Part shown: positions 1 through 64,000 of the stretch, in pieces
How the letters are laid out: every line of letters starts with the position of its first letter
How positions within the stretch are numbered: the first letter of the stretch is position 1
Source: Eledone cirrhosa
Taxonomy: Eukaryota
Assembly: GCA_964016885.1 (NCBI GenBank)
Contig: OZ024741.1
Location: 345,340,001 to 345,404,000, forward strand
Reading direction: 5' to 3'
Length of the DNA stretch: 64,000 bases
Program-made: the position numbers and the translations under genes
The notes under the pieces: generated by a model
Seen by the model: the letters and a program-made list of their open reading frames with translations, nothing else
Told to the model about the DNA's origin: nothing
The model's database searches: none

Positions 1-26
1 AGTTATGGTCATGTACGTATGTTTAT

Positions 27-102
<76 letters not shown>

Positions 103-326
103 ATATATATATACACACACACATACATACATACATACATATATATATGTGTGTGTGTTTGTGTGTGCGTGTGTGTGTATTGATAAAGACACACGTGTAT
201 ACACACAATAATATACAGGTAGGTATTTGCCTTCCCAACCTACGGTGCAAAAATAAAACAATCCTGCGCATTTACTTTTCACGCACGCGTACTAACATCA
301 TACCACATTTAACATATTGGAAAATA

Positions 327-394
<68 letters not shown>

Positions 395-674
395 TTAGTG
401 TGGTAACGACGAGAATGACTACGGCAAACCAATTCTACATTTGAAATATTTATACACACGCGTATGTATACACGCATAATAGCGTGTATAGTCGTGTGTT
501 TATATGGCGAAACACCAGAATAACAAGACTCACTTTCAGCCTTAAAAGTATTGATTATATATCTTCGTTATATATATATATATATGTAAAAGTTCTATTT
601 AAATTGTTGGGATACAACAAGCAAATATTTTTATAACTGATATAAAGCACTCAACAAATAATTGGAGTAAAAAT

Positions 675-1021
675 ACGATATTAATAAATGGAAACTATAT
701 TTATAAAACCATATTTATTTCATTATACATATTTCAAGGACACGAAGTTAAATTATGGCGTGCTTTCATCAGATAAAATATAATATAGAGCAGTTTTATA
801 AATAAATATTGACATACCCTTAAAGAATGCAACCATTGCTGTAGGAGCTTCCAACAGCAATGGTTGCATTCTTTAAGGGTATGTCAATATTTATTTATAA
901 AACTGCTCTATATTATATTTTATCTGATGAAAGCACACCATAATTTAACTTGGTGTTCTTGAAATATGTATAATGAAATAAATATGGTTTTATAAATATA
1001 GGTTCCATTTGTTAATATCGT
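675..1021. repeat. ~350-bp near-perfect palindrome with hammerhead-like core (Penelope-like element end)
   Basis: Arms ACGATATTAA...CCATTGCTGT / ACAGCAATGG...TTAATATCGT centred near 846; CTGATGA (924-930)-stem AAGCACACCA/TGGTGTTCTT-GAAA (961-964); (TA)n on both sides. Confidence 0.75.
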
Positions 1022-1047
1022 TATATATATATATATATATATATTAA

Positions 1048-1429
1048 ACAAGGACGAATGGTTACTCCTTCATTACGTTTGTTGGTTGGTGACGCTGCGC
1101 GTTTCGCTACTAATGAGCTCAAGGTTCGATCTGTATCGATCTAGCCCGACTCTGAAATCAAAAGCTCGTCGAACCTCTGTAGTAGTAATGACAGAATGAA
1201 TATACATGGCATACAAAAAGTCTAATGTCGGTCAGTTTAAGTTGTTTTGAACGTTAGATTTTTTTGTATGCCATGTATATTCATTCTGTCATTACTACTA
1301 CAGAGGTCCGACGATCTTTTGATTCCAGAGTCAGGCTAGATCGATACAGATCGAACCTTGAGCTGATCAGTAGCGAAACGCGCAATACCAACCAATAAAC
1401 GTAATGAAGGAGTAACCATTCGTCCTTGT
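1048..1429. repeat. ~380-bp inverted repeat, Penelope-like terminal palindrome
   Basis: ACAAGGACGAATGGTTACTCC... / ...GGAGTAACCATTCGTCCTTGT; contains GCT..AGC-GAAACGCG, a motif typical of minimal PLE hammerheads. Confidence 0.65.
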
Positions 1430-1435
1430 ATCATT

Positions 1436-1625
1436 ATTGGCAGTATCGGTAGAGGGTCAGACGCCATGCTTTACAGCAAAGAGTTACGGCCCTTTATGAT
1501 CTAAGTCCAAATCCCGTCGAGGTTAAGTTTGCCTTTCATCCTTACAGGGTCGCTAAAATAAATTACCAGTAATACACTGGGTAATTGCTAGCCTTCTGGC
1601 AAAAGTGGAAACAATTATTATATTA
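1436..1625 (+). mobile_element. tRNA-derived SINE (octopus-type)
   Basis: TGGCAGTATCGG A-box-like, GTCCAAATCCC B-box-like, conserved body TTTGCCTTTCATCCTT..GGGTCG..AAAATAAA..ACCAGT and (ATT)n tail; multiple copies in the window. Confidence 0.8.
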
Positions 1626-2772
1626 CACTCTGTCTAGCTGTACACTTCGATACTGACGTGAACCTAAACATCGAGTGCTGTATATATGTATATCTATCTA
1701 TACATATATATAAAACTATAGTTGTCTCTGTCTGTGTGTCCTCATTTTTGCAAAGTCTATACAAATCCACATTTCTACTCCGATTGACTTCAAACTTGCA
1801 TTTATATATTCCTTGCGGTCTAAAGATATTAACTGCAGCTTTTATTTTTCAATTTTCTGTTGTTAAAGGGGTGTTAGGCGCCGGTTATCGATCTCTGTCG
1901 CGCCCTTATAATATATGTCTGTATGTCTAGCTATCTGCATTCCGACATTATGACAAACATTGATGACGTATTATGTTCGCTATTTTCCGTTCATTGCCAG
2001 GGAACGTCTTCATGAACCAAAGGGTGAAAGCAGCGACTCTTTGCTTAAACTTTAATCTGTTATTCTAATATATAATATAAGCGAGGCAAGCCAGCCCAGT
2101 TGCCACTTCTTGCCAATAAACATTAACCCTTTGTGCGCCATTCATCTAACTTTAGACCAACAAATACCAACCAAACGGAGCGTTGACAAGAACGATGGCA
2201 AATGAATCTTCGAGGTAAGCAGTTTCTTCCCAGGCTGTTAGTTCACGCGGGATTCTCTGCTACACCTTTTCGTAATAATACCGAACAACGTACTGCTGGT
2301 CACTCCTTCCTCCAAAATCCGTACATAGCGGACATGTGCATCGGGCAAATGGATCGGGTGCAAATCTACACCAGGCCTACGCGAGAAATTCGCAAGGGAC
2401 TGCACCGAGAGGGATAGAGAGAAAGAGTAACTTAGTGACAAGAGTGCGAATGAACTTTTGAGTTAAGTAGCCTACGCCTTACTGCTATGACACTGGAACC
2501 TTCTGCCAACTTAACCTGTGACTTTCTCTTTCACATTTACTCCAATAGGCCAAAACAGAAGAGTATGAAAAGAAGGGGCTCAACAATATTTCTATGAACA
2601 ATGCACGTAGACAGCTAAACTGTACATTCAACTTCTTAATTTTCTCCAAATAAAACAAGTTTCCTGTCGGTATATTTTCGTGAGTTTTTAACAGGCACTC
2701 ACAAATAAACGTTTCTCATTGGAGGTGCTATTACCAATGGTCTTACCCGTACAACGCCGGGGTACACTGCTA

Positions 2773-2853
<81 letters not shown>

Positions 2854-2990
2854 CATATATATATATATACATACATATATATATATATGTATATCTATAC
2901 ATACATATCTATATAAATATATATACATACATATCTATATAAATATATATAGATACATATATATAAATATATATACATACATATATATAA

Positions 2991-3040
<50 letters not shown>

Positions 3041-3044
<4 letters not shown>

Positions 3045-3148
3045 CGAAGGAAATGTGGTAAGGAACCAGGTGGACCATAACGCACCAAAGTACTCAATAC
3101 TTGAGGTAGTAGAGTGGGTAATAGGAACCAGTAAGACCCCGACAGCTG
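3041..3148 (-). repeat. Short interspersed repeat in (TA)n; same family at 9375-9552, 9560-9770 and 12281-12475
   Basis: Shared ATAACGAAG..GTGGTAAGGAACCAGG..GTACTCAATACTT..GTAGTAGAGTGGGTAATAGG; the copies at 9434-9552 and 12361-12475 fold back into palindromes containing CGAAACGG. Confidence 0.7.
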
Positions 3149-3339
3149 TATATATATATATACATACATACATATATATATATATACATACATATATATA
3201 TATATATGTATATCTATACATGCATATATATATAAATATATATACATACATATCTATATAAATATATACACATACATATATATAAATATATATACATACA
3301 TATATATAAATATATATACATACATATATATAAATATAT

Positions 3340-3410
<71 letters not shown>

Positions 3411-3547
3411 CATATATAAATATATATACATACATATATATAAATATATATACATACATATATATATATACATACATATATATATATATATACATACATA
3501 TATATATATATATATACATACATATATATATATATATATATACATAC

Positions 3548-3601
<54 letters not shown>

Positions 3602-3842
3602 TTTCTCAATGGCTAGGAATTCAGTCCACGCTTTGCTATTTCCTATCCACTGAATTATTTTTTAATAAGTTTCCAGAGTCCTCGCTTTGCCTGGAAACTT
3701 ACATGAGAATAGACTTTCCTGACGACGGAATGCTTCTCAATATCTTCTTCGGAAAATATATTTACTCCATTCCAGAAACTAATTAGTTGGAAGTGATATT
3801 TTAGTAAGTAAGTTAATTTTATAATTTTCTTATTTTACGTCT

Positions 3843-3965
<123 letters not shown>

Positions 3966-4231
3966 ATATATAGTTATAAGAATAACCAAAGTGTGCTTAG
4001 AAATAAACTGTTTTACCTAATAAAACAATGTATTTCTAAGCACTCTTTAGTTATTCCTATAACTATAACGGCTCTGTAGTATACTAGTTATCCTACATTG
4101 AGCTAAAACCACACTGTCATACCAAGAGCAATATATCTGCATGTCTGGGCATATTGATATATTTGTCAACGAAACTATATATATATATATGTATATATAT
4201 ATGTGTATATATATATATGTATATATATATA

Positions 4232-4376
<145 letters not shown>

Positions 4377-4751
4377 GTGAGGTTTTTTTTACAAAATGAA
4401 AAATAACCGAGGTGTCCTACACGAGTGAAAGTATAAAGAAAAAGAGATGAAATCGAAAATGCAACTGAAGTCTTATTTTTTTTTTAAATATATATATTTA
4501 TTTGGTTCCTTTACCGGTTTCGCAGTTCTTCTGCTTTTCAAAAGGTGAGTTGAGATGGAGGGTCTGTGGTTTTTCTCACATATATATATATAGTAATAAT
4601 AATAAATTTGAAGACTAAAATCTAAAGAGGGCTCGATAAGGATAAATATATATCAAATATATAAGAACCGTAGAGCAAATATTTATTAAAATAACAGAAG
4701 ATCCCGTTAAGGGTGAAAGCAGCGATTCTTTGCTTAAACTTTAATCTGTTA

Positions 4752-4782
<31 letters not shown>

Positions 4783-5027
4783 CGTATACACATGATACAC
4801 GTGTAATATTGATATCACACACATACATGAAAACGCATACATGTAATAACATCGTTATATACTTATAACATATTTTCACACATGTACATACATACACCCA
4901 CATTACATACATACATGCATACATACATACATACATACATACATACAAACATACATACATACAAACATACATACATACATACATACAAGCATACATACAT
5001 ACATACATACATACATACATACATACA

Positions 5028-5061
<34 letters not shown>

Positions 5062-5902
5062 CATACATACATACATACATACATAGTGGCTGCCAACTCG
5101 TTTTCAAGTACGGCCACTACTTTATATCCATGTAGGAGAACCCCTACCGATGCCCTGAACGAGTGTGACTTTTTAGTCCAGCCAGCGACTTGAAAACTAT
5201 GGTACAAACACTACACCTGTGACAATTATTGATACATAGTGCTGGGCCCATGGTACCATGTGACGACAAGGGCAGAGAGATCTCCAGATATAAAGCAATG
5301 CCTGTGCCGTGAAGCTTTTATAGTGAGCAAAGGCACTGCACAAAGCCAGTCCCACTCTCTTAACCAAGATGATATCTACCAAAAAGAAGAACAAGTCAAC
5401 ATCACTGGATACCATCAGGGTTGCAGGTGTTATATCAGAGTTTTCCTTCTCCTAGAATTCTGTCTTGACAAAGGCTAAGGGGTCATCTCTCCCGGTGATT
5501 TTGGATGGCTATTGACTCTTAAGAGCCCCTTTGCCTTTTGACAGGTTTTGTTTTTAGTCCTGCAGGATGTCCAAAGCCACCCTCCTCACCAAGAAACCTT
5601 GGTGGGGTTGCCAGTTTAGTCGCCAACGACCCGACCATGAGACATACATGTATATATATGTACATATATACATACATATACACATATACATATATATATA
5701 CATATATATACATATACATACATATATATATATATACATATATATATACACATGTATGTATATATGTATATATGTGTATATATGTGTATGTATATATATG
5801 TATATATATATATGTATATATATGTATATATGTGTATGTGTGTATATGTGTATGTATATACATACATACATACATACATACATACATACATACATACATA
5901 CA

Positions 5903-5931
<29 letters not shown>

Positions 5932-5933
<2 letters not shown>

Positions 5934-7479
5934 CTCCCATCTTCTCTTTGTTGATGACCTGAAGTTGTATGGGCCAAATATCTATGACATCAAGAAACAA
6001 TTGGACCTCATTACACAATTTTCAACCGACATCAAAATGAAATTTGGTGAGTCCAAGTGTGCATATTTGGCAGTAAAACGTGGAAGAGCTGTGCCCTCCT
6101 CTAGAAATCTAGAGATGAACGGCCTGACAATACAACCTCTACAGTCAGGTGACAACTACAGATATCTTGGACAGGATGAGAATGTCAGATATGATGGACC
6201 CATAAATAAGGAGAGAACCAGAACTGAATACCTCAGAAGAGTAAAGAAAATATGGTCATCAGAACTGTTAGCGTACAACAAATACATTGCCCACAATACT
6301 TATGCTGTGCCAATTCTAACGCCAACATTTGGCCTGCTGAACTGGTCATTGCAAGAACTAAGTGAGATGGATGTTAGAACTCGCAAACTTCTCAGTGTTA
6401 CTGGGAACTTTAACATCAATGGTGATGTGGATAGGCTATACTTCTCACACAAGGAAGGTGGCCGGGGTCTAAAATCGATATTAACAACATATGAGACCCG
6501 GATAGTAACACTGAAGCAACACCTTCAACAGAGGAAAAAGGTTGGCAACCATCTTGCCCAGATTTATGAGCATGAAAAAAAAAATATCATTAGAATAGCG
6601 ACTGATCTGGAGGAGAGATATGGAATAAAGCCTGATATAAATCTCTCACCCAGAGAAATCGGAAGATCCTATTCAATGTTCAAACAAGATAAAAAAATTG
6701 ACCAATTTACAGAAAAAGTTGTGCATGGATACTTGAGGCGTAAAACACAGACCATAGAGGAGATAAACCACTCAAAAAGCCTGGCATGGAGTTCCGACAA
6801 GTTTATGACATCACACCTTGAGGGATATCTCTATGCAATACAGGAACAAGAACTCCCTACCAAATATCTGCTGCACAAAAGAGGAGGGCCAGCAGCTGAC
6901 AATAAATGTAGGCTATGTAAAACAAAGATCGAGGATGTAAGCTACATTGTTGCCAGCTGCGAAAGAATGTCATCTCGCTACTACCTCCCCATGAGACACG
7001 ATGGGATAGCTAGAACCATCTGGAACGCACTTCGGAAAACAAAATTAACAACAAACGAGGAAGAATATATTGAGACAGATGGCACTAAGGAATACTGGTG
7101 GAACCTGAAAATAAAAACTGCCACCAACTTAAAGCACAACCGGCCTGATATTGTTGTTTGAGACCACACATTGAAAACGTGTTCTGTTGTGGAGATCAGC
7201 TGCCCACATGATGTAAACGTTGTCAGAAAAATACAGGAGAAGGAGGACATCTATGGACCATTGATGAGGAGTTTACAAATCCAGTATCCAAGATACACCT
7301 TTAGCTCCATACCCATCATTATTGCAGCTACGGGTTATATACCAACCCGCTTGGACCAAAGTATGACTGAACTTGGATTTGCGGACAAAAAGCGCAGCTC
7401 CCTAATGCATAGTATACAAATGCCTGCGATAGTTGGCACCTTCAAAATTTGCAAAACATTCTTGCGATTCAAGGGATGA
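5932..7479 (+). mobile_element. 5'-truncated R4/Dong-clade non-LTR retrotransposon (RT C-terminal part plus restriction-like endonuclease)
   Basis: [14 protein letters not shown] motif, YRYLG, CRLC..SC zinc-knuckle remnant, RHDG, RPDIVV..VVEISCP RLE motif; one in-frame TGA at 7159-7161; begins at a (CATA)n tract. Confidence 0.9.
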
Positions 7480-7853
7480 CAATTTCTTTTCTTTTACAAC
7501 CTTGCCACCAGGAAGGTGGCCGGTCAAAAAAAATATACTCGAAATTAAGAGAAAGAGATAAAATACTGTGATACGAGCGCAAATTGAATTCTTGTCATTA
7601 ATATTGTTGTTATTGAAGTTGTTGCTGCTTAGTCCCAGATCAAAGCCGTTCCAGCCGTGACAATCCTGCATTCTAAATATATAAATACATTATACAATGT
7701 GTCCTTCCCTATTAAGAGGGCAGGCTGAGATTTAAGAGAAATTCCACAGCTATTTCTAGCATATAGAGTCAAACAATTACGATGTGTATATATGATGTAT
7801 AAGCAAGGAATCTGTTGAATATATGTCTGTTGTTGAATGTATGTTTGTTGAAT

Positions 7854-8015
7854 ACAGGTAAAATTCCGTTATAACGAATACCATTATAACGAATTTTTCA
7901 GTATAACGAAATTTGTTTCAATCCCCGGCCACACGCTCGACGCGTTAGGTCGATCTCGTTATAAAGAATTTTTCGTTACAACGAATTTTTTTTTATACCT
8001 CATGAATTTCGTTAT
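7854..8015. mobile_element. Tigger/pogo-type MITE remnant
   Basis: TA-CAGG start and repeated TATAACGAA / TTCGTTAT inverted motifs. Confidence 0.5.
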
Positions 8016-8798
8016 GTATGCCTGTCAAATGTTCAATCGTTGTTAAATCTTTATTTATATACACAAATAATTATATACTTATGTCGATACATGCACAAAC
8101 TCTGATATAAATATACGAATAGACATGCATAGACGATTTCTTAGAGAAGGAAATAGAACTAGTTCTGTAATAAGAGTCATTATTCTAATATAAAAATAGA
8201 TAATATAAAGGCTAACACACACACATACACATCGTTTACATGTGAATATATATATGCGAACACATAATTGCAATTACATATATAACACACTGTGTATGCC
8301 ATTATATCAAGTATATTTTGTGATGTATGTTTGTATGTATACCTGTACGTATGTATGAATATATGTATGTATGTACGTACATATGTATGTATATATGTGT
8401 ATATGTAAGAATGTATGTATGTATTTATGTATGTATGAATGAATATACGTATGTATGTATGTTTGTATGTTTGTATGTATGTATGAACGTATGTATGAAT
8501 ATATGTATGTATGTATGTACGTACGTATGTATGTATGAATATATGTATGTATGTACGTATGTATATACGTATGTATATATATGTATGTATGTATGTACGT
8601 ATATATGTATGAATACATGTATGTATGTATATTCGTACGTACATATGTATGTATGCTTATATGTATATTCGTACGTACATATGTATGTATGCTTATATGT
8701 ATGCATTAATGAATATATGTATGTACGTACGTACGCACGTATGTATGCATGTACGTACGTACGAATATATGTATGTATGTATGTATGTACGTAAGAAC

Positions 8799-8829
<31 letters not shown>

Positions 8830-9097
8830 TGTATGTATGTATGTATGTATGTATGTATGTATGTATGTATGTATGTATGTATGTGGTATGGATGTATATA
8901 TTTACGACGTGTATATATAAATAGAATGAATGAATGAGTGCAATATTTTTTTTTCTCAAGAATTTTTTTAATTTCTCATTCTATTTTCTGATGAAAGACT
9001 AGCTTCCGAAACATTAAGCCACTTTTCCTACTATATCAAGCGTAAAAATAATAACATATTTCTTCAAAAATATTGTTTGCCTCTTGCACACACACAC

Positions 9098-9229
<132 letters not shown>

Positions 9230-9301
9230 GCACATGGAAGCAAACATACAATATGTTAGTACTGCTGTTAATATATATGTATATGTGTTTGTTGTTTGTA
9301 T

Positions 9302-9378
<77 letters not shown>

Positions 9379-9954
9379 GAAGGATGGACCATAACGCACC
9401 AGAGTACTCAATACTTAGGGTAGTAGAGTGGGTAATAGGAAAAAGTATGACCCCGACGGCAGAGCTCAAGCCGTTTCGACAGCTATTTCTAGACGCAGAA
9501 ATAGCCGTCGAAACGGCTTGAGCTCTGCCGTCGGGGTCATACTTTTTCCTATATATATATATAGGAAAATGTTCAAGACCCCTATATATATAGGAAAATG
9601 CTCAAGCCGTTTCGACGGCTATTTCGTCGAAATGGCTTGAGCTCTGCCGTTGAGGTCTTGAACATTTTCTTATTACCCACTCTACTACCCTAAGTATTGA
9701 GTACTCTGGTGCCTTATGGTCCATCTGGTTCCTTATGGTCCATCTGGTTCCTTACCACACTTCCTTCGTTATATATATATATATATATTATATACATGTG
9801 TGCGTGTGTTCCTTATATGATTACAAATATATATATATAAACACACATATATATGTGTGTGTGTGTTTATGTGTGTATGTGTGCGTTTCGCTAATTTCTA
9901 CCCGCCGAAATGCGATTCTCGCTAAATTTATATATATATATATATAATAATATA

Positions 9955-10333
9955 ATTGTTTCTACTTTAGGCACAAGGCCAGCAAATACTCAGTGCATTA
10001 CTGGTACTTTATTTTATCGACCCCGTAAGGATGAAAGGCAAAGTTAACCTCAGCAGGATTTGAACTCAGAACGTAACTATGCTGGAAAGCATGGCGCCCG
10101 ACTCTCTACCGATACTGCCAATCCACCACCCGTATAATAATAATATAATTGTTTCTACTTTAGGCACAAGGCCAGCAATTATCCAGTGCATTACTGGTAC
10201 TTTATTTTATCGACCCCGTAAGGATGAAAGGCAAAATCAACCTCGGCGGGATTTGAACTCAAATCGTAAAGGGACGTAACTATGCTGGAAAGCATGGCGT
10301 CCGACCCTCTACCGATACTGCCAATCCACCGCC
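9955..10333 (-). mobile_element. Two tandem SINE copies
   Basis: Reverse complements of the 1436-1625 SINE at ~9955-10130 and ~10148-10333. Confidence 0.8.
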
Positions 10334-10517
10334 AGGAGGCTTGACTTGTCCAGCCTCCTGTCATTTTATTATAATATTTAACTCCGTACTAGCACGACCA
10401 ACTACAAAAACGAAGACGGTTGAACTGCTTTACGTTGAGTACTCTCTATATTATTACATTAAGATTGACCATACTGAATTGATCAGCTCTATCCAGTGGT
10501 GAACCTTCAAACCTGAA

Positions 10518-10559
<42 letters not shown>

Positions 10560-10649
10560 CTTACGTACATACACATATATATATATGTATGCATAGATAC
10601 ATACATGTATAAATACATACATATACTCATAGACATACGCCCCTTTACA

Positions 10650-10771
10650 AACTGAGTTCAAATCCCGCCGAGGTTAATTTTGCCTTTCATCCTTACGTGG
10701 TCGATAAAATAAAGTACCAGTAATGTACTGCCATAGTTGCTGGCCTTGTGCCAAAAGTAGAAACAATTATA
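10650..10771 (+). mobile_element. 5'-truncated SINE
   Basis: GAGTTCAAATCCCGCCGAGG..TTTGCCTTTCATCCTT..AAAAGTAGAAACAATTAT. Confidence 0.75.
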
Positions 10772-10904
10772 AAGAGTAAACATACCAAAAATGGATAAAT
10801 GCCTATATACATTACACCATATATTGTGTACTTTTTCTCGTATATGTGAAGTAGAAATATTGAAATGGAAAAATGCAAATATACTCGCAGCACACATATA
10901 TGTA

Positions 10905-10942
<38 letters not shown>

Positions 10943-11103
10943 TATACTCTGATATTATACTCCGCTCTGTAAAAGCATCGAGTGCTCAAATGTCCTACCG
11001 CATACGGACGCTTTAAGCATCCCACACCAATTATATATATATATATGTAATATATATATACATATATATATATGTGTGTGTATATATATATTTTTTTTTT
11101 AAA

Positions 11104-11290
11104 TATAGAAAAGGTTCTACAGGACTAGAACTGTTTCATTCGTGAGAAATCATCAGGAAACTTCCTGATGATTTCTCACGAATGAAACAGTTCTAGTCCT
11201 GTAGAAGCTTTTCTATATTAAACATTTATACTCTGCTTTGTATTGAGTACCTTACTTACTGTGGTTACCCCCGATTCAACCCGGAATAAC
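11104..11290 (+). repeat. Palindromic Penelope-like end with hammerhead-like core; second copy 12604-12780
   Basis: TTCTACAGGACTAGAACTGTTTCATTC..ATCATCAGG / CCTGATGAT..GAATGAAACAGTTCTAGTCCTGTAGAA; CTGATGA..GAAAC..GTC core; ends in (TA)n. Confidence 0.65.
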
Positions 11291-11393
<103 letters not shown>

Positions 11394-11505
11394 GTGTGTG
11401 TATGTATGTAAATATATAAATATATGTGTATTCTGGAAGTAGCTGACGAAACGGGAAGAGCTCAGCTGAGTATATATATATGTGTATATATATATATATA
11501 CACAG

Positions 11506-11552
<47 letters not shown>

Positions 11553-11648
11553 TATATACAATATATATATACACACACACACACACACATATATACAATA
11601 TATATATATATACACACACACATACATATATTATATATATATATATAT

Positions 11649-11689
<41 letters not shown>

Positions 11690-11937
11690 TACATTATATA
11701 TGAGCACATATGTATGTTCATACGTGTTTATACATATGTATGCATAAATAATATATATGCAAACACTACACAAATAATCAGTGCATTGCTCTCAAAATTA
11801 ATTATACATTACATTACTGCTCCTACACACACATATGAACGCTTGTGTGAGTATATATACATACATCTTATCACACACACATATGTAGTGTGTGCGAATA
11901 TATATATATATATATATATATTTATTTATATCATATA

Positions 11938-12020
11938 TACAGCGTGTCCCCAAAAATGTATACATATATTTATTAGAATGCTGTTGAAGTGTGTATACAT
12001 GTTTGGGAGGCACCCTGTAT
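11938..12020. mobile_element. ~80-bp Tc1/mariner-type mini-MITE; related copy 13505-13581 in opposite orientation
   Basis: TA-CAG..CCCAAAAATGTATACA...TGTATACAT..TTG..CTG-TA terminal inverted repeats. Confidence 0.6.
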
Positions 12021-12471
12021 ATATACGTACATCTTATCACACACACACACACCTATATATATATATACACATATATATATACACATATATATATATACAC
12101 ATATATATATACACATGTATATATACACACATATATATACACACATATATATATACATATATATATACATACATATATATATACATACATATATATATAC
12201 ATATATATATATACATATATATATATATACATATATACACACACATATAAACACACATATATACATATATATATATGTATATAACGAAGCAAATGTGGTA
12301 AGGAACCAGGTCGACCATAGCGCACCAAAGTACTCAATACTTAGGGTAGTAGAGTGGGTAATAGGAACGAGTAGGACCCCGACGGCTGAGCTCAAGCCGT
12401 TTCGACGGCTAATTCTGGACTCAATTAGCCGTCGAAACGGCTTGAGCTCAGCCGTCGGGGTCCTACTCGTT

Positions 12472-12531
<60 letters not shown>

Positions 12532-12548
12532 CATATACACACACACAC

Positions 12549-12606
<58 letters not shown>

Positions 12607-13338
12607 ATTCTACAGGACTAGAACTGTTTCATTCTTTAGAAATCATCAGGAATCTCTGATGATTTCTAAAGAATGAAACAGTTCTAGTCCTGTAGAATCT
12701 CTATATTAAAATTATCATACTCTGCTATGTATTGAGTACCTTACTTACTGTGGTTACCTCCGATTCATCCCGGAATAACTTACCTATATATTTATATATA
12801 TATATATAGATTTATATTTATATATAATATTTATATATATATATATATATAAATAAACGTGTGAATACATTCATACATATTCATACATACATCAGGTGTA
12901 TTGCTGTACATAAACACCCACCACATATTGCTCACCTCGCTGTAACCCGCCTGTCAATTACTGAAGGTATCCCACCGCATTGAAACTCTGACCCCTAAAA
13001 TGTGCCAATATGAACGCCAGCAAGCGTTACACTAATACGGTTGTTAAATATTTACTAAGAACACACTTACCTCTCACTGCACTGCGCTGCGCATCTCCCT
13101 GTCTTTCTTTCTCCTCTCTGCCTGAACGAGTTTGTATGCTTGTGTTATATTTCTTCTCTCTCTCTCTCTTTCAGTCTCTCTCTCACTCTCTCTCTCTCTC
13201 TCTCTCTTTCCGTACCAGAAACATAAACATTAGTACAACCACGAGCTAACCTCTCCTTGGGTCTCTCGTCATGCTAGAAATAGTAGCTCCTAGTTTTATA
13301 CATACACACAATATATTTACATACATATATATACATAC

Positions 13339-13369
<31 letters not shown>

Positions 13370-14389
13370 CATATATATATACATATACATACATATATAT
13401 ATATATACATATATATATACATATACATACATATATATATATACATATACATATATATATATATATAAAGATATACACATATATATATATATGTATATAC
13501 ATATACAGTGTCCCCCAAAAATGTATACACACTTCAACAGCATTCGAATAAGTATGTGTATACATTTTTTGAGACACTGTATATATATGTGTATATTTAT
13601 ATACATAAATACATATTCGTATGTACACACACACACAATGTAGGGGAATGGGCAGACAAAGAGAATTATCACATTTATTTTAATCCATCTTATATATTTC
13701 CCTCCCCCTCTCTCTCGCCTTAGTTCTCTTTTCATGTCCACCTCTATCCTTCATTATCTTCAATAAGCTGACAAGTAGCATTTGACTATCTACGGATTGT
13801 GGTGGCTGGGTGGTTTGAGTTAGAGGAGGTTTTGTTTGTTTTTTTACTGTGTTGTTGTTTTTGTTATTATTGCTGTTGTGTTGTTGGTGACGGAGGTGAT
13901 CATATTTGTAATGGCAGTTTTAGTAGTCTTTATGTAGCCTTAAGAAGAGGCGGCAAATTGGTAGAGGCGTTAGAATGCCGGATAGAATGCTTTGTTGTAT
14001 TCGTTCTGGTCCTCTGCACTTTAAGTTCAAATCCCACTGAGGTCATATTTGCCTTTTATCATTCCAAGGTCGAAAAACCAAAAGTACCAGTCTAATACTA
14101 GGGTCGACTCTTCCTCTATATTTCTATCTTTATATCCTCTATATCTCCATCTTTGCCCTGGAAGAAATCTACTGTGTTGAGATCTGGAGAATGGAGCTCC
14201 GCCAGGTTTAAGCTAACTGCCCAAGAAATGTCGCTTGTCATTACAACGCCCCTTCGACTACAGGAGTTACGCGTTTAGCGGAGACTAGTTGTCCTGGAGA
14301 TCGTGCCATTGATGTTGTTATTTAGCCCCACATCAACCCCCATCGAACACACCTACGATCATTCTAATCATGGCCTATCTCGTCCATTT

Positions 14390-16400
14390 AGGAATATCTA
14401 CCTTATCTAATGTGTCTTGTCTTACTTTATGTTATGTGAAAGAGAAAGAACCGAGGAGGATTTGGCTGCTATTTCTAGCCTGTCAAGCTACATTATAGAG
14501 TGAGGACTACATTATTTAATATGTCATGTCCTTCGTTATATATGTTAAAGAGGGAGAACTAAGGGTGATTTGCTTGCTTTTTCTAGCTACGCTATAAAGT
14601 ATGACTACATTATCTAATGTCTCCTGTTCTTATATAAGATATGTGTGAGGAAACTGAAGGTGATTTGGATGCTATTTCTAACCTGTCAACCTACGATGTA
14701 GAATGAGGGTCACATTATCGACTGTGTCCCGTCTTCTCGCTATATATAACAGTATGGTGTGTGTAAGAGAGCTAAGAGAACAGGAGGTGATTAGGCTACT
14801 ATTTCTAGCCTGTCAACCGGCAATATAGTGAAGACTACATTATCGAATGTGTCCTGCCCTCTCTCTATATATATATAATAGTATGATGTGTAATAGAGAG
14901 AGGGGGGGGGACTTGGCGGTGTTTTTGCAGCTATTTCTAGCCTGTCAACATACTGCGTAGAGTGAAGACATTATGTAATGTGTTCTGTCCTTATATAAGA
15001 TGTGTGGAAGAGCTGATTGAGATGTGGGTGTTGTTTCTAGCCTGTTTAGTGACCAAGTAGAGCTTTCTTACTTGGCTTGTGTCTACCTCGTATATGGCAA
15101 GGTTTAAAGATGACCTTTGGCCAATGTCATTCCAGTTGTGACCTTCCCGCCTTAATTTCATATATGTGTATTCAAGACCGCAATATCTTAACGTATCACT
15201 CCTCGAGACAGTAGATGTTATTTGGAAGGAGACTTTGCTGTTGCTTTTAGCAGACCGAGGGACCTCACAGACTCTCATTCGTGGTTCGATTTGGAAGTAG
15301 ATCACTTGTTGGCTCAATTTAGAAGGAGAATTGGCTGCAGTTTCTAACATGTAGGGCGACCACATACAGACATCCTCGTTGACTCAATTTTAAGGAAGAC
15401 TTAGCTGCTGGTTTACCAGGTCTACTGACCACACAGGGATTTCTGAAGATTTGGTTGCTATTTCCTATCACACCAGGTAACCACTGATCCAAGACTTATG
15501 ATCAAATGTATTTCAACTGTGGCTACCGTGTCTTTTCCATCGCTACATTATCCAATGTGCCCTGTTCTTATTTAAGACAATAAGGTATATGAGGGACAAT
15601 TGGTTGTTATTTGCAGCAAAGCAAGAGACCATGTAATAGCTTCTTCGTAGTTAGTGTTATTGGTTTACATATATAGTTGGTGACAATGTCGTCATCATTG
15701 CCTCAGGTCTGCTTTGATTCAGTAGATCTATCTATAATCAAATGTATTTTGACTAAGCACAGCGCAAACCGTCATTTTTATTTTTTTTTTTTTTTTTAAA
15801 AAAGGTTATATTTAAGAGAATTTTGCTGCTATTTCTAGCAGGTTGAACGGCTGTATATAGATGCTCGTTGTCGTAATTGTATGTTTGCTGATGGAGATAA
15901 TTGTGGTGGCTGTAATGATACTACTACAACTAGTAGTTGTTGTTGTTGTGATAATTGTATGTGGTAGTTGTAAATGTTATTTAGCACCAGATCAACTTAT
16001 CAAACAGACAAATGGGTTCAAAAAATCAAAAAGAAAAAGATTCCAGCATTCACCATACTGTCTTTATATGACTAAATCTAAATTATCTATTTCCTTTCCT
16101 TATTTAAAACAGTATGGAGTGATTTGAGAGATCTCTGGCTGCTACTTCTATTGTAGTTGTAACATTGGTTATAATAGTAATGGTGTTGGCAGTGGTGATT
16201 TGAGAGACGTCTGGCTGCTATTTCTAGCAGTTAGTAGTGCATAAGAGGTATGGTAGCAGTGATTTGAGAGACATCTGGCTGCTATATCTAGCAGGTAGTA
16301 GTGCATAACAGAAAGTTGTAACATTGATTTTAATAGTATTGATGTTGGTAACAGTGATTTGAGAGACATCTGGCTGCTATTTCTAGCAGGTACATAAGAG
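14390..16400. repeat. Degenerate dispersed/tandem repeat with core GATTTGGCTGCTATTTCTAGC
   Basis: Core recurs at roughly 110-130-bp spacing over ~14460-15050 and again at ~15330-16390. Confidence 0.6.
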
Positions 16401-16434
16401 GTAGTTGTAACATTGGTTATAATAGTAATGGCGT

Positions 16435-18695
16435 TCATCACCATCATCGTTTAACGTCCATCTTCCACGCTTGCATGGGTTTGGACGGGAATTTTCCCAC
16501 TTGAGGCAAGATTGGTTGTCTTGCTCGTATAGGACTGTCTGGCGGGTTTTCTACGGCTGGATGCCCTTCCTAGCACTAACCACGTTTACAGTGTGGACTG
16601 GGAGGTTTTTACCGTGTTACCTACACAACCACATTACAGCGTGGACTGTGTTTTTTGTTTTTGTTTTTTTGTCGTGACACCTACACGACCTCATTTATTT
16701 CGGACTGGATGTTGTGGTACCAACATAACCTTTACATCGACGAAAGGGGGGGTATTTTTGTTAAGCGGTGCCTACTCACTGTAGGTTTCGCTTTGTACTT
16801 AGGCAAGGCGGGTCTTCTGTATTATTGTGTAGCGCCAAAGATCTCGGTCCAGTGACATTGTCTTGGAGAGGTGTAAGTGTGTAAGGTCGGAATTTATCAA
16901 GTCGTCCCAGGTTTTTCTGGGTCTGCCTACTCCGTGGCTACCGTCTATTTTTGTCGCCCTGCACTTTTTTATACAGCTGTCGTCTTTCATGCGCATCACG
17001 TGACCATACCAACGTAGTCTTCTCTCGAGTAAACAGCATCTGATCCCTCTTATTCCTAATTTCTCCCTTAGTTCATTTATGCTTTGCCGTTCACGTATAT
17101 TACTATTACACATCCAATGGAGTATGCAAGCTTCGTTCCTCTCCAGTCTGCGTATATCCTCTGCACACAATGCCCAAGTCTCCCTGCCATGTAACATTGC
17201 TGTTCGTATGCAGGCATCATACAATCTGCCTTTCATTTTTAGAGAGTAACCTTTAGTGGCCAATAGTGGTATAAGCTCTCTGAACTTTTCCATCCCGTTC
17301 TGACTCTAGCTACTGTACTTTCAGAGCACCCTCCACCACTGCTGATTTTGTCACCCAGGTAACGGAAAGTGTCCACTATTTCTATAGAACCATCTGTGCA
17401 ATGGATCTATATTCTTAGTTAGCTTACCTGTGATCCCACTACATCTTTTATGCACCCATACTTTGCATTTGGGACATAAAATGGAGTTTCTGCCTACTCC
17501 TTTCCTACACACTGAGCATGGCCACTTCCCGGAGGGGACCGCCGCCTTATTTTCTTTCTTACAAACTAGAACTTTAGTCTTAGCCAGGTTAATTTTAAGG
17601 CCTTTTGATTCTAGGCCATGCTTCCATGTTTGGAATTTCTTCTCTAGTTCAGCTATGAGCGTTAGATCATCTGCGTATAGGAGTTCCCATGGGCAGCCGG
17701 TCTTGAACTCCTCTGTTATAGCCAGAAGGGCAATAATAAATAGGAGGGGGATAAGGACGGAGCCCTGATGAACACCAACTTTTACGCTAAACTCTTCACT
17801 ATATTCGTTGTTAATTCTAACCTTGCTGACCGTTTCTTTATACATGGCTTGTATAGCTCTCACAAGCCATTCAACACCTAGTTTTCTGAGAGCCCACCAG
17901 ATAATGGGGCGTGGGACTCTGTCCAAGTCAACAAAAGCTAAGTATAGGGGTTTACTTTTAGCTAGGTACTTCTCCTGTAGTTGTCGTACAATGAAAAGAG
18001 CGTCTGTGGTACTTTTACCTGAACTGCATTTCATCTAGATCAATTCGCTTTCTGATTAGTTGCGCTATTACTTTTTCTGTGACCTTCATGACCTGGTCAA
18101 TTAATTTAATGCCTCTCTAGTTTCCCCTATCTAGGGCATCTCCTTTACCCCTGTAGCAGTTAATGATGTTGCTGCTACGCCAGTCCTTCGGAACGACCCC
18201 ATTCTGTATGACTTGGTTTACTATCCGGGACACCATAGTGTGTCCCACCGTTCCAGATGCTTTCAGCATTTCAGCAACTATTTCTGAAAGCCCAGCCGCC
18301 TTGCCAGTCTTCATATCCTTGATCGCCTTACTTATTATACTACCTTCAACTTGCACTGCTGGTCCCTCTATTGGATCGATGTGGGGGAGACTGTCTTTCT
18401 CCCATTTATTCTCCTCATTTAGTAGCCTTTCGTAGTGACACTTCCAAGCTACCTTCTTATCAGCGTCAGTGATGGCAAGTACACCATCATCATTAAGGAC
18501 ACACTTCTCCGACAATATCACGGTTTTCCTTGACACATTGCCAAGCAATCCTGAACACCTCACGTTTTTGGTCCTCGCGTTGTAGAACATGCTTGAACTT
18601 TCTTTCCTCTGCTTCCCTTCTTACGAAGTACACTTGTCTCCTAGCTTCCCGCCTGGCCACTAGATAGTCTTCTCTACTTCCCCCATCCCGCCATA
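16435..18695 (-). mobile_element. Degenerate RTE-clade LINE (RT and 3' end)
   Basis: ORFs 18117-18590 (KAAGLSEIVAEMLK), 17351-18034 (STTDALF..LAFVDL..GVHQGSVL..LLYADDL) and 16799-17293 (RRLRWYGHVMR..GRPRKTW); 3' end GGACGTTAAACGATGATG on the - strand. Confidence 0.92.
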
Positions 18696-19767
18696 CTTGG
18701 TAGTGGTAATTTAAGAGACATCTGGCTGCATCTTCATTCTTGGTGGTTTGGTGATAGTGTATGGATGGTAGTATTGTAGTAAAGATAGTGTTATGGTGTT
18801 GATATTGTAGTAGGCTTGATAGTGTAGTATTGATGATTGTGTTGTAGGGGTGATAGAGTTACAATGGTTGTATAAGTGCTTTTGCAGTAGTGGTGACAGA
18901 TGCAGAAAATTGGCAGAGTCATTAGAACATTAGATAGAATGCTTTGCAGTATTCATTCCGGCTCCCTGCATGCTGAGTTCAAATCCCACTGATGTCAACT
19001 TTGCCTTTCAACCTTCAAGATTGATAAAAAGAAAAAATACCAGTTCAATACTAGGATCAATTCATTCTCTCTCTAACCCCCCCCCCCCCACCTTCTCTGG
19101 AAGAAATCAGCTGTATTCAGAACTGGAAGAGGAGATGGGCTTCACCAGGAACTATGTGTTCACCCTGTTTATCCACACATACATACAGTAATGATGATAG
19201 TATAGTTGAGGTGATAGAAGGGTTGTGATGCCACTGATGTTTGTAATGATAGAATCATAAGTAGAGTTTATACTAGTCATGAGCTTACGGCCTGTTTGGC
19301 TTTCTGAATGGCAAGCCGAATTTCAAAATTCGCTTTGAATCTTTTAGTAGTGCAGTCTGCCTTATTGTGAGCCTCATCCTATGTGACTCACTGCTTGAAA
19401 AAGGTTGTACATGCCTGGTCTATATGCATCAGAGAGGCTAAACAACAATACAAACCAATGTCTTTTGGTACATAGATATAAGACCTTTTTGTGCCAACAA
19501 CGTATCCGGCATGTAGTACGAAACACTAGCAGTTTTCATGTAATTAGCAATCTTATTGTAATTTACTTACAACCTTGAGTAATTTAGTTTTTAATTTTGA
19601 TTTATCGCATTTCCTGCCGTTGAAGACGCTACTTTTTCCCTAAAATCTCAAAAATCTACCATGCATCCTCGAGAACGAAGCATCTTTGGCGCGCTACCTT
19701 TTATTTTAGATTATTTAATTTGTTTAATTAATGAGTGTTGAACTTAGTGTCTTGAGAGTTTAATTAA

Positions 19768-20085
19768 CCCTTTAGCATTTACATTGGCAGTATCGGTAGA
19801 GGGTCAGACATGCTTCCCAGCATCGTTACGTCCCTTTACGATCTGAGTTCAAATCCTGCCGAGGTTAACTTTGCCTTTCATCCTTACGGGGTCGATAAAA
19901 TAAAGTACCAGTAATGTACTGGGATATTTGCTGGCCTTGTGCCAAAAGTAGAAACAATTACTCTATATTTACTATTATATCTTCACGGTCGAATCTATGA
20001 GATTTTTATATTTATTTTGAGGGCCAGTTACAGCTGGTTTGAACAGAAAGGTGTGAGTATTCTGACTGGGTTAAATGCTAAAGAG
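19768..20085. mobile_element. piggyBac-type MITE carrying a SINE insertion (~19784-19960)
   Basis: TTAA|CCCTTTAGCATTTA ... TAAATGCTAAAGAG|TTAA; internal sequence matches the SINE. Confidence 0.75.
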
Positions 20086-20303
20086 TTAAATTGTTAATTC
20101 TTAAGATGTTCAGTTGTTTTTATTTGCTTATTAAATTCACTTCTTTTTAGGCATTGATTAATTGTTAACTGCAGATGCTTCGTCTTTATAAGTAGAATTT
20201 CAGTTGAGTTTAATTTTAGTTCTGTTTAAATGAGTTATGTTGGCCAAGATCACATAATAAAAACCCAGTCCATTTAACTGTAAATCTTAAATATGAATTT
20301 TAA

Positions 20304-20508
20304 CCCTTTAACATTTACATTACGCTATATTCATTATTGTATTTTTGTGGTAAAGGCTTTACCTCGCATAATATCGCATTTATGAGATTTTGATGTTATT
20401 TATTTTGAAAACAAATCCTTAACGTCAATATGACCGACCAATTACAGCCAGTTTGAACAGAAAGTGAGAGAATTCTGGCCAGATACGGCCAGTTGAACTA
20501 CTAAAGAG
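20304..20508. mobile_element. piggyBac-type MITE
   Basis: TTAA|CCCTTTAACATTTAC ... CTAAAGAG|TTAA; reverse-oriented relative at 41012-41236. Confidence 0.7.
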
Positions 20509-22239
20509 TTAAGGTAGCATAAATAATCATTGGACTGTAGTCGAGCTGGCACCCTATCTGCAAAACTAGTTTCTTTTTATATATCTACCCCCAGTAGTAT
20601 AACTAACTAATCATTGTTGTTAACTGAGAAATGTATTCTAATCATAACCATACTATATTCATAGGCTGACCAAGATACTCTCATGAAATGACCAAATAAG
20701 GTTTATTTTTCAACATCCACGGAAAGAAACAATGCAGTTATTAATAAGAAGCGTTGAAATTAATGTATGCAAGATTTCACAGCTCTAGCATCAATCCGTC
20801 AGTCAGACTGAACTATGCAGTCGACCCTCATATCGTTTTTTTCTGCAACACAGTATCTAAAACTACTTCATTTCATGTGTTTCTAATTTTATAAAATAGT
20901 GAGACAGGATTTGTAGATTTAGTTGCTATTTCTAGTAGGTCAAGTAACAACATTGAAACTACCTTGTTGGTTGAGCTGCAAAACTAATAAGAATTTTGCT
21001 AGCTTAGAATGCTAAGCCCCCAATAGGCTTTTATTTTCAAGGGATGATGCTTAGCCTTAGCTTGTTTCATGGTGTGAAGCAGATGAGATTATTTGCTATT
21101 ACTGGATAAACACTAATCTACCTGAGCTGCTACATTGTCCTTTAACCTGCTAGAAACAGTAGCTAAATCATATTCTACCATCTTAGAACACGGACAAGAT
21201 AGACACACCTTTGTTCAGGCTGCTTAGTCAAAAATGACTAGGGGCTAAATAACAGTAGTAGTGATTCCTAGTTCAACCTGATGACTATATGGCCAACAGT
21301 ACATCAACATTATATTAAAGATATAAAACCTTTTTGTTAGTTTTTTTTCATCACACACTAAGGACTACTAGCTCAAATGGGCTGAGAGTAAAATGCTGAT
21401 TTTCAGGGGGAGGAGTGGAGACATTGATATTCGAACATTTGGTTGACACCCTAGTATGACTTCTCAAAACCACATTGATTCTTGGGCCCTCACTATACTT
21501 CTCCCTAAAACAATAATGAACCAACAAGATAGTTGCTTGACCTGTTCCAAATAGGAGCTAAATCTCCCCAAAACCAATTCGTATCATCTTAAAAAACAAC
21601 ACAATCCTGAAGACAAAGACACAATGGTCACAAACAAAGCTGACCTGAGGATAAAAAATACATTAAAAAAAACATGAAAAAAAAAAAGTAAAGAAAACTA
21701 CAAGAATTCTGGATTTGTGAATAAAAATTTATTTATCTTAATATGTTTGGATAGTTACCATAGACAATGACAAGCTATATGTTCATATTACATGTGTATT
21801 GTTTCCAGTAGTGGATCACTTCTAAATTCTAAATTACAAACAGAATGTTTTAACATATCATTTACAAACAAATTATTGTATACACTCAAGTATATGCCAA
21901 ATATTGTATACACTCAAGTATATGCCAAGGAATGTGACAAAAAAAAAATAAAATAAAATAAAAATAAAAAAAAGTAAAATGGGGGGTTAGCTTACATATG
22001 CCACCTAAACAATGTAATGATTAGCTGCCTTGGTTTATAAACAGGGGGGAGAGGTGTACCAATTTCTCAGACATAAAATAGGGGGGGGGGGGGTTATTGT
22101 TCACTTACAATGTTTCTCAATGGGGCAAGGGGTGGAGACGTAAGGCCAGTGAATATTGAAAGAGAGGGGAGTGCCTATTTTCCATGTTTGCAAGGGTTAG
22201 ACAGGTTGTCCCATTATGAGACTAGCCTAAGATGTCTTA

Positions 22240-22550
22240 ACACGGACAGGAACCCCCAGCATGTTTGCCCTGCTCACAAAGAGACGCTTGAGTTGGTTGG
22301 CCATGTTAGCTGCATGCAGGATGGCAGAATACCCAAAGACATTTTGTATGGGGAACTTGCCACTGGCTCCAGCAGACCCACAAGAAGATCCATACTCCGC
22401 TATAAAGACATGTGCAAGCAGGACCACAAGGCAGCTCTTAAAGCGGTGGCAGCTGACTGCAGCAGCTGGCAACTTGCCATCAAGTTAGCCATTAAAAAAT
22501 CAGAGCAGAGGAGAGACGTTCAGTGGGAAGAAAGAAGAGCACGCAGATGT
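22240..22550 (+). pseudogene. RTE/BovB-like LINE C-terminal fragment
   Basis: GHVSCMQDGRIPKDILYGELATGS.RPT.R..LRYKD.CK motif. Confidence 0.8.
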
Positions 22551-23030
22551 CAGCTTGGAAAACTACATTAATGTGTGCCAAATCTAAATATTTTTGATAA
22601 ATTTTAATGCTGGCAGCCAAACCGAAAGATCCACTCCTTGTCATAAAAGACTGTGTTGAATGTTATGGGTGGTATTTTAAATCGATAACAACATACGTAG
22701 ATGCAAAACGACAGTCAGGCCATGACAAAATTGTGCACAAACCATATGCTATGCAGTCCTACTCTCAGTACATGGAGGGGGGGGGGGTTAGACAGAACAG
22801 ACAAGCAAATGACTTATTACATGCCGCCAAGTGGTGGAAGAAAGTTTTCTACTTTTTCAAAGTATGTTTCTGCAATGCCCTGGTCATTTGGAAAGCACAC
22901 CATTAGAAGGAAAGAATACAATGAGAGGTGTGAAATACAACTTCATTAAAAAAAATGATGAAGTGCAACAGCACAGACATGGGAGACATTATAAGATTCA
23001 GTAAAAGGACAAACCAAGCCAGATACAAAA
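22551..23030 (+). pseudogene. piggyBac transposase 3' fragment; duplicated at 41401-42125
   Basis: YSQYM.GG(V)DRTDKQMTYY..KWWKKVFYFF motif; near-identical second copy. Confidence 0.75.
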
Positions 23031-23053
23031 AAAAAAAAAATATTAGCGTTTAA

Positions 23054-24960
23054 CCCTTTAGCATTCAAAACGACAAGATTGTGTCCCCTTTCATTTATTC
23101 AAACCGACAAAAACCGACATTTAATACTACACGGAGATCTCCTAAAAATAAACATTGACATCATCGAAATCTCGTCAATTCGAGATTACTGCGAGATAAA
23201 GCCCTTACGCACGAAAATTAACTCTTAGTATAGTTAAAGAACTTGCGATAACACGTGTTTTTAACGTTGAAAGTGTAACATGGCTGCCGAAAGTAACGAC
23301 AACGAATTTGAAGGTTTTACGTCCGACGACATTCGAGATCAAAAAGAAACAAGATAATATCAGTGATTTATCTTCAAACGAATCAGATATATTTATTTCT
23401 GATATATCTGATGATGATGATAGTCACTTTGAAAGTGAAAGAGAAGATATAACTGACACCATTGAAAAAACACCAACGTTGTTGAAAGAAACAACACCGA
23501 TACAGGTTTCAGATTTTACTGAAAATATTGGACCACAACACATTACCACTCGATGCTAAAGCACTGGATTATTTTTTTTTATTTTTACCACAAACTTTCT
23601 TCAAAGTTGTGGCAGAAGAGAAAATCGCTATGCACAACAACAAATTTCTAATATCGGAAAACACGATCTGTTATGGCGTCCAACAGATTCTGCCGAAATG
23701 AAAGCATTTTTTACCTTAAATATTATGTTTGGTATTAAACAATTTCCACGACTGTGGAATTATTGAAGTACTGATATAAGGTTTGGTGACCCTTATATAT
23801 CTAGTATTATGGCAAAAGTAAAATTCATCAAATTAAACCAGTATTTGCATCTGGTTGATACTTCAAATGCCCCTGGTAGAAATGAATCAAATTAAGACCC
23901 ACTGTACAAAGTACGACCATTAATTGAAATGTTGTCAGAAAAATTTAAAAGTGTGTATATACCTGGAAAAAATCTTAGTGGTGATGAATCTATGATTGGG
24001 TATAAGGGTAGGGTTCATTTCAGACAGTATATGCCAGCTAAACCCACCAAATGGGGCATTAAAGTGTGGGAACTGTGTGAATCGGACACAGAATACTGTG
24101 TAAACTTTGATGTTTACACAGGAAAAAAACATAACGGAGAGAGAAAACATGGGTTGGGTTACGATGTGTGGTCGCTGACTCAACCCTTCCACTTTCAACA
24201 CAGACCTATATATTTTGACCGTTTTTTTTTCTTTGGTGCTTTTAGCAGAAGATCTTGCCCTTGTAAATACATACACCTGCGGCACAATAATGAGCAATCG
24301 GAAAGGGCTACCCCAAGAAATAAAAGTTGCGAAACTGAAAAAAAAAGGGGACATTCTCCAAATGCAAAAAGAGAACATGTTAGCCACAGTGTTCAAAGAC
24401 AAACGGCAAATTTTGTTCCGGAGTTCTAACCAACAATCAGGTGTTGGGGCTGAGGGTAGACCTTTAGTTAACCTCTCCTACAATAAATATATGGGTGGGG
24501 TTGACAAATCTGACCAGTACTGTGCTTATTACCCAGTTGGGCGCCCTGAAAAGAAATGGTGGAGATACATCTTGTGGTTTTTAGTGAATTTAACCATTGT
24601 GAATTCTTTTATTGTATTTACTAAAAGCCACAAGGATCCGCCACCACCAAAAGACTACTGTCATATGAAGTTTCGAGTGGACATTGCATCCCAGCTACGT
24701 GGAGGATATACTTCTCACAAACACAAAGCTGGGAAAAAAATCAAAATTAGCAGTGGTTCACAAAGAAAATATTGATTTTCACAAAGTGGAGAGAATTGAT
24801 GGTAGGAGGAAGGTTTGCCGATTGTGCTCTTTGCAAAAGAGAAAAACTGTTAAAGGTTACGCAATCCAAACCCTATTTGTGTTCCTTTTGCAAAGTGCCA
24901 TTATGTTTTGGGCAGTATCACGATAGAAATATTGTCTGACAATATTAAAAACAATATTTT
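23054..24960 (+). mobile_element. piggyBac (PGBD4-like) transposon with frameshifted transposase, right end lost
   Basis: TTAA|CCCTTTAGC left TIR; ATG at 23280; DESMI..KGR..FRQYMPAKPTKWGIK, YFDRFF, YNKYMGGVDKSD..KKWW and Cys-rich C-terminus. Confidence 0.92.
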
Positions 24961-25159
24961 TAAAATATATTCGCTAAAGGTACAGTTGAGTCGAAAGACT
25001 ACATCGTACCGTATTGGATGACATCATGGATAAAACCAGTCGGGAGGGAGGTGGAGAAATTTATAAGTATTTAGCGGAAAGGCAAACGTTGAGAGCCTTT
25101 GCGCTATAACTGTGTAATGTTACCTTCCCCTCCCTCCCGGCTTGTCTCCCTTGCCAAAA

Positions 25160-26174
25160 GTACAGTTCACAGCGCAGACAATATCAAATTACATTTACTG
25201 ATATAAATTACAGCGGGAAACATGACAATAGCAGAATTAGAAACATACTTAATGCCAGCAAGCAATTTCAGAGTCAAATCATGCAGTTACAAAGTATCTA
25301 ACATAATACCATTAACAGATGAATTGGGTACATTACAAGGGACTACAACAACTAACACTACTTTCAACACTAGACCATGGAGGATACATTATGTAGATAA
25401 CAAATATGCACTATTTCCTAATCAAACATGGAATATAAGTCATTTAAATAATAACTGGACACATAACATACCACTAACAAGAGAGGAAGGTAAATTAGGA
25501 GGAATAGTAAGTAATAGACAAATTAGAAAAGATTGGTGGCTCTGGCAAGACACAAAAGCTGCAACACCTACAGAACAATAGAAGAAATACTATCATATCT
25601 AAACACAGGCGACTTCCAATTCTTATACGCTGGCGATACAGCACAATACACATGGATCAATAGAACACCTAGTTGGTTTTCGCTTATGGGGTATTACGCA
25701 TTCAACACTACTTTCGAACTACCAACAATAAAATTAACTAACGGTTTACCTTGTGAAATAAATACATATTCGGGGGCGAAAAAATCACAATGGGCACCAA
25801 CAAAAGATGGGACATGGAGTAGAGATTTAGCAGTAGATAAAACTGAGGAGGAAGAAAATACGCGTAGATCACATCTAACACAGTTTCCTATAAATCCATC
25901 AAATCCACCACCAATAGCAACATTAGACTCAGTACCTATATTAGATTCACAAAATAACCCATCAAAGATATCATTTATGATAACGATAACTTATTACTCA
26001 GAAATAGATTTCAAATATATATCTGGTAGTCCTCAAACAATGGGTTGGATGGCTTGGGGTGCAGCTAACGCAACAATAATGAATTCAGCAAAAACTAACC
26101 TATGTAAATGGCCACAAGGTTTACGTAATTATGAAATAACGAGAACTGGTAAAACTCACCAAGCACATCGTTAA
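25160..26174 (+). pseudogene. VP: Endogenous parvovirus-like element 1: capsid protein, 5'-truncated with one frameshift
   Basis: FRVKSCSYKVSNIIPLTDEL..TTFNTRPW..YVD resembles hamaparvovirus/densovirus jelly-roll strands; paralogous pieces at 30400-30950 and 56380-56487. Confidence 0.8.
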
Positions 26175-26223
26175 AGTAGTATTACAATGTAACCATTTTC
26201 CATTTCAGAACGTTGGACATAAA

Positions 26224-27843
26224 ATGTACATGTGTATCTATCCTTGGATAGAAGAAAACGATTTTTTGGGGGATAAAGGTTTAATACCGATAGAACATTA
26301 TCAGCTTAATGTACATAAATATTACGAAGATGAAAGTAGAAAAGATGTATACCAAACCAATACTAACTACAAACTAAAAGAATTCATCCAATCAACGAAT
26401 GCAACCGTAATTTACCATCCGAAAAATAACGCACTTTGTCAAAAGAAAGAATGGAATGCCTTTAACCACTTCCACATTATATAGCACAGTATTGTACGAC
26501 CTGGTGAAAATCAAAAAATGAAATACATAAGAAGTCTCTACAAAAAAGCGACTAAACTAAGCAGATACATACCTGAATGTCAACGCATCAAATTTCCATC
26601 AAGCATGGCAAACTACTTCTGTCGACCACCAAGATACGTATTAATTAAAGGAAAAGATAGCATAAACGAACTATTCACCGATTGGTGTATGCAGGAATAC
26701 GTTCCTAAACCAGACTTAACAATCAAACCAATAAGTAACAAACAACCTACTGAGGAACCAACATTTAAATCAAAGTCAGGAACAACATTAACTCTGTTCA
26801 ATTACCTAACATATATCTTCACTTCAAAAAGATTTCGTACAGAACAAGACATGAAATCACATTGGTTACATAGACCAAACAATGACAACTTCATGCGAGC
26901 AATTTCTCATCCGATGTACAATTCGGTTATGAAAAAAGTCCTAGAATGCGAAAAATAAAAAAATCTAAATCAACCATTCAAAGAAAAATTTGAAAACATG
27001 CCATGGGAATACTTCGATAACAACAAGTGCTACATGGACAGAGACGTTTCTCTGAAAATATTCCCATCAATACTTCTTACTCAAAACATAATTGAATCTA
27101 CATTTGTAACAACAGTATGGGAATTACTGACACAGAAGAAACCGAAAAGAAACTTACTCGTATTAAGAGGCATACCGAACACTGGAAAGTCAATGATAGC
27201 AAGAAGTGTTGCTGACATGTTTACACATGTATCAACAATTCAAGGTATCAGTAGCTTCCCGTTTCAAAATCTGGTAAACGTTGAAATCGGTTTAATTGAA
27301 GAACCAAATTTCACGTTAGAAACATTACAAACTTTCAAGAAACTTGCCGAAGGCGTGGACACTGAGGTTGCGATAAAATTTAAACAAGATCAGGTGGTCC
27401 ATCGCACACCACTTATCACAAGCAACAACAAATTCGACCAAAACGCACCGCTGTCGGAACGAATTGCATTCATAACAAGATACACCGAATATCTATTCAA
27501 AGCAACTTCACCATTTTTGAAACATGTTAAGAAAAAATTAAATCCATTTATATGGAATGAACTATTCTATGAACGTTGCTTTAGTAACCTCATCAATGAA
27601 GATAGCTCATCTTCCGACGACAATCTTAATTTAATTTTAGATGAATACGAACGACTGCAAGAAGAAGACAGGAACAGATTTCGGACTCCGTCTCCTAATA
27701 GAAGCGGGGACACCGTCAGATTGGAGTGCAACGAAGAAGAAAACTCAGACTCAGACAAAGAAAACCAACCAAGAGAATGTGCGTCTAATGTGCGTACAGC
27801 ACAGACGCACATTAGACGTGGGCAATGCGACTGCACCTTATAA
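26224..27843 (+). pseudogene. NS1: Endogenous parvovirus-like element 1: NS1/Rep (HUH endonuclease plus SF3 helicase), disrupted
   Basis: NHFHII HUH motif (~26465-26481), motif III-like MANYFC, Walker A GIPNTGKS, Walker B LIEEP, FKKLAEG, motif C ITSNN, acidic/Cys C-terminus. Confidence 0.93.
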
Positions 27844-27893
27844 ATTCAAGAGCGGGCGCTGTATCACCAAATAGCAGCTGACACTCGAATGAC

Positions 27894-28904
27894 ATGGACC
27901 TCCAGGAGAAGAATAAGTTCAACGAAGACTTCTTTCAGGACATAACCAATGTTGACAACCTCACCGCTTATACCTGGGTGTATAGGTGGGCAGAAGAAAA
28001 GGAATTTAACTGGCGGAAACCTGACTTATACAAGAAACCACACCAAGTCATTAATCACCAAAGTTATAAAGAAGAGCACATCTTGTTATTTCGTATTCTG
28101 TGTACATTTTCTAGTATTATCATTTATCACCCTCGCAGACCCATTAGAGTAAAGCATTGTAATGACATTGACCACTTTCATGTTATTATCTGACACTCTA
28201 ATCATCCGAGTAGTCAACATTCTTTCCTCAAGTTGAAGAAGAGTCTACTAACTAATACTGGCTACGATTTGAAAGCGGTAAAGATACAGTCACCGGCAGG
28301 ATTCGCAGAATATCTAAAGTATGAAGTGGTGAAAGAATGGGGTAAGAAAGAATTGAACCCGCTAATGTGGCTCGTAATATGGCATGAGTTTATAACCGAT
28401 TACAAGGAAAATAAATACCTATCTACAAAGTTGACGTCGTTACCAGAGAGCAAGCATTATATTAACCATATGGGATCGTTTAAAAAGAAAGTGACGTCGA
28501 GAAAGAGACCATTACCGGAGGCTACTACTTCATGTATTGAGGTAAATAAATGTGGTAGTGGTGTGAGTTACTGGTTCCCTTCTCATTCAACTAAAGAGAT
28601 TGAAGATGACGACGATATTAAGAGAAGCAAAAATGATGATACTGATCGTGACTATAAAAAGGCAGAAGAATATTGGAAACCCTTACTTACAGAACCGTTG
28701 CTGAATAATAACGAGTACTTGGAAGACCTGAATAACGAAAACTGGGATGAAGAGTTAAAAATAGACGAAGGAATAAAGGCGCGAGATATAATATCGGGTG
28801 CTGATGAAGCGATAGCAGGATTGTGCAGAATGGACAGCGAAGATTTACAGCAGTGTTGTTTATTGCATGGGACAGACTTTTCTTCATGTAATTTTGGTGA
28901 ATAA
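27894..28904 (+). pseudogene. NS1: Second parvoviral NS1 (different lineage), HUH domain fused in frame to the NS1 C-terminus with no helicase
   Basis: NLTAYTWVYRW, DHFHVII(*=W)H, PAGFAEYLK, then KKELNPLMW (cf. KKKLNPFIW in EVE1); AATAAA at 28900-28905 overlaps the stop. Confidence 0.8.
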
Positions 28905-28959
28905 ACAGTGTGAAACTTGATATATTTGTTTGTCTTTATTGAATCTGATAAAGTAGGTC

Positions 28960-29178
28960 ACCATTGAAAAGTTCTAAATATTTTTCAATGGTCGAAGGTG
29001 TCATGATGGCGGCTGAAAACAAGATGGCGGATGGATTGGAATATCTCCTATGCTATTGATACTATTATTATATTATTATATATATATAGTAGTATAGTAG
29101 TAGTAGAATGTATTATAGAAGAGGAGTGATGACGCCATGGCCGCCATGACACCTGTGACCATTGAAAAATATTTAGAA
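28960..29178. repeat. Candidate parvoviral terminal hairpin
   Basis: TTCTAAATATTTTTCAATGGTC..AGGTGTCATG..GGCGGC pairs with GCCGCCATGACACCT..GACCATTGAAAAATATTTAGAA around an AT-rich centre; lies just after the viral poly(A) signal. Confidence 0.65.
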
Positions 29179-29194
29179 ATAAATATTGTGATAA

Positions 29195-29424
29195 TTAATG
29201 ATGTGGTGCACCAACGGAACTTTGTCGATCCTGTAGACCCTCATGTGCACACGCAACTCATAGAGAACACATGGAGCCGTGCGAAGAAAAAGCTTCGTCG
29301 CCAGCATGGGACCAGCAATGCTTTATTCCTCTCATATCTAGCTGAATTTCTTTGGCGGCAGAGAGTTGGTGCCAACAAGTTTGGCGAAATGCTAAACTGT
29401 ATTGGAGCTATTTACTGGGTGTAG
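29195..29424 (+). pseudogene. Merlin (IS1595/ISXO2-like) transposase 3' fragment
   Basis: VVHQRNFVDP..HTQLIENTW..SYLAEFLWR; close relative of the 53566-54540 ORF. Confidence 0.88.
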
Positions 29425-29959
29425 TAAAGATTTTAATAAGGTTGGTAAATTTAAATTTTATATGCAACAAACGTTTAAATATGTAATTTTTTTCAACACA
29501 CAACAGTTTAAATATGTAATTTTTTTCAACACACAAGTTTAAATATGTAATTTTTTTCAACACACAGAACGGACAGTATCAACAACAACATTTACAATCG
29601 AAAATGAAAATAATTCATGACAATAAATGTAGTTTCATTTTCATGATGTTGAAAATGAAAATAAATTTACTTTCATTCTTCAGACCGTTAAAAGTCAGGT
29701 ATGCCTTGCATGCCAGTATTATTTTCTCGTTTTCTCTCAAAGTATGTTTCATTACCTGTTGTAATGCACGCACCACAATAAAACATAATTTATTGTTGGC
29801 ATATGTTGGACATAATTCGTCGTGTTTTCATTATTCATTGTTGAATGAAGAGAGACAAGTTTGTAACCAGAAAAATGATGTAAAAAATACTTCTATGTCT
29901 TATTTTGTATTGAATTTGTGGTTGGCTTGCTAGATTCACCAATAAACCAACACACTAAA

Positions 29960-30395
29960 TACTTTTGAAAATAGCAAAACTATTAGGAATATATATAAAA
30001 AGGCTTCTAATTTCAACAGAAACGTACCAGAAAGCCAATGAGTTAAATTTCCGAGCAGTCTCACAAACTATCTTTGTCAATCACCGAGAAAACTTATATG
30101 TAGCGGGTGCAACAAACTTAATGGCAACTTCGCTACTTGGTGTGAACTTGATTACATTCCTAGAGAATCAAATACACCAGCCAAAAAAAAAAGAAGAAGA
30201 AACTAATGTCGCATTTAATAAAGGATCGTTGATTTTTTACTGTTCACCCCCCTTCTGGAGTCATTTATTTCTACAAAGAGAAACGATGTATTGTCCATTC
30301 ATCGACAATCATTCATTTCCTTTAAGCCCAATATTTTCAAAGAAAAGAAAACAAGAAGATAACTGTTTACAACAAGAAGAAGAAGATATCGAAAG
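29960..30395 (+). pseudogene. NS1: Parvoviral NS1 fragments (relative of EVE1 NS1)
   Basis: Alternative frame reads KTIRNIYKKASNFNRNVPESQ*VKFPSSLTNYLCQSPR..FATWCELDYIP, aligning to EVE1 KYIRSLYKKATKLSRYIPECQRIKFPSSMANYFCRPPR..FTDWCMQEYVP; then a PPFWSHLF acidic tail. Confidence 0.75.
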
Positions 30396-30399
30396 CGAA

Positions 30400-30950
30400 A
30401 TGAGTGGCGACATTCAGCAGCCTGATTCAAGTGCATCTAAAGTTGGACCACAAGTGGAGGATCTGGAGCAAGAATAGCAAGCGATATACCAACTACTGTA
30501 GGTGATAACAATCCTATTGTATGCAAACAATTTTCAAGAACATTTTTTCATTACCTTGACGCATTCGACGTACCTATAGATGTCTGCAAATACAAACTAA
30601 ACGTAACTCATGAACAATATACATCACTACAATTCATTCACCGAATGGTAGAAATACGATATACTGATTTACGAGCATCAATAACAAAAGCAGAATTGCA
30701 AACATATATGTATCCATGCATCGCTTGGAGAGTTAACAACGTAGGATTCCAAGTCAGTAACATCATTCCAATTACAGACGAATTAAGTACTGTACAAAAT
30801 ACAACAACAACAAATACAACTTTCAATACACGACCATGGATAGCGTGTTACGTTGATACAGATGCACGATTTTTTGCAAACAGAATAGCAACTATACCAC
30901 AAGTGAATAAAAACTTCGGAGAAAACATACCGTCAACAAGAGACGCTGGG
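30400..30950 (+). pseudogene. VP: Parvoviral capsid N-terminal half (relative of EVE1 VP)
   Basis: MSGDIQQP..GGSG..KQFSRTFFHY..WRVNNVGFQVSNIIPITDELSTVQNTTTTNTTFNTRPW. Confidence 0.82.
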
Positions 30951-31259
30951 TAGTGCTGCTCGTCCATTATAATTGCAGCACTATTACAAGAATATCACAA
31001 TGATGCATTAAGGTAAGGGCGATAATTTGAGTAACACTGACTAATAAGTAATGTCTTAACTTAGTATTATCACGTCTTATCACTACATGCTTAATTGATG
31101 AATTCCATTTCAAAATAGCACATTACTAGTCATTCTTGCATTAGTTCTATTGAACTCGTTGCCTCATTGATCCTTTATTGAGTCTGCCACTCTAATTTCC
31201 TCAAGTTAAGTTATTACTATTCCTACATGAAAGGAATAATCTTCATATATAACTTGTCT

Positions 31260-32590
31260 CGACTTGGTTAACACCCATGTGTTTAATTTGCAAGGAGTCC
31301 TTTTCGAATGAGGCAATCGCGTTTGTGTAGACACCTGGAGGTTAGGCACCCCGATAAGAGATATAAAGATTTAGCATACTTTCAGTCTCTTAGCGACCAA
31401 TTTCAGAAAACAACACTAATTTCTTCTGCCTTTTCAAAAGTTGAAGCTTCAAATGTTGATGGACTTGTCGCATCTTACAATATTGCCAACATAATCACAA
31501 AGTGTGGCAAGCCACATTCCTTGGGTGAAACATTGGTAGCTCCTGTCATCTCAGAAGTTCTTTCAACAGTACTACATCAGAACCCATTAAAGATCTTGAA
31601 ATGTATTCTGTTGAGTAACGACTCAATAAGGAGACGCATCGACGAAATGGCGGAAAATGTTGAACAAAAATTATGCAACATCTTGAAATTGACACAATTT
31701 GCTTTGCAACTTGATGAAAGCACACTTTCCGGGGATCTGTCCTTACTACTGGGATACGTGCGATTTTTACACCAAAACGAAATGCACGAGGAGCTTCTAT
31801 TCACTCTGAATCTGCCAAGGGATACCTCGAAGAAAAAGAGATACCTCTTAACAATATTGTATCGTGCTACGGACGGCGCAAGAGCAATGGTCAGCCAACA
31901 TAAGGGTTTCGTCTCTCTTCTGAAGAGGGAAAATCCATCTGTATTTGCTATTCATTGTCATTCATCGACAACACTTGGCTGCGAAGAAACTTTGCAGGTC
32001 TTTGCAGGTAGCCATTGATGTCATCAATTATATCAAACGAATTTTCCAGCAACTGTGCGAAGATAATGACGAAGAATTCGTCGAGTTGCTCCTTCGTACT
32101 GAAGTGAGGTGGCTTTCAAAGGGCAAGTGCCTTACTCGCTTCTTTGAACTGTTCGACTATCATTGAGTTTCTTCGAGGACGCAACACAGAACTGTATAAA
32201 AAAAATCCTCGATGTGAGGCAAGACTGCGCCTACCTCGCCGACATCTTTGACAAATGCAATAGCCTCATTATGACTTTGCAGGGGGAGAAGATCACCTTG
32301 TTTAAAGCAAGGAATGTTGTGAAAATATTCCTGGTCAAATTGAAAGTCATCGAAAGGAATCTTTGTCGACGGGAATTCTATAATGTTCCTAGTGACGACA
32401 ATGTTCAAAACATTGTGAGCGATGACCAACTCCAAATTTATACCGCGCACCTCCGTTCACTACAAGACAACATGAGAGAACGGTTTGTCGACCTTTTGCA
32501 GATGGACATCCCAATGTGGATAGCAGATCCCTTCATAGCTAACGTCGACGATTTGGACGTTAAATTTTAGGAAGAATTAATGGGAATGTT
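31260..32590 (+). pseudogene. hAT (Buster/Charlie, ZBED5/SCAND3-like) transposase, frameshifted
   Basis: L.RHL..RHP, KPHSLGETL, LSNDSIRRRIDEM, FALQLDEST, TDGARAM, HC..HRQHL, EVRWLSKG. Confidence 0.9.
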
Positions 32591-32617
32591 TTTGTTTGTA
32601 AATAAGAGGTGCCCTAT

Positions 32618-32625
32618 TATAAATA
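32618..32625 (+). promoter_or_regulatory. Candidate TATA box for the EVE2 capsid gene
   Basis: TATAAATA about 40 nt upstream of ATG 32665. Confidence 0.4.
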
Positions 32626-32664
32626 TCACTGTAAAGCATTGGCAGTATCATTATATTTTTTCAC

Positions 32665-34387
32665 ATGCCACCGATAAGAGGTGCCAAGAAAAAGAGCGGT
32701 GAAGATCCACTAAAAGAGAAGACATACGAATTACACCCACCAGGCTATAAATTCCTAGGGCCTGGAACACATATATTCGATAAGTTAGAAAAAGTACCTC
32801 TTAACGAACTAGACAGACTAGCGAAAGTACATGACCTCCACTATACCGATCCTTATAAAGATACTTGGGAGGCAGACAAACAATTCATCGACGGAGCCAT
32901 CCACCAAGGCCCACTCGGATTACTTTCAGCAGGAGCTATCTACGCTAAACACAATTTTGGGCTCGATCAAATCTTCAGACCGGCCCATCCAGATAGTTAT
33001 CGTGCTCTGTTTCCTAGTCCTATACCTCCTCAAGATATGGCAGATTCGAAAGGCAGCCAAGGCGAGGTCAGCGCTCAACCAAGCCATTCCACACAAAAAA
33101 TCCAATCAACAGGCATTCCAGATGACGCAGGAAACTTCAAAAGAAGATACATCATATCCAGAACTTTCAGAAACGTAATTAAGACAACAAATATGAACGA
33201 AGCTCCCGTAACTTTCGAAAAGTTTAGTTCCACTGGAGAGAAAACTTATCACAATATTGGACACTACGCTAAAGGTACAGTTGAGTCGAAAGACTACATC
33301 GTACCGTACTGGATGACATCATGGATAAAACCGTCACAATGGGAGGCGATGACTCAAATGGCAACATCACACAGAGTTTCAAAAGAAGGATTCAAAATTG
33401 ACGATATCATTTGCAGTGAATTCACCTCAAGAAACAACAAAGAAATATTCATTGATTCACCCACGCCCTACTTTGAAATTTACGTAGATACAGGAAAGTA
33501 TATCGGTCACGGAAATTTAAAATCCATTTCCAAACTACCGAACCAATGTCTACGTAAAACACAACCAACAACATTTGCAAATTTAGAATTACCGACATAT
33601 GAGTTTACATATTGCACACCAATAAAGCTAATCAATCAATTCGCAGAACCACAAATAGACGGCAAAATAGAAAAAACTAAATTACTAATTCACGAACTAC
33701 ACGACTGGAGAGATATGAGATCTAAACGAAAAATGAGACAAGGAGATACTTTCCAACACTGCTGGGACAACCCATCAAGACTGGAAATTGGACTAACAAA
33801 CTTCACACAAAACAACAACTATACAGTAACAGGCTTAACAAATACATTCGGCGACGCATTCAACTGGGAATCGAACGTTAATGTCGACATGACATGGGAC
33901 GGTTGCCTAGACACAGAGACAGCACCATTCGTTGGAAATGCTACAACTTCAAGAGACGATGGCTTCCAAGATAACAGAAAAAGAGCAAGAGAACCAACTC
34001 AAGAAGACATAAACTACACAGAACACTCCAACATAACGTTCGACCACATAAAAACACGTAAAGTAGCAGGTATAGATAGATGTCCTCGATTCGGGAAATT
34101 TCATTGTGGCAAACAGAACAGTCATTAACAAAGTACTATACACACCAGAAGAACCTCAAGAAATGGTATTAATAAACGTACCCGTAATAGTAAGACCTAA
34201 CAACACAAGACCATGTATCTACTTCACATTCGACCTGACATACTACATCGAATTAGAATGCAGCTACGAACAGTTCAACCATCCTCAAGTGGTAGCTACA
34301 ATAGACCCACCAACGGCATTAGTAGCAGCACCAGATTGGAATTTCAGTCAATTCTCAGTAACATGCCCAAGCAGGCACTTACACTAA
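32665..34387 (+). CDS. VP1: Endogenous parvovirus-like element 2: VP1 capsid with phospholipase A2 domain (487-aa open frame, C-terminus continues in another frame)
   Basis: PPGYKFLGPG Ca-binding loop and LDRLAKVHDLHY catalytic HDxxY motif; jelly-roll-like SRTFRN and HRVSKEGFKIDDI..PYFEIYVDT; ORFs 32665-34128 and 34106-34387. Confidence 0.9.
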
Positions 34388-34506
34388 AAAAAGGAAAACA
34401 GGGCGTACAATACAATACAACGAAGATATGAAACGCCCACTACAATATATATCCGGGCATTTCGTTAACAAATAGAACACAGGCACTTAAACACATCAAA
34501 AAGCAC

Positions 34507-34514
34507 TATAAATA
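34507..34514 (+). promoter_or_regulatory. Candidate internal TATA box for EVE2 NS1
   Basis: TATAAATA about 40 nt before AAAC-ATG-G at 34552. Confidence 0.45.
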
Positions 34515-34551
34515 ACGTTATCGAAAACAAGTCACCACACAGCAACAAAAC

Positions 34552-35850
34552 ATGGCGGAAGCAACATTGTCGGACTACCAGTCAAACAAAATTTTAACGA
34601 CATCGTTTTCCAAGACGAACTAACACCTTACACTGGGGTCTATAGATGGCAAAACGACTTGGAATTCGAATGGGAAACAGTTAACAATTTGAAAACAGCA
34701 GCAGACACTCATTTCTCAACGAACAAATTACACAAAGTATTTACACAAAATACTGGGTAACTATGCATCGATTGTTATATTCCATAAAAGGAGTTATAGC
34801 AAGATTAAACACTGCCAAGATGCACCACATTTTCATATTATATCATGGCATAAGCTTCACCCAACGAATACACATTCGTTCTACATGCTCAAAAACATGA
34901 TAAGAAACAGCACGAAACCGTACGGAATGAACGCACAAAAAGTATTCAACCCATACGGACTATGCAAATACTTAACAAGCGACAAAGAAAAAAGAGAAAC
35001 CATCGCAGCGACAAACATCAACACTAAACCACAACTACATATATTACGAGCACTAACCGACAAAGAAATACAAATACCGGCATAAGAAACTACAAAAAAT
35101 TACACTGACAAACAAACAGTCAGAGGTAGAAAACACGACTTCATTAATGAACTCATGTTCGCCGCTAAATCAACAGAACTAGAAGACTTGATATGCTTCG
35201 CCAAAAACACAACAAAGAAGAATAGAAGCAAAGAATGGAACGATATATATCGTAACACTCCTAATTTAATAAGCATTATTAATGCTGCAGCAACTGAATT
35301 GAACATCGAGACAATATCAATACCCATTTGGCAACAAATACAACAAAAAAGCGAACTATTCAGCGATATGAACTACAAACATCATTCAGTTCAGACATCC
35401 CTCAATATTTTCACTGAATGGCTAAAACACCATCAATTCAACCCAGAGGTTTTCGCTAGAGAAACTTTCGAGGTGTGTCACAAAATTCACCCCCCAAAAA
35501 ATGGTTTACACATAACAGGAGTTTCAAATGGCAGAAAACGGATTAATGAATAGTGGCAGAATGCGTTGCAAAGCAGCAGACAGCTTCACATTTGGAAGCT
35601 GCATGGATAAACTACTAATATATACAGATGAAATGTGGTTTACAAACAACATTTGAAGAAGGGATATGCATTCTAGAAGGTACAAACACCAACAAGAACG
35701 CGTCCTTAAAAGAACACCAAGTCTATCAACAAGCAACACAGAACCATGGAGAGTAGTACCACAAGAGAAACAAGCTATACGTAATCGATTATTCTACTAC
35801 GTAACACATCAACCAATGCACGAACTGAAAGAACAAAATCGTCTAAAATG
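34552..35850 (+). pseudogene. NS1: EVE2 NS1/Rep, degraded
   Basis: NLTPYTGVYRW, PHFHIISWH (HUH), PYGLCKYL, KNGLHITGVSNG.K (Walker A), YTDEMWF (Walker B), CILEG, RTPSLSTSN (motif C). Confidence 0.87.
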
Positions 35851-36800
35851 TATAAGATTTTGTTCCTCAATTGAAAAATGTGCTCAGTGTGAAATGACTA
35901 TATGTATGAACATATTTTCTTGCAGCTGATGGAAATGAGCGTATGGAATTGGTGGGCCCCCTTTAGATCGGATTTTCCCCCCTGGCTTTAAAAGCTAGTT
36001 ACGCCACTGGGGTTGTATCTTTAGTTTCTTTTACAGAGCTGTATGTCATACATGTAAGATTGATGAAGCCTCCCTAACATTCCATCCATGTCAATAAAAA
36101 GTTGCATGTGGAATATGTTATTCCTTATTTTTGAAATGTAAAAGTGTGGAATAACAATATGTACAATGGATGGATTTAGTAATTATTTGATAATCTGTCT
36201 GTTTTATCCATTCATGACTTAGTGGTTAGTATGTTTGTCCAGCACTACCCGATGTCATCTTCTGAAAAAGTTCAGTAAACCATGTGTAAGATTTTGTTCC
36301 TCAATTGAAAAATGTGCTCAGTGTGAAATGACTATATGTATGATTACCAACCACATGTGTAGTGGTTGTATTTTATCATGTCACCAATACTAGAAAGGTT
36401 GTTGTACCTTCACACATAATCTCTGTAAAATTGAATACAAGGTAATATTTGGTGGAAATTAATGTTGTTGGTGGGTTGTATCTTTAGTTTCTTTTACAGA
36501 CCTGTATGTCACACATGTCAGATTAATGAAGCCTCCCTAACATTCCATCCATGTCAATATAAAGTTGCATGTGGAATATGTTGTTCCTTATTTTTAAAAT
36601 GTAAAAGTGTGGAATAACAATATGTACAATGGATGGATTTAGTAAGTAATTATTTGATAATCTGTCTGTTTTATCATACATGTAAGACTGATGAAGGCTC
36701 CCTAACATTCCATCCATGTCAATATAAAGTTGCATGTGGAATATGTTGTTCCTTAATTTTAAAATGTAAAAGTGTGGAATAACAATATGTACAATGGATG
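35848..36800. repeat. Local direct duplications
   Basis: TAAGATTTTGTTCCTCAATTGAAAAATG.. at ~35850 and ~36285; GATGAAGCCTCCCTAACATTCCATCC.. unit three times (~36010, ~36474, ~36676). Confidence 0.8.
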
Positions 36801-37677
36801 GCTTGTAGTGACATCTAGCGCCAAAAACAGAAATATTACGAGTTACCTCCCGCAAACAAAATAGGCAAGATCTCAGGACTAGCTCTCTTTTTCCTCTTTT
36901 AGCTGCCTGGTCAGGCACGACTATGTCAAAAGTATCTCTACCTCACTTGCATGCCAGGACCGTTTCAATTTCTATCAAGGTACGATATTAACCTATCATT
37001 ATGCACACACCTTAAACACAAATAAAAAGCAATTGTGTATTCTTACTCGTTCGAACGACTCCTTGTTCAGTCATTGCTAAAAATCATGTCACATGGAAAA
37101 ATCTACACTCAACAAAAAAAAAAAAATGAAGATAAAATATTCATGTTTCTTCTTGTATTAAATTGGTGGTTGGTTGTTAATGGAATCTACTCAAGTAGAT
37201 TAATCCAAATAAACCAATTCACTAAAAATATATCCAATAAGGATTCAACTATGTAAAATGGAAGTAATTTTTTACACTATAATAATTTCATGGGCCACAG
37301 AAAAATTCTGGGTTCAAAGTGGAGCATAAGCTAAAAAAGGTTGGGAACACTGCTTTAGATGCTTAGAATTTCCTGGCTAGGACAATGGAGAGATATCTGT
37401 TACAAAACACACAAAGGATTTAAAAGCACCCATGAATCGAAAAGCAAACATTAAATCCTACCTTAACAGAAAAAAAAAAAAGAAATATGGGACTATCTCC
37501 CTAATAGCACTCCAGAATCAGATGATACAGAAGAACTTGTAAGCAGCAGCTTCAATTGTGATGACTGAAGTAAGGCAGAATTTTTTGATGAGGCTAAAAA
37601 GAACAAACGGCCTCTGAATTATATACTGCTCTGTGATCTTTGCCATGAAACCTCTACCTGCTACCATGTATTAATAA

Positions 37678-39871
37678 TACTGGTCTGCGTTTCAAAACTT
37701 TTTTTAAAAGGTCAAGGGTTTTTTTTCAAAATGATTTAGGACCCTTTTTGCATGCTGAATTCAAAAATACAGTTTATTTTTCTGGGTCAGGTCTGGTTTC
37801 TAAGATATAGTCTATTTCTTTTCCAGCATATTTTTCGAAAATATCGCAATCCAAGCGTTTATGGGCTTTGCTTTTGCAAAACCGGGTCGTGGGTAACCTT
37901 TAATAATTATTTTTATTTCTCTTTTCAGGTCTAGAAAAATGGATCGGAAGTGTAAAAACCATCCTAATAGGTTCTGTTACATCTGCGGACATGTGGTTCT
38001 TCCAGACCGTCAAGCAAAAATCACGGATTTTGTGAAGGCATATCACGCTTACTTTGGAGTCAAACTAGGGGACTAGGATAAGCTATTTGCTCCCCATATC
38101 TGCTGCAAAACATGTGTAGAGAACTTACGGGATTGGAGGAATAAGAAAAGGAAGAGTATGCCATTTGGTGTCCCAATGGTGTGGAGGGAAGGGAAAGATC
38201 ACATTACCAACTGCTACTTTTGCATGACAAATCTAAAAGGCATCAATCCCAAGAACAAGCACCATGTTCAATACTCTGATGTTCCTTCTGCCATAAAGCC
38301 AGTCCCCCATGACCCCGATCTTCCTGTTCCTGAGCCAAATGTCACCATGGAATCTAGTTCTGATTCCGAATCTAGTGACATGATTGATACAGCTAAGTGT
38401 GATGAATACAGGTCAGAAGAGGACGACCAACCGGTGCCTTTGACCCAAGCCGAACTCAATGACCTGACACGAGACCTGAACCTTTCGAAAGAGTCTGCCC
38501 AGCTACTGGGTTCTCGTCTTTGAGAGAAACGTCTACTGGCGCCAGGAACACCATTCTATTGGTATCGGGACCGCGAGAGAGAATTTAGAAAATTCTTCAC
38601 GTTTGATGAAGCATCTTCACTGGTCTACTGTAGCAATATTGCTGACCTGATTGAATTACTTGGTCTGAAGTATGATGCTATGGAATGGAGACTTTTCACT
38701 GACTCATCTATCAGAAGTCTCAAAGCAGTTCTTCTGAATATCGGAAACAAGTTTTCATCGATCCCTGTTGGGCACTCAGTTGAAATGAAAGAATCCCACA
38801 AAAGCATGGAACATCTGTTGTCTGCTCTGAACTACCAGAAACATAAATGATTGATCTGTGGAGATCTTAAAGTTGTTGGACTCATCCTAGGACTTCAAGG
38901 TGGTTACACAAAGTATCCATGCTTTCTGTGCTTATGGGATAGCCGTGCTGATGACCAGCATTATGTCAGACAAGAGTGGCCATTAAGACAAGGATTAAAA
39001 CCTGGATCACACAATATTTTGTCCCACCCTCTGGTTGAACCGAGCAAGATATTGCTTCCAACCCTCCACATCAAACTCGGTCTCATGAAGAACTTTGTAA
39101 AGGCATTGGACAGGGAAGGTGGATGATTTGCTTTCTTCCATCAGCAGTTTCAACGAAAAAGCATGGAGAAAATTAAGGCAGGTATATTTGATGGTCCTCA
39201 AATAAGGGAACTCATCAAGGATACTAGTTTTGATGATGCACTGAATCCTGCTGAACTCTCTGCCTGGTTGTCCCTTAAGTCAGTCATTGCAAACTTCCTT
39301 GGCAACCACAGAAGTTCCCAGTATCAGAAGGTGGTTGATGAGTTAATGGAGAATTTCCGCTAACTTGGTGCACGCGTGTCAGTGAAAATGCCCTTCCTCC
39401 GGTCTCATCTGGACTATTTTCCAGAGAATTGTGGAGACTTCAGTGAAGAACATGGTGAGCGCTTTCACCAAGATATCAGTGTTATGGAGGAACGCTATCA
39501 AGGCCGATGGGATGTCAACTTTCTGGCCGACTACTGCTGGTGCCTAAAGAGGGATGCGCAGTCTGCTCAGCACAAACGGAAGTCCCTGAAGAGACCATTC
39601 ATCCATGAGTAGCTTCCTTAGTTCATTATACTCTTCTAGCTATCTATTCAAAATATTTTGTAAGCCTTCTGTGAATAAATCAGTCTAATATTTTCAATAT
39701 TGCGTTTCATTCACCTACAAATAGATCGGAATTTAGGATATTTTTAATGTGCTAATATTTCATTAACCTGATCCGATTGAGTAAAATGAGCATGATTTTT
39801 GGATTCAGTGCAAAAAACTGGCCTAAAATCATGTATTATATGTTAGACCTTGAAAACATCGCAGACCAGTG
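37678..39871 (+). mobile_element. Full-length Chapaev3-type (CMC) DNA transposon with multiply disrupted transposase
   Basis: TIRs (T)ACTGGTCTGCG / CGCAGACCAGTG with TAA on both sides; C.NHPNRFCYICG, PMVWRE..H..CYFC, ICGDLKVV, LP.LHIKLGLMKNFVKAL, SEEHGERFHQDI..MEERYQGRW. Confidence 0.85.
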
Positions 39872-40429
39872 TAATCAAGAGAAACCATGCCACAGTGAAA
39901 TTTGTGGAAAAGCTTTCACCTTGGTCTGGAATGGATTTAGAAAATTTCAAATGAATTCACACATTTAATTTCTAAAAGAACCCATTCAACTAAGTTCAAA
40001 ATTCAGTTATAGCAAAAAATAAATAAAAACAGATCTTATATTCACTGATAAAAGTCATTAAGACTGAAAAATTTATCCATAAAATACTATGTATAATTTT
40101 ATATGCATTGTTTGGCCTTCCAATCATTTAAATTTATTGTATGGACACAATGCTTTCAAAAACTCCCTCGAAACTCAACATAAGGTTTTTGTTTCAAATG
40201 ATTTTAGAAAAGAAAAAAAAAAGGGAGAGTGAATATTATATTTGACATTCATTATAAGCATGAATCTGTGAATGCATGGAGTCTGTGTCAGTGAGGAAAG
40301 ACACGTGGTTTGAAGGTGGCACCCTTCCTCTTAGGCCTATAGTGTTTTTCCTTTACTCTTGGATTAAGGAATTGACTTCAGTCCAGTTTTGTGTTGAAGA
40401 ACTGGGGATGAACCATAAGCACAGCTGTT

Positions 40430-40900
40430 GATTATAGCAGCTATGTTAGGGAAATATATGCACCTTGCTGGTCCAGGGAAGATTGTTGTGATCAACGAAA
40501 CAGTCTTCTCAAGACATAAGTACAACCGAGGAAGGGTCCTACCTGAACATTTGGTTTTCAGAGGAGTGTGTCGCGAGACCAGACAGGTTTTTCTGTATAC
40601 GGTGCCATGTCGGAATCGTGACACACTGGAAGAATGCATACGTCACTCGATTCTTCCAGGAACCACAATTTTCAGCAATTTGCAGAGAGCATACTCTCAC
40701 ATTCCTGAAATTGATGGTTACAATTTTGATCATAGAACAGTGAACCAGAGCGTTGGGTTTGTTAAGATGCTACCCACACTCAACAAGTGGAGAGTATATG
40801 TCCTCTGTAAAGCGAGATAATAAACGATGCTGTGGCACCATTCTATGGTAAATTCATATCTCTCAGAATTTATGTGGCACAGGATATATGAAAATTGATT
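40430..40900 (+). pseudogene. Merlin/ISXO2-like transposase fragment
   Basis: GPGKIVVINET..KYNRGR..VFRGVCRET..VP.RN..ILPGTTIFS..HRTVN.S. Confidence 0.8.
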
Positions 40901-41011
40901 TGTTCGAGAAATTGATTGAATGCATTTCTAACTTTTGTTTTCAATTTTTAAAATATCTAATTTATAATATGCCAGTTTGTTTTTAGATAAATATTTTAAG
41001 TTTGTACTATA

Positions 41012-41236
41012 CCCTTTAGCATTTAAACCAGCTATATCCGGCCAGAATTCTCTCACCATTTCTGTTCAAACTGGCTGTAACCAGCTGCTTATACTGATAT
41101 TAAGGTATTGTTCTCAATATTAATAACATCAAAATCTCATAGATTTGAAATTTTGTGAGATAACTATGTAAGATAAAACCTTTACCACAAAAATACAATA
41201 GTATATACAGTATAGAGTAATGTAAATGCTAAAGGG
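41012..41236. mobile_element. piggyBac-type MITE
   Basis: CCCTTTAGCATTTA ... TAAATGCTAAAGGG|TTAA. Confidence 0.75.
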
Positions 41237-41400
41237 TTAAATGTTTTTTAAGCATATTTAATTTGTAATATGTTACTTATTGCATTAAATGCATATTGCT
41301 TCCAAATCTGTTTCCTGACTGGGTGAAAATGATCAAACTTTAAACCTCTATAACTTTTTAAAAACATTTTTCTGGAAAAAATGAAATAACTCCAGCAATT

Positions 41401-42125
41401 CAGCTTGGAAAACTACATTAATATGTGCCATATTTAAACATTTTTGATAAATTTTAAAAACCGAAAGATCCACTCCTTGTCATAAAAGACTGTGTTGAAT
41501 GTTACGGGTGGTATTTTAAACCGGTAAAAACATACGTAGCTGGAGGTGCATTTTGTCGCACTGGATACCCTTTGTAATAAAAGACTTATGCCTGGTATTT
41601 TAAACCAATAACAACATACGTAGATGCAAAACAAGTCAGGCCATGACAAAATTGTGCACAAACCATGTGCTATGCAGTCCTACTCTCAGTACATGGAAAG
41701 TGGGGAGGTTAGACAGAACAGACAAGCAAATGACTTATTACATGTCGCCAAGTGGTGGAAGAGAGTTTTTTACTTTTTCAAAGTATGTTTCTGCAATACC
41801 CTGGTCATTTGGAAAGCCAAATCAACTCGCTGGATCATTACTGAAAATTGCCCAGTCGGATTCTGCGAATACTTAATACAAGACATTAACCTGAGATGGG
41901 TTGTCAGTGCAAATAACATTAATAGAAGAGCAGAAGTCAATGTTTAACAAACTTACAGATAAAGAATACGAAATACAAGAAATCAACACTGCAGAAGACA
42001 CACCATTGGGAGGAAAGAATACAATGGGAGGTGTGAATACGACTTCATTAAAAAAATGATGAAGAAGTGCAACAGCACAGACATGGGAGACATTATAAGA
42101 TTCTGACAAACGAAGCCAAATACAG
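41401..42125 (+). pseudogene. Second copy of the 22551-23030 piggyBac remnant, interrupted by a viral insert
   Basis: Starts CAGCTTGGAAAACTACATTAA as at 22551; colinear apart from extra sequence at ~41520-41600 and 41818-41999. Confidence 0.85.
41818..41999 (+). pseudogene. NS1: Parvoviral NS1 snippet (motif III region)
   Basis: CPVGFCEYLIQD.NLRWVVSANNIN..(F)NKLTDKEYEI versus EVE2 NPYGLCKYLTSDKEKRETIAATNIN..RALTDKEIQI. Confidence 0.7.
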
Positions 42126-42299
42126 AACACAATGGGACAATATTTACCGAAACACACCAAACTTAATGAATATTATATCAGCAGCAACAATCGATACATC
42201 GAAACCAAAGTAACAACAGAGAAATAAAGAAATATTTTTACCGAAATGACTGCCACATACCACGATATACAAACATCACTCAATATACTAGACCATTGG
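42126..42299 (+). pseudogene. NS1: Parvoviral NS1 snippet (linker before the helicase)
   Basis: QWDNIYRNTPNLMNIISAAT..HDIQTSLNILDHW versus EVE2 EWNDIYRNTPNLISIINAAA..HSVQTSLNIFTEW. Confidence 0.8.
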
Positions 42300-42855
42300 T
42301 TCCCAACCAGTGGGCCATAGCAAGTTATTGGGGGAGCCACTGGAATTAACTAAAAATCACAAAATTTCATACATAAAAAGAAGAATAGTTTACTAACATA
42401 ATTTTTTCTTTTTCTTGCTTCAAATTTTTATATTCAACTTTTTATCAACTTTCTACCTTTTCTAATTATGATTTTATTTCACTTGATAATTATTTAAATC
42501 TGGATATAACAATTTATGTTTTAGTAAAGAAACTTATTTTTATAACGGGATATATATTATTTATTTTAGTGAATTTCTCAATGAAAAAAAGAAAGTATGA
42601 TGATACATATCTTCATATGGGATTTGTTTGCATGCAAAAGAACAATATTGATTTGCCTCAATGTGTAACTTGTTTCAAGGTATGAGGCCCTAAGCTCAAA
42701 TTACATCTTTCAAAATGTCACCCTGAACTACCTGGAAAAGATGAATCTTTTTTTAAAAGGAAATCAGATGGTTTAAAAAATCAAAAGCTTGATGTAAGTG
42801 GTACTAATCATGAGACCAAGGCCACTATTGTTGAAGCTTCCTATCGTGTTGCTTG
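42292..42855 (+). mobile_element. hAT (Buster/ZBED8-like) 5' end
   Basis: CATTGGTTCCCAACC TIR-like start; MKKRKYDDTYLHMGF..PQCV.C..KL.LHL..HPEL..FFKRK..VEASYRVA. Confidence 0.8.
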
Positions 42856-43279
42856 TAATGTCACATTTTTGTACGCTCCTGTGGCAAATAAAGAAATATA
42901 TCTATGTATCTATCTATCTGGGATGGACACACGCGTGAAACTTGCTGGGTAAGTTCTGCCTAAATTTCTATCGAAATTCCTAACTGTGAACCTTCATTTT
43001 TATATCAACTTGTAGAGGGACTGCCAGGTCAAATTTTGATCTGGTCAGTCTCTCAAAATATTCTACGCCTTTAGGCGAAATAGTACATAAAAAGTTTTTT
43101 TTTTGGAAAAGCTAACATTTTTTAAAAAAGGCTGAAGTTTCTTCACCAACATTCAAAGGAGGAAAGGGAAAGATATGCTTACAGCTTCCCCCTGCCACTG
43201 TCATAGTAGCAGATGTCAAAGACAAAGGTCAGCCTGAAGTAGAATTTTCTCCACTTGCTGACTGACAACTTGACGTTGC

Positions 43280-43910
43280 CATGGCAACAAATCAAAACAA
43301 CACAACCAGCAGCACCAGCAACAACAACAACGCTATGAAGGAAAACAACTTCACAAATGAATTCCGCAACCACAGATCAAGGAATTGAAAACTACAAAAA
43401 CAACAACAACGACGACAATGACAACACCAACAGCAGCAACAATAATGACAACAACACCAACAAGAACAACCCCACAAACAAGGAAAAGAAAAGGTCTCGT
43501 TTGCACAAACTGTCCAAAATACAGAACTATATACACAGATTGGCATCTCTAATGCCGGAGAATTGCTAAGAGATGCCAAGCAATATATAACTTTTGAGGA
43601 GAATGGCACTTTTAGCATCACTTCAAGAATTGCGTAGAGACACTGTCCTGAAGACCATAGTTTTTAGGACAATCTCAAATACCATCAGAAAACCAGCTCA
43701 ATTAACTCAAAACGAAATTGAGATGGTTCTAAAAAACTCCACGAAGGACATTGCCTTCATACAGAAGGGAAAACTCTTCGGGAGTTTTTCAATAATAATG
43801 AAAGACTAATTGACGGCACAGAAATAGTCTGTGTTGCCAATTGTGTCCCCCCTCTACACCTTTTTCACCACATACATGGGAAAAAGGAGCCAAAAAATAA
43901 AAATAACAAA
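43280..43910 (+). pseudogene. Probable LINE ORF1 (Tx1/L1-like) 5' fragment
   Basis: Low-complexity N/Q/T-rich N-terminus from ATG ~43281 followed by a disrupted globular region; identity tentative. Confidence 0.35.
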
Positions 43911-43962
43911 TATCACACCAAATGTAAACATCTGGTTTCATCAATTTTGATGAAGACAGTAA

Positions 43963-44198
43963 TATCAAACCACATCGATGGCATCGGTACAAAATTACTA
44001 TACCAGGGCACCTCTTCTGAAAGTGAAATCACTGGTCAGCAGTGATCCTCACATCGTCTCGCTAACTACCTATAATACAATGTAATAAAGTCCGCTACTT
44101 CAACGAATGTGAGGATCACTGCTGACCAGTGATTTCACTTTCAGAAGAGGTGCCCTGGTATAGTAATTTCGTACCGATGCCATCGATGTGGTTTGATA
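43963..44198. repeat. Inverted repeat, ~95-bp arms and ~45-bp spacer
   Basis: TATCAAACCACATCGATGGCATCGGTAC..CCTCACAT / ATGTGAGG..GTACCGATGCCATCGATGTGGTTTGATA. Confidence 0.9.
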
Positions 44199-44689
44199 GT
44201 TTTCAGATTGCATCATATTTATTTGGACATTCAAAACTTTGATGTTATTAGCAATGAAACTCTGGATCCTAATCTTGCAGTTGACTTGCTGGAACTCAAA
44301 GAGAATGTGTAGTGATAGACAACATTGTAGTGACCTACATTCCACGGGCTCTCATACATTCTCTGTGCGTGATTTGGCTCAGCTCAGTCAATCAGCGCCA
44401 GCAGAAGTGAATGTATCCCTACACGCCCTGAGGGAGAAATTCCCTGCGAGGATTTGAAGAATCAGCCTCTCGCATCCTGAACTTCGAAGGAACGACACAT
44501 ATAATATGTAACAGTGAGATTTGCACTTTGGCCTGCCTCGAGCCTGGTACAATGGCACATTCCTTTTATAATCCTTTTATGTTTAACTACAATCATACAA
44601 ATTAACAAACATTACTTTCTCACTACATCTAAATAAAACTGCTACAACATGTTTGTCACACACCACATCAATTCTTGTTATAAATGCGC

Positions 44690-45306
44690 TATTGATGGGA
44701 AAAAAATGGAACACGAGGGCCTTCTCGGCTGGCTTAATGTGGAAAAAATGTTTCCAAACCTTTATGATCAAGCCTTTCCTTTTATTCTCTTTTCCTACAA
44801 CGTGGCTTGTTGAATCTGGTTTTTCCACGCTAAATGATATTTTTTTTGAGAAAAAGAAACCTTCTTCAAACCATCAACCGGGGAGATTTGCGGCTCAAGT
44901 TGAACCAATCCTTTGAAGTCCAAATCGACAGTCTTGTTGAAAGACATCAGGAGCAGTGCAGCCACTAGCACTGAGCATTGTTAAAATGACCATTAAATTT
45001 TTTCTTATTTTTTATTGACTTTTTATCAAGAATTCGTGTTCTTCACTCGTGAAATTTAAATGCAGTCGGGATCATATGGGGGTAAGTGTTCCAGAATGCT
45101 CTTTAAGCACTGACCCTGGCAATTTCTAGGGAGTAAAGTGGGCCGGGAGAACAAAAAGATTGAGAAGCACTAGTTTATGTATCATGTGGGGGTTATAGTC
45201 CAGAATAGTTTTTGAGCACTAGTTTACGCTTGTAAAATAAGTGGGCCCGGACATTTTTCGGGAGCTAAAAGTGGGCCCGGGGGTCAAAAAGGTTGAGAAA
45301 CACTGG
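44690..45306 (+). mobile_element. hAT (Buster/Charlie) 3' end
   Basis: FPTTWLVESGFS..RGDLRLKL dimerisation domain; right TIR-like AAAAGGTTGAGAAACACTG at ~45288-45305. Confidence 0.8.
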
Positions 45307-45309
45307 TTT

Positions 45310-46115
45310 AGACTTAGTCTACACTTATATAGATGATCTTCTGGTTGCTAGTTCCTCAAGTGAAGAACATATGCGTCATCTGAATCTTTTATTCTATCGA
45401 CTACGGGATTACAGCGTTCAAATAAATCTCGCAAAATGTGTTTTTGGTGCGGAATCTCTGAATTTTTTAGGTCATGTCATCGACGCCGAGGGTATTCGAC
45501 CCCTCTCTCAACGAGTGAAGCCATTCAGGATTTGCCTCCGCCTACCTCACTTCGCCAGTTACGTCAATTCTTGGGACTGATAAATTTTTATAGACGTTTC
45601 GTTCCTCAGTGTGCTAAACTACTCTTTTCTCTTACCGAGATTTTAAAAAATTGTCGCAAGAAGAATAAGGAAATTTCTTTGACTCAAACTCAGCTCGAAG
45701 ATTTTCAGAATGCCAAAACAGCATTGGCTAGTGCATCTTTGCTAGCCCACCCAGTGTCCAATGCCAAGCTTTCGCTTTGTGTTGATGCATCGGATACTGC
45801 AGTGGGTGCAGTCTTTGGAATTTCTCTCCAGGAAGCTGAAACCAGCAGAAACTTACTACAGCACCTTCAGTCAGGAGCTGTTAGCCATATACCTTTCCGT
45901 GAAACATTTTTCGCATATGCTTGAAGGAAGGAATTTTACAATCTTTACTGACCACAAACCTTTGACTTTCGCTTTGAGGGCAAAGTCCGACAAATACTCG
46001 CCCAGAGAGACAAGGCACCTCGACTTTATTTCGCAGTTCACCAATGACATCCAGCATATCCCAGGCTCACTGAATACAGCGGCCGACGCCCTGTCACGAT
46101 TGGCGATCAGTTTGA
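45310..46115 (+). pseudogene. Gypsy/Ty3 LTR retrotransposon pol fragment (RT-RNase H)
   Basis: YIDDLLVAS, KCVFG..FLGH, LRQFLGLINFYRRF, VDASDTAVGA, ELLAIY..FTDHKPL, N.AADALSR. Confidence 0.93.
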
Positions 46116-46248
46116 TCTCGTCATCCCAAAAGTTTTGTTTTTCTCTATTGGCTTTTTTGCCAATTTTTTTCCCACAGACTTGTTTATGGGGTGCCTGACT
46201 TGACCCTCAAGGAAGGTGACCCCATAATATTCAGACCGTTGGCTAAAT

Positions 46249-46815
46249 ACAGTGCATCTTTGCTTATCCGGATATCGCTTTTCTGAAATTCGATTTACGG
46301 ACGGCTATTTCTATACTACAAACAATGTGTATTTGAAGGTTGTTTATGAAGGTTTATGTTTATCTGATGGTTTATGAAGTTTATAGAAAACGCGCCTAGT
46401 GCCGGTTGGCTACTTGTGCCTAGCCGTCACATGCAGCTAACACATGGCGTGTATTGATTTCTTTTATTTGATTGACTGTTTAAAAGCTAAGAAAACTAAC
46501 TTAGCTCTCAGTTAAATATAATGGCTGGAGAAAAGCAAAAGCGAGTTGTTTTGACTATCGCGGATAAGCTCTCTATATGTGATGCATTGAAAAAGAGAAC
46601 AGCTACACCAAATGAACTCGCGAAAAGATACAATGTCGGGACGTCTACAATATCGGATATCAAACGGTCGGAAGCCAAGCTACGCGGATTCGTATCGGAA
46701 AAATTGCAAATTGGTTTGAAGGGAGTGGAAAAGAAAGCGAAATGCCTGAAAACGTCAGACTACGAGCAATTAGACCAGGCATTGTACATTTGGTTCCGAC
46801 AGCTTCGAGAAAAAA
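46249..46815 (+). mobile_element. Tigger/pogo 5' end with CENP-B-type HTH
   Basis: TA-CAGT..CTTATCCGG start; KRVVLTIADKL..LAKRYNVG.STISDIK..LDQALYIWF.Q.R. Confidence 0.85.
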
Positions 46816-47129
46816 AAAAAAAACGTTCCTGTTTCACGACCTATTTTAATGGAAAAGTTGTGTACAGTGTAATTTACTCATCTTGCTTAAACCGGTTTAT
46901 AAATTCTAGCTGTTCTTTTGTTATTCTAATAAACTTCGTTACTTAACATTTATCTTTTATTTTGACTAAAAGAAGCCAAAACATTAGAAACCATGAGCAT
47001 TATGTAACAATGGGATTGTAGAATTCACTTGTAGCAAGAGTTGCCTCCCTTGTTATGACGTCAGATCAGCAGCAGCGCTTGTACAAATAAAATAGTCTAA
47101 CTGCAGCGTTCGAAGAAGCCAGATGTTAA

Positions 47130-47560
47130 TAGTTTTGCAGCAACTGTTGTCTAGGAATCGGAATATTTTGAGATGGATATATACATAGACAAAAGTCTCA
47201 TACACTGACAAAATGTGGTTTACCACAAATATTGAAGAGGTAAAATGCATTCTTAAAGGTACGCCTACATATATAAACCTTAAGCAACAACCAGAAAGGA
47301 TACTGAAAAGAACACCATCTTTAAGCACCAGCAGCACCAAACCATGAAATAGAATTATGCATGAAGTCATCCTCAACAGGCTTTTACTACTCGAAAAGCA
47401 CAAACCCATGCCAAAACTGAAAAAAATAGGGAATGATCAAATTAAACCCACTCAAAAGGGAGAAACAGTAATATATCACCCTGCAGAAAGTAAAGACACA
47501 AACTTTCATTTAAACTTCATATGGGTTTCACTTAATAGACCAGGAGGAAATCAACAATTT
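47130..47560 (+). pseudogene. NS1: Two parvoviral NS1 snippets: helicase B-C region, then an HUH-region piece
   Basis: TDKMWF..EEVKCILKGTP..ERILKRTPSLSTS..NRL; then ETVIYHP..FIWVSLNRPGGNQ (cf. EVE1 ATVIYHP..IVRPGENQ). Confidence 0.75.
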
Positions 47561-48369
47561 TAATACTTGTCTCTTCACCAAATTTAAAAAAAAACAAAAA
47601 AACAAAAAAAAAAAAACACTTGGCTTATTATTTTAGTCCACAGTGTAGGCCTGAGAGAAACCATACCACAGTGAAATTTGTGGAGAAACTTTTACCTTGA
47701 TTAAAAATGACCCCCAAAACAGTCCCAATGTCTGGGGTGGTCAAATAAAGCAGTAAGATGAGTATTCTAGTTACAATAAATTGTGTTTATGTATTTATTA
47801 CACTAACACTTACCAAGAAGGATTGTCATTGTGTCCAAAATCTTGGTGCTTGGTTTGCAATAAAACCTAAATTACATAGAAATACCAGTCTACCAGATAC
47901 TTGGGCACAAAAGTGATTTGTTGATAATTATATAATTAGATCATTCTTTCACAAGGTATGCCCAACTTCAATAAAATTATAACTGTGATACCAGGTCGAT
48001 CTCAACAGTCTACTATCATTACTGCAAGTGTGTGGCGAATGCAGCAGACTGGTTTTAGAACACTTCCAGTAGCTATCTGCTTCTTGTACCCCATCTGCTA
48101 TATGTGGCATGACACTGACATGTATGCCATGACATTTTCCCTCGCTGGCAGCAGTGGAAACTTTGATGGTTTCCAACCTGGCCACCTCAAAGTGTTGTTA
48201 TCCTTCCTATCAGCTGAAGCCTTCTGTGTGCAATTGTGGCACTCAACAGGTTAATCCATGGCGCCCTGGGTCCTACATCCGAGGCTTCTTTTCAGCAGTG
48301 GCGAAGGTGGCAAATGCCGACTGAGCGCTTGCAAAAAAAAAAAAAAAAAAAAAAAAAAATTGTAATTTG

Positions 48370-49312
48370 AGCGATATCCAAAAATACCTCCCCCATGCCT
48401 AGGGCTAAATAACTTCGCTGTTCGCTGCTGATATGAGGCTAAATAACTTCGATGCTGGCTGCTGAAATGAGGCTATTCCAACAAATTTACATTCCCTTTT
48501 TTTTAGCCGTTAAAAGAAATATAGATTTATTTATTTATTTGAAACGTTTTTGTTAGTTTCATTGTTTTGTTTTTTTGGCGATATTTTTGTTAGTTTTTTT
48601 TTTTTTTTAGTTTCTTTTTTTTTGGCGTTTTTTGCCAGGTTTTTTTTTTATAGATTTATTTATTTATTTTTAACGTTTTTGTTAGTTTTTGTTTTGTTTT
48701 TATGTCACAAACATTGCTCTCCGACGCTCTACCGATAATAGTAAGTATTAGTGGTTGTAATAAAAATGCAATCAAAATGTAATAAATACCTTCACTGATT
48801 TCTTTCCTTATATTATCAACAGAAGTTGGTATGTCACCCAAAGTTTCTAATTCCTTCTCCACAGTAAGACAAATATCCATGTAGTTGAAGAGGATAAGTA
48901 TGAAAGAACAGTCATTGGTAAAGTGTTCTATGAATGTTTTCGAACGAATGAATAATTTCAGTTTAAAATCAATTTCACTTTAACTTATATACAAATCAAT
49001 TATAAGATAACAGAACTATGTTATTTCACCTTTAGCAGGGAGCTAGTTATGCCAATTCGTGGAAAATACCCATAAAAAAAAAAAAAAAAAAAAAAAATCG
49101 CCAAAAAAAAAAAAAAAAAAAAAAAGAAACTAACAAAAACGTTTCAAATAAATAAATCTATATTTCTTTTAACGGCTAAAAAAAAGGGAATGTAAATTTG
49201 TTGGAATAGCCTCATTTCAGCAGCCAGCAGCGAAGTTATTTAGCCTCATATCAGCAGCGAACAGCGAAGTTATTTAGCCCTAGGCATGGGGGAGGTATTT
49301 TTGGATATCGCC
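48370..49312. mobile_element. Non-autonomous long-TIR element (Merlin-like) nested in the hAT
   Basis: GCGATATCCAAAAATACCTCCCCC..; TIRs over 200 bp; 8-bp TSD GTAATTTG (48362-48369 and 49313-49320). Confidence 0.8.
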
Positions 49313-49432
49313 GTAATTTGTTTTATTGGGCCAGTTTAAAAATATTAAAGCATTAAAATTGTGTAAGCAACAAATAATTGGTAAGTTCCTTTTATTATTT
49401 CCTATACCTTTTATTATTTCCTATACCCTATA

Positions 49433-49625
49433 AGGGCGGTGAATTGGCAGTATCGGTAGAGGGTCGGACGCCATGATTTGACGTATATAGTTATGGCCCT
49501 TGCCATTCTGAGTTCAAATCTCGCCGAGGTTAACTTTGCCTTTCATCCTTATGGGGTCGATAAAATAAAGTACCAGTAATCTACTGGGTAATTGCTGGCC
49601 TTGTGTCAAAAGTAGAAACAATTAT
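49433..49625 (+). mobile_element. SINE inserted upstream of the hAT transposase, probably in a 5' intron
   Basis: Full SINE; ATTATTTCCTATAC repeated on both sides; GTAAGT near 49382 and TTTGTAG near 49656. Confidence 0.8.
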
Positions 49626-52600
49626 TTCCTATACTTAGTTTATATTTTGTTTGTAGACTGACTCACAATGAATAAGAAGAAGTTTTCATCAGGTGCTGAG
49701 AAACATGCACTCAAAAGAAAAAAGGATTTGGAATCAGCAGGCAAAGCAAAAAATCAAAGATTATTGACTTTTTCTGCGCCCCATAGTGCAGATATTGAGG
49801 ATGTTGCAGAAGAAAATATTCCTACAATATCTACAGGTGAAGCTGAAACTATTCCTGAAGGGGCTGAACCTGTGCTTCCTTCTCAAGTGACTGAACCTGC
49901 TGTAGAAAATATAAGTCTTTCTGAAGTTGAAAATGAACTTTCTGAAATTAGTCAGGCTTCAATGCCATTTTTAAATGACAAAGCACGATTTGACACAGGA
50001 AAGAATAAAGTGAAAGATTACTTGAACATTTTAGTTGAAAGGGGTGCTTGTCAACCTTTGGAAAATGATATGCCTACAGGAGACTATCCCATTATCCATT
50101 CTAGAAAATTCAAGAGCAGTTACTATAATTTTAAAAACCCCCTTGAAGAACGAGTCCACAGATACTGGTTAGCTTATTCATACAAAGGTAATTATTGTTA
50201 CTGCCATCATTGCTGGTTATTTGGTGATGAAGAGGCCAAAAACTCGCCATGGTCAAAGAGTATGAATGATTGGAAGCACATTTCCAAAAGCATTGAAAAA
50301 CACTCTCAATCAAAAATTCATCACAGAGCAGTATATGCCTATAAACAGTTCGCCAAGAATATGTCCATTGGAGTTTCAGTGAAAAAACAAATGGATGCAG
50401 AAGTTCAAAAATGGAAATATGTTCTTAATCATCAGTTCGGACTTTTACGAGAACTTACATGTCTAGGATTGCCATTAAGAGGTCATAGAGAATCCTTGGA
50501 TGCTGATAATCCAGGTGTGTACTTATCAATATTAAGGCACATACGCACAATCGATCCTATTCTTAAACAACATTTTGAGGACAAGGGACAACTCAAATAT
50601 CTGAGCAAAACTATCTTTGAGGAACAAGTCCAGATTCTTTCAAAAAGGACACTTGACAAAATTGTTGATCTTTGCAAGGAAGCCAAATTTTTCAGTGATT
50701 GCTGATTCTACAACTGATATAAGTCATAAGGACCTAGTGGCGGTGTTATTGAGATTTATAAAAATTGACAGACTTGAAAAGTCAGTGGAAATTGTAGAAC
50801 ACTTTGTTGGATATTATCATGTCCTTGATGCTAGTGCAATTGGTATTACCAGTGTCATTGAAAAGGCATTGTTTGAAGAACTTGGCTTGCAGCGCAAACA
50901 TCTTAAAGGACAGGCATATGATGGAGCATCTGTGATGAGTGGGGCATTAGGTGGTGTTCAAGCTTTACTAAAAAAAGAATATGGCACTGGACGGAAATAC
51001 TTTTGTTCCATATGTTCACTGTCCTCCCCACCAACTCAATCTAGTTCTTGAACATGCAGCTCAAAGTGGTACTCCTCCACCTAAATGCTTCTTTGATAAC
51101 ATTCAATCTATCTATGCTTTCTTTGTTAATTCAAATAGACGCTGGAGTCAACTTCTTGATATGGCAAAAAGTCAGGAGAAGAATCTTTTAGAAGCTGTTG
51201 AGAAGGTTATTTCTAATTCAATTGACGATGAAGTTGAAGATGAGCATATATGTGGCTCATCAAGATCCAGAACTTTGAAATCACTCTCTCAGACAAGGTG
51301 GTCAGCCAGACATAATGCAGTTTCTGCTCTCCTGGGAAACTTTCACAATGTCAGTGAATGTCTGGCAGATTTGATAGAAGAAAATCATGACTCAAATGAA
51401 GTAAAACAGGCAACTGATTTGCAAGGGAAAATGGACTGGACTTTTTTCCTATCTCTACTTTGGTGGAACAAAGTGTTAGAAAATATGAATTCAGCTAATC
51501 GTCTTCTACAAGCTAAGACAATTGATTTGAACGTTCAACAGATAAATTGGAAGAACTCAGATGCTATCACAAATTTGAACAATTTGTGGACCAGGCAAAG
51601 AAAGCCTGGAATGACGTGGGATTTGATGCATCTGAAGCTGATTTTAAAATAACGCGAGTAAGGAGAAGAAAGATTATGGATGGTGAAGTTTGTGGTGTTG
51701 AAAGACTAGCTACTGCTTCAGATAGATATCACACTGCAATTTATTTTCAATCACTGGATAGTATGATTGGGGAGATGCGAGCCCGAACTGAAGGAATAAA
51801 AAAAATATCTTCAATCTTTGGATTTTTGAGTCCAAATCGACTGGCTAAATGCTCAGATGATGAACTAAAAACACATGTAGCAACATTGGTAGATAACTTT
51901 CCAAATGAATTCACACTGGAACTCAGAAATGAACTCTTTTCTTTCATTGGCCTCTGTTTTAAAGCTGCGTTTGGCTGTGAAAAGTAAAGTGGGGTTATGC
52001 CATATCTGAAATTTTTACTGAACAATGACTTGTGTGATGTCTTTCCCGAGTTTGACATTCTGGTAAGGCTATTTCTCACTTTACCAATTGGCATAGCAAG
52101 TGCGGAATGCTCTTTCAGTATTCTACGAAGAATTAAAAATTATCTTCGTTCAACGATGGGCCAGGAGAGGCTATCCAGTTTTGCCCTGCTGGCAATTGAA
52201 AACAAAATTACTAAATCAGTAAACTTGGACCACGCTATAACTCATTTTTCAACTGTTAAAGCTCGCAGAGGTCTGCGCATGTAAAAGCAATTTGTGTAAA
52301 AGACTAACATATATACAACTTTATTACTTTATTATTTGTTTACAGTACAGCACATCTGTTTGTTTGTTTCAAATAAAGTGTACTTGTAATTTAATTGTGT
52401 TCTTAATGATTATTGGTAGCTAAATGGGAAATTAAAAAAAAAACTTTTTCAATACTCGCTCGAAAAGAAGGTACTTTAATTTTCACTCTGGGGCCTCCTT
52501 ACTGACCAATGCCGACTGGGCCCTATTCCTTAAATCCGCCACTACTTTTCAGCCAGTCTGACTGCTCACAGGAAGAAAGAGGGTGGCATTTGCCCATTCA

Positions 52601-53015
52601 CTGAGGACGATGTCCTTCGGAAGCTGGCTGGTAAGGTGGTCTGCAGGTCCATCACACCTGAACTGGGCGAGGAACTCTGCCCGGTGTAACTAGTGGTCTG
52701 CACATGCCTTCAGCCACTGGAGTTCAACAGGGCGACCCTTTGGAGTCAACTCGTCCAAGTCAAAGGTGGTGAATTTAAACCATAATAGAGGGCTTTGCAA
52801 ACTACGCCTCGGACGTGCGATCTCTCCTCACTGACTTCGACACTCATACCAGAGTGGCAGCTGAGGAGATACGCAACATTAGGTTTGATGACTTTGGATG
52901 ACAACAGGCCACCTTACCCACTAAAAACGGGAGCCTTGGTCTCCCGTTTTGCTGGCGCTTCTTTCATTGGTAACCTCTTGCTGTGTCCTCATCAGTTAGG
53001 CAAATAACTCTTTTT

Positions 53016-54698
53016 GGCATACGTCAAAACGGCCGGTCGCAAAAGTGAAACTAATTTTTGACAGTTACGTACGTCATTACTTTCAATTTGGATTGTGAAT
53101 TTGTTTATTTTTTTACAACAGGTCTCAATAGTGAAAGTGAATTTTGTTGATGGTGTTAATTAGTATTGCGTGTACGTGATAATTTTTGTTTAATTCTTTT
53201 TTTGTGTATTGTGTGTACGGAAAATTTTTTTTTAAATAATGACATTGTGTGTTGAAATAAATAAATATTGAAACTCCTTATTTAAATAATGACATTGTGT
53301 GTTGAAAGAAATATTGAAAATCCTTATTACACCCTATAAATAGCTGAAATACAGTTGATCATCTCGCCAAACTTGTTGGCACCAACTCTGTCGCCAAAGA
53401 AATTAAGGTAGGGTCATAAGAAGGACAGAGAATCATAAGGGATTTGGGTCAAAGGGGCAGCTTGGGGTCAGAAAGGCAGATATCTGTCAGAAGGGCTGGG
53501 AAAATTTTTTTTTTTTTTAAACAAAGCACTGAAGGGCTGGATTGTAATACAGTGTCACATCAAATATGGCTGGACGAGTGTATGGTCGCGTTACCTTAGT
53601 TGAAGATATTTTGGATACCAATGCTATTCTTAATCGTTTTGAAACAGTGTATACACTGTGTCCGGCGATACACGGTGACACGTTGTGTATGTTACAGTGG
53701 TTGGCGAGTCGGCGTCTGTTGGCGAACAGTGTGAATTGTCCTGTCTGCAATGAGGCGTGCACATTGCAAAGAAATTCTGAGGGGATTGATAAATGGAAAT
53801 GGCGATGCGCCCACGACAAATTTAGTCAATCGGTGCGACGGAATTCTTTATTTTATCAAAGCCGTGTTCGACTCGAACACCTTATTGGCATTATGTATAT
53901 GTGGTGCTACGATCATCCACAAACTGAGATGTTCAAAGAAACAGAACTTAGCAACCAGACAATTATAGACTGGTGCAATTTCCTTAGAGAAATTTGTGAG
54001 CAGTATTTGGAGGCGAATCCTCAACAGCTTGAAGGATTCGATAAGAATGGTTCGTCGATCATTGTAGAGATCGACGAATCAAAATACTTTCATCGAAAGT
54101 ATCATCGTAGCCAGTGGAGACAAGGCCACTGGGTCTTCGGCGCTGTAGAACGCCATTCTGGACACTGCTGCCTCATCGCAGTCCCAGATCGAAGCCGTGA
54201 GACTCTTGTCCCCATGATACAGCAATGGATTTTGCCAGGAAGCCACATCATGTCCGATGGTTGGGCTTCCTATTCGGATATTGAAGACATTCAAGGTGGC
54301 ATTTACCTCCATGATGTTGTTGTGCACCAACGGAACTTTGTAGATCCTGAAGACCCTAATGTGCACACACAACTCATAAAGAACACATGGAACCGTGCAA
54401 AGAAAAAGCTTCGTCGCCAGCATGGGACAAGCGATGCTTTATTCCCCTCATATCTAACTGAATTTCTTTGGCGGCAGATGGTTGGTGCCAACAAGTTTGG
54501 CAAGATGATCAACTGTATTTCAGCTATTTATAGGGCGTAATAAGGATTTTCATAAGGTACATCAATTTATATTTCATATGCAACAAATGTATAGTTATTT
54601 TTTAAACAAACAAATTCACAATCCAAATTGAAAGTAATGACGTACGTAACTGTCGAAAATTAGTTTCACTTTTGCGACCGGCCGTTTTGACGTATGCC
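53016..54698 (+). mobile_element. Full-length Merlin DNA transposon
   Basis: ~90-bp TIRs GGCATACGTCAAAACGGCCGGTCGC.. / ..GCGACCGGCCGTTTTGACGTATGCC; 8-bp TSD CTCTTTTT. Confidence 0.93.
53566..54540 (+). CDS. Merlin (IS1595/ISXO2-like) transposase, uninterrupted 324-aa ORF
   Basis: CPVC zinc ribbon, IVEIDES, WVFGAVER, SDGWASY, HTQLIKNTW (catalytic E appears replaced by K). Confidence 0.9.
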   Translation: MAGRVYGRVTLVEDILDTNAILNRFETVYTLCPAIHGDTLCMLQWLASRRLLANSVNCPVCNEACTLQRNSEGIDKWKWRCAHDKFSQSVRRNSLFYQSRVRLEHLIGIMYMWCYDHPQTEMFKETELSNQTIIDWCNFLREICEQYLEANPQQLEGFDKNGSSIIVEIDESKYFHRKYHRSQWRQGHWVFGAVERHSGHCCLIAVPDRSRETLVPMIQQWILPGSHIMSDGWASYSDIEDIQGGIYLHDVVVHQRNFVDPEDPNVHTQLIKNTWNRAKKKLRRQHGTSDALFPSYLTEFLWRQMVGANKFGKMINCISAIYRA

Positions 54699-54914
54699 CT
54701 CTTTTTAATGTATGCTGAATAAGCAAGAGTAGAAAACAAGACTTATTACTTATTAAAATTGAACTGCTAAGAGGAAATCAATGAGTTTCATATATTTGAT
54801 AATACAGCTACTTCAGATAAAAATAGGGATGTAGACAAATTAAACACAAATTACTCGTTAGACACAGACAGAATGCCCAATGATTTGAATAATGGCTATA
54901 GATAGGATACTCTA

Positions 54915-55090
54915 CATCCCCATAGTACTACTCGGTATCCGCACTTCAATTAAAGAGGACCTTGGATTCTCTCCAGCCGAGCTTTTGTACGGTACTACTT
55001 TATCTCTGCCAGGGCAGATGCTTGCCCCAGTTGATCTTTCTACTCAGGACCCTACACTATGTGACCCATTTGCGTTCGTATTTTCCCCTG
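54915..55090 (+). pseudogene. Gypsy integrase C-terminal fragment
   Basis: PIVLLGIRTSIKEDLGFSPAELLYGTTL.LPG. Confidence 0.85.
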
Positions 55091-55687
55091 GTCAGCTCTG
55101 TCTATCTGGTCTCGTCTGAGGTTTTTCACCAGAGAGCGTGATTGAGATTGACCATGTATTCATACACAATTCCCATTGTTCAGATTGACCTTATTGCATA
55201 TGAAAATGTTGCTATTGCGAGGTGCGACGTAGTTCCATTACATGGCTATTTAGGTCGAAGACAAAGGAATTGCCATGACTCATTTTCCTTAATGTTTCAT
55301 TAAAAGAACTTACCCAATAGTCTAATGCTTTGCTTGTAACCAAATCCAGCAAACCTAAATCCTATGTTAAGATGGATAGATATGCTGATCTAATACATGT
55401 GGACACACATTACAGAAACTATTATTATAAAACATTGATATTAATGTAATTATTATATAGTATAGTGGTTAAGGACTAGGTAAAATTGAACAAGCCAATA
55501 TATATATATATATAGACTCCTAGGGATGGAAAAATGGCTAATAATAACATTTTACAAACAGCAGGAGTGAACAAATTTAGCATCGGAAAGATGTCAAAAT
55601 CAGATACCATTGTTTAATACAGCGACACTAGTGTTAATAGAAAATAAATTAACCAAACAAAATATTGATTACTGAAATAAGTACTGA

Positions 55688-55842
55688 CTTTTGCAGCAAC
55701 TCTTGTCTAGGAACCGGAATATTTTGAGATGGAGATATGACTGCTGCATAGACAAAAGTCTGATAAACACTGATGAATTGTGGTTTGCCACAAATAATAT
55801 TGAAAAAGCAAAATGCATTCTTGAAGGTACTCCTACATATAC
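55688..55842 (+). pseudogene. NS1: Parvoviral NS1 helicase snippet
   Basis: CIDKSLINTDELWF..NNIEKAKCILEGTPTY; nucleotide-similar to ~47132-47275. Confidence 0.78.
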
Positions 55843-56379
55843 AAAGCTGAGGTTACTATGATCAATTAAAAATAACCTAAATTCAGTAGTGGCCCCAGCA
55901 TAGTTGCAGTCTTGACTGAAACAAGTAAAAGTATAAATGAGGTTAAAAAATTATAATCTTATTAACTACATCTTATCTCAGACATACTCTTAAGTTCTTG
56001 GAGTTGAGTTGAGATTCAAAATTATAATAAGGATACTTTTTTTTTTAAAATGTTAATGAAAAAAATATTTAAAAAATGAAGAGAAAAATGGCAAAATGGA
56101 TAATGGATATATCATATAAAATTCCTCCTGGTGTGAGTTCAAATCCAGTCCAGGTCAATTTTGATGGTCCATCTTTCCCAGGACAATAAAATATAAGCAT
56201 CTGCTATAATACTAAAGTCAATACAATTGACAAATCCTTGAGAGCAATGCCTACTGAAACCAGTAAAAGAATAAAAAGGTATTGTGTATAGGTAGCTGTA
56301 ACAGGTTATAGTGGTACTATGGTTCATGTACACCTCACATCAAGAACAAATTGGTTCACGAACAATTTTTCTGAACAAG

Positions 56380-56520
56380 TAACGCATTAATAAGCTATTC
56401 GGCAAAAACTAACTATGTAAATGGCCGCAAGGTTTACGTAACTATAAAATTACGCGAAGTGGTACTACCAGACAGGCCATGCGTTAAAGTAATATTACCA
56501 AAAAACCTCTTTCATTTATA
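56380..56520 (+). pseudogene. VP: Parvoviral capsid C-terminus (relative of EVE1 VP)
   Basis: SAKTN.CKWPQGLRNYKITRSG..R* versus EVE1 SAKTNLCKWPQGLRNYEITRTG..R*; downstream TAAAGTA.TATTAC also conserved. Confidence 0.85.
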
Positions 56521-57411
56521 CTTTCAGATAGGGACCATCGGACTCTTACGCGAATTGTTAGAAAGGATCACAAAAGTACAGCTCCCAAAATTATTGCAGA
56601 GCTTAATGACCACCCCAAGAATCCAGTTTCCACAAAAACTGTTCGCCGGGTGCTGCACAAAGCCAGATTTCACGGGAGGGCTGCAATCGGAAGACCACTG
56701 CTTTCAAAAACAAACGTTGCAAAGCGTTTAGAGTGGAGTAAAAACCTACAGAATTGGTCCCTAGAGCAGTGGAAGAATGTTATTTTCTCGGACGAGTCAT
56801 CCTTTACCTTATTTCCGACCACCGGCCGAGTATACATGTGGAGACAGCCAAAAGAAGCATTTGACCCAGACTGCCTTCTTCAAACTGTTAAACATGGAGG
56901 AGGATCTGTGATGATCTGGGGGGGCTATATCTTGGAAATCCGCTGACCCAATGATTTCCCTTCATGGCAGAATTAATAGTCAAAACTATTTAGGCATTTT
57001 ATCTGATCAAATTCATCCTATGGTTGTGGAACTGTTTCCGTGGGGAAACAGTAATCTTTCAGGATGATAATGCACCAATTCACACAGCTAAAGTTGTTAC
57101 TGAATGGCACGAGGAACATTCTAGTGAAGTTGAACATCTTATCTGGCCACCACAGTCCCCAGATCTCAATATTATTTAACATTTATGGTGCATTTTAGAA
57201 AAACAAGTAAGGAGTCGATATCCTCCACCATCACTACAAGAACTGGAGACTGTTTTAGCTGAAAAATTCATTTGAAAACAATTCAAACTTTGTACGAGTC
57301 CATACTTCATAGAATTCAAGCTGTAAATTACTGCCAAAGGCGGTCCTACCCCATATTAAAATAAATTTGTTTGAAATTTTAAGGTGTTTCCATTATTTTG
57401 TCCAACCCCTG
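56520..57411 (+). mobile_element. 5'-truncated Tc1 transposon
   Basis: WKNVIFSDES, TVKHGGGSVMIWG, FQDDNAPIH, WPPQSPDLNII; right TIR ..TTGTCCAACCCCTG|TA. Confidence 0.92.
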
Positions 57412-57412
57412 T

Positions 57413-57580
57413 AGATATATAGAATACGTTTTCGTATGCGAATCGCCGTTTCTGAAACACGTAAGAATCAGAAACGCCAAATTGAAGAATCCAAGACTTC
57501 AACGAAACTGACAACTCCAACAAAGAAAACTACGACCCAAGAGCAAAGTGGAGAAAATACGCAAGGAAATTGAACTCAGA
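57413..57580 (+). pseudogene. NS1: Parvoviral NS1 C-terminal snippet (relative of EVE1 NS1)
   Basis: RYIEYVFVCESPFLKHVR versus EVE1 RYTEYLFKATSPFLKHVK; DNSNKEN versus DSDKEN. Confidence 0.72.
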
Positions 57581-57629
57581 AAGATATGCTGAATCGGCGA
57601 CAAAATTATAATTATATTCATAATGCATC

Positions 57630-57959
57630 GTCAAAGCTGCCTTCCAAGAGCTCGATTGGGAGGTTCTTCACCACCCAGCGTATTCTCCAGATCTCGTGCC
57701 AACCGACTCATCTTTTCCGCTCATTATCGAACCAAATGAGGGGCGTAACCTTCGACAATGACGAGGACCTTGCAAATTGGCTTAACAACTTCTTCGAGTC
57801 CAGGTCTGGCGATATGGCATCAATACATTGGTCGATAGGTAGGAGCAGGTCGTAAACAATGACGGAAAATACATACTTGACTAATTTGTTATTATTCTTA
57901 TTATTTTCAGTAAAACTTCTTAATAAAAAAAACGGCGAGAAATTTATGTTACAACCTAA
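57630..57959 (+). mobile_element. mariner 3' fragment
   Basis: WEVLHHPAYSPDLVPTD..LFRSLSN; right TIR ..TTATGTTACAACCTAA|TA. Confidence 0.85.
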
Positions 57960-58538
57960 TACTTCATCTTAATAACGGAAATGCCTTAAATGTATTCTCG
58001 TGCTTATGCGTGATAATTGAAGAAAATTTAAAGAAATTTCAAAACTTAATTAGCTTTTAAAAAAAAAGTTGTTTATTTCCACATAGATAGGAACTTTTAA
58101 GTTCAGATGTGTATCATCACATTAAATTAATGAAAAGCATTATTAAAGGTTTATATGATTAATTTTGCAAGGGTAAGATCGCTTCATTACTTCAAATGTT
58201 TCAAGACGTAATACATGCCATGAAAAGACCTTAGGTGGCGTATTCTTAAAATGGATTTAGTTTGTAGTCTATTTTTGAAGCTTACGTGTTTATGAAACTC
58301 CCGTTTATCATTTAAATGTAACAATAATTTCAAAGCTCCGTTAAATGTAGAGTAGTTATGAAAAGTCGTCAGTTTTCATGTTTAACCTTTAAACATATTG
58401 TTAACATAGAAAGATATTGTTGTTTCCAAAAACTGGCTGGGTCTGCTCGACGAGTCACACCTTAAAAAACACGCCAAATAGTTTCTCTGCGTGTTGTTAT
58501 GTTACGATTTATGTTGATCTTATGCAGATCTCTATCTA

Positions 58539-59410
58539 TCAGGTTAGTGCAAAAGTAATGTCCAATTTATAGGAAGAATGTTTCAGAGAGAATTTATCAA
58601 ATTTGTGCCTCTTGTTATAGTTTCGAGATGTCTCTGACTAATTTATACCTTTTTCTTTCAGATTATCTACATTTTGTTCATAATTGTCAGCAACATTTGC
58701 ACCCATGTTTGCCCCATCTAAAGATCATATTAGAAATGTTTTACACTGAGTTTCATAAAGGTGTCAATGCAAGCACAGCAGCAAAATCTATTCAGAGCGC
58801 TTATGGGGTTAATGCAGTGAATGAAGGAAGTTGCAGGAGGTGGCTTTCCTGTTTCCGAAGTGGGGGTTTCAGTTTGAAAGACGAGCGAAAAAACTTGATT
58901 CCGATGTGTTGGAAGCTATTGTCTCAGAAAACCCCACCATTACCACTAGGGAACTTGCAGAACAATTAAACGTAGTCCATACAACCGTGCTACGCCAACT
59001 GAAAAGGATCGGAAAGGTTTCAGTGGTTGGAAAATGGGTCCCACACGAGCTGTCTCCAGATAATCTGCAACGTGTTGCTTGTTGTGAATCATTGCTTTCG
59101 CGACACCTTCAAGCACCATTTTTAGGTAGGCTTGTTACAGGTGATGAGAAGTGGATCCTTTACCATAATGTTAAATGCCGCCGATCTTGGATCAGTCGAG
59201 GAGGAAGACCAGTTCAACAACCGAGAGGAGGACTTCATCCAAAGAAGATCATGTTGAGTGTATGGTGGGATATTGAAGGAATAATCCATTATGAACTGTT
59301 AGACAACAATCAAACAATTAATGATAATCTTTACTGTGATTAACTTTGTCGTGTGAAGGCAGCTTTGAACCAAAAGGGACCTTCCTTGATCAACAAAAAG
59401 GGTGTCATCT
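58539..59410 (+). mobile_element. mariner 5' two-thirds
   Basis: TA|TCAGGTTAGTGCAAAAGTAATG TIR; GKWVPHELS, LVTGDEKWILY.N, HPKKIMLSVWWD. Confidence 0.92.
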
Positions 59411-59569
59411 TTTATTTATTTTTTTTTTTTCTTCTGCCTTTATGGATGTCGAGGAAAATTTGTGGTTTTCCCGTTGTTCTGAACATCTAAAAAAATTTCT
59501 GCATTCTTTTTACGTGGATATCACTTATTTTTGTACGTCCAAGTTGATACAGATTGACAATGAGTGGTC

Positions 59570-60110
59570 CTAATTTACTTGCGTTCTCAGGTTATCCCAC
59601 TCTGGTTTGCACAACTCGACGCATATTTCGCTGCGAGTGGAGTGAAAACAGAGCAAAAGCTCAACGTTTTGATAAGCGGCATTCCTTCTTCACTCGCCAC
59701 AACGGTGAAGGATTTAATAACAGACCCGTCAGCCGGTATTTCGTATGATTCGTTACGAGCAGAAATATTGACAAGAAACAGTCGTTCTACTGAAAGCAGA
59801 TTTCATTCATTGTTAGATGACGTGTGTTTAGGCGACAAAACACCGTCTGAAATTTTGTGAGATATTAGGGACCTCAGCGACTCGACCGACGAAGATAGCT
59901 CATTTATAAAAAAAACTATTTTTCTCTCGCCTGCCAAGCAACGTCCAAATTATTTCCGCTGATCGGATCATAGAATTTTCTTGAAAGGTTACCGCCCCAG
60001 ACTCGTGTGTTGCTTCTTCACTTTCGAACCAGCCTCTCTCGACGCGCGAGGATGCCATGTTAAAGGCTGTTGATGCTTTGACACAGAAAGTCGCTCGTTT
60101 ATGCAGGGAG
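59570..60110 (+). pseudogene. Gypsy gag fragment
   Basis: P.LWFAQLDAYF..P....YDSLRAEIL.R..LL....LGDKTPS..LF.SRLP.NVQ. Confidence 0.75.
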
Positions 60111-60439
60111 AATAGGCTGTATTCCCGGTGCAATAAACATTTCAATATGTTATTTTTGGGTTTCAACACGCACAAAATGAAAATAAATATGCGAAAATGA
60201 AAATAAATTTCATTTCCAACGTGAAACTTAAACCATTGGCTTTTTCATTTTTAACATAAACCTTGAAATTGGGCATTACTTTAAGAATTTTTTTTCGTGG
60301 AAAGTTTTTATAAAATCGAATATGTATACCGATTCCCATAGGATCTATGTTCCACACATAAATTTTCAAAGGAATTTGTGCAGTAATAAGAAAATTATTA
60401 ACAATATAACGGGGTGTCCTATACAGTGTTTGTATAACT

Positions 60440-60975
60440 TATTTTCGGCAGAGAAATGTGGTTCTACAAACGTGTTTTTCTGTTGAAGACCCGCTTTGCT
60501 TTTGCAGTAACATCGATGGACTTTTCGAATGTTTATCACAAAATCATGATCCCGCAGAGTGGCGTTTATTTATTGACTCTTCAAAACGAAGTTTAAAAGC
60601 TCTACTTCTCCATAATGGTAATTTGAAACCCTCCATTCCTATTGCACACTCCGTTCATCTTCACGAATCATGAGAATATGGAACTTTTACTTCACGCCAT
60701 TGCCTATGAAAGATACTCATGGAAAATATGTGGAGATGTAAAAGTCATTGGAGTGTTAATGGGATGCAGTCAGGTTTAACAAAATACTGTTGTTTCTTGT
60801 GTTGATGGGATAGTCTAGTAACTGACAGACATTATTCGGAATCAAACTGGCAAACAAGAACATCATACCAGCCAGGACTGGCTAGCGTCAAGAATACATC
60901 TCTTTTAGATCCATGTAATGTCTTATTACCTCCTTTGCACATAAAGCTTAGACTGATGAAACAGTTTGTAAAGAC
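60440..60975 (+). pseudogene. Chapaev3-type transposase fragment
   Basis: EWRLFIDSSKRSLKALLLHNGN..PSIPIAHS, WKICGD.KV, LLPPLHIKL.LMKQFVK; paralogous to 37678-39871. Confidence 0.85.
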
Positions 60976-62270
60976 ACTACGTTCATACTTTGACGGCCTA
61001 CCACGTCTCTCGAGCACGGACGCCAAGTTCTGCGAAAGACCGATCACAGCCACTGAGCTACAGGACGCTCTAGGCCACTGCAGGAAACGCAAATCACCCG
61101 GTCTAGATGGTCTACCCTATGAGTTTTACATAGGCATGCCAGACTTGTTCTCTGGCGTCCTCGAAGCCGTCTACTGCAACTGGCAGCAGAACGGGAGAAT
61201 TCCCAGTTCTGTAAGCAAGGTGCGTAGTAACGCTGATCAGGAAAGACAAGAACAAGGAGGACGAAATAATTAACTTCAGGCCCATAACTCTCCTAAACAC
61301 ACAGTTAAAGATTTTGGCCAAAAATATAAACAACAGTACACATACATCAACACGAATAACAAAAACTTGGCGGTGGAAACCGAGGGGAACACTTTCGTCA
61401 AATCAGAGACAGCACCACACCTAAAACTTATAAGGGTTTTGATGGAAACCTACCAGAAACTCATGGGTCAATTTTCGCAGGACATTGGAAACCCATTAAC
61501 CGCATCCTCTTGAAACGTTTCCCCACCCCACCCAAATGGAGATTGAACAACCCGATCTCCAGGAAACGAAAAGGTAAGTGCATCTTTTCGTCCTTTTTGC
61601 CAACATGGTAAATTTACGAGCTGGAAGCGTGAATGTGTGTGGCCTAGGGATGCCCTGGAAACAGGGCCAACTTTTAAACGACTTTAGGTCACATGGTATG
61701 GATGTGATAGCCATTAGCGCGTCCAGGATCCACAATAAGCAGCAACTAACCCCCATCTTTGATGACCGAGATCTACGCATCTCTGTCAGCCAGGAGATGG
61801 AGGGGGAGTAGCTGTTATGTTTCGGAAAAACCTGGACCTCGAAATACAGCAAATACACTTGGACCCAGTCTGAAGGCTCCATCTACAACAGTGTTGTAGA
61901 TGGAGCCTTCAGACTGGTGACCGTGACATAGCTGGAGTTCTTTCTGGGAACGTCTAACTCTTTGCTTTTCGTGGGGGGCTGGAATGGTATCTTGGACGCA
62001 CGTTGGGACTATGTAGGAACATGCCTCAGTAGAGGGGAGTGCAACAGCCTCAAAAGTTTAATCAGCCAATTCCAACTGGCCAATAGGTATCGACTAGATT
62101 TCCAGACTGCACCACAGTGGACGTGGACAAATCGCAGTGGGACAACTAGATCGTATTTAGATAGATTCTTAATTAGAGAGAGAGACAGAAAAATGTAAAT
62201 AAAGCTGTCCACAAATGTACATGGTTGCCTATTCGGACCACAAACTAGTCACTTGCATAGTCAACCATGA
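60976..62270 (+). pseudogene. Tx1/L1-like LINE pieces: RT start, ORF1-like tail, then APE endonuclease
   Basis: KSPGLDGLPYEFY..NFRPITLLN..KILAK (60976-61322); SVNVCGL..GGWN.ILD..WTWTN..SYLDRFL..SDHKLV (~61605-62255). Confidence 0.85.
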
Positions 62271-62281
62271 TAGAACACATA

Positions 62282-63841
62282 CCGTATATACTCGCACTTT
62301 TTTAACGATAAATAAGTATAAATTTTTGGGGTGCGACCTATCCGATCGACATCAGACTGACCAATGATTTTTCATACACTTAATCAACGATGGGTATTTA
62401 TAAAAATAACTTAATATTTTTTATTATTTAACATAATAATTTCATATATCTAACTTCTTATACATATATTTCTTGATTTTAAATTTTTTACTAAAACTTA
62501 TTAGTATTTATGGTTTTTTCTATATGACCGAACCATCCATCACTAAAATCCATAGAAATGCATACCCGGTATTTAAAATGTGATTTCATTGTCTTAGCGT
62601 TGCTATGAACACGTATTGTGACGTATTTACTTTAACAAGAAACAGATTATTGCATGTGGCGTTTCTTTTCAAAATTAGCAAGTGAGAAAAGTTGATAGTT
62701 GAAATTTTTTTTATAATTCACTGAGAAATATGAATTCCGGTAAGAGAAAAAGTTATCAAACAGTTTTCAAGTTAAAGGTGGTTGGTTATGCAGAAGAATT
62801 TGGAAATAGATCAGCAGAAAGGGAGTTTGGAGTGTCAGAAAAGGTGGTGAGAGGTTTGAGGAAACAAAAAGACAAGCTGGGAGAAATGCCTAAATCAAAG
62901 AGAGCAGCAAGGTTTGGAGCATCACCATGTCAAGATCTTGAAAAAGAGATAAATGATTGGGTTTTAGATATCAGGGAAAATGGACACATTGTTACAAGAC
63001 TTTCTATAAGAACAAAAGCCCTTCAACTTGCACCAAAGTACCACTTATCCCAATTTAAATCGTCAGCAGGATTTTCCACCAGGTTTATGAATAGGTTTGG
63101 ACTGACTCATCGCCAAAAGACATATTGCACAAAAGCTGCTAAAAGATATTGATGACAAAGTGCACAATTTTGTAAAATTTGTGTTAAAGGAAAGAAAAAT
63201 ATAGCCAACATGGATGAAACACCCATGTACTTTGACATGCCAGGCAACACAACTGTGGATAGTGTAGGTAACAAAACTGTTACAGTCAAAACCACAGGTC
63301 ATCAAAAACATTTTACTGTTGTTCTAGCATGCCAGGCTGATGGACAAAAACTTCGCCCTATAGTTATTTTCAAAAGGAAAATTATGCCGAAAGAGAATTT
63401 TCCAAGCGATGTGATTGTGAAGGTACATCCAAAGGGCTGGATGGACGAGAACTTAAAGTTATGGCTTGATGAAGTGTGGATGAAAAAGCCAGGGGCATTA
63501 CTGAAGCCACAAAGTTTGGGATGTTTCGATCTCACTGCTGTGAGTCTGTAAAGGCTAAGCTGAAGGATTGTAAAACAAGACAAGCAGTGATTGCACCTTA
63601 GTCTTACAACCCCTTGATGTGGCAGTAAATAAGCCCTACAAGACATATCCGTAAACTCTGGACTTCTTGGATATCAGGTGAAAAAGAAATTACCAAAGGT
63701 GGATCAGTGAAAAGACCTGGCTTGAGATTAGTGGTGGAGTGGTTGAAGGAGGCTTGGGAAAGTATCCCTGAAGAGCTAATAATGAAGGCTTTCAAAAAAA
63801 TGTGGCATATCAAATGCGATGGAGGGGACCGAAGATGATGA
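62282..63841 (+). mobile_element. pogo-family transposon (Brinker-like DBD, CENP-B HTH, DDE), disrupted
   Basis: TA|CCGTATATACTCG TIR; KSY...FKLKVV.YAE..GNR.A.REFGVSEK, MDETPMYFDMP, KGWMD, LQPLDV.VNKP. Confidence 0.9.
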
Positions 63842-64000
63842 TGCTCTCTTTGATTTAGGCATTTCTCCCAACTTGTCTTTTTGTTTCCTCAAACCTCTCA
63901 CCACCTTTTCTGACACTCCAAACTCCCTTCCTGCTGATCTATTTCCAAATTCTTCTGCATAACCAACCACCTTTAACTTGAAAACTGTTGGATAACTTTT
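63842..64000 (-). repeat. Inverted copy of the pogo 5' coding region
   Basis: Reverse complement of ~62747-62905; runs off the window end. Confidence 0.9.

Follow-up and report, generated by a model that had tools for sequence, protein, structure and literature searches.

The window analysed here is a stretch of 64,000 nucleotides of the Eledone cirrhosa genome (contig OZ024741.1), and from about 22 kb to its right end it is occupied by a block of transposon and parvovirus-like fragments. The elements of the block are the following, from left to right; C12 and C18 are other loci of the genome.

21664-21733, minus: candidate poly(A) site, AATAAA then a U-rich tract, picked by its rank in downstream T content; putative function.
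22077-22568, plus: 3' fragment of an RTE-like LINE, first element of the block (tblastn group RTE; label presumed, from RT-bearing relatives).
22550-23026, plus: C-terminal piece of piggyBac (PF13843) with an NS1-like scrap, duplicate of 41400-42123.
23051-24975, plus: broken piggyBac-like transposon, joined at its right end to a scrap of viral capsid (PF13843 on three ORFs; left end and junction read).
24970-27840, plus: parvovirus-like insert A, capsid pieces and then NS1 with stop codons (PF01057 on 26959-27840, E=3.6e-13).
27882-28901, plus: N-terminal part of NS1 from a second, divergent viral lineage (61% to the C12 NS1 matching PF01057; 41% to 34693-35082).
29119-29503, plus: 3' fragment of Merlin, IS1595-type (PF12762; 85% to 54314-54613).
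29959-30950, plus: remnants of NS1 and capsid from a third viral insert (41% and 52% identical to insert A in amino acids).
31287-32567, plus: transposase fragment which we take to be hAT (tblastn group hAT; without Pfam match).
32635-35848, plus: parvovirus-like insert C, capsid gene with a PLA2 domain and then a broken NS1 (PF08398, E=3.6e-8; Atlas).
37678-39871, plus: DNA transposon, presumably Chapaev3-like, with near-intact ends and a TAA duplication (ends read; without Pfam match).
40419-40886, plus: Merlin fragment (PF12762, E=2e-4).
41400-42285, plus: piggyBac piece with an NS1-like piece, partner of 22550-23026 (self-BLAST, tblastn).
42294-45305, plus: hAT pieces with Charlie-type ends, split by a Tx1/L1-like LINE at about 42950-44201 (end motifs, tblastn).
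45239-46195, plus: Gypsy RT/RNase H fragment (PF00078, PF17917, PF17919).
46500-46850, plus: N-terminal fragment of pogo/Tigger (PF04218).
47030-47449, plus: NS1 helicase scrap from another viral donor (48-55% to the NS1 proteins at C12 and C18).
48364-49318, no orientation: non-coding element with 173-bp inverted arms (inverted-repeat search).
49662-52518, plus: hAT transposon, right end only (PF14291, PF05699).
53016-54698, plus: Merlin element with 95-bp inverted ends and an 8-bp target duplication (PF12762, E=3.3e-21).
54913-55170, plus: Gypsy integrase scrap (tblastn, translation).
55640-55950, plus: NS1 helicase scrap (39 aa aligned at 62% with the NS1 proteins of C18 and C12).
56380-57400, plus: capsid scrap, then a Tc1 transposase fragment (PF01498 and PF13358 for Tc1).
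57574-60276, plus: two mariner pieces, the second (58558-60276) with a TA duplication and a Gypsy gag insert (PF17906, PF01359, PF23055).
60440-62280, plus: Chapaev-like scrap and a Tx1/L1-like LINE fragment (tblastn).
62292-64000, plus: pogo-like element with a 620-bp inverted duplication reaching 64457 (PF03221, PF09607, PF03184).

The strand bias of the block is found with both methods applied. Between 21.5 and 64 kb, 23 of the 105 stop-free plus-strand ORFs of at least 60 aa match transposon or virus Pfam families (E<0.001), and on the minus strand 1 of 79 does, a BrkDBD match at 63779-64000 that is part of an inverted-duplication arm. Since the short minus-strand ORFs (45-59 aa) gave no match in 102, the minus strand as a whole stands at 1 of 181; among the 72 short plus-strand ORFs, the 48 tested gave none either. 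The merged tblastn hits in 22,077-64,000, obtained with a library of sequences from the window and 20 other regions, are 31 plus and 1 minus (n=32), and cover 10 transposon groups together with parvovirus-like VP and NS, all viral pieces lying on the strand of the block. Gypsy provides 3 of the 32 hits, so that the bias is not the Gypsy-driven one of a strictly flamenco-like locus. An additional LINE piece at 52.5-52.9 kb, also plus, was judged by eye. Hence the one-strand archive proposed by the sequence-only reading is borne out. Its attribution of the minus-strand exceptions to inverted arms holds for the two that it named (53315-53386 in the Merlin element; 63839-64457, mirror of 62292-62909), and a third arm, 44107-44198 mirroring 43963-44054, had escaped it.

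The block continues beyond the window to a right edge at about 73.2 kb, for a total length of about 50 kb (contig positions 345,361,700-345,413,300), and its transposon-coding fraction is 0.51 versus 0.17-0.20 in the flanks. About 30 units are counted by hand; with a cautious 24 units, strand agreement by chance has p=1.2e-7, or 0.007 expected cases per 3-Gb genome. Independence of the units is reduced by two internal duplications detected by self-BLAST (22550-23026 with 41400-42123, 87-93%; 24972-25037 with 33267-33332, 98%). Nevertheless, cut-and-paste elements carrying their own target duplications share the orientation, and therefore the block is not one duplicated unit. The duplications previously claimed for such elements were located for Merlin and for the Chapaev3-like element, the TAA of the latter by eye and with one terminal mismatch, after having been missed by the automatic scan. 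For hAT the claim failed: at 42294-45305 there is no intact duplication, because the flanking 8-mers differ, and at 49662-52518 the left end and the target duplication were sought and not found. The Chapaev3-like element has 41 genomic matches, mostly at 93-98%, its closest dispersed copies being at 97-98%, and the Merlin ORF reaches 92% at the protein level. Microsatellites are dense solely in 1-14 kb; the block is poor in them, as had been stated, but so is already the 14-22 kb segment formerly assigned to the rich zone. No Rfam match was obtained in 94 kb. No RNA run is among the sequencing runs listed for 25.2-35.1 kb, which has no bearing on expression. Four sequencing runs from one study, possibly from the source sample, cover 30 of 30 bins over 21.5-41.4 kb, and their contigs span 21983-23111 and 26187-29345, with no sign of mis-assembly there, though not as independent support.

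At least five viral donors contributed to the window. Their parvovirus-like nature is indicated by the SF3 helicase of NS1 (PF01057), the PLA2 domain of the capsid (PF08398) and the Atlas VP1 clusters; for the insert C capsid the best Atlas clusters are VP1 capsid proteins (score 0.93). The NS of insert C is 69-84% identical to the PF01057-bearing NS1 at C18, and insert A is matched at 16 other loci by inserts that are 64-91% identical in DNA. In monosense parvoviruses the NS gene lies upstream of VP, whereas here 16 of the 17 adjacent pairs have VP ahead of NS, both on one strand, and the donor virus family may be atypical. The viral contig database yielded no free-virus relative and the search for a solved capsid structure no relative; four unnamed proteins matched with 43-73% identity.

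Blocks of the same kind, one-stranded, multi-family and poor in microsatellites, occur at 7 of 16 other loci anchored on parvovirus-like NS1. Of the 138 non-viral hits at these 16 loci, 118 point the same way as the virus, while four control regions are mixed (16 plus, 15 minus). The first seven loci had been selected because their NS1 matches were multiple or strong. The nine loci chosen second gave 20 co-oriented versus 10 opposite hits and are mostly solitary viral inserts. The blocks are 50-125 kb long, carry several viral lineages on a uniform strand and are 27-67% transposon- and virus-coding, with all classes represented (DNA transposons, LINEs and Helitrons); tandem LINE arrays lie inside those at C18 and C3. 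Microsatellite bases per kb of non-transposon DNA amount to 0-15 in the eight blocks and 22-122 in flanks and controls. A BLASTN search of their non-coding DNA for a common promoter motif returned only transposon ends and dispersed repeats.

Three of the blocks (C18, C12 and C25) lie directly behind host genes of the same direction, FAN1, a NAF1-like and a JADE/BRPF-like gene, and start 263, 3016 and 12177 bp past the respective inferred stops, after the inferred last coding exon. Of 74 elements behind these genes 72 are antisense and 2 sense, the viral hits being all antisense. For the JADE-like exon itself, homologues were absent among proteins >1562 aa and in PDB, and the Atlas lead scored just 0.79; its assignment relies on another exon, with PF13832, 8 kb upstream on the same strand. 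Three of the eight blocks have a located upstream gene, and four of the others gave none in the short flanking stretch covered. For the block of the window, a host exon or promoter was not identified within about 110 kb upstream. Pfam searches gave no recognisable host exon (125 ORFs in 64-104 kb, flank ORFs, and 150 of 188 shorter ORFs in 74-134 kb), nor did an exon finder that recovers the FAN1 and NAF1-like exons give a convincing one. On the minus strand, the single-copy splice acceptor at 70,904 scores high and was weighed as that of a last exon; acceptors of such a score occur on both strands and its 41-aa frame gave no homologue, so that it is kept as a weak lead.

The opposite end of the block bears the candidate poly(A) site. 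Scored by downstream T content after AATAAA (0.66 at 21,733), a measure devised after the data had been seen, this minus-strand site at the left edge ranks first of 81 AATAAA sites in 13-84 kb and first of 326 in 214 kb. A top-ranked AATAAA with a U-rich tract on the predicted strand occupies the far end in three of the four blocks whose far end was examined, the window included, the other two ends being near C12:9,100,500 and C3:58,111,000; C27 is the failure of the score, with a best rank of 8 of 43. Sites of that strength number 0 within the blocks (362 kb) and 7 in 688 kb of control strands. Avoidance of the poly(A) hexamer is not supported as a cause of the bias, since the predicted strand shows no depletion of AATAAA, with 64 occurrences against 47 expected. 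Argonaute loci of the PIWI clade and of the AGO clade number two each in the genome; the PIWI assignment is made at the level of exons, those at C2:93.5 Mb and C24:1.1 Mb, whose best structural matches are PIWI.

The block is, in our view, probably a unistrand piRNA source locus: its minus strand would be transcribed, similarly to mosquito read-through clusters, with a broad range of transposons and an archive of DNA viruses. This reading is drawn from the one-strand hits, which come from 10 transposon groups and no fewer than five viral donors, the sister loci, the host genes, the poly(A)-like sites, the low microsatellite content and the PIWI-clade genes. Transcription, piRNA processing, selection and an antiviral effect are the parts of it that we infer. 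The minus-strand cluster proposed earlier thus gains support for its direction, from the three sister blocks behind host genes and from the distal poly(A)-like site, piRNA production being still the predicted part. One long Pol II transcript would start to the right of about 73 kb on the minus strand and end at the poly(A) site at 21.7 kb; trapped transposon and parvovirus-like fragments would be copied antisense and cut into PIWI guides. Insertions would arrive in both orientations, the antisense ones being kept because they silence their own family and the sense ones lost, and deletion and local duplication would later fragment them. Several observations count against this reading: the upstream gene of the window's block was not found; many viral inserts lie outside such blocks, as the second-picked loci indicate, and the first seven loci were selected on their NS1 matches; the poly(A) score is post hoc and failed at C27; AATAAA is not depleted; and a run of minus-strand elements at 84-104 kb, right of the block, would be sense to any transcript arriving from further right.

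The bias could also arise if the block belongs to a host gene or lncRNA, as a long transcribed tail or an intron, from which sense insertions would be purged for disturbing splicing or termination, with no piRNAs involved. In mammalian introns, LINEs and LTR elements are known to lie preferentially antisense (PMC3088655), three sister blocks adjoin host genes, and a host exon for the window is possible. However, purging does not account for the enrichment in coding fraction or the pile-up of viral inserts, the few elements in FAN1 and NAF1 introns are mixed (3 antisense, 2 sense), and the three blocks lie past the inferred last coding exon, so we regard this explanation as unlikely. A former piRNA cluster, now silent or expressed only in an unsampled tissue or stage, would agree with inserts that are nearly all fragmented and with the shifts of mollusc clusters between stages and tissues that PMC6128900 describes; the young Chapaev3-like and Merlin families inside and the intact terminal poly(A)-like site make it quite improbable. 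Least credible is a mechanical origin by local duplication, nested insertion, orientation-biased integration or cDNA capture without small-RNA selection, to which the internal duplicates, the tandem LINE arrays and one junction fused at a short shared sequence would lend themselves, but the duplicates are a small part of the block, eleven unrelated groups of different integration chemistry share the strand, terminal repeats and target duplications mark the elements that have them as something other than cDNA copies, and neither the host-gene nor the poly(A)-site geometry is predicted.

The preferred piRNA reading has its closest parallel in the Aedes "core" read-through clusters, which are unidirectional, lie behind a host gene, hold antisense endogenous viral elements and reach about 180 kb (bioRxiv 10.1101/2022.08.22.504762). 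The C18, C12 and C25 blocks share this geometry, antisense viral elements included. They differ in transposon content: the core clusters of Aedes show a depletion from which only some LTR elements are exempt, whereas DNA transposons, LINEs and Helitrons abound in the blocks of this genome. In addition, the viruses of these blocks are ssDNA and parvovirus-like, the window's block lacks a located upstream gene, and the blocks are predicted from sequence. Dense one-strand transposon content is common to Drosophila flamenco and flam-like unistrand clusters and to this block, and PMC10643416 detected true clusters by strand bias alone, with small RNA as confirmation; Gypsy LTR elements alone drive the bias there, although here DNA transposons, LINEs, Helitrons and viruses take part. 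Mollusc piRNA clusters (snail, oyster and other bivalves) are enriched for transposons, including hAT-type and Gypsy (PMC6128900, PMC11067994); they measure 2.7-17 kb in PMC11067994, and the available portions of both papers do not give strand architecture, read-through origin, viral content or any cephalopod small RNA.

Parvovirus-derived inserts have themselves been linked to piRNAs. Negative-sense transcripts and 5'U primary piRNA-like RNAs come from parvo/denso-like inserts of starfish and of a sea anemone, and from a rhabdo-like insert of dog whelk (PMC6085071); these are transcript contigs without genomic context, and the mollusc case is an RNA virus. The novelty assumed by the sequence-only reading is therefore restricted, and only the host group and the genomic architecture would be new. 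In Penaeus monodon, IHHNV insert clusters combine fragmented parvovirus DNA with host repeats and were proposed as piRNA-like loci; the fragments there are scrambled, reading in both directions, and the two clusters whose lengths are given span 7 and 15 kb (PMC9357335), whereas here one strand, several lineages and 50-125 kb are involved. Titles and abstract openings, a coverage that leaves subscription journals mostly outside, contain no description of such loci in cephalopods; the small-RNA locus lists of Octopus bimaculoides (PMC12479628 supplements) may bear on the point.

Molluscs have piRNAs and are reported to lack the endogenous siRNA pathway (PMC12479628). Read-through, virus-trapping piRNA clusters have been described from mosquitoes (bioRxiv 10.1101/2022.08.22.504762), and the present analysis maps eight loci, predicts the strand of each, names the upstream gene of three and predicts a 3' end for three. 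A wider proposal, put forward tentatively and as possible rather than probable, is that housekeeping genes (FAN1, NAF1-like, JADE-like and others) may bear giant 3' extensions, each ending at a single strong distal poly(A) site, in which a memory of transposons and DNA viruses is kept. Such a system of read-through clusters would be convergent with that of mosquitoes, would trap a parvovirus-like group still to be described, in several of its lineages, and might, in a phylum reported to have no dedicated siRNA pathway, constitute the main small-RNA antiviral defence of the animal.

The stop-free open reading frames of both strands between 21.5 and 64 kb of the window (G000:C2:345,340,001-345,404,000, in a genome of 3.0 Gb and 1796 contigs) were searched against Pfam with a cut-off of E<0.001. 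Transposon or virus families were matched by 23 of 105 plus-strand frames and by 1 of 79 on the minus strand, and none of the 102 shorter minus-strand frames gave a Pfam match. The plus-strand families are piggyBac (PF13843), Merlin (PF12762), hAT (PF14291/PF05699), Gypsy RT, RNase H and gag, pogo, Tc1, mariner, Parvo_NS1 and viral PLA2. With a tblastn library that was seeded from the window and enlarged from every fetched region, the 22-64 kb block had 31 plus and one minus merged matches, those below 120 bp being discarded. The single minus match and two smaller minus pieces are arms of local inverted duplications. The uniform orientation described in the sequence-only reading, with inverted-repeat arms as the sole exceptions, was confirmed. 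Once the two internal duplications are merged about 30 units are left by hand count, and with only 24 independent units the bias has p=1.2e-7. The block is a real, non-random feature. Two other claims of that reading fared less well: target-site duplications were found for Merlin and the Chapaev3-like element, and also for mariner, while none was found for the hAT elements of the window; and microsatellites, said to thin out at 22 kb, stop already at about 14 kb. The Helitron, NS1, VP and Tx1 seeds were verified with Pfam, and 7 of 18 seeds or by-eye frames had no Pfam match; where that is so, the labels Chapaev3, Tx1, CRE, R4-like, R2-like, Charlie and SINE are our presumed assignments.

The viral fraction derives from at least five donors, every insert being broken, and the larger pieces share 38-52% amino-acid identity where they overlap.

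Viral pieces of the block (plus strand)
25.0-27.8 kb, insert A
27.9-28.9 kb, divergent NS1 N-terminus
30.0-31.0 kb, viral scraps
32.6-35.8 kb, insert C
41.9, 47.0, 55.6 and 56.4 kb, helicase or capsid scraps

NS1 matches PF01057, the capsid matches PF08398 and Atlas groups it with VP1 clusters; a related free virus was sought and none was identified. In 16 of 17 adjacent pairs the two genes share a strand and capsid comes before NS, less than 200 bp apart (window 24970-28901 and 32635-35848, and inserts on contigs C12, C27, C25, C4, C1, C10, C14, C5 and C2). Monosense parvoviruses have the opposite order, NS before capsid. Among the lower-ranked Atlas clusters, one that has PLA2 capsids consists mostly of Cressdnaviricota, at a score of 0.87, and is taken as a lead only. 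The donor may belong to an undescribed or circular group.

Plus-strand elements run past the window to about 73.2 kb, followed by mixed orientation at 73-84 kb. Minus-strand Gypsy, Penelope and RTE elements and three Tx1-like pieces in tandem, also minus, lie at 84-104 kb, where microsatellites reappear; this run (L003:167 to L004:10000) also holds a CRE-like element, by eye, and mariner. It is possibly a divergent second arm, though microsatellite-rich.

Flanking elements and SINE copies
5.9-7.5 kb, plus, R4-like LINE (left flank)
16.8-18.9 kb, minus, RTE (left flank)
73.0 and 80.3 kb, minus, SINEs
73.6-74.2 kb, minus, Tc1-like piece (by eye)
75.2 kb, plus, RTE
1436-1619, 10587-10770, 14000-14083, 18952-19035, 19783-19983 and 49443-49648 bp, tRNA-type SINE

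This tRNA-type SINE family is common throughout the genome; BLASTN showed many copies in the flanks and a single clear one in 22-64 kb. Degenerate tandem repeats (14395-16435, units of about 80-130 bp) adjoin the left minus-strand RTE. A strong minus-strand splice acceptor at the block's upstream edge (70,904; L001:6904) is followed by single-copy DNA and may mark an exon, either of the precursor or of some distant gene. On the plus strand two remnants that resemble degenerate C2H2 zinc fingers were detected by eye (39872-39990 and 47650-47760); they would be antisense within the predicted precursor. A piggyBac right end is joined to a 66-bp copy of a capsid gene located 8 kb away (24960-25040, 33260-33335), and because the fusion sits at a short shared sequence it suggests microhomology-mediated rearrangement within the block.

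The arrangement is not private to the window. An NS1 query gave 64 genomic matches, and 16 other loci were fetched, seven for several or strong matches and then nine further strong ones, 20 kb each, with four arbitrary 50-kb regions as controls. Of 138 non-viral matches 118 had the orientation of the virus, or 49 of 57 counted by family and locus, with only 20 of 30 in the second-picked nine; the controls held 16 plus and 15 minus. Seven of the 16 are multi-family one-strand blocks (C12, C18, C25 at 7.9 Mb, C3, C27, C841 and C25 at 0.59 Mb), C13 and C4 lean toward one strand and the rest are solitary inserts. Per kb of non-transposon DNA, microsatellites take up 0-15 bases in the eight blocks, against 22-122 elsewhere. 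On C12 the block extends over about 8.974-9.098 Mb; sequence was read outside 8.98-9.04 Mb, and inside that interval Merlin and capsid matches are likewise minus. The C18 (L029-L034) and C3 (L043-L047) blocks carry tandem R2-like and Tx1-like LINE arrays, all block-oriented. G000:C1:48,450,810-48,478,564 is a candidate further one-strand block, with three matches to the Merlin family in 28 kb that all lie on the minus strand. Solitary viral inserts on C10 (L078-L079) and C14 (L082-L083) contain inverted duplicated capsid segments, from which hairpin RNA could form if transcribed.

Host genes were recognised upstream of three of the eight blocks and at none of the other five, the window included; the opposite gene-block geometry was found at none of the eight. 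On C18, FAN1 (PF08774, single locus, PDB match) lies on the minus strand, and 263 bp separate the end of its last exon, inferred from splice acceptor and translation, from the plus-strand element that comes first. On C12 the inferred last exon of a plus-strand Gar1/Naf1-family gene, which we take to be NAF1, is followed after 3016 bp by the first minus element. On C25 a distance of 12,177 bp separates the block from the end of a JADE/BRPF-like terminal exon of 892 codons, which lies behind a PF13832 exon. Matches downstream of these three genes are antisense in 72 cases and sense in 2. The minus-strand block at C25:0.58 Mb is preceded, 12 kb upstream, by a candidate plus-strand host exon (C25:570,176-570,270; L099:114-270). 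No AATAAA or ATTAAA occurs within 1.2 kb after the FAN1 stop; the other two genes have moderate poly(A)-type sites after theirs.

AATAAA sites were ranked by how rich in T the stretch 20-70 bases downstream of them is. On the predicted strand the top-ranked site lies at the far block edge in the window (21,733; first of 81, and of 326 over 214 kb), on C12 (9,100,499; first of 94) and on C3 (58,111,019; first of 94), and not on C27; on the opposite strands the edge never ranked first. Given edge-zone shares of 6/81, 10/94 and 6/94, three of four blocks would arise by chance at about 0.002, a value to be read with the rule having been set post hoc.

One-strand content, gene-block geometry and 3'-end sites fit a long antisense precursor that would be transcribed from the block and processed to supply PIWI proteins, and the block is probably a unistrand piRNA source locus. 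The genome has two PIWI-clade and two AGO-clade loci. Young families are represented, two of 41 Chapaev3-like matches lying in examined blocks, both co-oriented with their block. Since the 84-104 kb run would be sense to a transcript from further right, the window precursor may start at its own, possibly divergent, promoter at 73-84 kb rather than by read-through.

In working, the blocks would resemble mosquito read-through core clusters, which in the portion of the source cited are transposon-depleted, unlike the blocks (bioRxiv 2022.08.22.504762), and flam-like clusters, whose bias, in the portion cited, is Gypsy-only, unlike here (PMC10643416). One defining content feature of each system is thus absent, and the block is classed as a variant, and as a probable rather than a proven piRNA cluster. 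The portions cited of two further sources describe piRNA-like RNAs of viral origin in other marine invertebrates (PMC6085071) and clusters of parvovirus inserts in shrimp (PMC9357335). On this reading, the block of Eledone cirrhosa would have an antiviral function.

What the first reader, a model, noticed from the sequence alone, without database searches (positions are those of the whole stretch)
24972..57580. Library of at least 10 parvoviral pieces from several distinct viruses
Seen: homologous but divergent NS1/VP segments recur at 24972, 25160-27843, 27894-28904, 29960-30950, 32665-35850, 41818, 42126, 47130, 47455, 55688, 56380 and 57413. They fall into two NS1 types: EVE1-like (IEEP Walker B) and EVE2-like (TDE.WF, CILEG). 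Most pairs are recognisable mainly at the protein level, which argues for independent captures from different viruses rather than local duplication. Inference: the locus records repeated germline infections.
Basis: partly seen in the sequence, partly recalled or inferred. Interest (0 to 1): 0.75.

Follow-up and report, generated by a model that had tools for sequence, protein, structure and literature searches.

The report
Capsid-first parvovirus fossils in transposon trap
This stretch of what is likely an octopus chromosome holds 14 broken pieces of at least five different parvovirus-like viruses among transposon scraps that nearly all point the same way, likely a small-RNA (piRNA) defence locus, and the viruses carry their capsid gene ahead of their replication gene, the reverse of the textbook parvovirus order.

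Summary
Fourteen parvovirus-like pieces (about 9.8 kb) lie between 22.9 and 57.5 kb, all on the + strand; none was found in 200 kb of flanks. Ten of 15 within-window pairs show a significant excess of synonymous change, so at least five (at most about eleven) viruses contributed. Three pieces are probably local duplicates, so not every piece is a separate capture. The setting explains the pile-up: about 20-84 kb is a microsatellite-free mosaic of transposon fragments, 20 of 93 plus-strand versus 1 of 70 minus-strand ORFs. The family occurs at 57 or more loci genome-wide; 6 mix both NS1 types (0.07 expected), and the other mixed loci are also one-stranded. This resembles a uni-strand piRNA cluster; no small-RNA data were available. 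The surprise is the virus. Fuller copies read hairpin - VP - NS1 - hairpin on one strand, with head-to-head and tail-to-tail fold-backs, and a separate 4.1-kb metagenome contig has the same order. NS1 is HUH+SF3; VP joins a PLA2 domain to a shell matching shrimp densovirus capsids. Cephalopod parvovirus fragments are in print; this gene order and the clusters were not found in nine searches.

The parts
20000..64000 (+). One-strand, microsatellite-free mosaic of transposon and viral fragments (continues to about 84 kb, beyond the window); candidate uni-strand piRNA cluster
   Evidence: 20 of 93 plus-strand vs 1 of 70 minus-strand ORFs hit transposon families; microsatellite 6 vs 1641 nt per 10 kb; flanks
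22870..23041 (+). T2 NS1 fragment, duplicate of the 41849-42302 piece with shared piggyBac-like flank
   Evidence: 22550-23030 vs 41400-42127, 86-93%
24972..25038 (+). 66-nt copy of T2a VP, fused to the T1 left hairpin
   Evidence: 98.5% to 33267-33332
25039..25161 (+). T1a left terminal hairpin
   Evidence: 78% to L033 hairpin; 90% to L119
25162..26174 (+). T1a VP, C-terminal part; N-terminal third with PLA2 absent, one frame change
   Evidence: 92-93% aa to copies on C1 and C25
26203..27770 (+). T1a NS1 (HUH + SF3 helicase), two in-frame stops, directly downstream of VP
   Evidence: 69% to P0001
27780..28904 (+). T2b: VP C-terminus, NS1 N-terminus, internal deletion of the helicase near 28330, NS1 C-terminus
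   Evidence: 61% aa to L022 T2; junction spanned by contigs without differences
28972..29178 (.). Hairpin just downstream of T2b, probable right terminus (inferred from position)
   Evidence: z=-11.4; single place in the genome search; 32-nt match downstream of T2 NS in L114
29976..30179 (+). T1-type NS1 fragment of another virus (42% aa to T1a)
   Evidence: dN/dS 0.34
30205..30324 (+). Last 120 nt of the LTR of a young Gypsy element, between two viral pieces
   Evidence: 95-98% to full elements with 464-nt LTRs
30325..30950 (+). VP fragment of a third lineage (52% aa to T1a; 59% to an Octopus vulgaris 'capsid'); left boundary inferred, homology shown from 30450
   Evidence: dN/dS 0.43; long branch
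32665..34472 (+). T2a VP with PLA2 domain, frameshifted
   Evidence: 82% aa to a copy on C8
34550..35850 (+). T2a NS1, stops and frameshifts, downstream of VP
   Evidence: 84% aa to the C18 copy with saturated dS
41849..42302 (+). T2c NS1 fragment
   Evidence: dN/dS 0.40 vs T2a
43095..43960 (+). 5' part of ORF1 of a high-copy L1/Tx1-like LINE, abutting a viral hairpin (host element; clade label recalled)
   Evidence: (18,028 first-look candidates)
43963..44198 (.). T2 left hairpin with 5' leader on both arms (head-to-head fold-back)
   Evidence: z=-28.7; 79-83% to L037, L022, L035
47133..47450 (+). T2d helicase fragment, with a 55-nt leader shared only with T2e
   Evidence: (dN/dS 0.22 vs T2a)
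47465..47575 (+). T1-type NS1 N-terminal fragment
   Evidence: (E=7e-4)
55689..55852 (+). T2e helicase fragment, probable duplicate of T2d
   Evidence: (82.5%)
56380..56517 (+). T1-type VP end plus spacer of another variant (84% nt to C12 copy, 79% to T1a)
   Evidence: (dN/dS 0.21)
57410..57472 (+). Short T1-type helicase fragment
   Evidence: (E=8e-4)

Best explanation
The locus is a one-strand trap of transposon and virus fragments, likely a piRNA cluster, that holds pieces of at least five different capsid-first parvovirus-like viruses plus three probable local duplicates. Shown: the pieces, their common orientation with the transposon fragments, divergence under purifying selection between most pieces, recurrence of such mixed one-strand loci, and the order hairpin-VP-NS1-hairpin. 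Inferred: (1) a diverse population of linear ssDNA viruses replicating by rolling hairpin repeatedly reached the cephalopod germline. (2) Viral DNA, including fold-back replication intermediates and forms recombined with each other or with retroelement cDNA, inserted at many sites. (3) In this locus, inserts lying antisense to a long minus-strand transcript were kept because they would yield antisense piRNAs; this gives the strand bias. (4) Later deletions, stops and small duplications fragmented them. Odds: several viral sources 0.93; recurrent trap locus 0.88; makes piRNAs 0.7; VP-first order is the true order of a linear genome 0.85.
For: Selection: 10 of 15 within-window pairs have pS>pN at P<=0.007; window-versus-other-locus pairs have dN/dS 0.06-0.11 or saturated dS. 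Strand bias: Pfam on all ORFs of 65 aa or more from 19.5 kb gives 20 of 93 plus vs 1 of 70 minus; outside about 20-84 kb the hits are 5 plus and 6 minus (145 of 188 ORFs scanned). All 14 viral pieces are plus; none in 200 kb of flanks. Recurrence: 57 loci, 6 mixed vs 0.07 expected. In the five other mixed loci, transposon segments are 32 co-oriented vs 1 opposite; median microsatellite content is 14 vs 778 nt per 10 kb in flanks. Gene order: 24 VP-end/NS-start junctions in 18 of 62 sequences; NS-end/VP-start only in L022, across hairpin or LINE pieces. Two different termini flank near-identical copies, and head-to-head and tail-to-tail palindromes are centred on them. Contig L135 has VP (31% to T1 VP, E=2e-43) upstream of NS1, a terminal palindrome and no terminal direct repeat. 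Retroelement links: LTR end between two viral pieces; Gypsy Pol frame running into NS1 on C18. Precedent: mollusc piRNA clusters are enriched in Gypsy and DNA transposons (PMC6128900, passages); arthropod EVEs are enriched in piRNA clusters (PMC7527727, passages).
Against: No small-RNA evidence. Five of 15 pairs are not significant (11-28 codons, one misaligned across a frameshift). Short pairs chosen by protein similarity are biased towards low dN/dS. Non-overlapping pieces cannot be compared, so the virus count is 5 to about 11. Single-type loci also lean co-oriented (24 vs 10, P=0.024), so the contrast is graded. One mixed locus (C23) had no transposon hit to test. The transposon library came partly from the window. 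The shrimp IHHNV clusters mix reading directions (PMC9357335, passages), so strand bias is not a universal mark of such clusters. Genome counts are lower bounds. Only one non-host contig supports the gene order, and its NS1 start is split over two frames.
Confidence: 0.7

Rival explanations
1. Insertion-tolerant graveyard: repeated captures pile up in a gene-poor, fragile region with no small-RNA role; the strand bias comes from insertion preference or from loss of one orientation inside a transcribed unit.
For: No RNA evidence for function; single-type loci are also partly co-oriented; no Rfam match.
Against: DNA transposons, LTR elements, LINEs and viral DNA insert by unrelated routes yet share one strand; same pattern at four further testable loci; sharp loss of microsatellites.
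Confidence: 0.17
2. One or two integrations of a mixed concatemer from a co-infected cell, later scattered by transposon insertions, duplications and decay.
For: T1 and T2 pieces are fused directly at 25038/25039 and 27770/27780; C12 holds T1-T2-T1 in tandem; three local duplicates exist; fold-back concatemers occur.
Against: At least three T1-type and two or three T2-type variants are needed; pieces differ in decay, from long open frames to several stops; they are spread over 35 kb among many unrelated transposons. It may still explain the 25-29 kb block.
Confidence: 0.1
3. The VP-before-NS1 order is an artefact: the virus is circular or forms head-to-tail concatemers and the inserts are permuted copies of a normal NS-VP genome.
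For: Two same-strand genes on a circle have no fixed order; only one non-host contig was seen; a nonanucleotide-like word (resemblance to circular ssDNA virus origins recalled, untested) lies in the T1 VP-NS1 spacer near 26177.
Against: No hairpin lies between VP and NS1 (spacer of tens of bases); the left and right hairpins differ and share only a short repeated motif in inverted orientation; head-to-head and tail-to-tail palindromes are seen; L135 has inverted, not direct, terminal matches.
Confidence: 0.12
4. Assembly artefact: viral reads from an infected animal stitched into the chromosome.
For: Four other loci (C5, C10, C14, C998) carry 99.8-100% identical copies with fold-backs, which could be such artefacts.
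Against: Window pieces carry stops and frameshifts; short-read contigs cross viral-viral and viral-host junctions with no differences (26187-29268, 29537-31012, 55213-56374), although these runs may be the assembly's own samples.
Confidence: 0.02

Closest known systems
IHHNV EVE clusters of Penaeus monodon (PMC9357335; abstract and passages)
   Same: Scrambled parvoviral fragments grouped in piRNA-like clusters next to transposon sequence
   Different: Each shrimp cluster matches one virus type at 99% and mixes reading directions; here at least five viruses at 23-80% identity lie on one strand, in a mollusc
EVE-bearing piRNA clusters of arthropods, e.g. the Diaphorina citri densovirus EVE (PMC7527727; passages); flamenco-type uni-strand clusters (recalled)
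   Same: Dense fragments of mobile elements and viruses in one orientation
   Different: piRNA output is shown there and untested here; in D. citri the EVE piRNAs were not required for the antiviral ping-pong response
Mollusc piRNA clusters of Lymnaea and Crassostrea (PMC6128900; passages)
   Same: Enrichment in Gypsy and DNA transposons such as hAT
   Different: The word 'viral' does not occur in that paper's main text; no cephalopod clusters described in the passages seen
Cephalopod parvovirus-related sequences of Francois et al. 2016 (PMC5013282; passages and supplement rows)
   Same: Lists Octopus bimaculoides A0A0L8GWZ8 (= P0004, 70% to the window T1 helicase), an O. vulgaris VP transcript and Sepia and Euprymna NS ESTs; says mollusc sequences branch outside known genera
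   Different: Fragments only in the rows seen; no gene order, termini or clustering
Parvoviridae; Penaeus monodon metallodensovirus capsid (PDB 6wh3), AAV Rep and VP1
   Same: HUH + SF3 NS1 (profile E=3.5e-26 to AAV Rep); PLA2 N-terminus like AAV VP1; shell matching 6wh3 (E=1.1e-10), 9nek and 3n7x; terminal hairpins
   Different: VP lies upstream of NS1 on the same strand, whereas a 2024 review states that all parvoviruses carry NS on the left and VP on the right (PMC11357303, passage); unit about 3.4-3.5 kb; no genus-level relative found

Membership tests
Parvoviridae | NS1 with HUH endonuclease and SF3 helicase | tested here: met
   Pfam Parvo_NS1 E=7e-16 and 1e-16; invariant H-x-H and Walker A columns; AAV Rep best PDB match
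Parvoviridae | Parvovirus-type jelly-roll capsid protein, often with PLA2 at the VP1 N-terminus | tested here: met
   PLA2 E=2e-13; Atlas top hits parvoviral VP1, score 0.93-0.94; profile match to PmMDV capsid. Met by sequence only; the structure job never returned
Parvoviridae | Coding region flanked by terminal hairpins | tested here: met
   (both ends on L111)
Parvoviridae | NS cassette on the left, VP on the right | tested here: not met
   24 VP-end/NS-start junctions, same order in L135. Filed as parvovirus-like; family and subfamily membership left open
Parvoviridae | Genome about 4-6 kb | tested here: inconclusive
   T1 unit about 3.4-3.5 kb, L135 4.1 kb; a 3-kb parvovirus is in print (PMC13426907 section 4.2)
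Parvoviridae | Linear ssDNA packaged in T=1 particles, rolling-hairpin replication | not testable with these tools
   Inferred from fold-back junctions
Uni-strand piRNA cluster | Dense transposon fragments in one orientation | tested here: met
   20 of 93 vs 1 of 70 ORFs; balanced flanks
Uni-strand piRNA cluster | Produces 24-32-nt, 1U-biased PIWI-bound RNAs antisense to the inserts | not testable with these tools
   No small-RNA reads could be laid
Uni-strand piRNA cluster | Long single-strand precursor transcript | not testable with these tools
   Only contigs of runs of unrecorded kind were available
Endogenous viral elements | Viral sequence joined to host DNA, with decay | tested here: met
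   Stops and frameshifts; contigs across junctions; germline inheritance in a second study not tested

The most novel reading that the evidence does not exclude
Cephalopods host an undescribed subfamily-level lineage of linear parvovirus-like viruses with capsid-first monosense genomes and a PLA2-bearing, densovirus-type capsid. It is still entering the germline, and the octopus genome archives its variants in several uni-strand piRNA clusters that act as heritable multi-virus libraries, with capture helped by retroelement reverse transcription.
Probability: 0.45. Interest if true: 0.8.

Novelty: new variant of a known kind. Interest (0 to 1): 0.64.

Why it matters
If true, it breaks a rule stated for all monosense parvoviruses (NS left, VP right) and gives termini and gene order for a mollusc lineage so far known from fragments. 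It also names six mapped loci where one small-RNA experiment would test whether cephalopods keep a piRNA-based memory of DNA viruses, which is documented mainly in arthropods. The cluster by itself is a new example of a known kind; the reversed gene order is the surprising part.

Tried and rejected
Expression: no RNA holder listed. Run X1 is small (88 million letters) and covers the region unevenly, but its kind is not on record, so it was not used as evidence.

Second viral segment: the A-rich ORF at 43095-43960 lies beside viral ends in several loci, but it is LINE ORF1 with 18,028 candidates, and 0 of 30 sampled copies had viral neighbours. Rejected.

Bipartite T1+T2 virus: each type has its own VP, NS1 and hairpins, and 51 of 57 loci hold one type only. 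Rejected.

Exogenous relatives: four scans of viral contigs gave nothing close (the four hits are 7.4-7.9 kb contigs at 27-31% over the helicase, probably papillomaviruses by size). The first metagenome scan was empty; the second gave L135.

Single-sequence PDB search with T2a VP found nothing. The structure prediction of a T1 VP never finished. Rfam: 0 matches. Earlier findings: none. Trees were mostly unresolved (2 of 20 and 0 of 12 starred branches) and are used only for T2a grouping with C18/C3 copies and the long branch of the 30.5-kb VP. The codon comparison of 22.9 kb with T2c was misaligned and is uninformative.

Literature: nine searches found no description of a VP-first parvovirus or of cephalopod EVE clusters; subscription papers, ICTV proposals and bioRxiv supplements were not searched and could hold one.


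Full report
Setting. The window is G000:C2:345340001-345404000 of a 3.0-Gb genome. The closest named relatives of its viral proteins come from Octopus bimaculoides and O. vulgaris, so the host is likely an octopus (inference). The first 14 kb are rich in microsatellites (1641 nt per 10 kb); from 20 kb on they almost vanish (6 nt per 10 kb) and return near 86 kb.

Observation. All listed coordinates carry NS1 or VP homology. With one extra NS piece (22870) and one isolated hairpin (43963), I count 14 pieces, about 9.8 kb, all on the + strand. The reversed-window control gave one hit at E=0.048. No viral piece was found in 40 kb upstream and 160 kb downstream, apart from one E=0.009 hit treated as chance. 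Short-read contigs cross several junctions without differences; they come from one study and may be the assembly's own samples.

How many viruses. Nei-Gojobori counts on 15 within-window pairs give pS>pN at P<=0.007 in 10. Examples: T1a VP vs the 30.5-kb VP, dN/dS 0.43; T1a NS vs 29976, 0.34; T1a VP end vs 56380, 0.21; T2a vs T2c, 0.40; T2a vs T2d, 0.22; T2a vs T2b, saturated dS. Five pairs are not significant. Window pieces are closer to copies elsewhere than to each other: T1a VP is 92-93% identical to C1 and C25 copies, T2a NS 84% to C18, 56380 84% nt to C12. Overlapping comparisons need at least three T1-type and two or three T2-type viruses; the ceiling is about eleven. Three pieces look like local copies: 24972 (98.5%), 22870 (shared transposon flank) and 55689 (55-nt leader found at only these two places; dN/dS 0.46, P=0.08). 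Short pairs selected by protein similarity are biased towards low dN/dS, so the long pairs carry the weight.

Background. Four genome searches gave 172 rows. I dropped 24 cross-type duplicates (7, 17) and clustered 148 at 100 kb into 57 loci: 29 T1 only, 22 T2 only, 6 mixed, against 0.07 expected by uniform placement. These are lower bounds. The window is thus one of six mixed loci, not a singleton.

The trap. Pfam on every stop-to-stop frame of 65 aa or more from 19.5 kb found transposon families in 20 of 93 plus-strand and 1 of 70 minus-strand frames: piggyBac-like, ISXO2-like, hAT, Tc1/mariner, pogo, CENP-B-like and Gypsy. Outside about 20-84 kb the hits were 5 plus and 6 minus (145 of 188 frames scanned). 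In the other five mixed loci, transposon segments were 32 with and 1 against the viral strand; single-type loci gave 24 and 10 (hand tally; library partly from the window). Median microsatellite content was 14, 188 and 778 nt per 10 kb in mixed, single-type and flanking stretches. Unrelated insertion routes ending on one strand is what selection for antisense inserts in a uni-strand piRNA cluster would leave (inference). Mollusc clusters are enriched in Gypsy and DNA transposons (PMC6128900, passages); arthropod EVEs are enriched in piRNA clusters (PMC7527727, passages); shrimp carry parvoviral EVE clusters (PMC9357335, abstract and passages). piRNA output itself is untested.

The virus. NS1 has HUH and SF3 domains. 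VP starts with a parvoviral PLA2 domain and its shell matches the capsid of Penaeus monodon metallodensovirus and two other parvoviral capsids. Among 62 sequences examined, 24 VP-end/NS-start junctions were found in 18 (three of them short rearranged pieces in L105); the reverse junction occurred only in L022, across hairpin or LINE pieces between different variants. A 149-nt hairpin lies about 340 nt before VP, and on C10 it is the axis of a 3.1-kb head-to-head palindrome. A different hairpin follows NS1 and is the axis of a tail-to-tail palindrome on C998. One copy on C5 shows both ends about 3.4 kb apart. Metagenome contig JACSEC010000037.1 (L135, 4079 nt) repeats the order, with a terminal palindrome and inverted end matches. 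A 2024 review states that all parvoviruses carry NS on the left and VP on the right (PMC11357303, passage); a 2026 paper bases family placement on the SF3 domain (PMC13426907, sections 1 and 4.2). I therefore call these parvovirus-like and leave membership open. Cephalopod fragments of both NS1 types and of VP were listed in 2016 (PMC5013282, passages and supplement rows).

Route of capture. Hairpins and fold-backs show that DNA forms were inserted, at least for the large pieces (hairpins are taken to lie outside transcripts; recalled). Retroelements may have helped: the last 120 nt of a young Gypsy LTR sit between two viral pieces, a Gypsy Pol frame runs into NS1 on C18, and LINE ORF1 abuts viral ends here and on C12 and C25. 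Shrimp viral copy DNA is a precedent (PMC8507497, abstract only). In a transposon-dense locus such contacts also arise by later insertion, so this step is weak.

Verdict. Real; several viruses; partly duplicated; one of several one-strand capture loci, probably piRNA clusters. The capsid-first genome order was not found in nine literature searches and is the most novel element. Interest 0.64; new variant of a known kind.

Noticed in passing
L111 (C5), L032/L127 (C10), L033 (C14), L024/L025 (C998): T1 copies 99.8-100% identical over most of their length at four loci, each with different flanks and fold-back junctions: very recent insertions or misassembled replication intermediates.
   Followed up: partly
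L030:3044-6016 (C18): A 991-aa open frame with Gypsy RT, RNase H and integrase runs in frame into T1 NS1.
   Followed up: partly
L021-L023 (C12:9.06-9.09 Mb): Tandem T2 fragment - T1 - T2 - T1 array with duplicated LINE ORF1 spacers (97.6% over 370 nt) and repeated NS1 tail pieces.
   Followed up: partly
L039, L040 (C27), L035 (C25): Parts of NS1 or VP expanded into tandem repeats (about 108-nt unit in L039), giving open frames of over 1000 codons.
   Followed up: no
window 26177-26185 and the matching place near 56490: A nonanucleotide-like word in the T1 VP-NS1 spacer resembling circular ssDNA virus origins (recalled); no strong stem seen by eye.
   Followed up: no
window 48371-49311: Inverted repeat pair of about 240 nt (92%) with poly(A)/poly(T) runs, probably the ends of a non-autonomous DNA transposon.
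   Followed up: no
window 36010-36809 and 29467-29566: Local duplications of 135-210 nt (94%) and a 31-33-nt triple repeat beside viral pieces.
   Followed up: no
window 14395-16392: Families of 44-79-nt dispersed repeats with roughly 127-nt periodicity.
   Followed up: no
L074:9413-10000: C2H2 zinc-finger frame on the minus strand about 40 kb beyond the window end, outside the one-strand zone.
   Followed up: no
window 38077-39612 and L021:6872-8540: The same Pfam-less transposon-like element occurs in the window and in the C12 mixed locus, co-oriented with the viral pieces in both.
   Followed up: no

What the first reader, a model, noticed from the sequence alone, without database searches (positions are those of the whole stretch)
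25160..35850. Endogenous parvovirus-like genomes with reversed gene order (capsid upstream of NS1, same strand)
Seen in EVE1: VP stop at 26174 is followed ~50 nt later by NS1 (HUH plus SF3), with no hairpin between them. Seen in EVE2, a different lineage: TATA-VP1(PLA2) 32665-34387, a short spacer, a second TATA and a Kozak ATG at 34552 opening NS1. An NS1 C-terminus at 28904 is followed directly by AATAAA and a terminal-type hairpin, placing NS at the right end. A third relative shows VP tail (56380-56487) and then NS1 tail (57413-57580). Established: monosense Parvoviridae are 5'-NS-VP-3', and ambisense densoviruses use opposite strands. Inference: these are fossils of an undescribed mollusc parvovirus group with cap-rep order, or of circular/permuted genomes.
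Basis: partly seen in the sequence, partly recalled or inferred. Interest (0 to 1): 0.85.

Follow-up and report, generated by a model that had tools for sequence, protein, structure and literature searches.

The report
Capsid-first parvovirus fossils in invertebrate genome
This animal genome holds broken copies of parvovirus-like viruses whose capsid gene lies in front of the replication gene, the reverse of the textbook layout, and related sequences from octopus and tubeworm samples show the same order, so it looks like a real, overlooked virus design.

Summary
Largely confirmed and extended. Two parvoviral lineages, about 20% identical, each have VP followed on the same strand by NS1: spacers of 49 nt (EVE1) and 76 nt (EVE2), no hairpin. 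The junction recurs outside this genome. Two unnamed ENA contigs show it through other-frame matches (z 54 and 15). Two GenBank records in the supplement of Buck et al. 2024 list VP before NS1: Parvovirus octopus5722 (linear, close to EVE1) and arcovestia3551 (tubeworm, annotated circular). The paper's text does not mention gene order. A foldback upstream of EVE1's VP shares a 15-mer with the left end of octopus5722. Corrections: the locus is a mosaic; the hairpin at 28972-29178 follows a second, internally deleted NS1; EVE2's VP ends at 34475; the group is not mollusc-only. Against: NS-to-VP joins exist here (29967-30950) and in relatives P0021 and P0063; no relative is proven exogenous. Linear versus circular is open. 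Verdict: VP-then-NS is native (about 0.9); linear cap-rep 0.55, circular 0.3. No earlier scan note matched.

The parts
24972..25037 (+). 66-nt copy of EVE2 VP (33267-33332) joined to the left foldback; mosaic join with short shared sequence
   Evidence: 98.5% identity; junction context
25035..25145 (.). Imperfect foldback, probable left terminus (or origin) of the EVE1 virus
   Evidence: z -5.4; 15-mer from the left end of Parvovirus octopus5722 matches both arms (0 and 2 mismatches; 0.01 expected)
25160..26174 (+). EVE1 VP, 5' part missing, frame breaks; capsid related to chap/hama, PmMDV and IHHNV capsids
   Evidence: profile A3 vs PDB 9nek 1e-10, 6wh3 3e-6, 3n7x 5e-4
26175..26223 (+). 49-nt VP-NS1 spacer without hairpin; holds a CRESS-type nonamer at 26177-26185 with no stem
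26224..27765 (+). EVE1 NS1 (HUH-type motif plus SF3), two premature stops, cut near its C-terminus
   Evidence: 69% to P0001 over residues 1-516; Pfam
27766..28904 (+). Second virus fragment (EVE2 lineage): TATA 27839, NS1 start 27894, nuclease domain, large internal deletion near 28316, NS1 C-terminus, AATAAA 28900
   Evidence: 41-47% to EVE2 NS1 N-terminus; frames; motifs
28972..29178 (.). 207-nt foldback, probable right terminus of the second virus; not part of the adjacent Merlin element
   Evidence: no other copy in the window; crossed by unbranched contigs, other Merlin copies run on with other letters at 29198
29198..29503 (+). Merlin/IS1595 transposon fragment
   Evidence: Pfam PF12762; 85% to 54314-54613
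29967..30950 (+). Third element (EVE1 lineage): middle piece of NS1 (29967-30179), then VP N-terminal half (from about 30290-30400 to 30950); NS-to-VP adjacency, NS1 cut mid-protein
   Evidence: 48.5% to P0001 residues 99-166; 43% to P0020
31287..32570 (+). High-copy transposase relic (hAT-like by my reading, no Pfam hit) separating the two viral blocks
   Evidence: ORFs; depth in the thousands
32618..34475 (+). EVE2 TATA and VP1 with PLA2, frame breaks near the 3' end, homologous end at 34475
   Evidence: 37-38% to intact P0065-P0068
34476..34551 (+). 76-nt VP-NS1 spacer with TATA at 34507, no hairpin
34552..35830 (+). EVE2 NS1 relic, several stops and frame breaks, 3' end cut
   Evidence: hhalign to lineage-1 NS1 E=9e-6, 19%
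56380..56517 (+). VP tail plus 30 nt of spacer from another EVE1-lineage virus, with a nonamer variant at 56490
57410..57600 (+). NS1 tail of the EVE1 lineage, behind a Tc1/mariner fragment
   Evidence: weak tblastn matches; Pfam PF01498

Best explanation
The window holds mosaic, decayed insertions of at least two lineages of parvovirus-like viruses of marine invertebrates with linear monosense genomes laid out left hairpin, promoter, VP, short spacer, NS1, poly(A) signal, right hairpin. VP would be driven by the terminal promoter and NS1 by an internal TATA at or just behind the end of VP; NS1 (HUH nuclease plus SF3 helicase) would replicate the genome by rolling hairpin as in other parvoviruses. 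Shown: gene identities, order, spacers, foldbacks, recurrence in other genomes. Inferred: linear topology, promoter use, replication mode, and that the host tract is a one-strand transposon trap (piRNA-cluster-like).
For: Junction in EVE1 and EVE2. P0005 (89-kb ENA contig, NS1 34% identical): the 176 residues before its NS1 match the EVE1 VP C-half in one other frame of the same strand (1 of 10 frame/target tests, z 15; others at most 1.5) and match VP P0035 to its last residue, 11 codons before the NS1 Met (z 54). P0025 (67-kb contig): VP tail runs on into an NS1 start in another frame (z 15). Buck et al. supplement: octopus5722 lists Vbit, VP, NS1, with Vbit near the record's 5' end and non-VP sequence behind NS1; arcovestia3551 begins with a TATA region and VP, then NS1. 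For linearity: foldbacks of 111 nt before a VP and 207 nt after an NS1 end; octopus5722 is annotated linear. Host tract: 31 of 34 long ORFs from 21 kb on lie on +, microsatellites nearly absent beyond 16 kb.
Against: arcovestia3551 is annotated circular. NS-to-VP joins exist at 29967-30950, in P0063 and in P0021, which a linear cap-rep genome gives only through concatemers or mosaics. The two foldbacks come from different viruses; no single element shows both ends. octopus5722 comes from RNA-seq and its sequence behind NS1 looks host-like, so it may be an expressed insertion. Gene order on the 3.8-4.5-kb contigs of P0020 and P0065-P0068 could not be read. For lineage 2, EVE2 is the only firm junction; a possible VP tail at 27874 failed a local-alignment test (p=0.45) and ranked 5, 10 and 11 in anchored tests. 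P0017's tail gave no significant match. Order in the two GenBank records is read from list order and the first 400 nt, not from feature coordinates.
Confidence: 0.55

Rival explanations
1. The VP-NS junction is native but the genomes are circular (or persist as head-to-tail circles), with both genes on one strand and the long non-coding region and origin between the NS1 end and the VP start. 'Order' is then only relative to the origin.
For: arcovestia3551 annotated circular and complete, 3410 nt; the paper reports other apparently circular parvoviruses; six VP copies on one 1.14-Mb contig and fusions P0063 and P0008 suggest tandem arrays; NS-to-VP adjacency at 29967-30950; a CRESS-type nonamer right behind the VP stop in both lineage-1 copies, the only such matches in the window (3 matches, 3.1 expected window-wide).
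Against: The nonamer has no stem (z -0.05 and 1.2) and is absent from the EVE2 spacer; arcovestia3551's NS1 ends early, as a collapsed tandem array or deletion circle would; 111- and 207-nt foldbacks fit hairpin telomeres better than CRESS stem-loops (recalled knowledge).
Confidence: 0.3
2. The viruses are ordinary NS-VP parvoviruses; the VP-NS joins are scars of head-to-tail concatemers or mosaic capture in the host tract.
For: The locus is demonstrably mosaic (66-nt EVE2 copy at 24972; joins near 27765, 28316, 30180); P0021 has an NS1 tail fused to a VP C-half.
Against: Intact VP end and intact NS1 start are kept 30-76 nt apart in several hosts and two lineages, with no terminal remnant; the spacer is conserved between EVE1 and the 56380 copy; P0021 falls in a separate VP clade (100/99).
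Confidence: 0.07
3. These are endogenous, self-copying elements derived from parvoviruses (transposon-like arrays), and cap-rep order arose after integration.
For: Every relative whose order could be read is on a host contig or may be; several paralogous copies in this host (depth about 5-10 times that of neighbouring single-copy bins at 25300-26500).
Against: Intact VP1 genes on 3.3-4.5-kb stand-alone contigs, one cluster of 7 members; several distinct viral lineages in one tract; copies here are decayed and unrelated at the DNA level.
Confidence: 0.08

Closest known systems
Parvovirus octopus5722 (BK066711; Buck et al. 2024 supplement)
   Same: VP about 85% identical over the 119 residues I compared by eye, NS1 with the same start and motifs; list order VP then NS1; shared 15-mer at the left end
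   Different: ORFs intact; extra small ORF upstream of VP; gene order not discussed in the paper's text; may itself be an insertion
Parvovirus arcovestia3551 (BK066726; tubeworm)
   Same: VP then NS1; proteins of the same lineage as P0005/P0009/P0013 by inspection
   Different: Annotated circular, 3410 nt; VP1 with PLA2-like N-terminus; NS1 short
Hamavirinae / Penbrevirinae / Metallovirinae capsids (PDB 9nek, 3n7x IHHNV-type, 6wh3 PmMDV)
   Same: Best solved-structure matches of the lineage-1 VP profile; monosense genomes of aquatic hosts
   Different: NS left, VP right in all described members (PMC11357303 section 1.1.1); some relatives here carry PLA2 on VP1, which PMC13426907 limits to two other subfamilies and one transfer
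Ambisense Densovirinae
   Same: Invertebrate hosts, PLA2 on VP1, separate promoters for VP and NS
   Different: VP on the opposite strand there; same strand and upstream here
CRESS DNA viruses with unisense genomes
   Same: Nonamer-like sequence between Cap end and Rep start (lineage 1); one relative annotated circular
   Different: Rep is parvoviral NS1; no stem around the nonamer

Membership tests
Parvoviridae | NS1 with SF3 helicase | tested here: met
   Pfam Parvo_NS1 E=3.6e-13 for EVE1, 1.4e-18 for P0001; Atlas first hit NS1 0.98. EVE2 only by motifs and hhalign
Parvoviridae | N-terminal HUH endonuclease | tested here: inconclusive
   A His-hydrophobic-His motif is conserved in all aligned full-length NS1s, but no Pfam nuclease family was hit
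Parvoviridae | Single jelly-roll VP of parvoviral type | tested here: met
   Profile matches to three solved parvoviral capsids; EVE2 VP has PLA2, Atlas VP1 0.93 and is homologous to lineage-1 VP (prob 98.4). Predicted models were too poor to add support (pLDDT 45 and 33)
Parvoviridae | Linear ssDNA genome with hairpin telomeres | tested here: inconclusive
   Foldbacks at the expected sides, but from different viruses; one relative annotated circular
Parvoviridae | NS cassette left, VP cassette right (or opposite strand) | tested here: not met
   VP precedes NS1 on one strand in EVE1, EVE2, P0005, P0025 and by list order in two GenBank records; rule as stated in PMC11357303
Parvoviridae | T=1 virion packaging ssDNA | not testable with these tools
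   No particle data
Hamavirinae/Penbrevirinae/Metallovirinae | Placement by SF3 helicase phylogeny | not testable with these tools
   No named reference NS1 sequences could be stored; only a VP tree of 13 unnamed or window rows was built
Hamavirinae/Penbrevirinae/Metallovirinae | VP1 without PLA2 | tested here: inconclusive
   No PLA2 hit in P0023 or P0034, and none evident in the octopus5722 VP; present in P0013, P0020, P0068 and EVE2
Cressdnaviricota | Nonamer at the apex of a stem-loop origin | tested here: not met
   Nonamer present at 26177 and 56490, no stem; the nonamer consensus is recalled
Unistrand piRNA cluster | Co-oriented fragments that yield piRNAs | tested here: inconclusive
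   31 of 34 long ORFs on +; small RNAs not testable

The most novel reading that the evidence does not exclude
A deep, unclassified branch of parvovirus-like viruses of cephalopods and annelids that pairs a true parvoviral NS1 and a hama-type capsid (with or without PLA2) in capsid-first order on circular or circle-forming genomes with a vestigial CRESS-type nick motif between Cap and Rep: an intermediate between CRESS viruses and hairpin-ended parvoviruses.
Probability: 0.2. Interest if true: 0.88.

Novelty: new variant of a known kind. Interest (0 to 1): 0.68.

Why it matters
A 2024 review states that all parvoviruses have NS on the left and VP on the right. Two lineages only about 20% alike that break this would mark an unclassified branch and raise a testable question: how early NS1 and late capsid expression are timed when the capsid gene has the terminal promoter. 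The topology question bears on how linear parvoviruses arose from circular Rep-encoding viruses. The tract also suggests that a cephalopod-like host files viral fragments into a one-strand transposon trap.

Tried and rejected
No whole genome is held for this window. IMG/VR scans with NS1 and VP queries gave no relative (one weak 23-residue match in a 20-kb contig); JGI metagenomes gave none or one chance match in a bacterial-looking ORF; the phage collection gave none. The 15-mer scan of viral contigs returned 120 loci, none encoding a relative among the 122 stored loci. No RNA holder listed. AlphaFold models were low-confidence and the Foldseek hits, though mostly parvoviral capsids, have TM about 0.1 and were not used. 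Idea that 27766-27874 is a lineage-2 VP tail: not significant by local alignment, suggestive only by anchored score. Idea that P0017's tail encodes an NS1 start: not significant; noise in that test reached z 5.2. Idea that the 28972-29178 foldback is a Merlin end or a repeat family: not supported. Ten literature searches listed no paper describing VP-before-NS parvoviruses; the library lacks most subscription journals and matches exact words only. Scan notes: nothing relevant.
Full report
Setting. The first 14 kb are microsatellite-rich; beyond 16 kb microsatellites almost vanish, and from 21 kb 31 of 34 ORFs of 130 aa or more lie on the + strand, against 1 of 5 before. They are relics of DNA transposons and retroelements. 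Named relatives of both viral capsids are Octopus vulgaris predicted proteins (P0069, P0015), so a cephalopod host is likely (inference). No whole genome was available.

EVE1. VP runs from about 25160 to a stop at 26174; a profile of its relatives matches solved parvoviral capsids 9nek, 6wh3 and 3n7x. NS1 starts at 26224 and aligns to residues 1-516 of the intact 547-aa P0001 at 69%, so its N-terminus is complete and the spacer is 49 nt, unstructured. NS1 is cut at about 27765. What follows is another virus: a TATA (27839), an NS1 start 41-47% like EVE2's, a deletion of most of the helicase, the C-terminus at 28904, AATAAA, and a 207-nt foldback (z -9.1). The foldback has no second copy in the window and is not Merlin sequence. 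Upstream of VP lies a 111-nt foldback (z -5.4), itself joined to a 66-nt copy of EVE2's VP.

EVE2. TATA at 32618, VP1 with PLA2 from 32665, 37-38% identical to four intact 606-621-aa proteins on 3.8-4.5-kb contigs. Their shared C-terminal motif is found at a stop at 34475, rank 1 of 4548, so the spacer is 76 nt with a TATA at 34507. The Kozak ATG at 34552 is not in the frame with NS1 homology. Contigs of runs X1, X2 and X3 bridge this junction with no differences; they are one study and may be the assembly's source. The two lineages are homologous but distant: VP 23% (prob 98.4), NS1 19% (E=9e-6).

Is the order native? P0005, on an 89-kb ENA contig, is an NS1 34% identical to EVE1's with 176 extra residues in front. 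Scoring the residues possible in other frames, one frame on the same strand matches the EVE1 VP C-half (z 15; 9 other tests at most 1.5) and VP P0035 up to its last residue, 11 codons before the NS1 Met (z 54). P0025, a VP C-terminal piece on a 67-kb contig, runs on into an NS1 start in another frame (z 15). That call tested 11 segments against 9 targets; background reached z 5.2, and P0017 was not significant. P0005 and P0025 may be one family in one host.

Literature. In the supplement of Buck et al. 2024 (PMC11071296; I saw table rows, two parts of the protein file, the first 400 nt of three records, section 13 and passages of the bioRxiv text; the map files are too large to read and other files are cut) Parvovirus octopus5722 (BK066711, 4780 nt, linear, RNA-seq) lists Vbit, VP, NS1, then an antisense ORF over the NS1 end. 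The first ORF starts about 120 nt into the record, so list order appears to be map order. Its VP differs from EVE1's at 18 of 119 positions that I compared by eye. A 15-mer from its left end matches both arms of the 25035-25145 foldback (0.01 expected). Parvovirus arcovestia3551 (BK066726, tubeworm, circular, 3410 nt) opens with a TATA region and VP, then NS1. Other entries with hama-like VP but a different NS1 (Parvo3490, 3576a) list NS1 first. The main text has no occurrence of 'gene order', 'octopus' or '5722'. PMC11357303 (section 1.1.1 and passages) states NS left and VP right for all parvoviruses. PMC13426907 (abstract, sections 1 and 4.2) gives the six-subfamily taxonomy and the limits of PLA2. 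PMC5013282 (passages) reports unplaced parvoviral sequences in molluscs. PMC12297876 (passages) was not relevant. Ten searches listed no description of capsid-first parvoviruses.

Results against. The locus is mosaic. At 29967-30950 an NS1 fragment precedes a VP start. P0021 fuses an NS1 tail to a VP C-half, but it groups with P0023 and P0034 apart from the clade that holds EVE1, P0025 and P0035 (100/99; 13 rows, midpoint root). P0063 and P0008 point to tandem arrays. The tubeworm record is circular, though its NS1 ends early. A CRESS-type nonamer (recalled consensus) sits 2 nt behind the VP stop in both lineage-1 copies; these are the only matches in the window, where 3.1 are expected in all, and there is no stem. 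The sequence behind NS1 in octopus5722 reads like host microsatellite DNA, so no relative with known order is proven to be a free virus.

Mechanism. Most likely a linear monosense genome with the cassettes swapped: terminal promoter for VP, internal TATA for NS1, poly(A) signal and hairpin behind NS1, rolling-hairpin replication by NS1 (established for the family; inferred here). A circular genome with the origin between NS1 end and VP start explains the same junction and the NS-to-VP joins. Concatemer scars in ordinary viruses would need the same clean 30-76-nt join several times over and are unlikely.

Verdict. The feature is real. It works like a parvovirus but fails the family's cassette-order rule, and its subfamily could not be tested. 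Relatives are deposited but, as far as my searches reach, the layout is undescribed. New variant of a known kind; interest 0.68.

Noticed in passing
window 21000-64000: Tract of transposon relics (piggyBac-like, Merlin, Tc1/mariner, pogo, gypsy RNase H, hAT-like) nearly all on the + strand and almost free of the microsatellites that fill 1-14 kb; looks like a one-strand piRNA cluster.
   Followed up: partly
window 43963-44198: Near-perfect foldback with arms of about 95 nt (z -26) at the end of an unidentified broken ORF region (43170-43960, no useful Pfam hit); origin unexplained.
   Followed up: partly
window 41850-42300, 47100-47570, 55690-55850: Further crumbs of parvoviral NS1, all on +: an EVE2-lineage middle piece, two helicase pieces, one nuclease piece.
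   Followed up: partly
window 29967-30220 and P0063: NS1 is cut just behind the nuclease domain and followed by VP N-terminal sequence both here and in P0063; here a basic stretch, a stop and AATAAA (30217) follow the cut. Possibly a shared splice or recombination site.
   Followed up: no
P0013, P0020: Hama-type capsids with an N-terminal PLA2 domain, a combination that PMC13426907 does not list.
   Followed up: partly
window 61865-61917: 53-nt palindrome inside a LINE-like region.
   Followed up: no
PMC11071296 supplement 1: Lists unsubmitted 'endogenized' parvoviral contigs from Sepia and Watasenia and one from squid; their sequences were not found in the held, cut files.
   Followed up: partly
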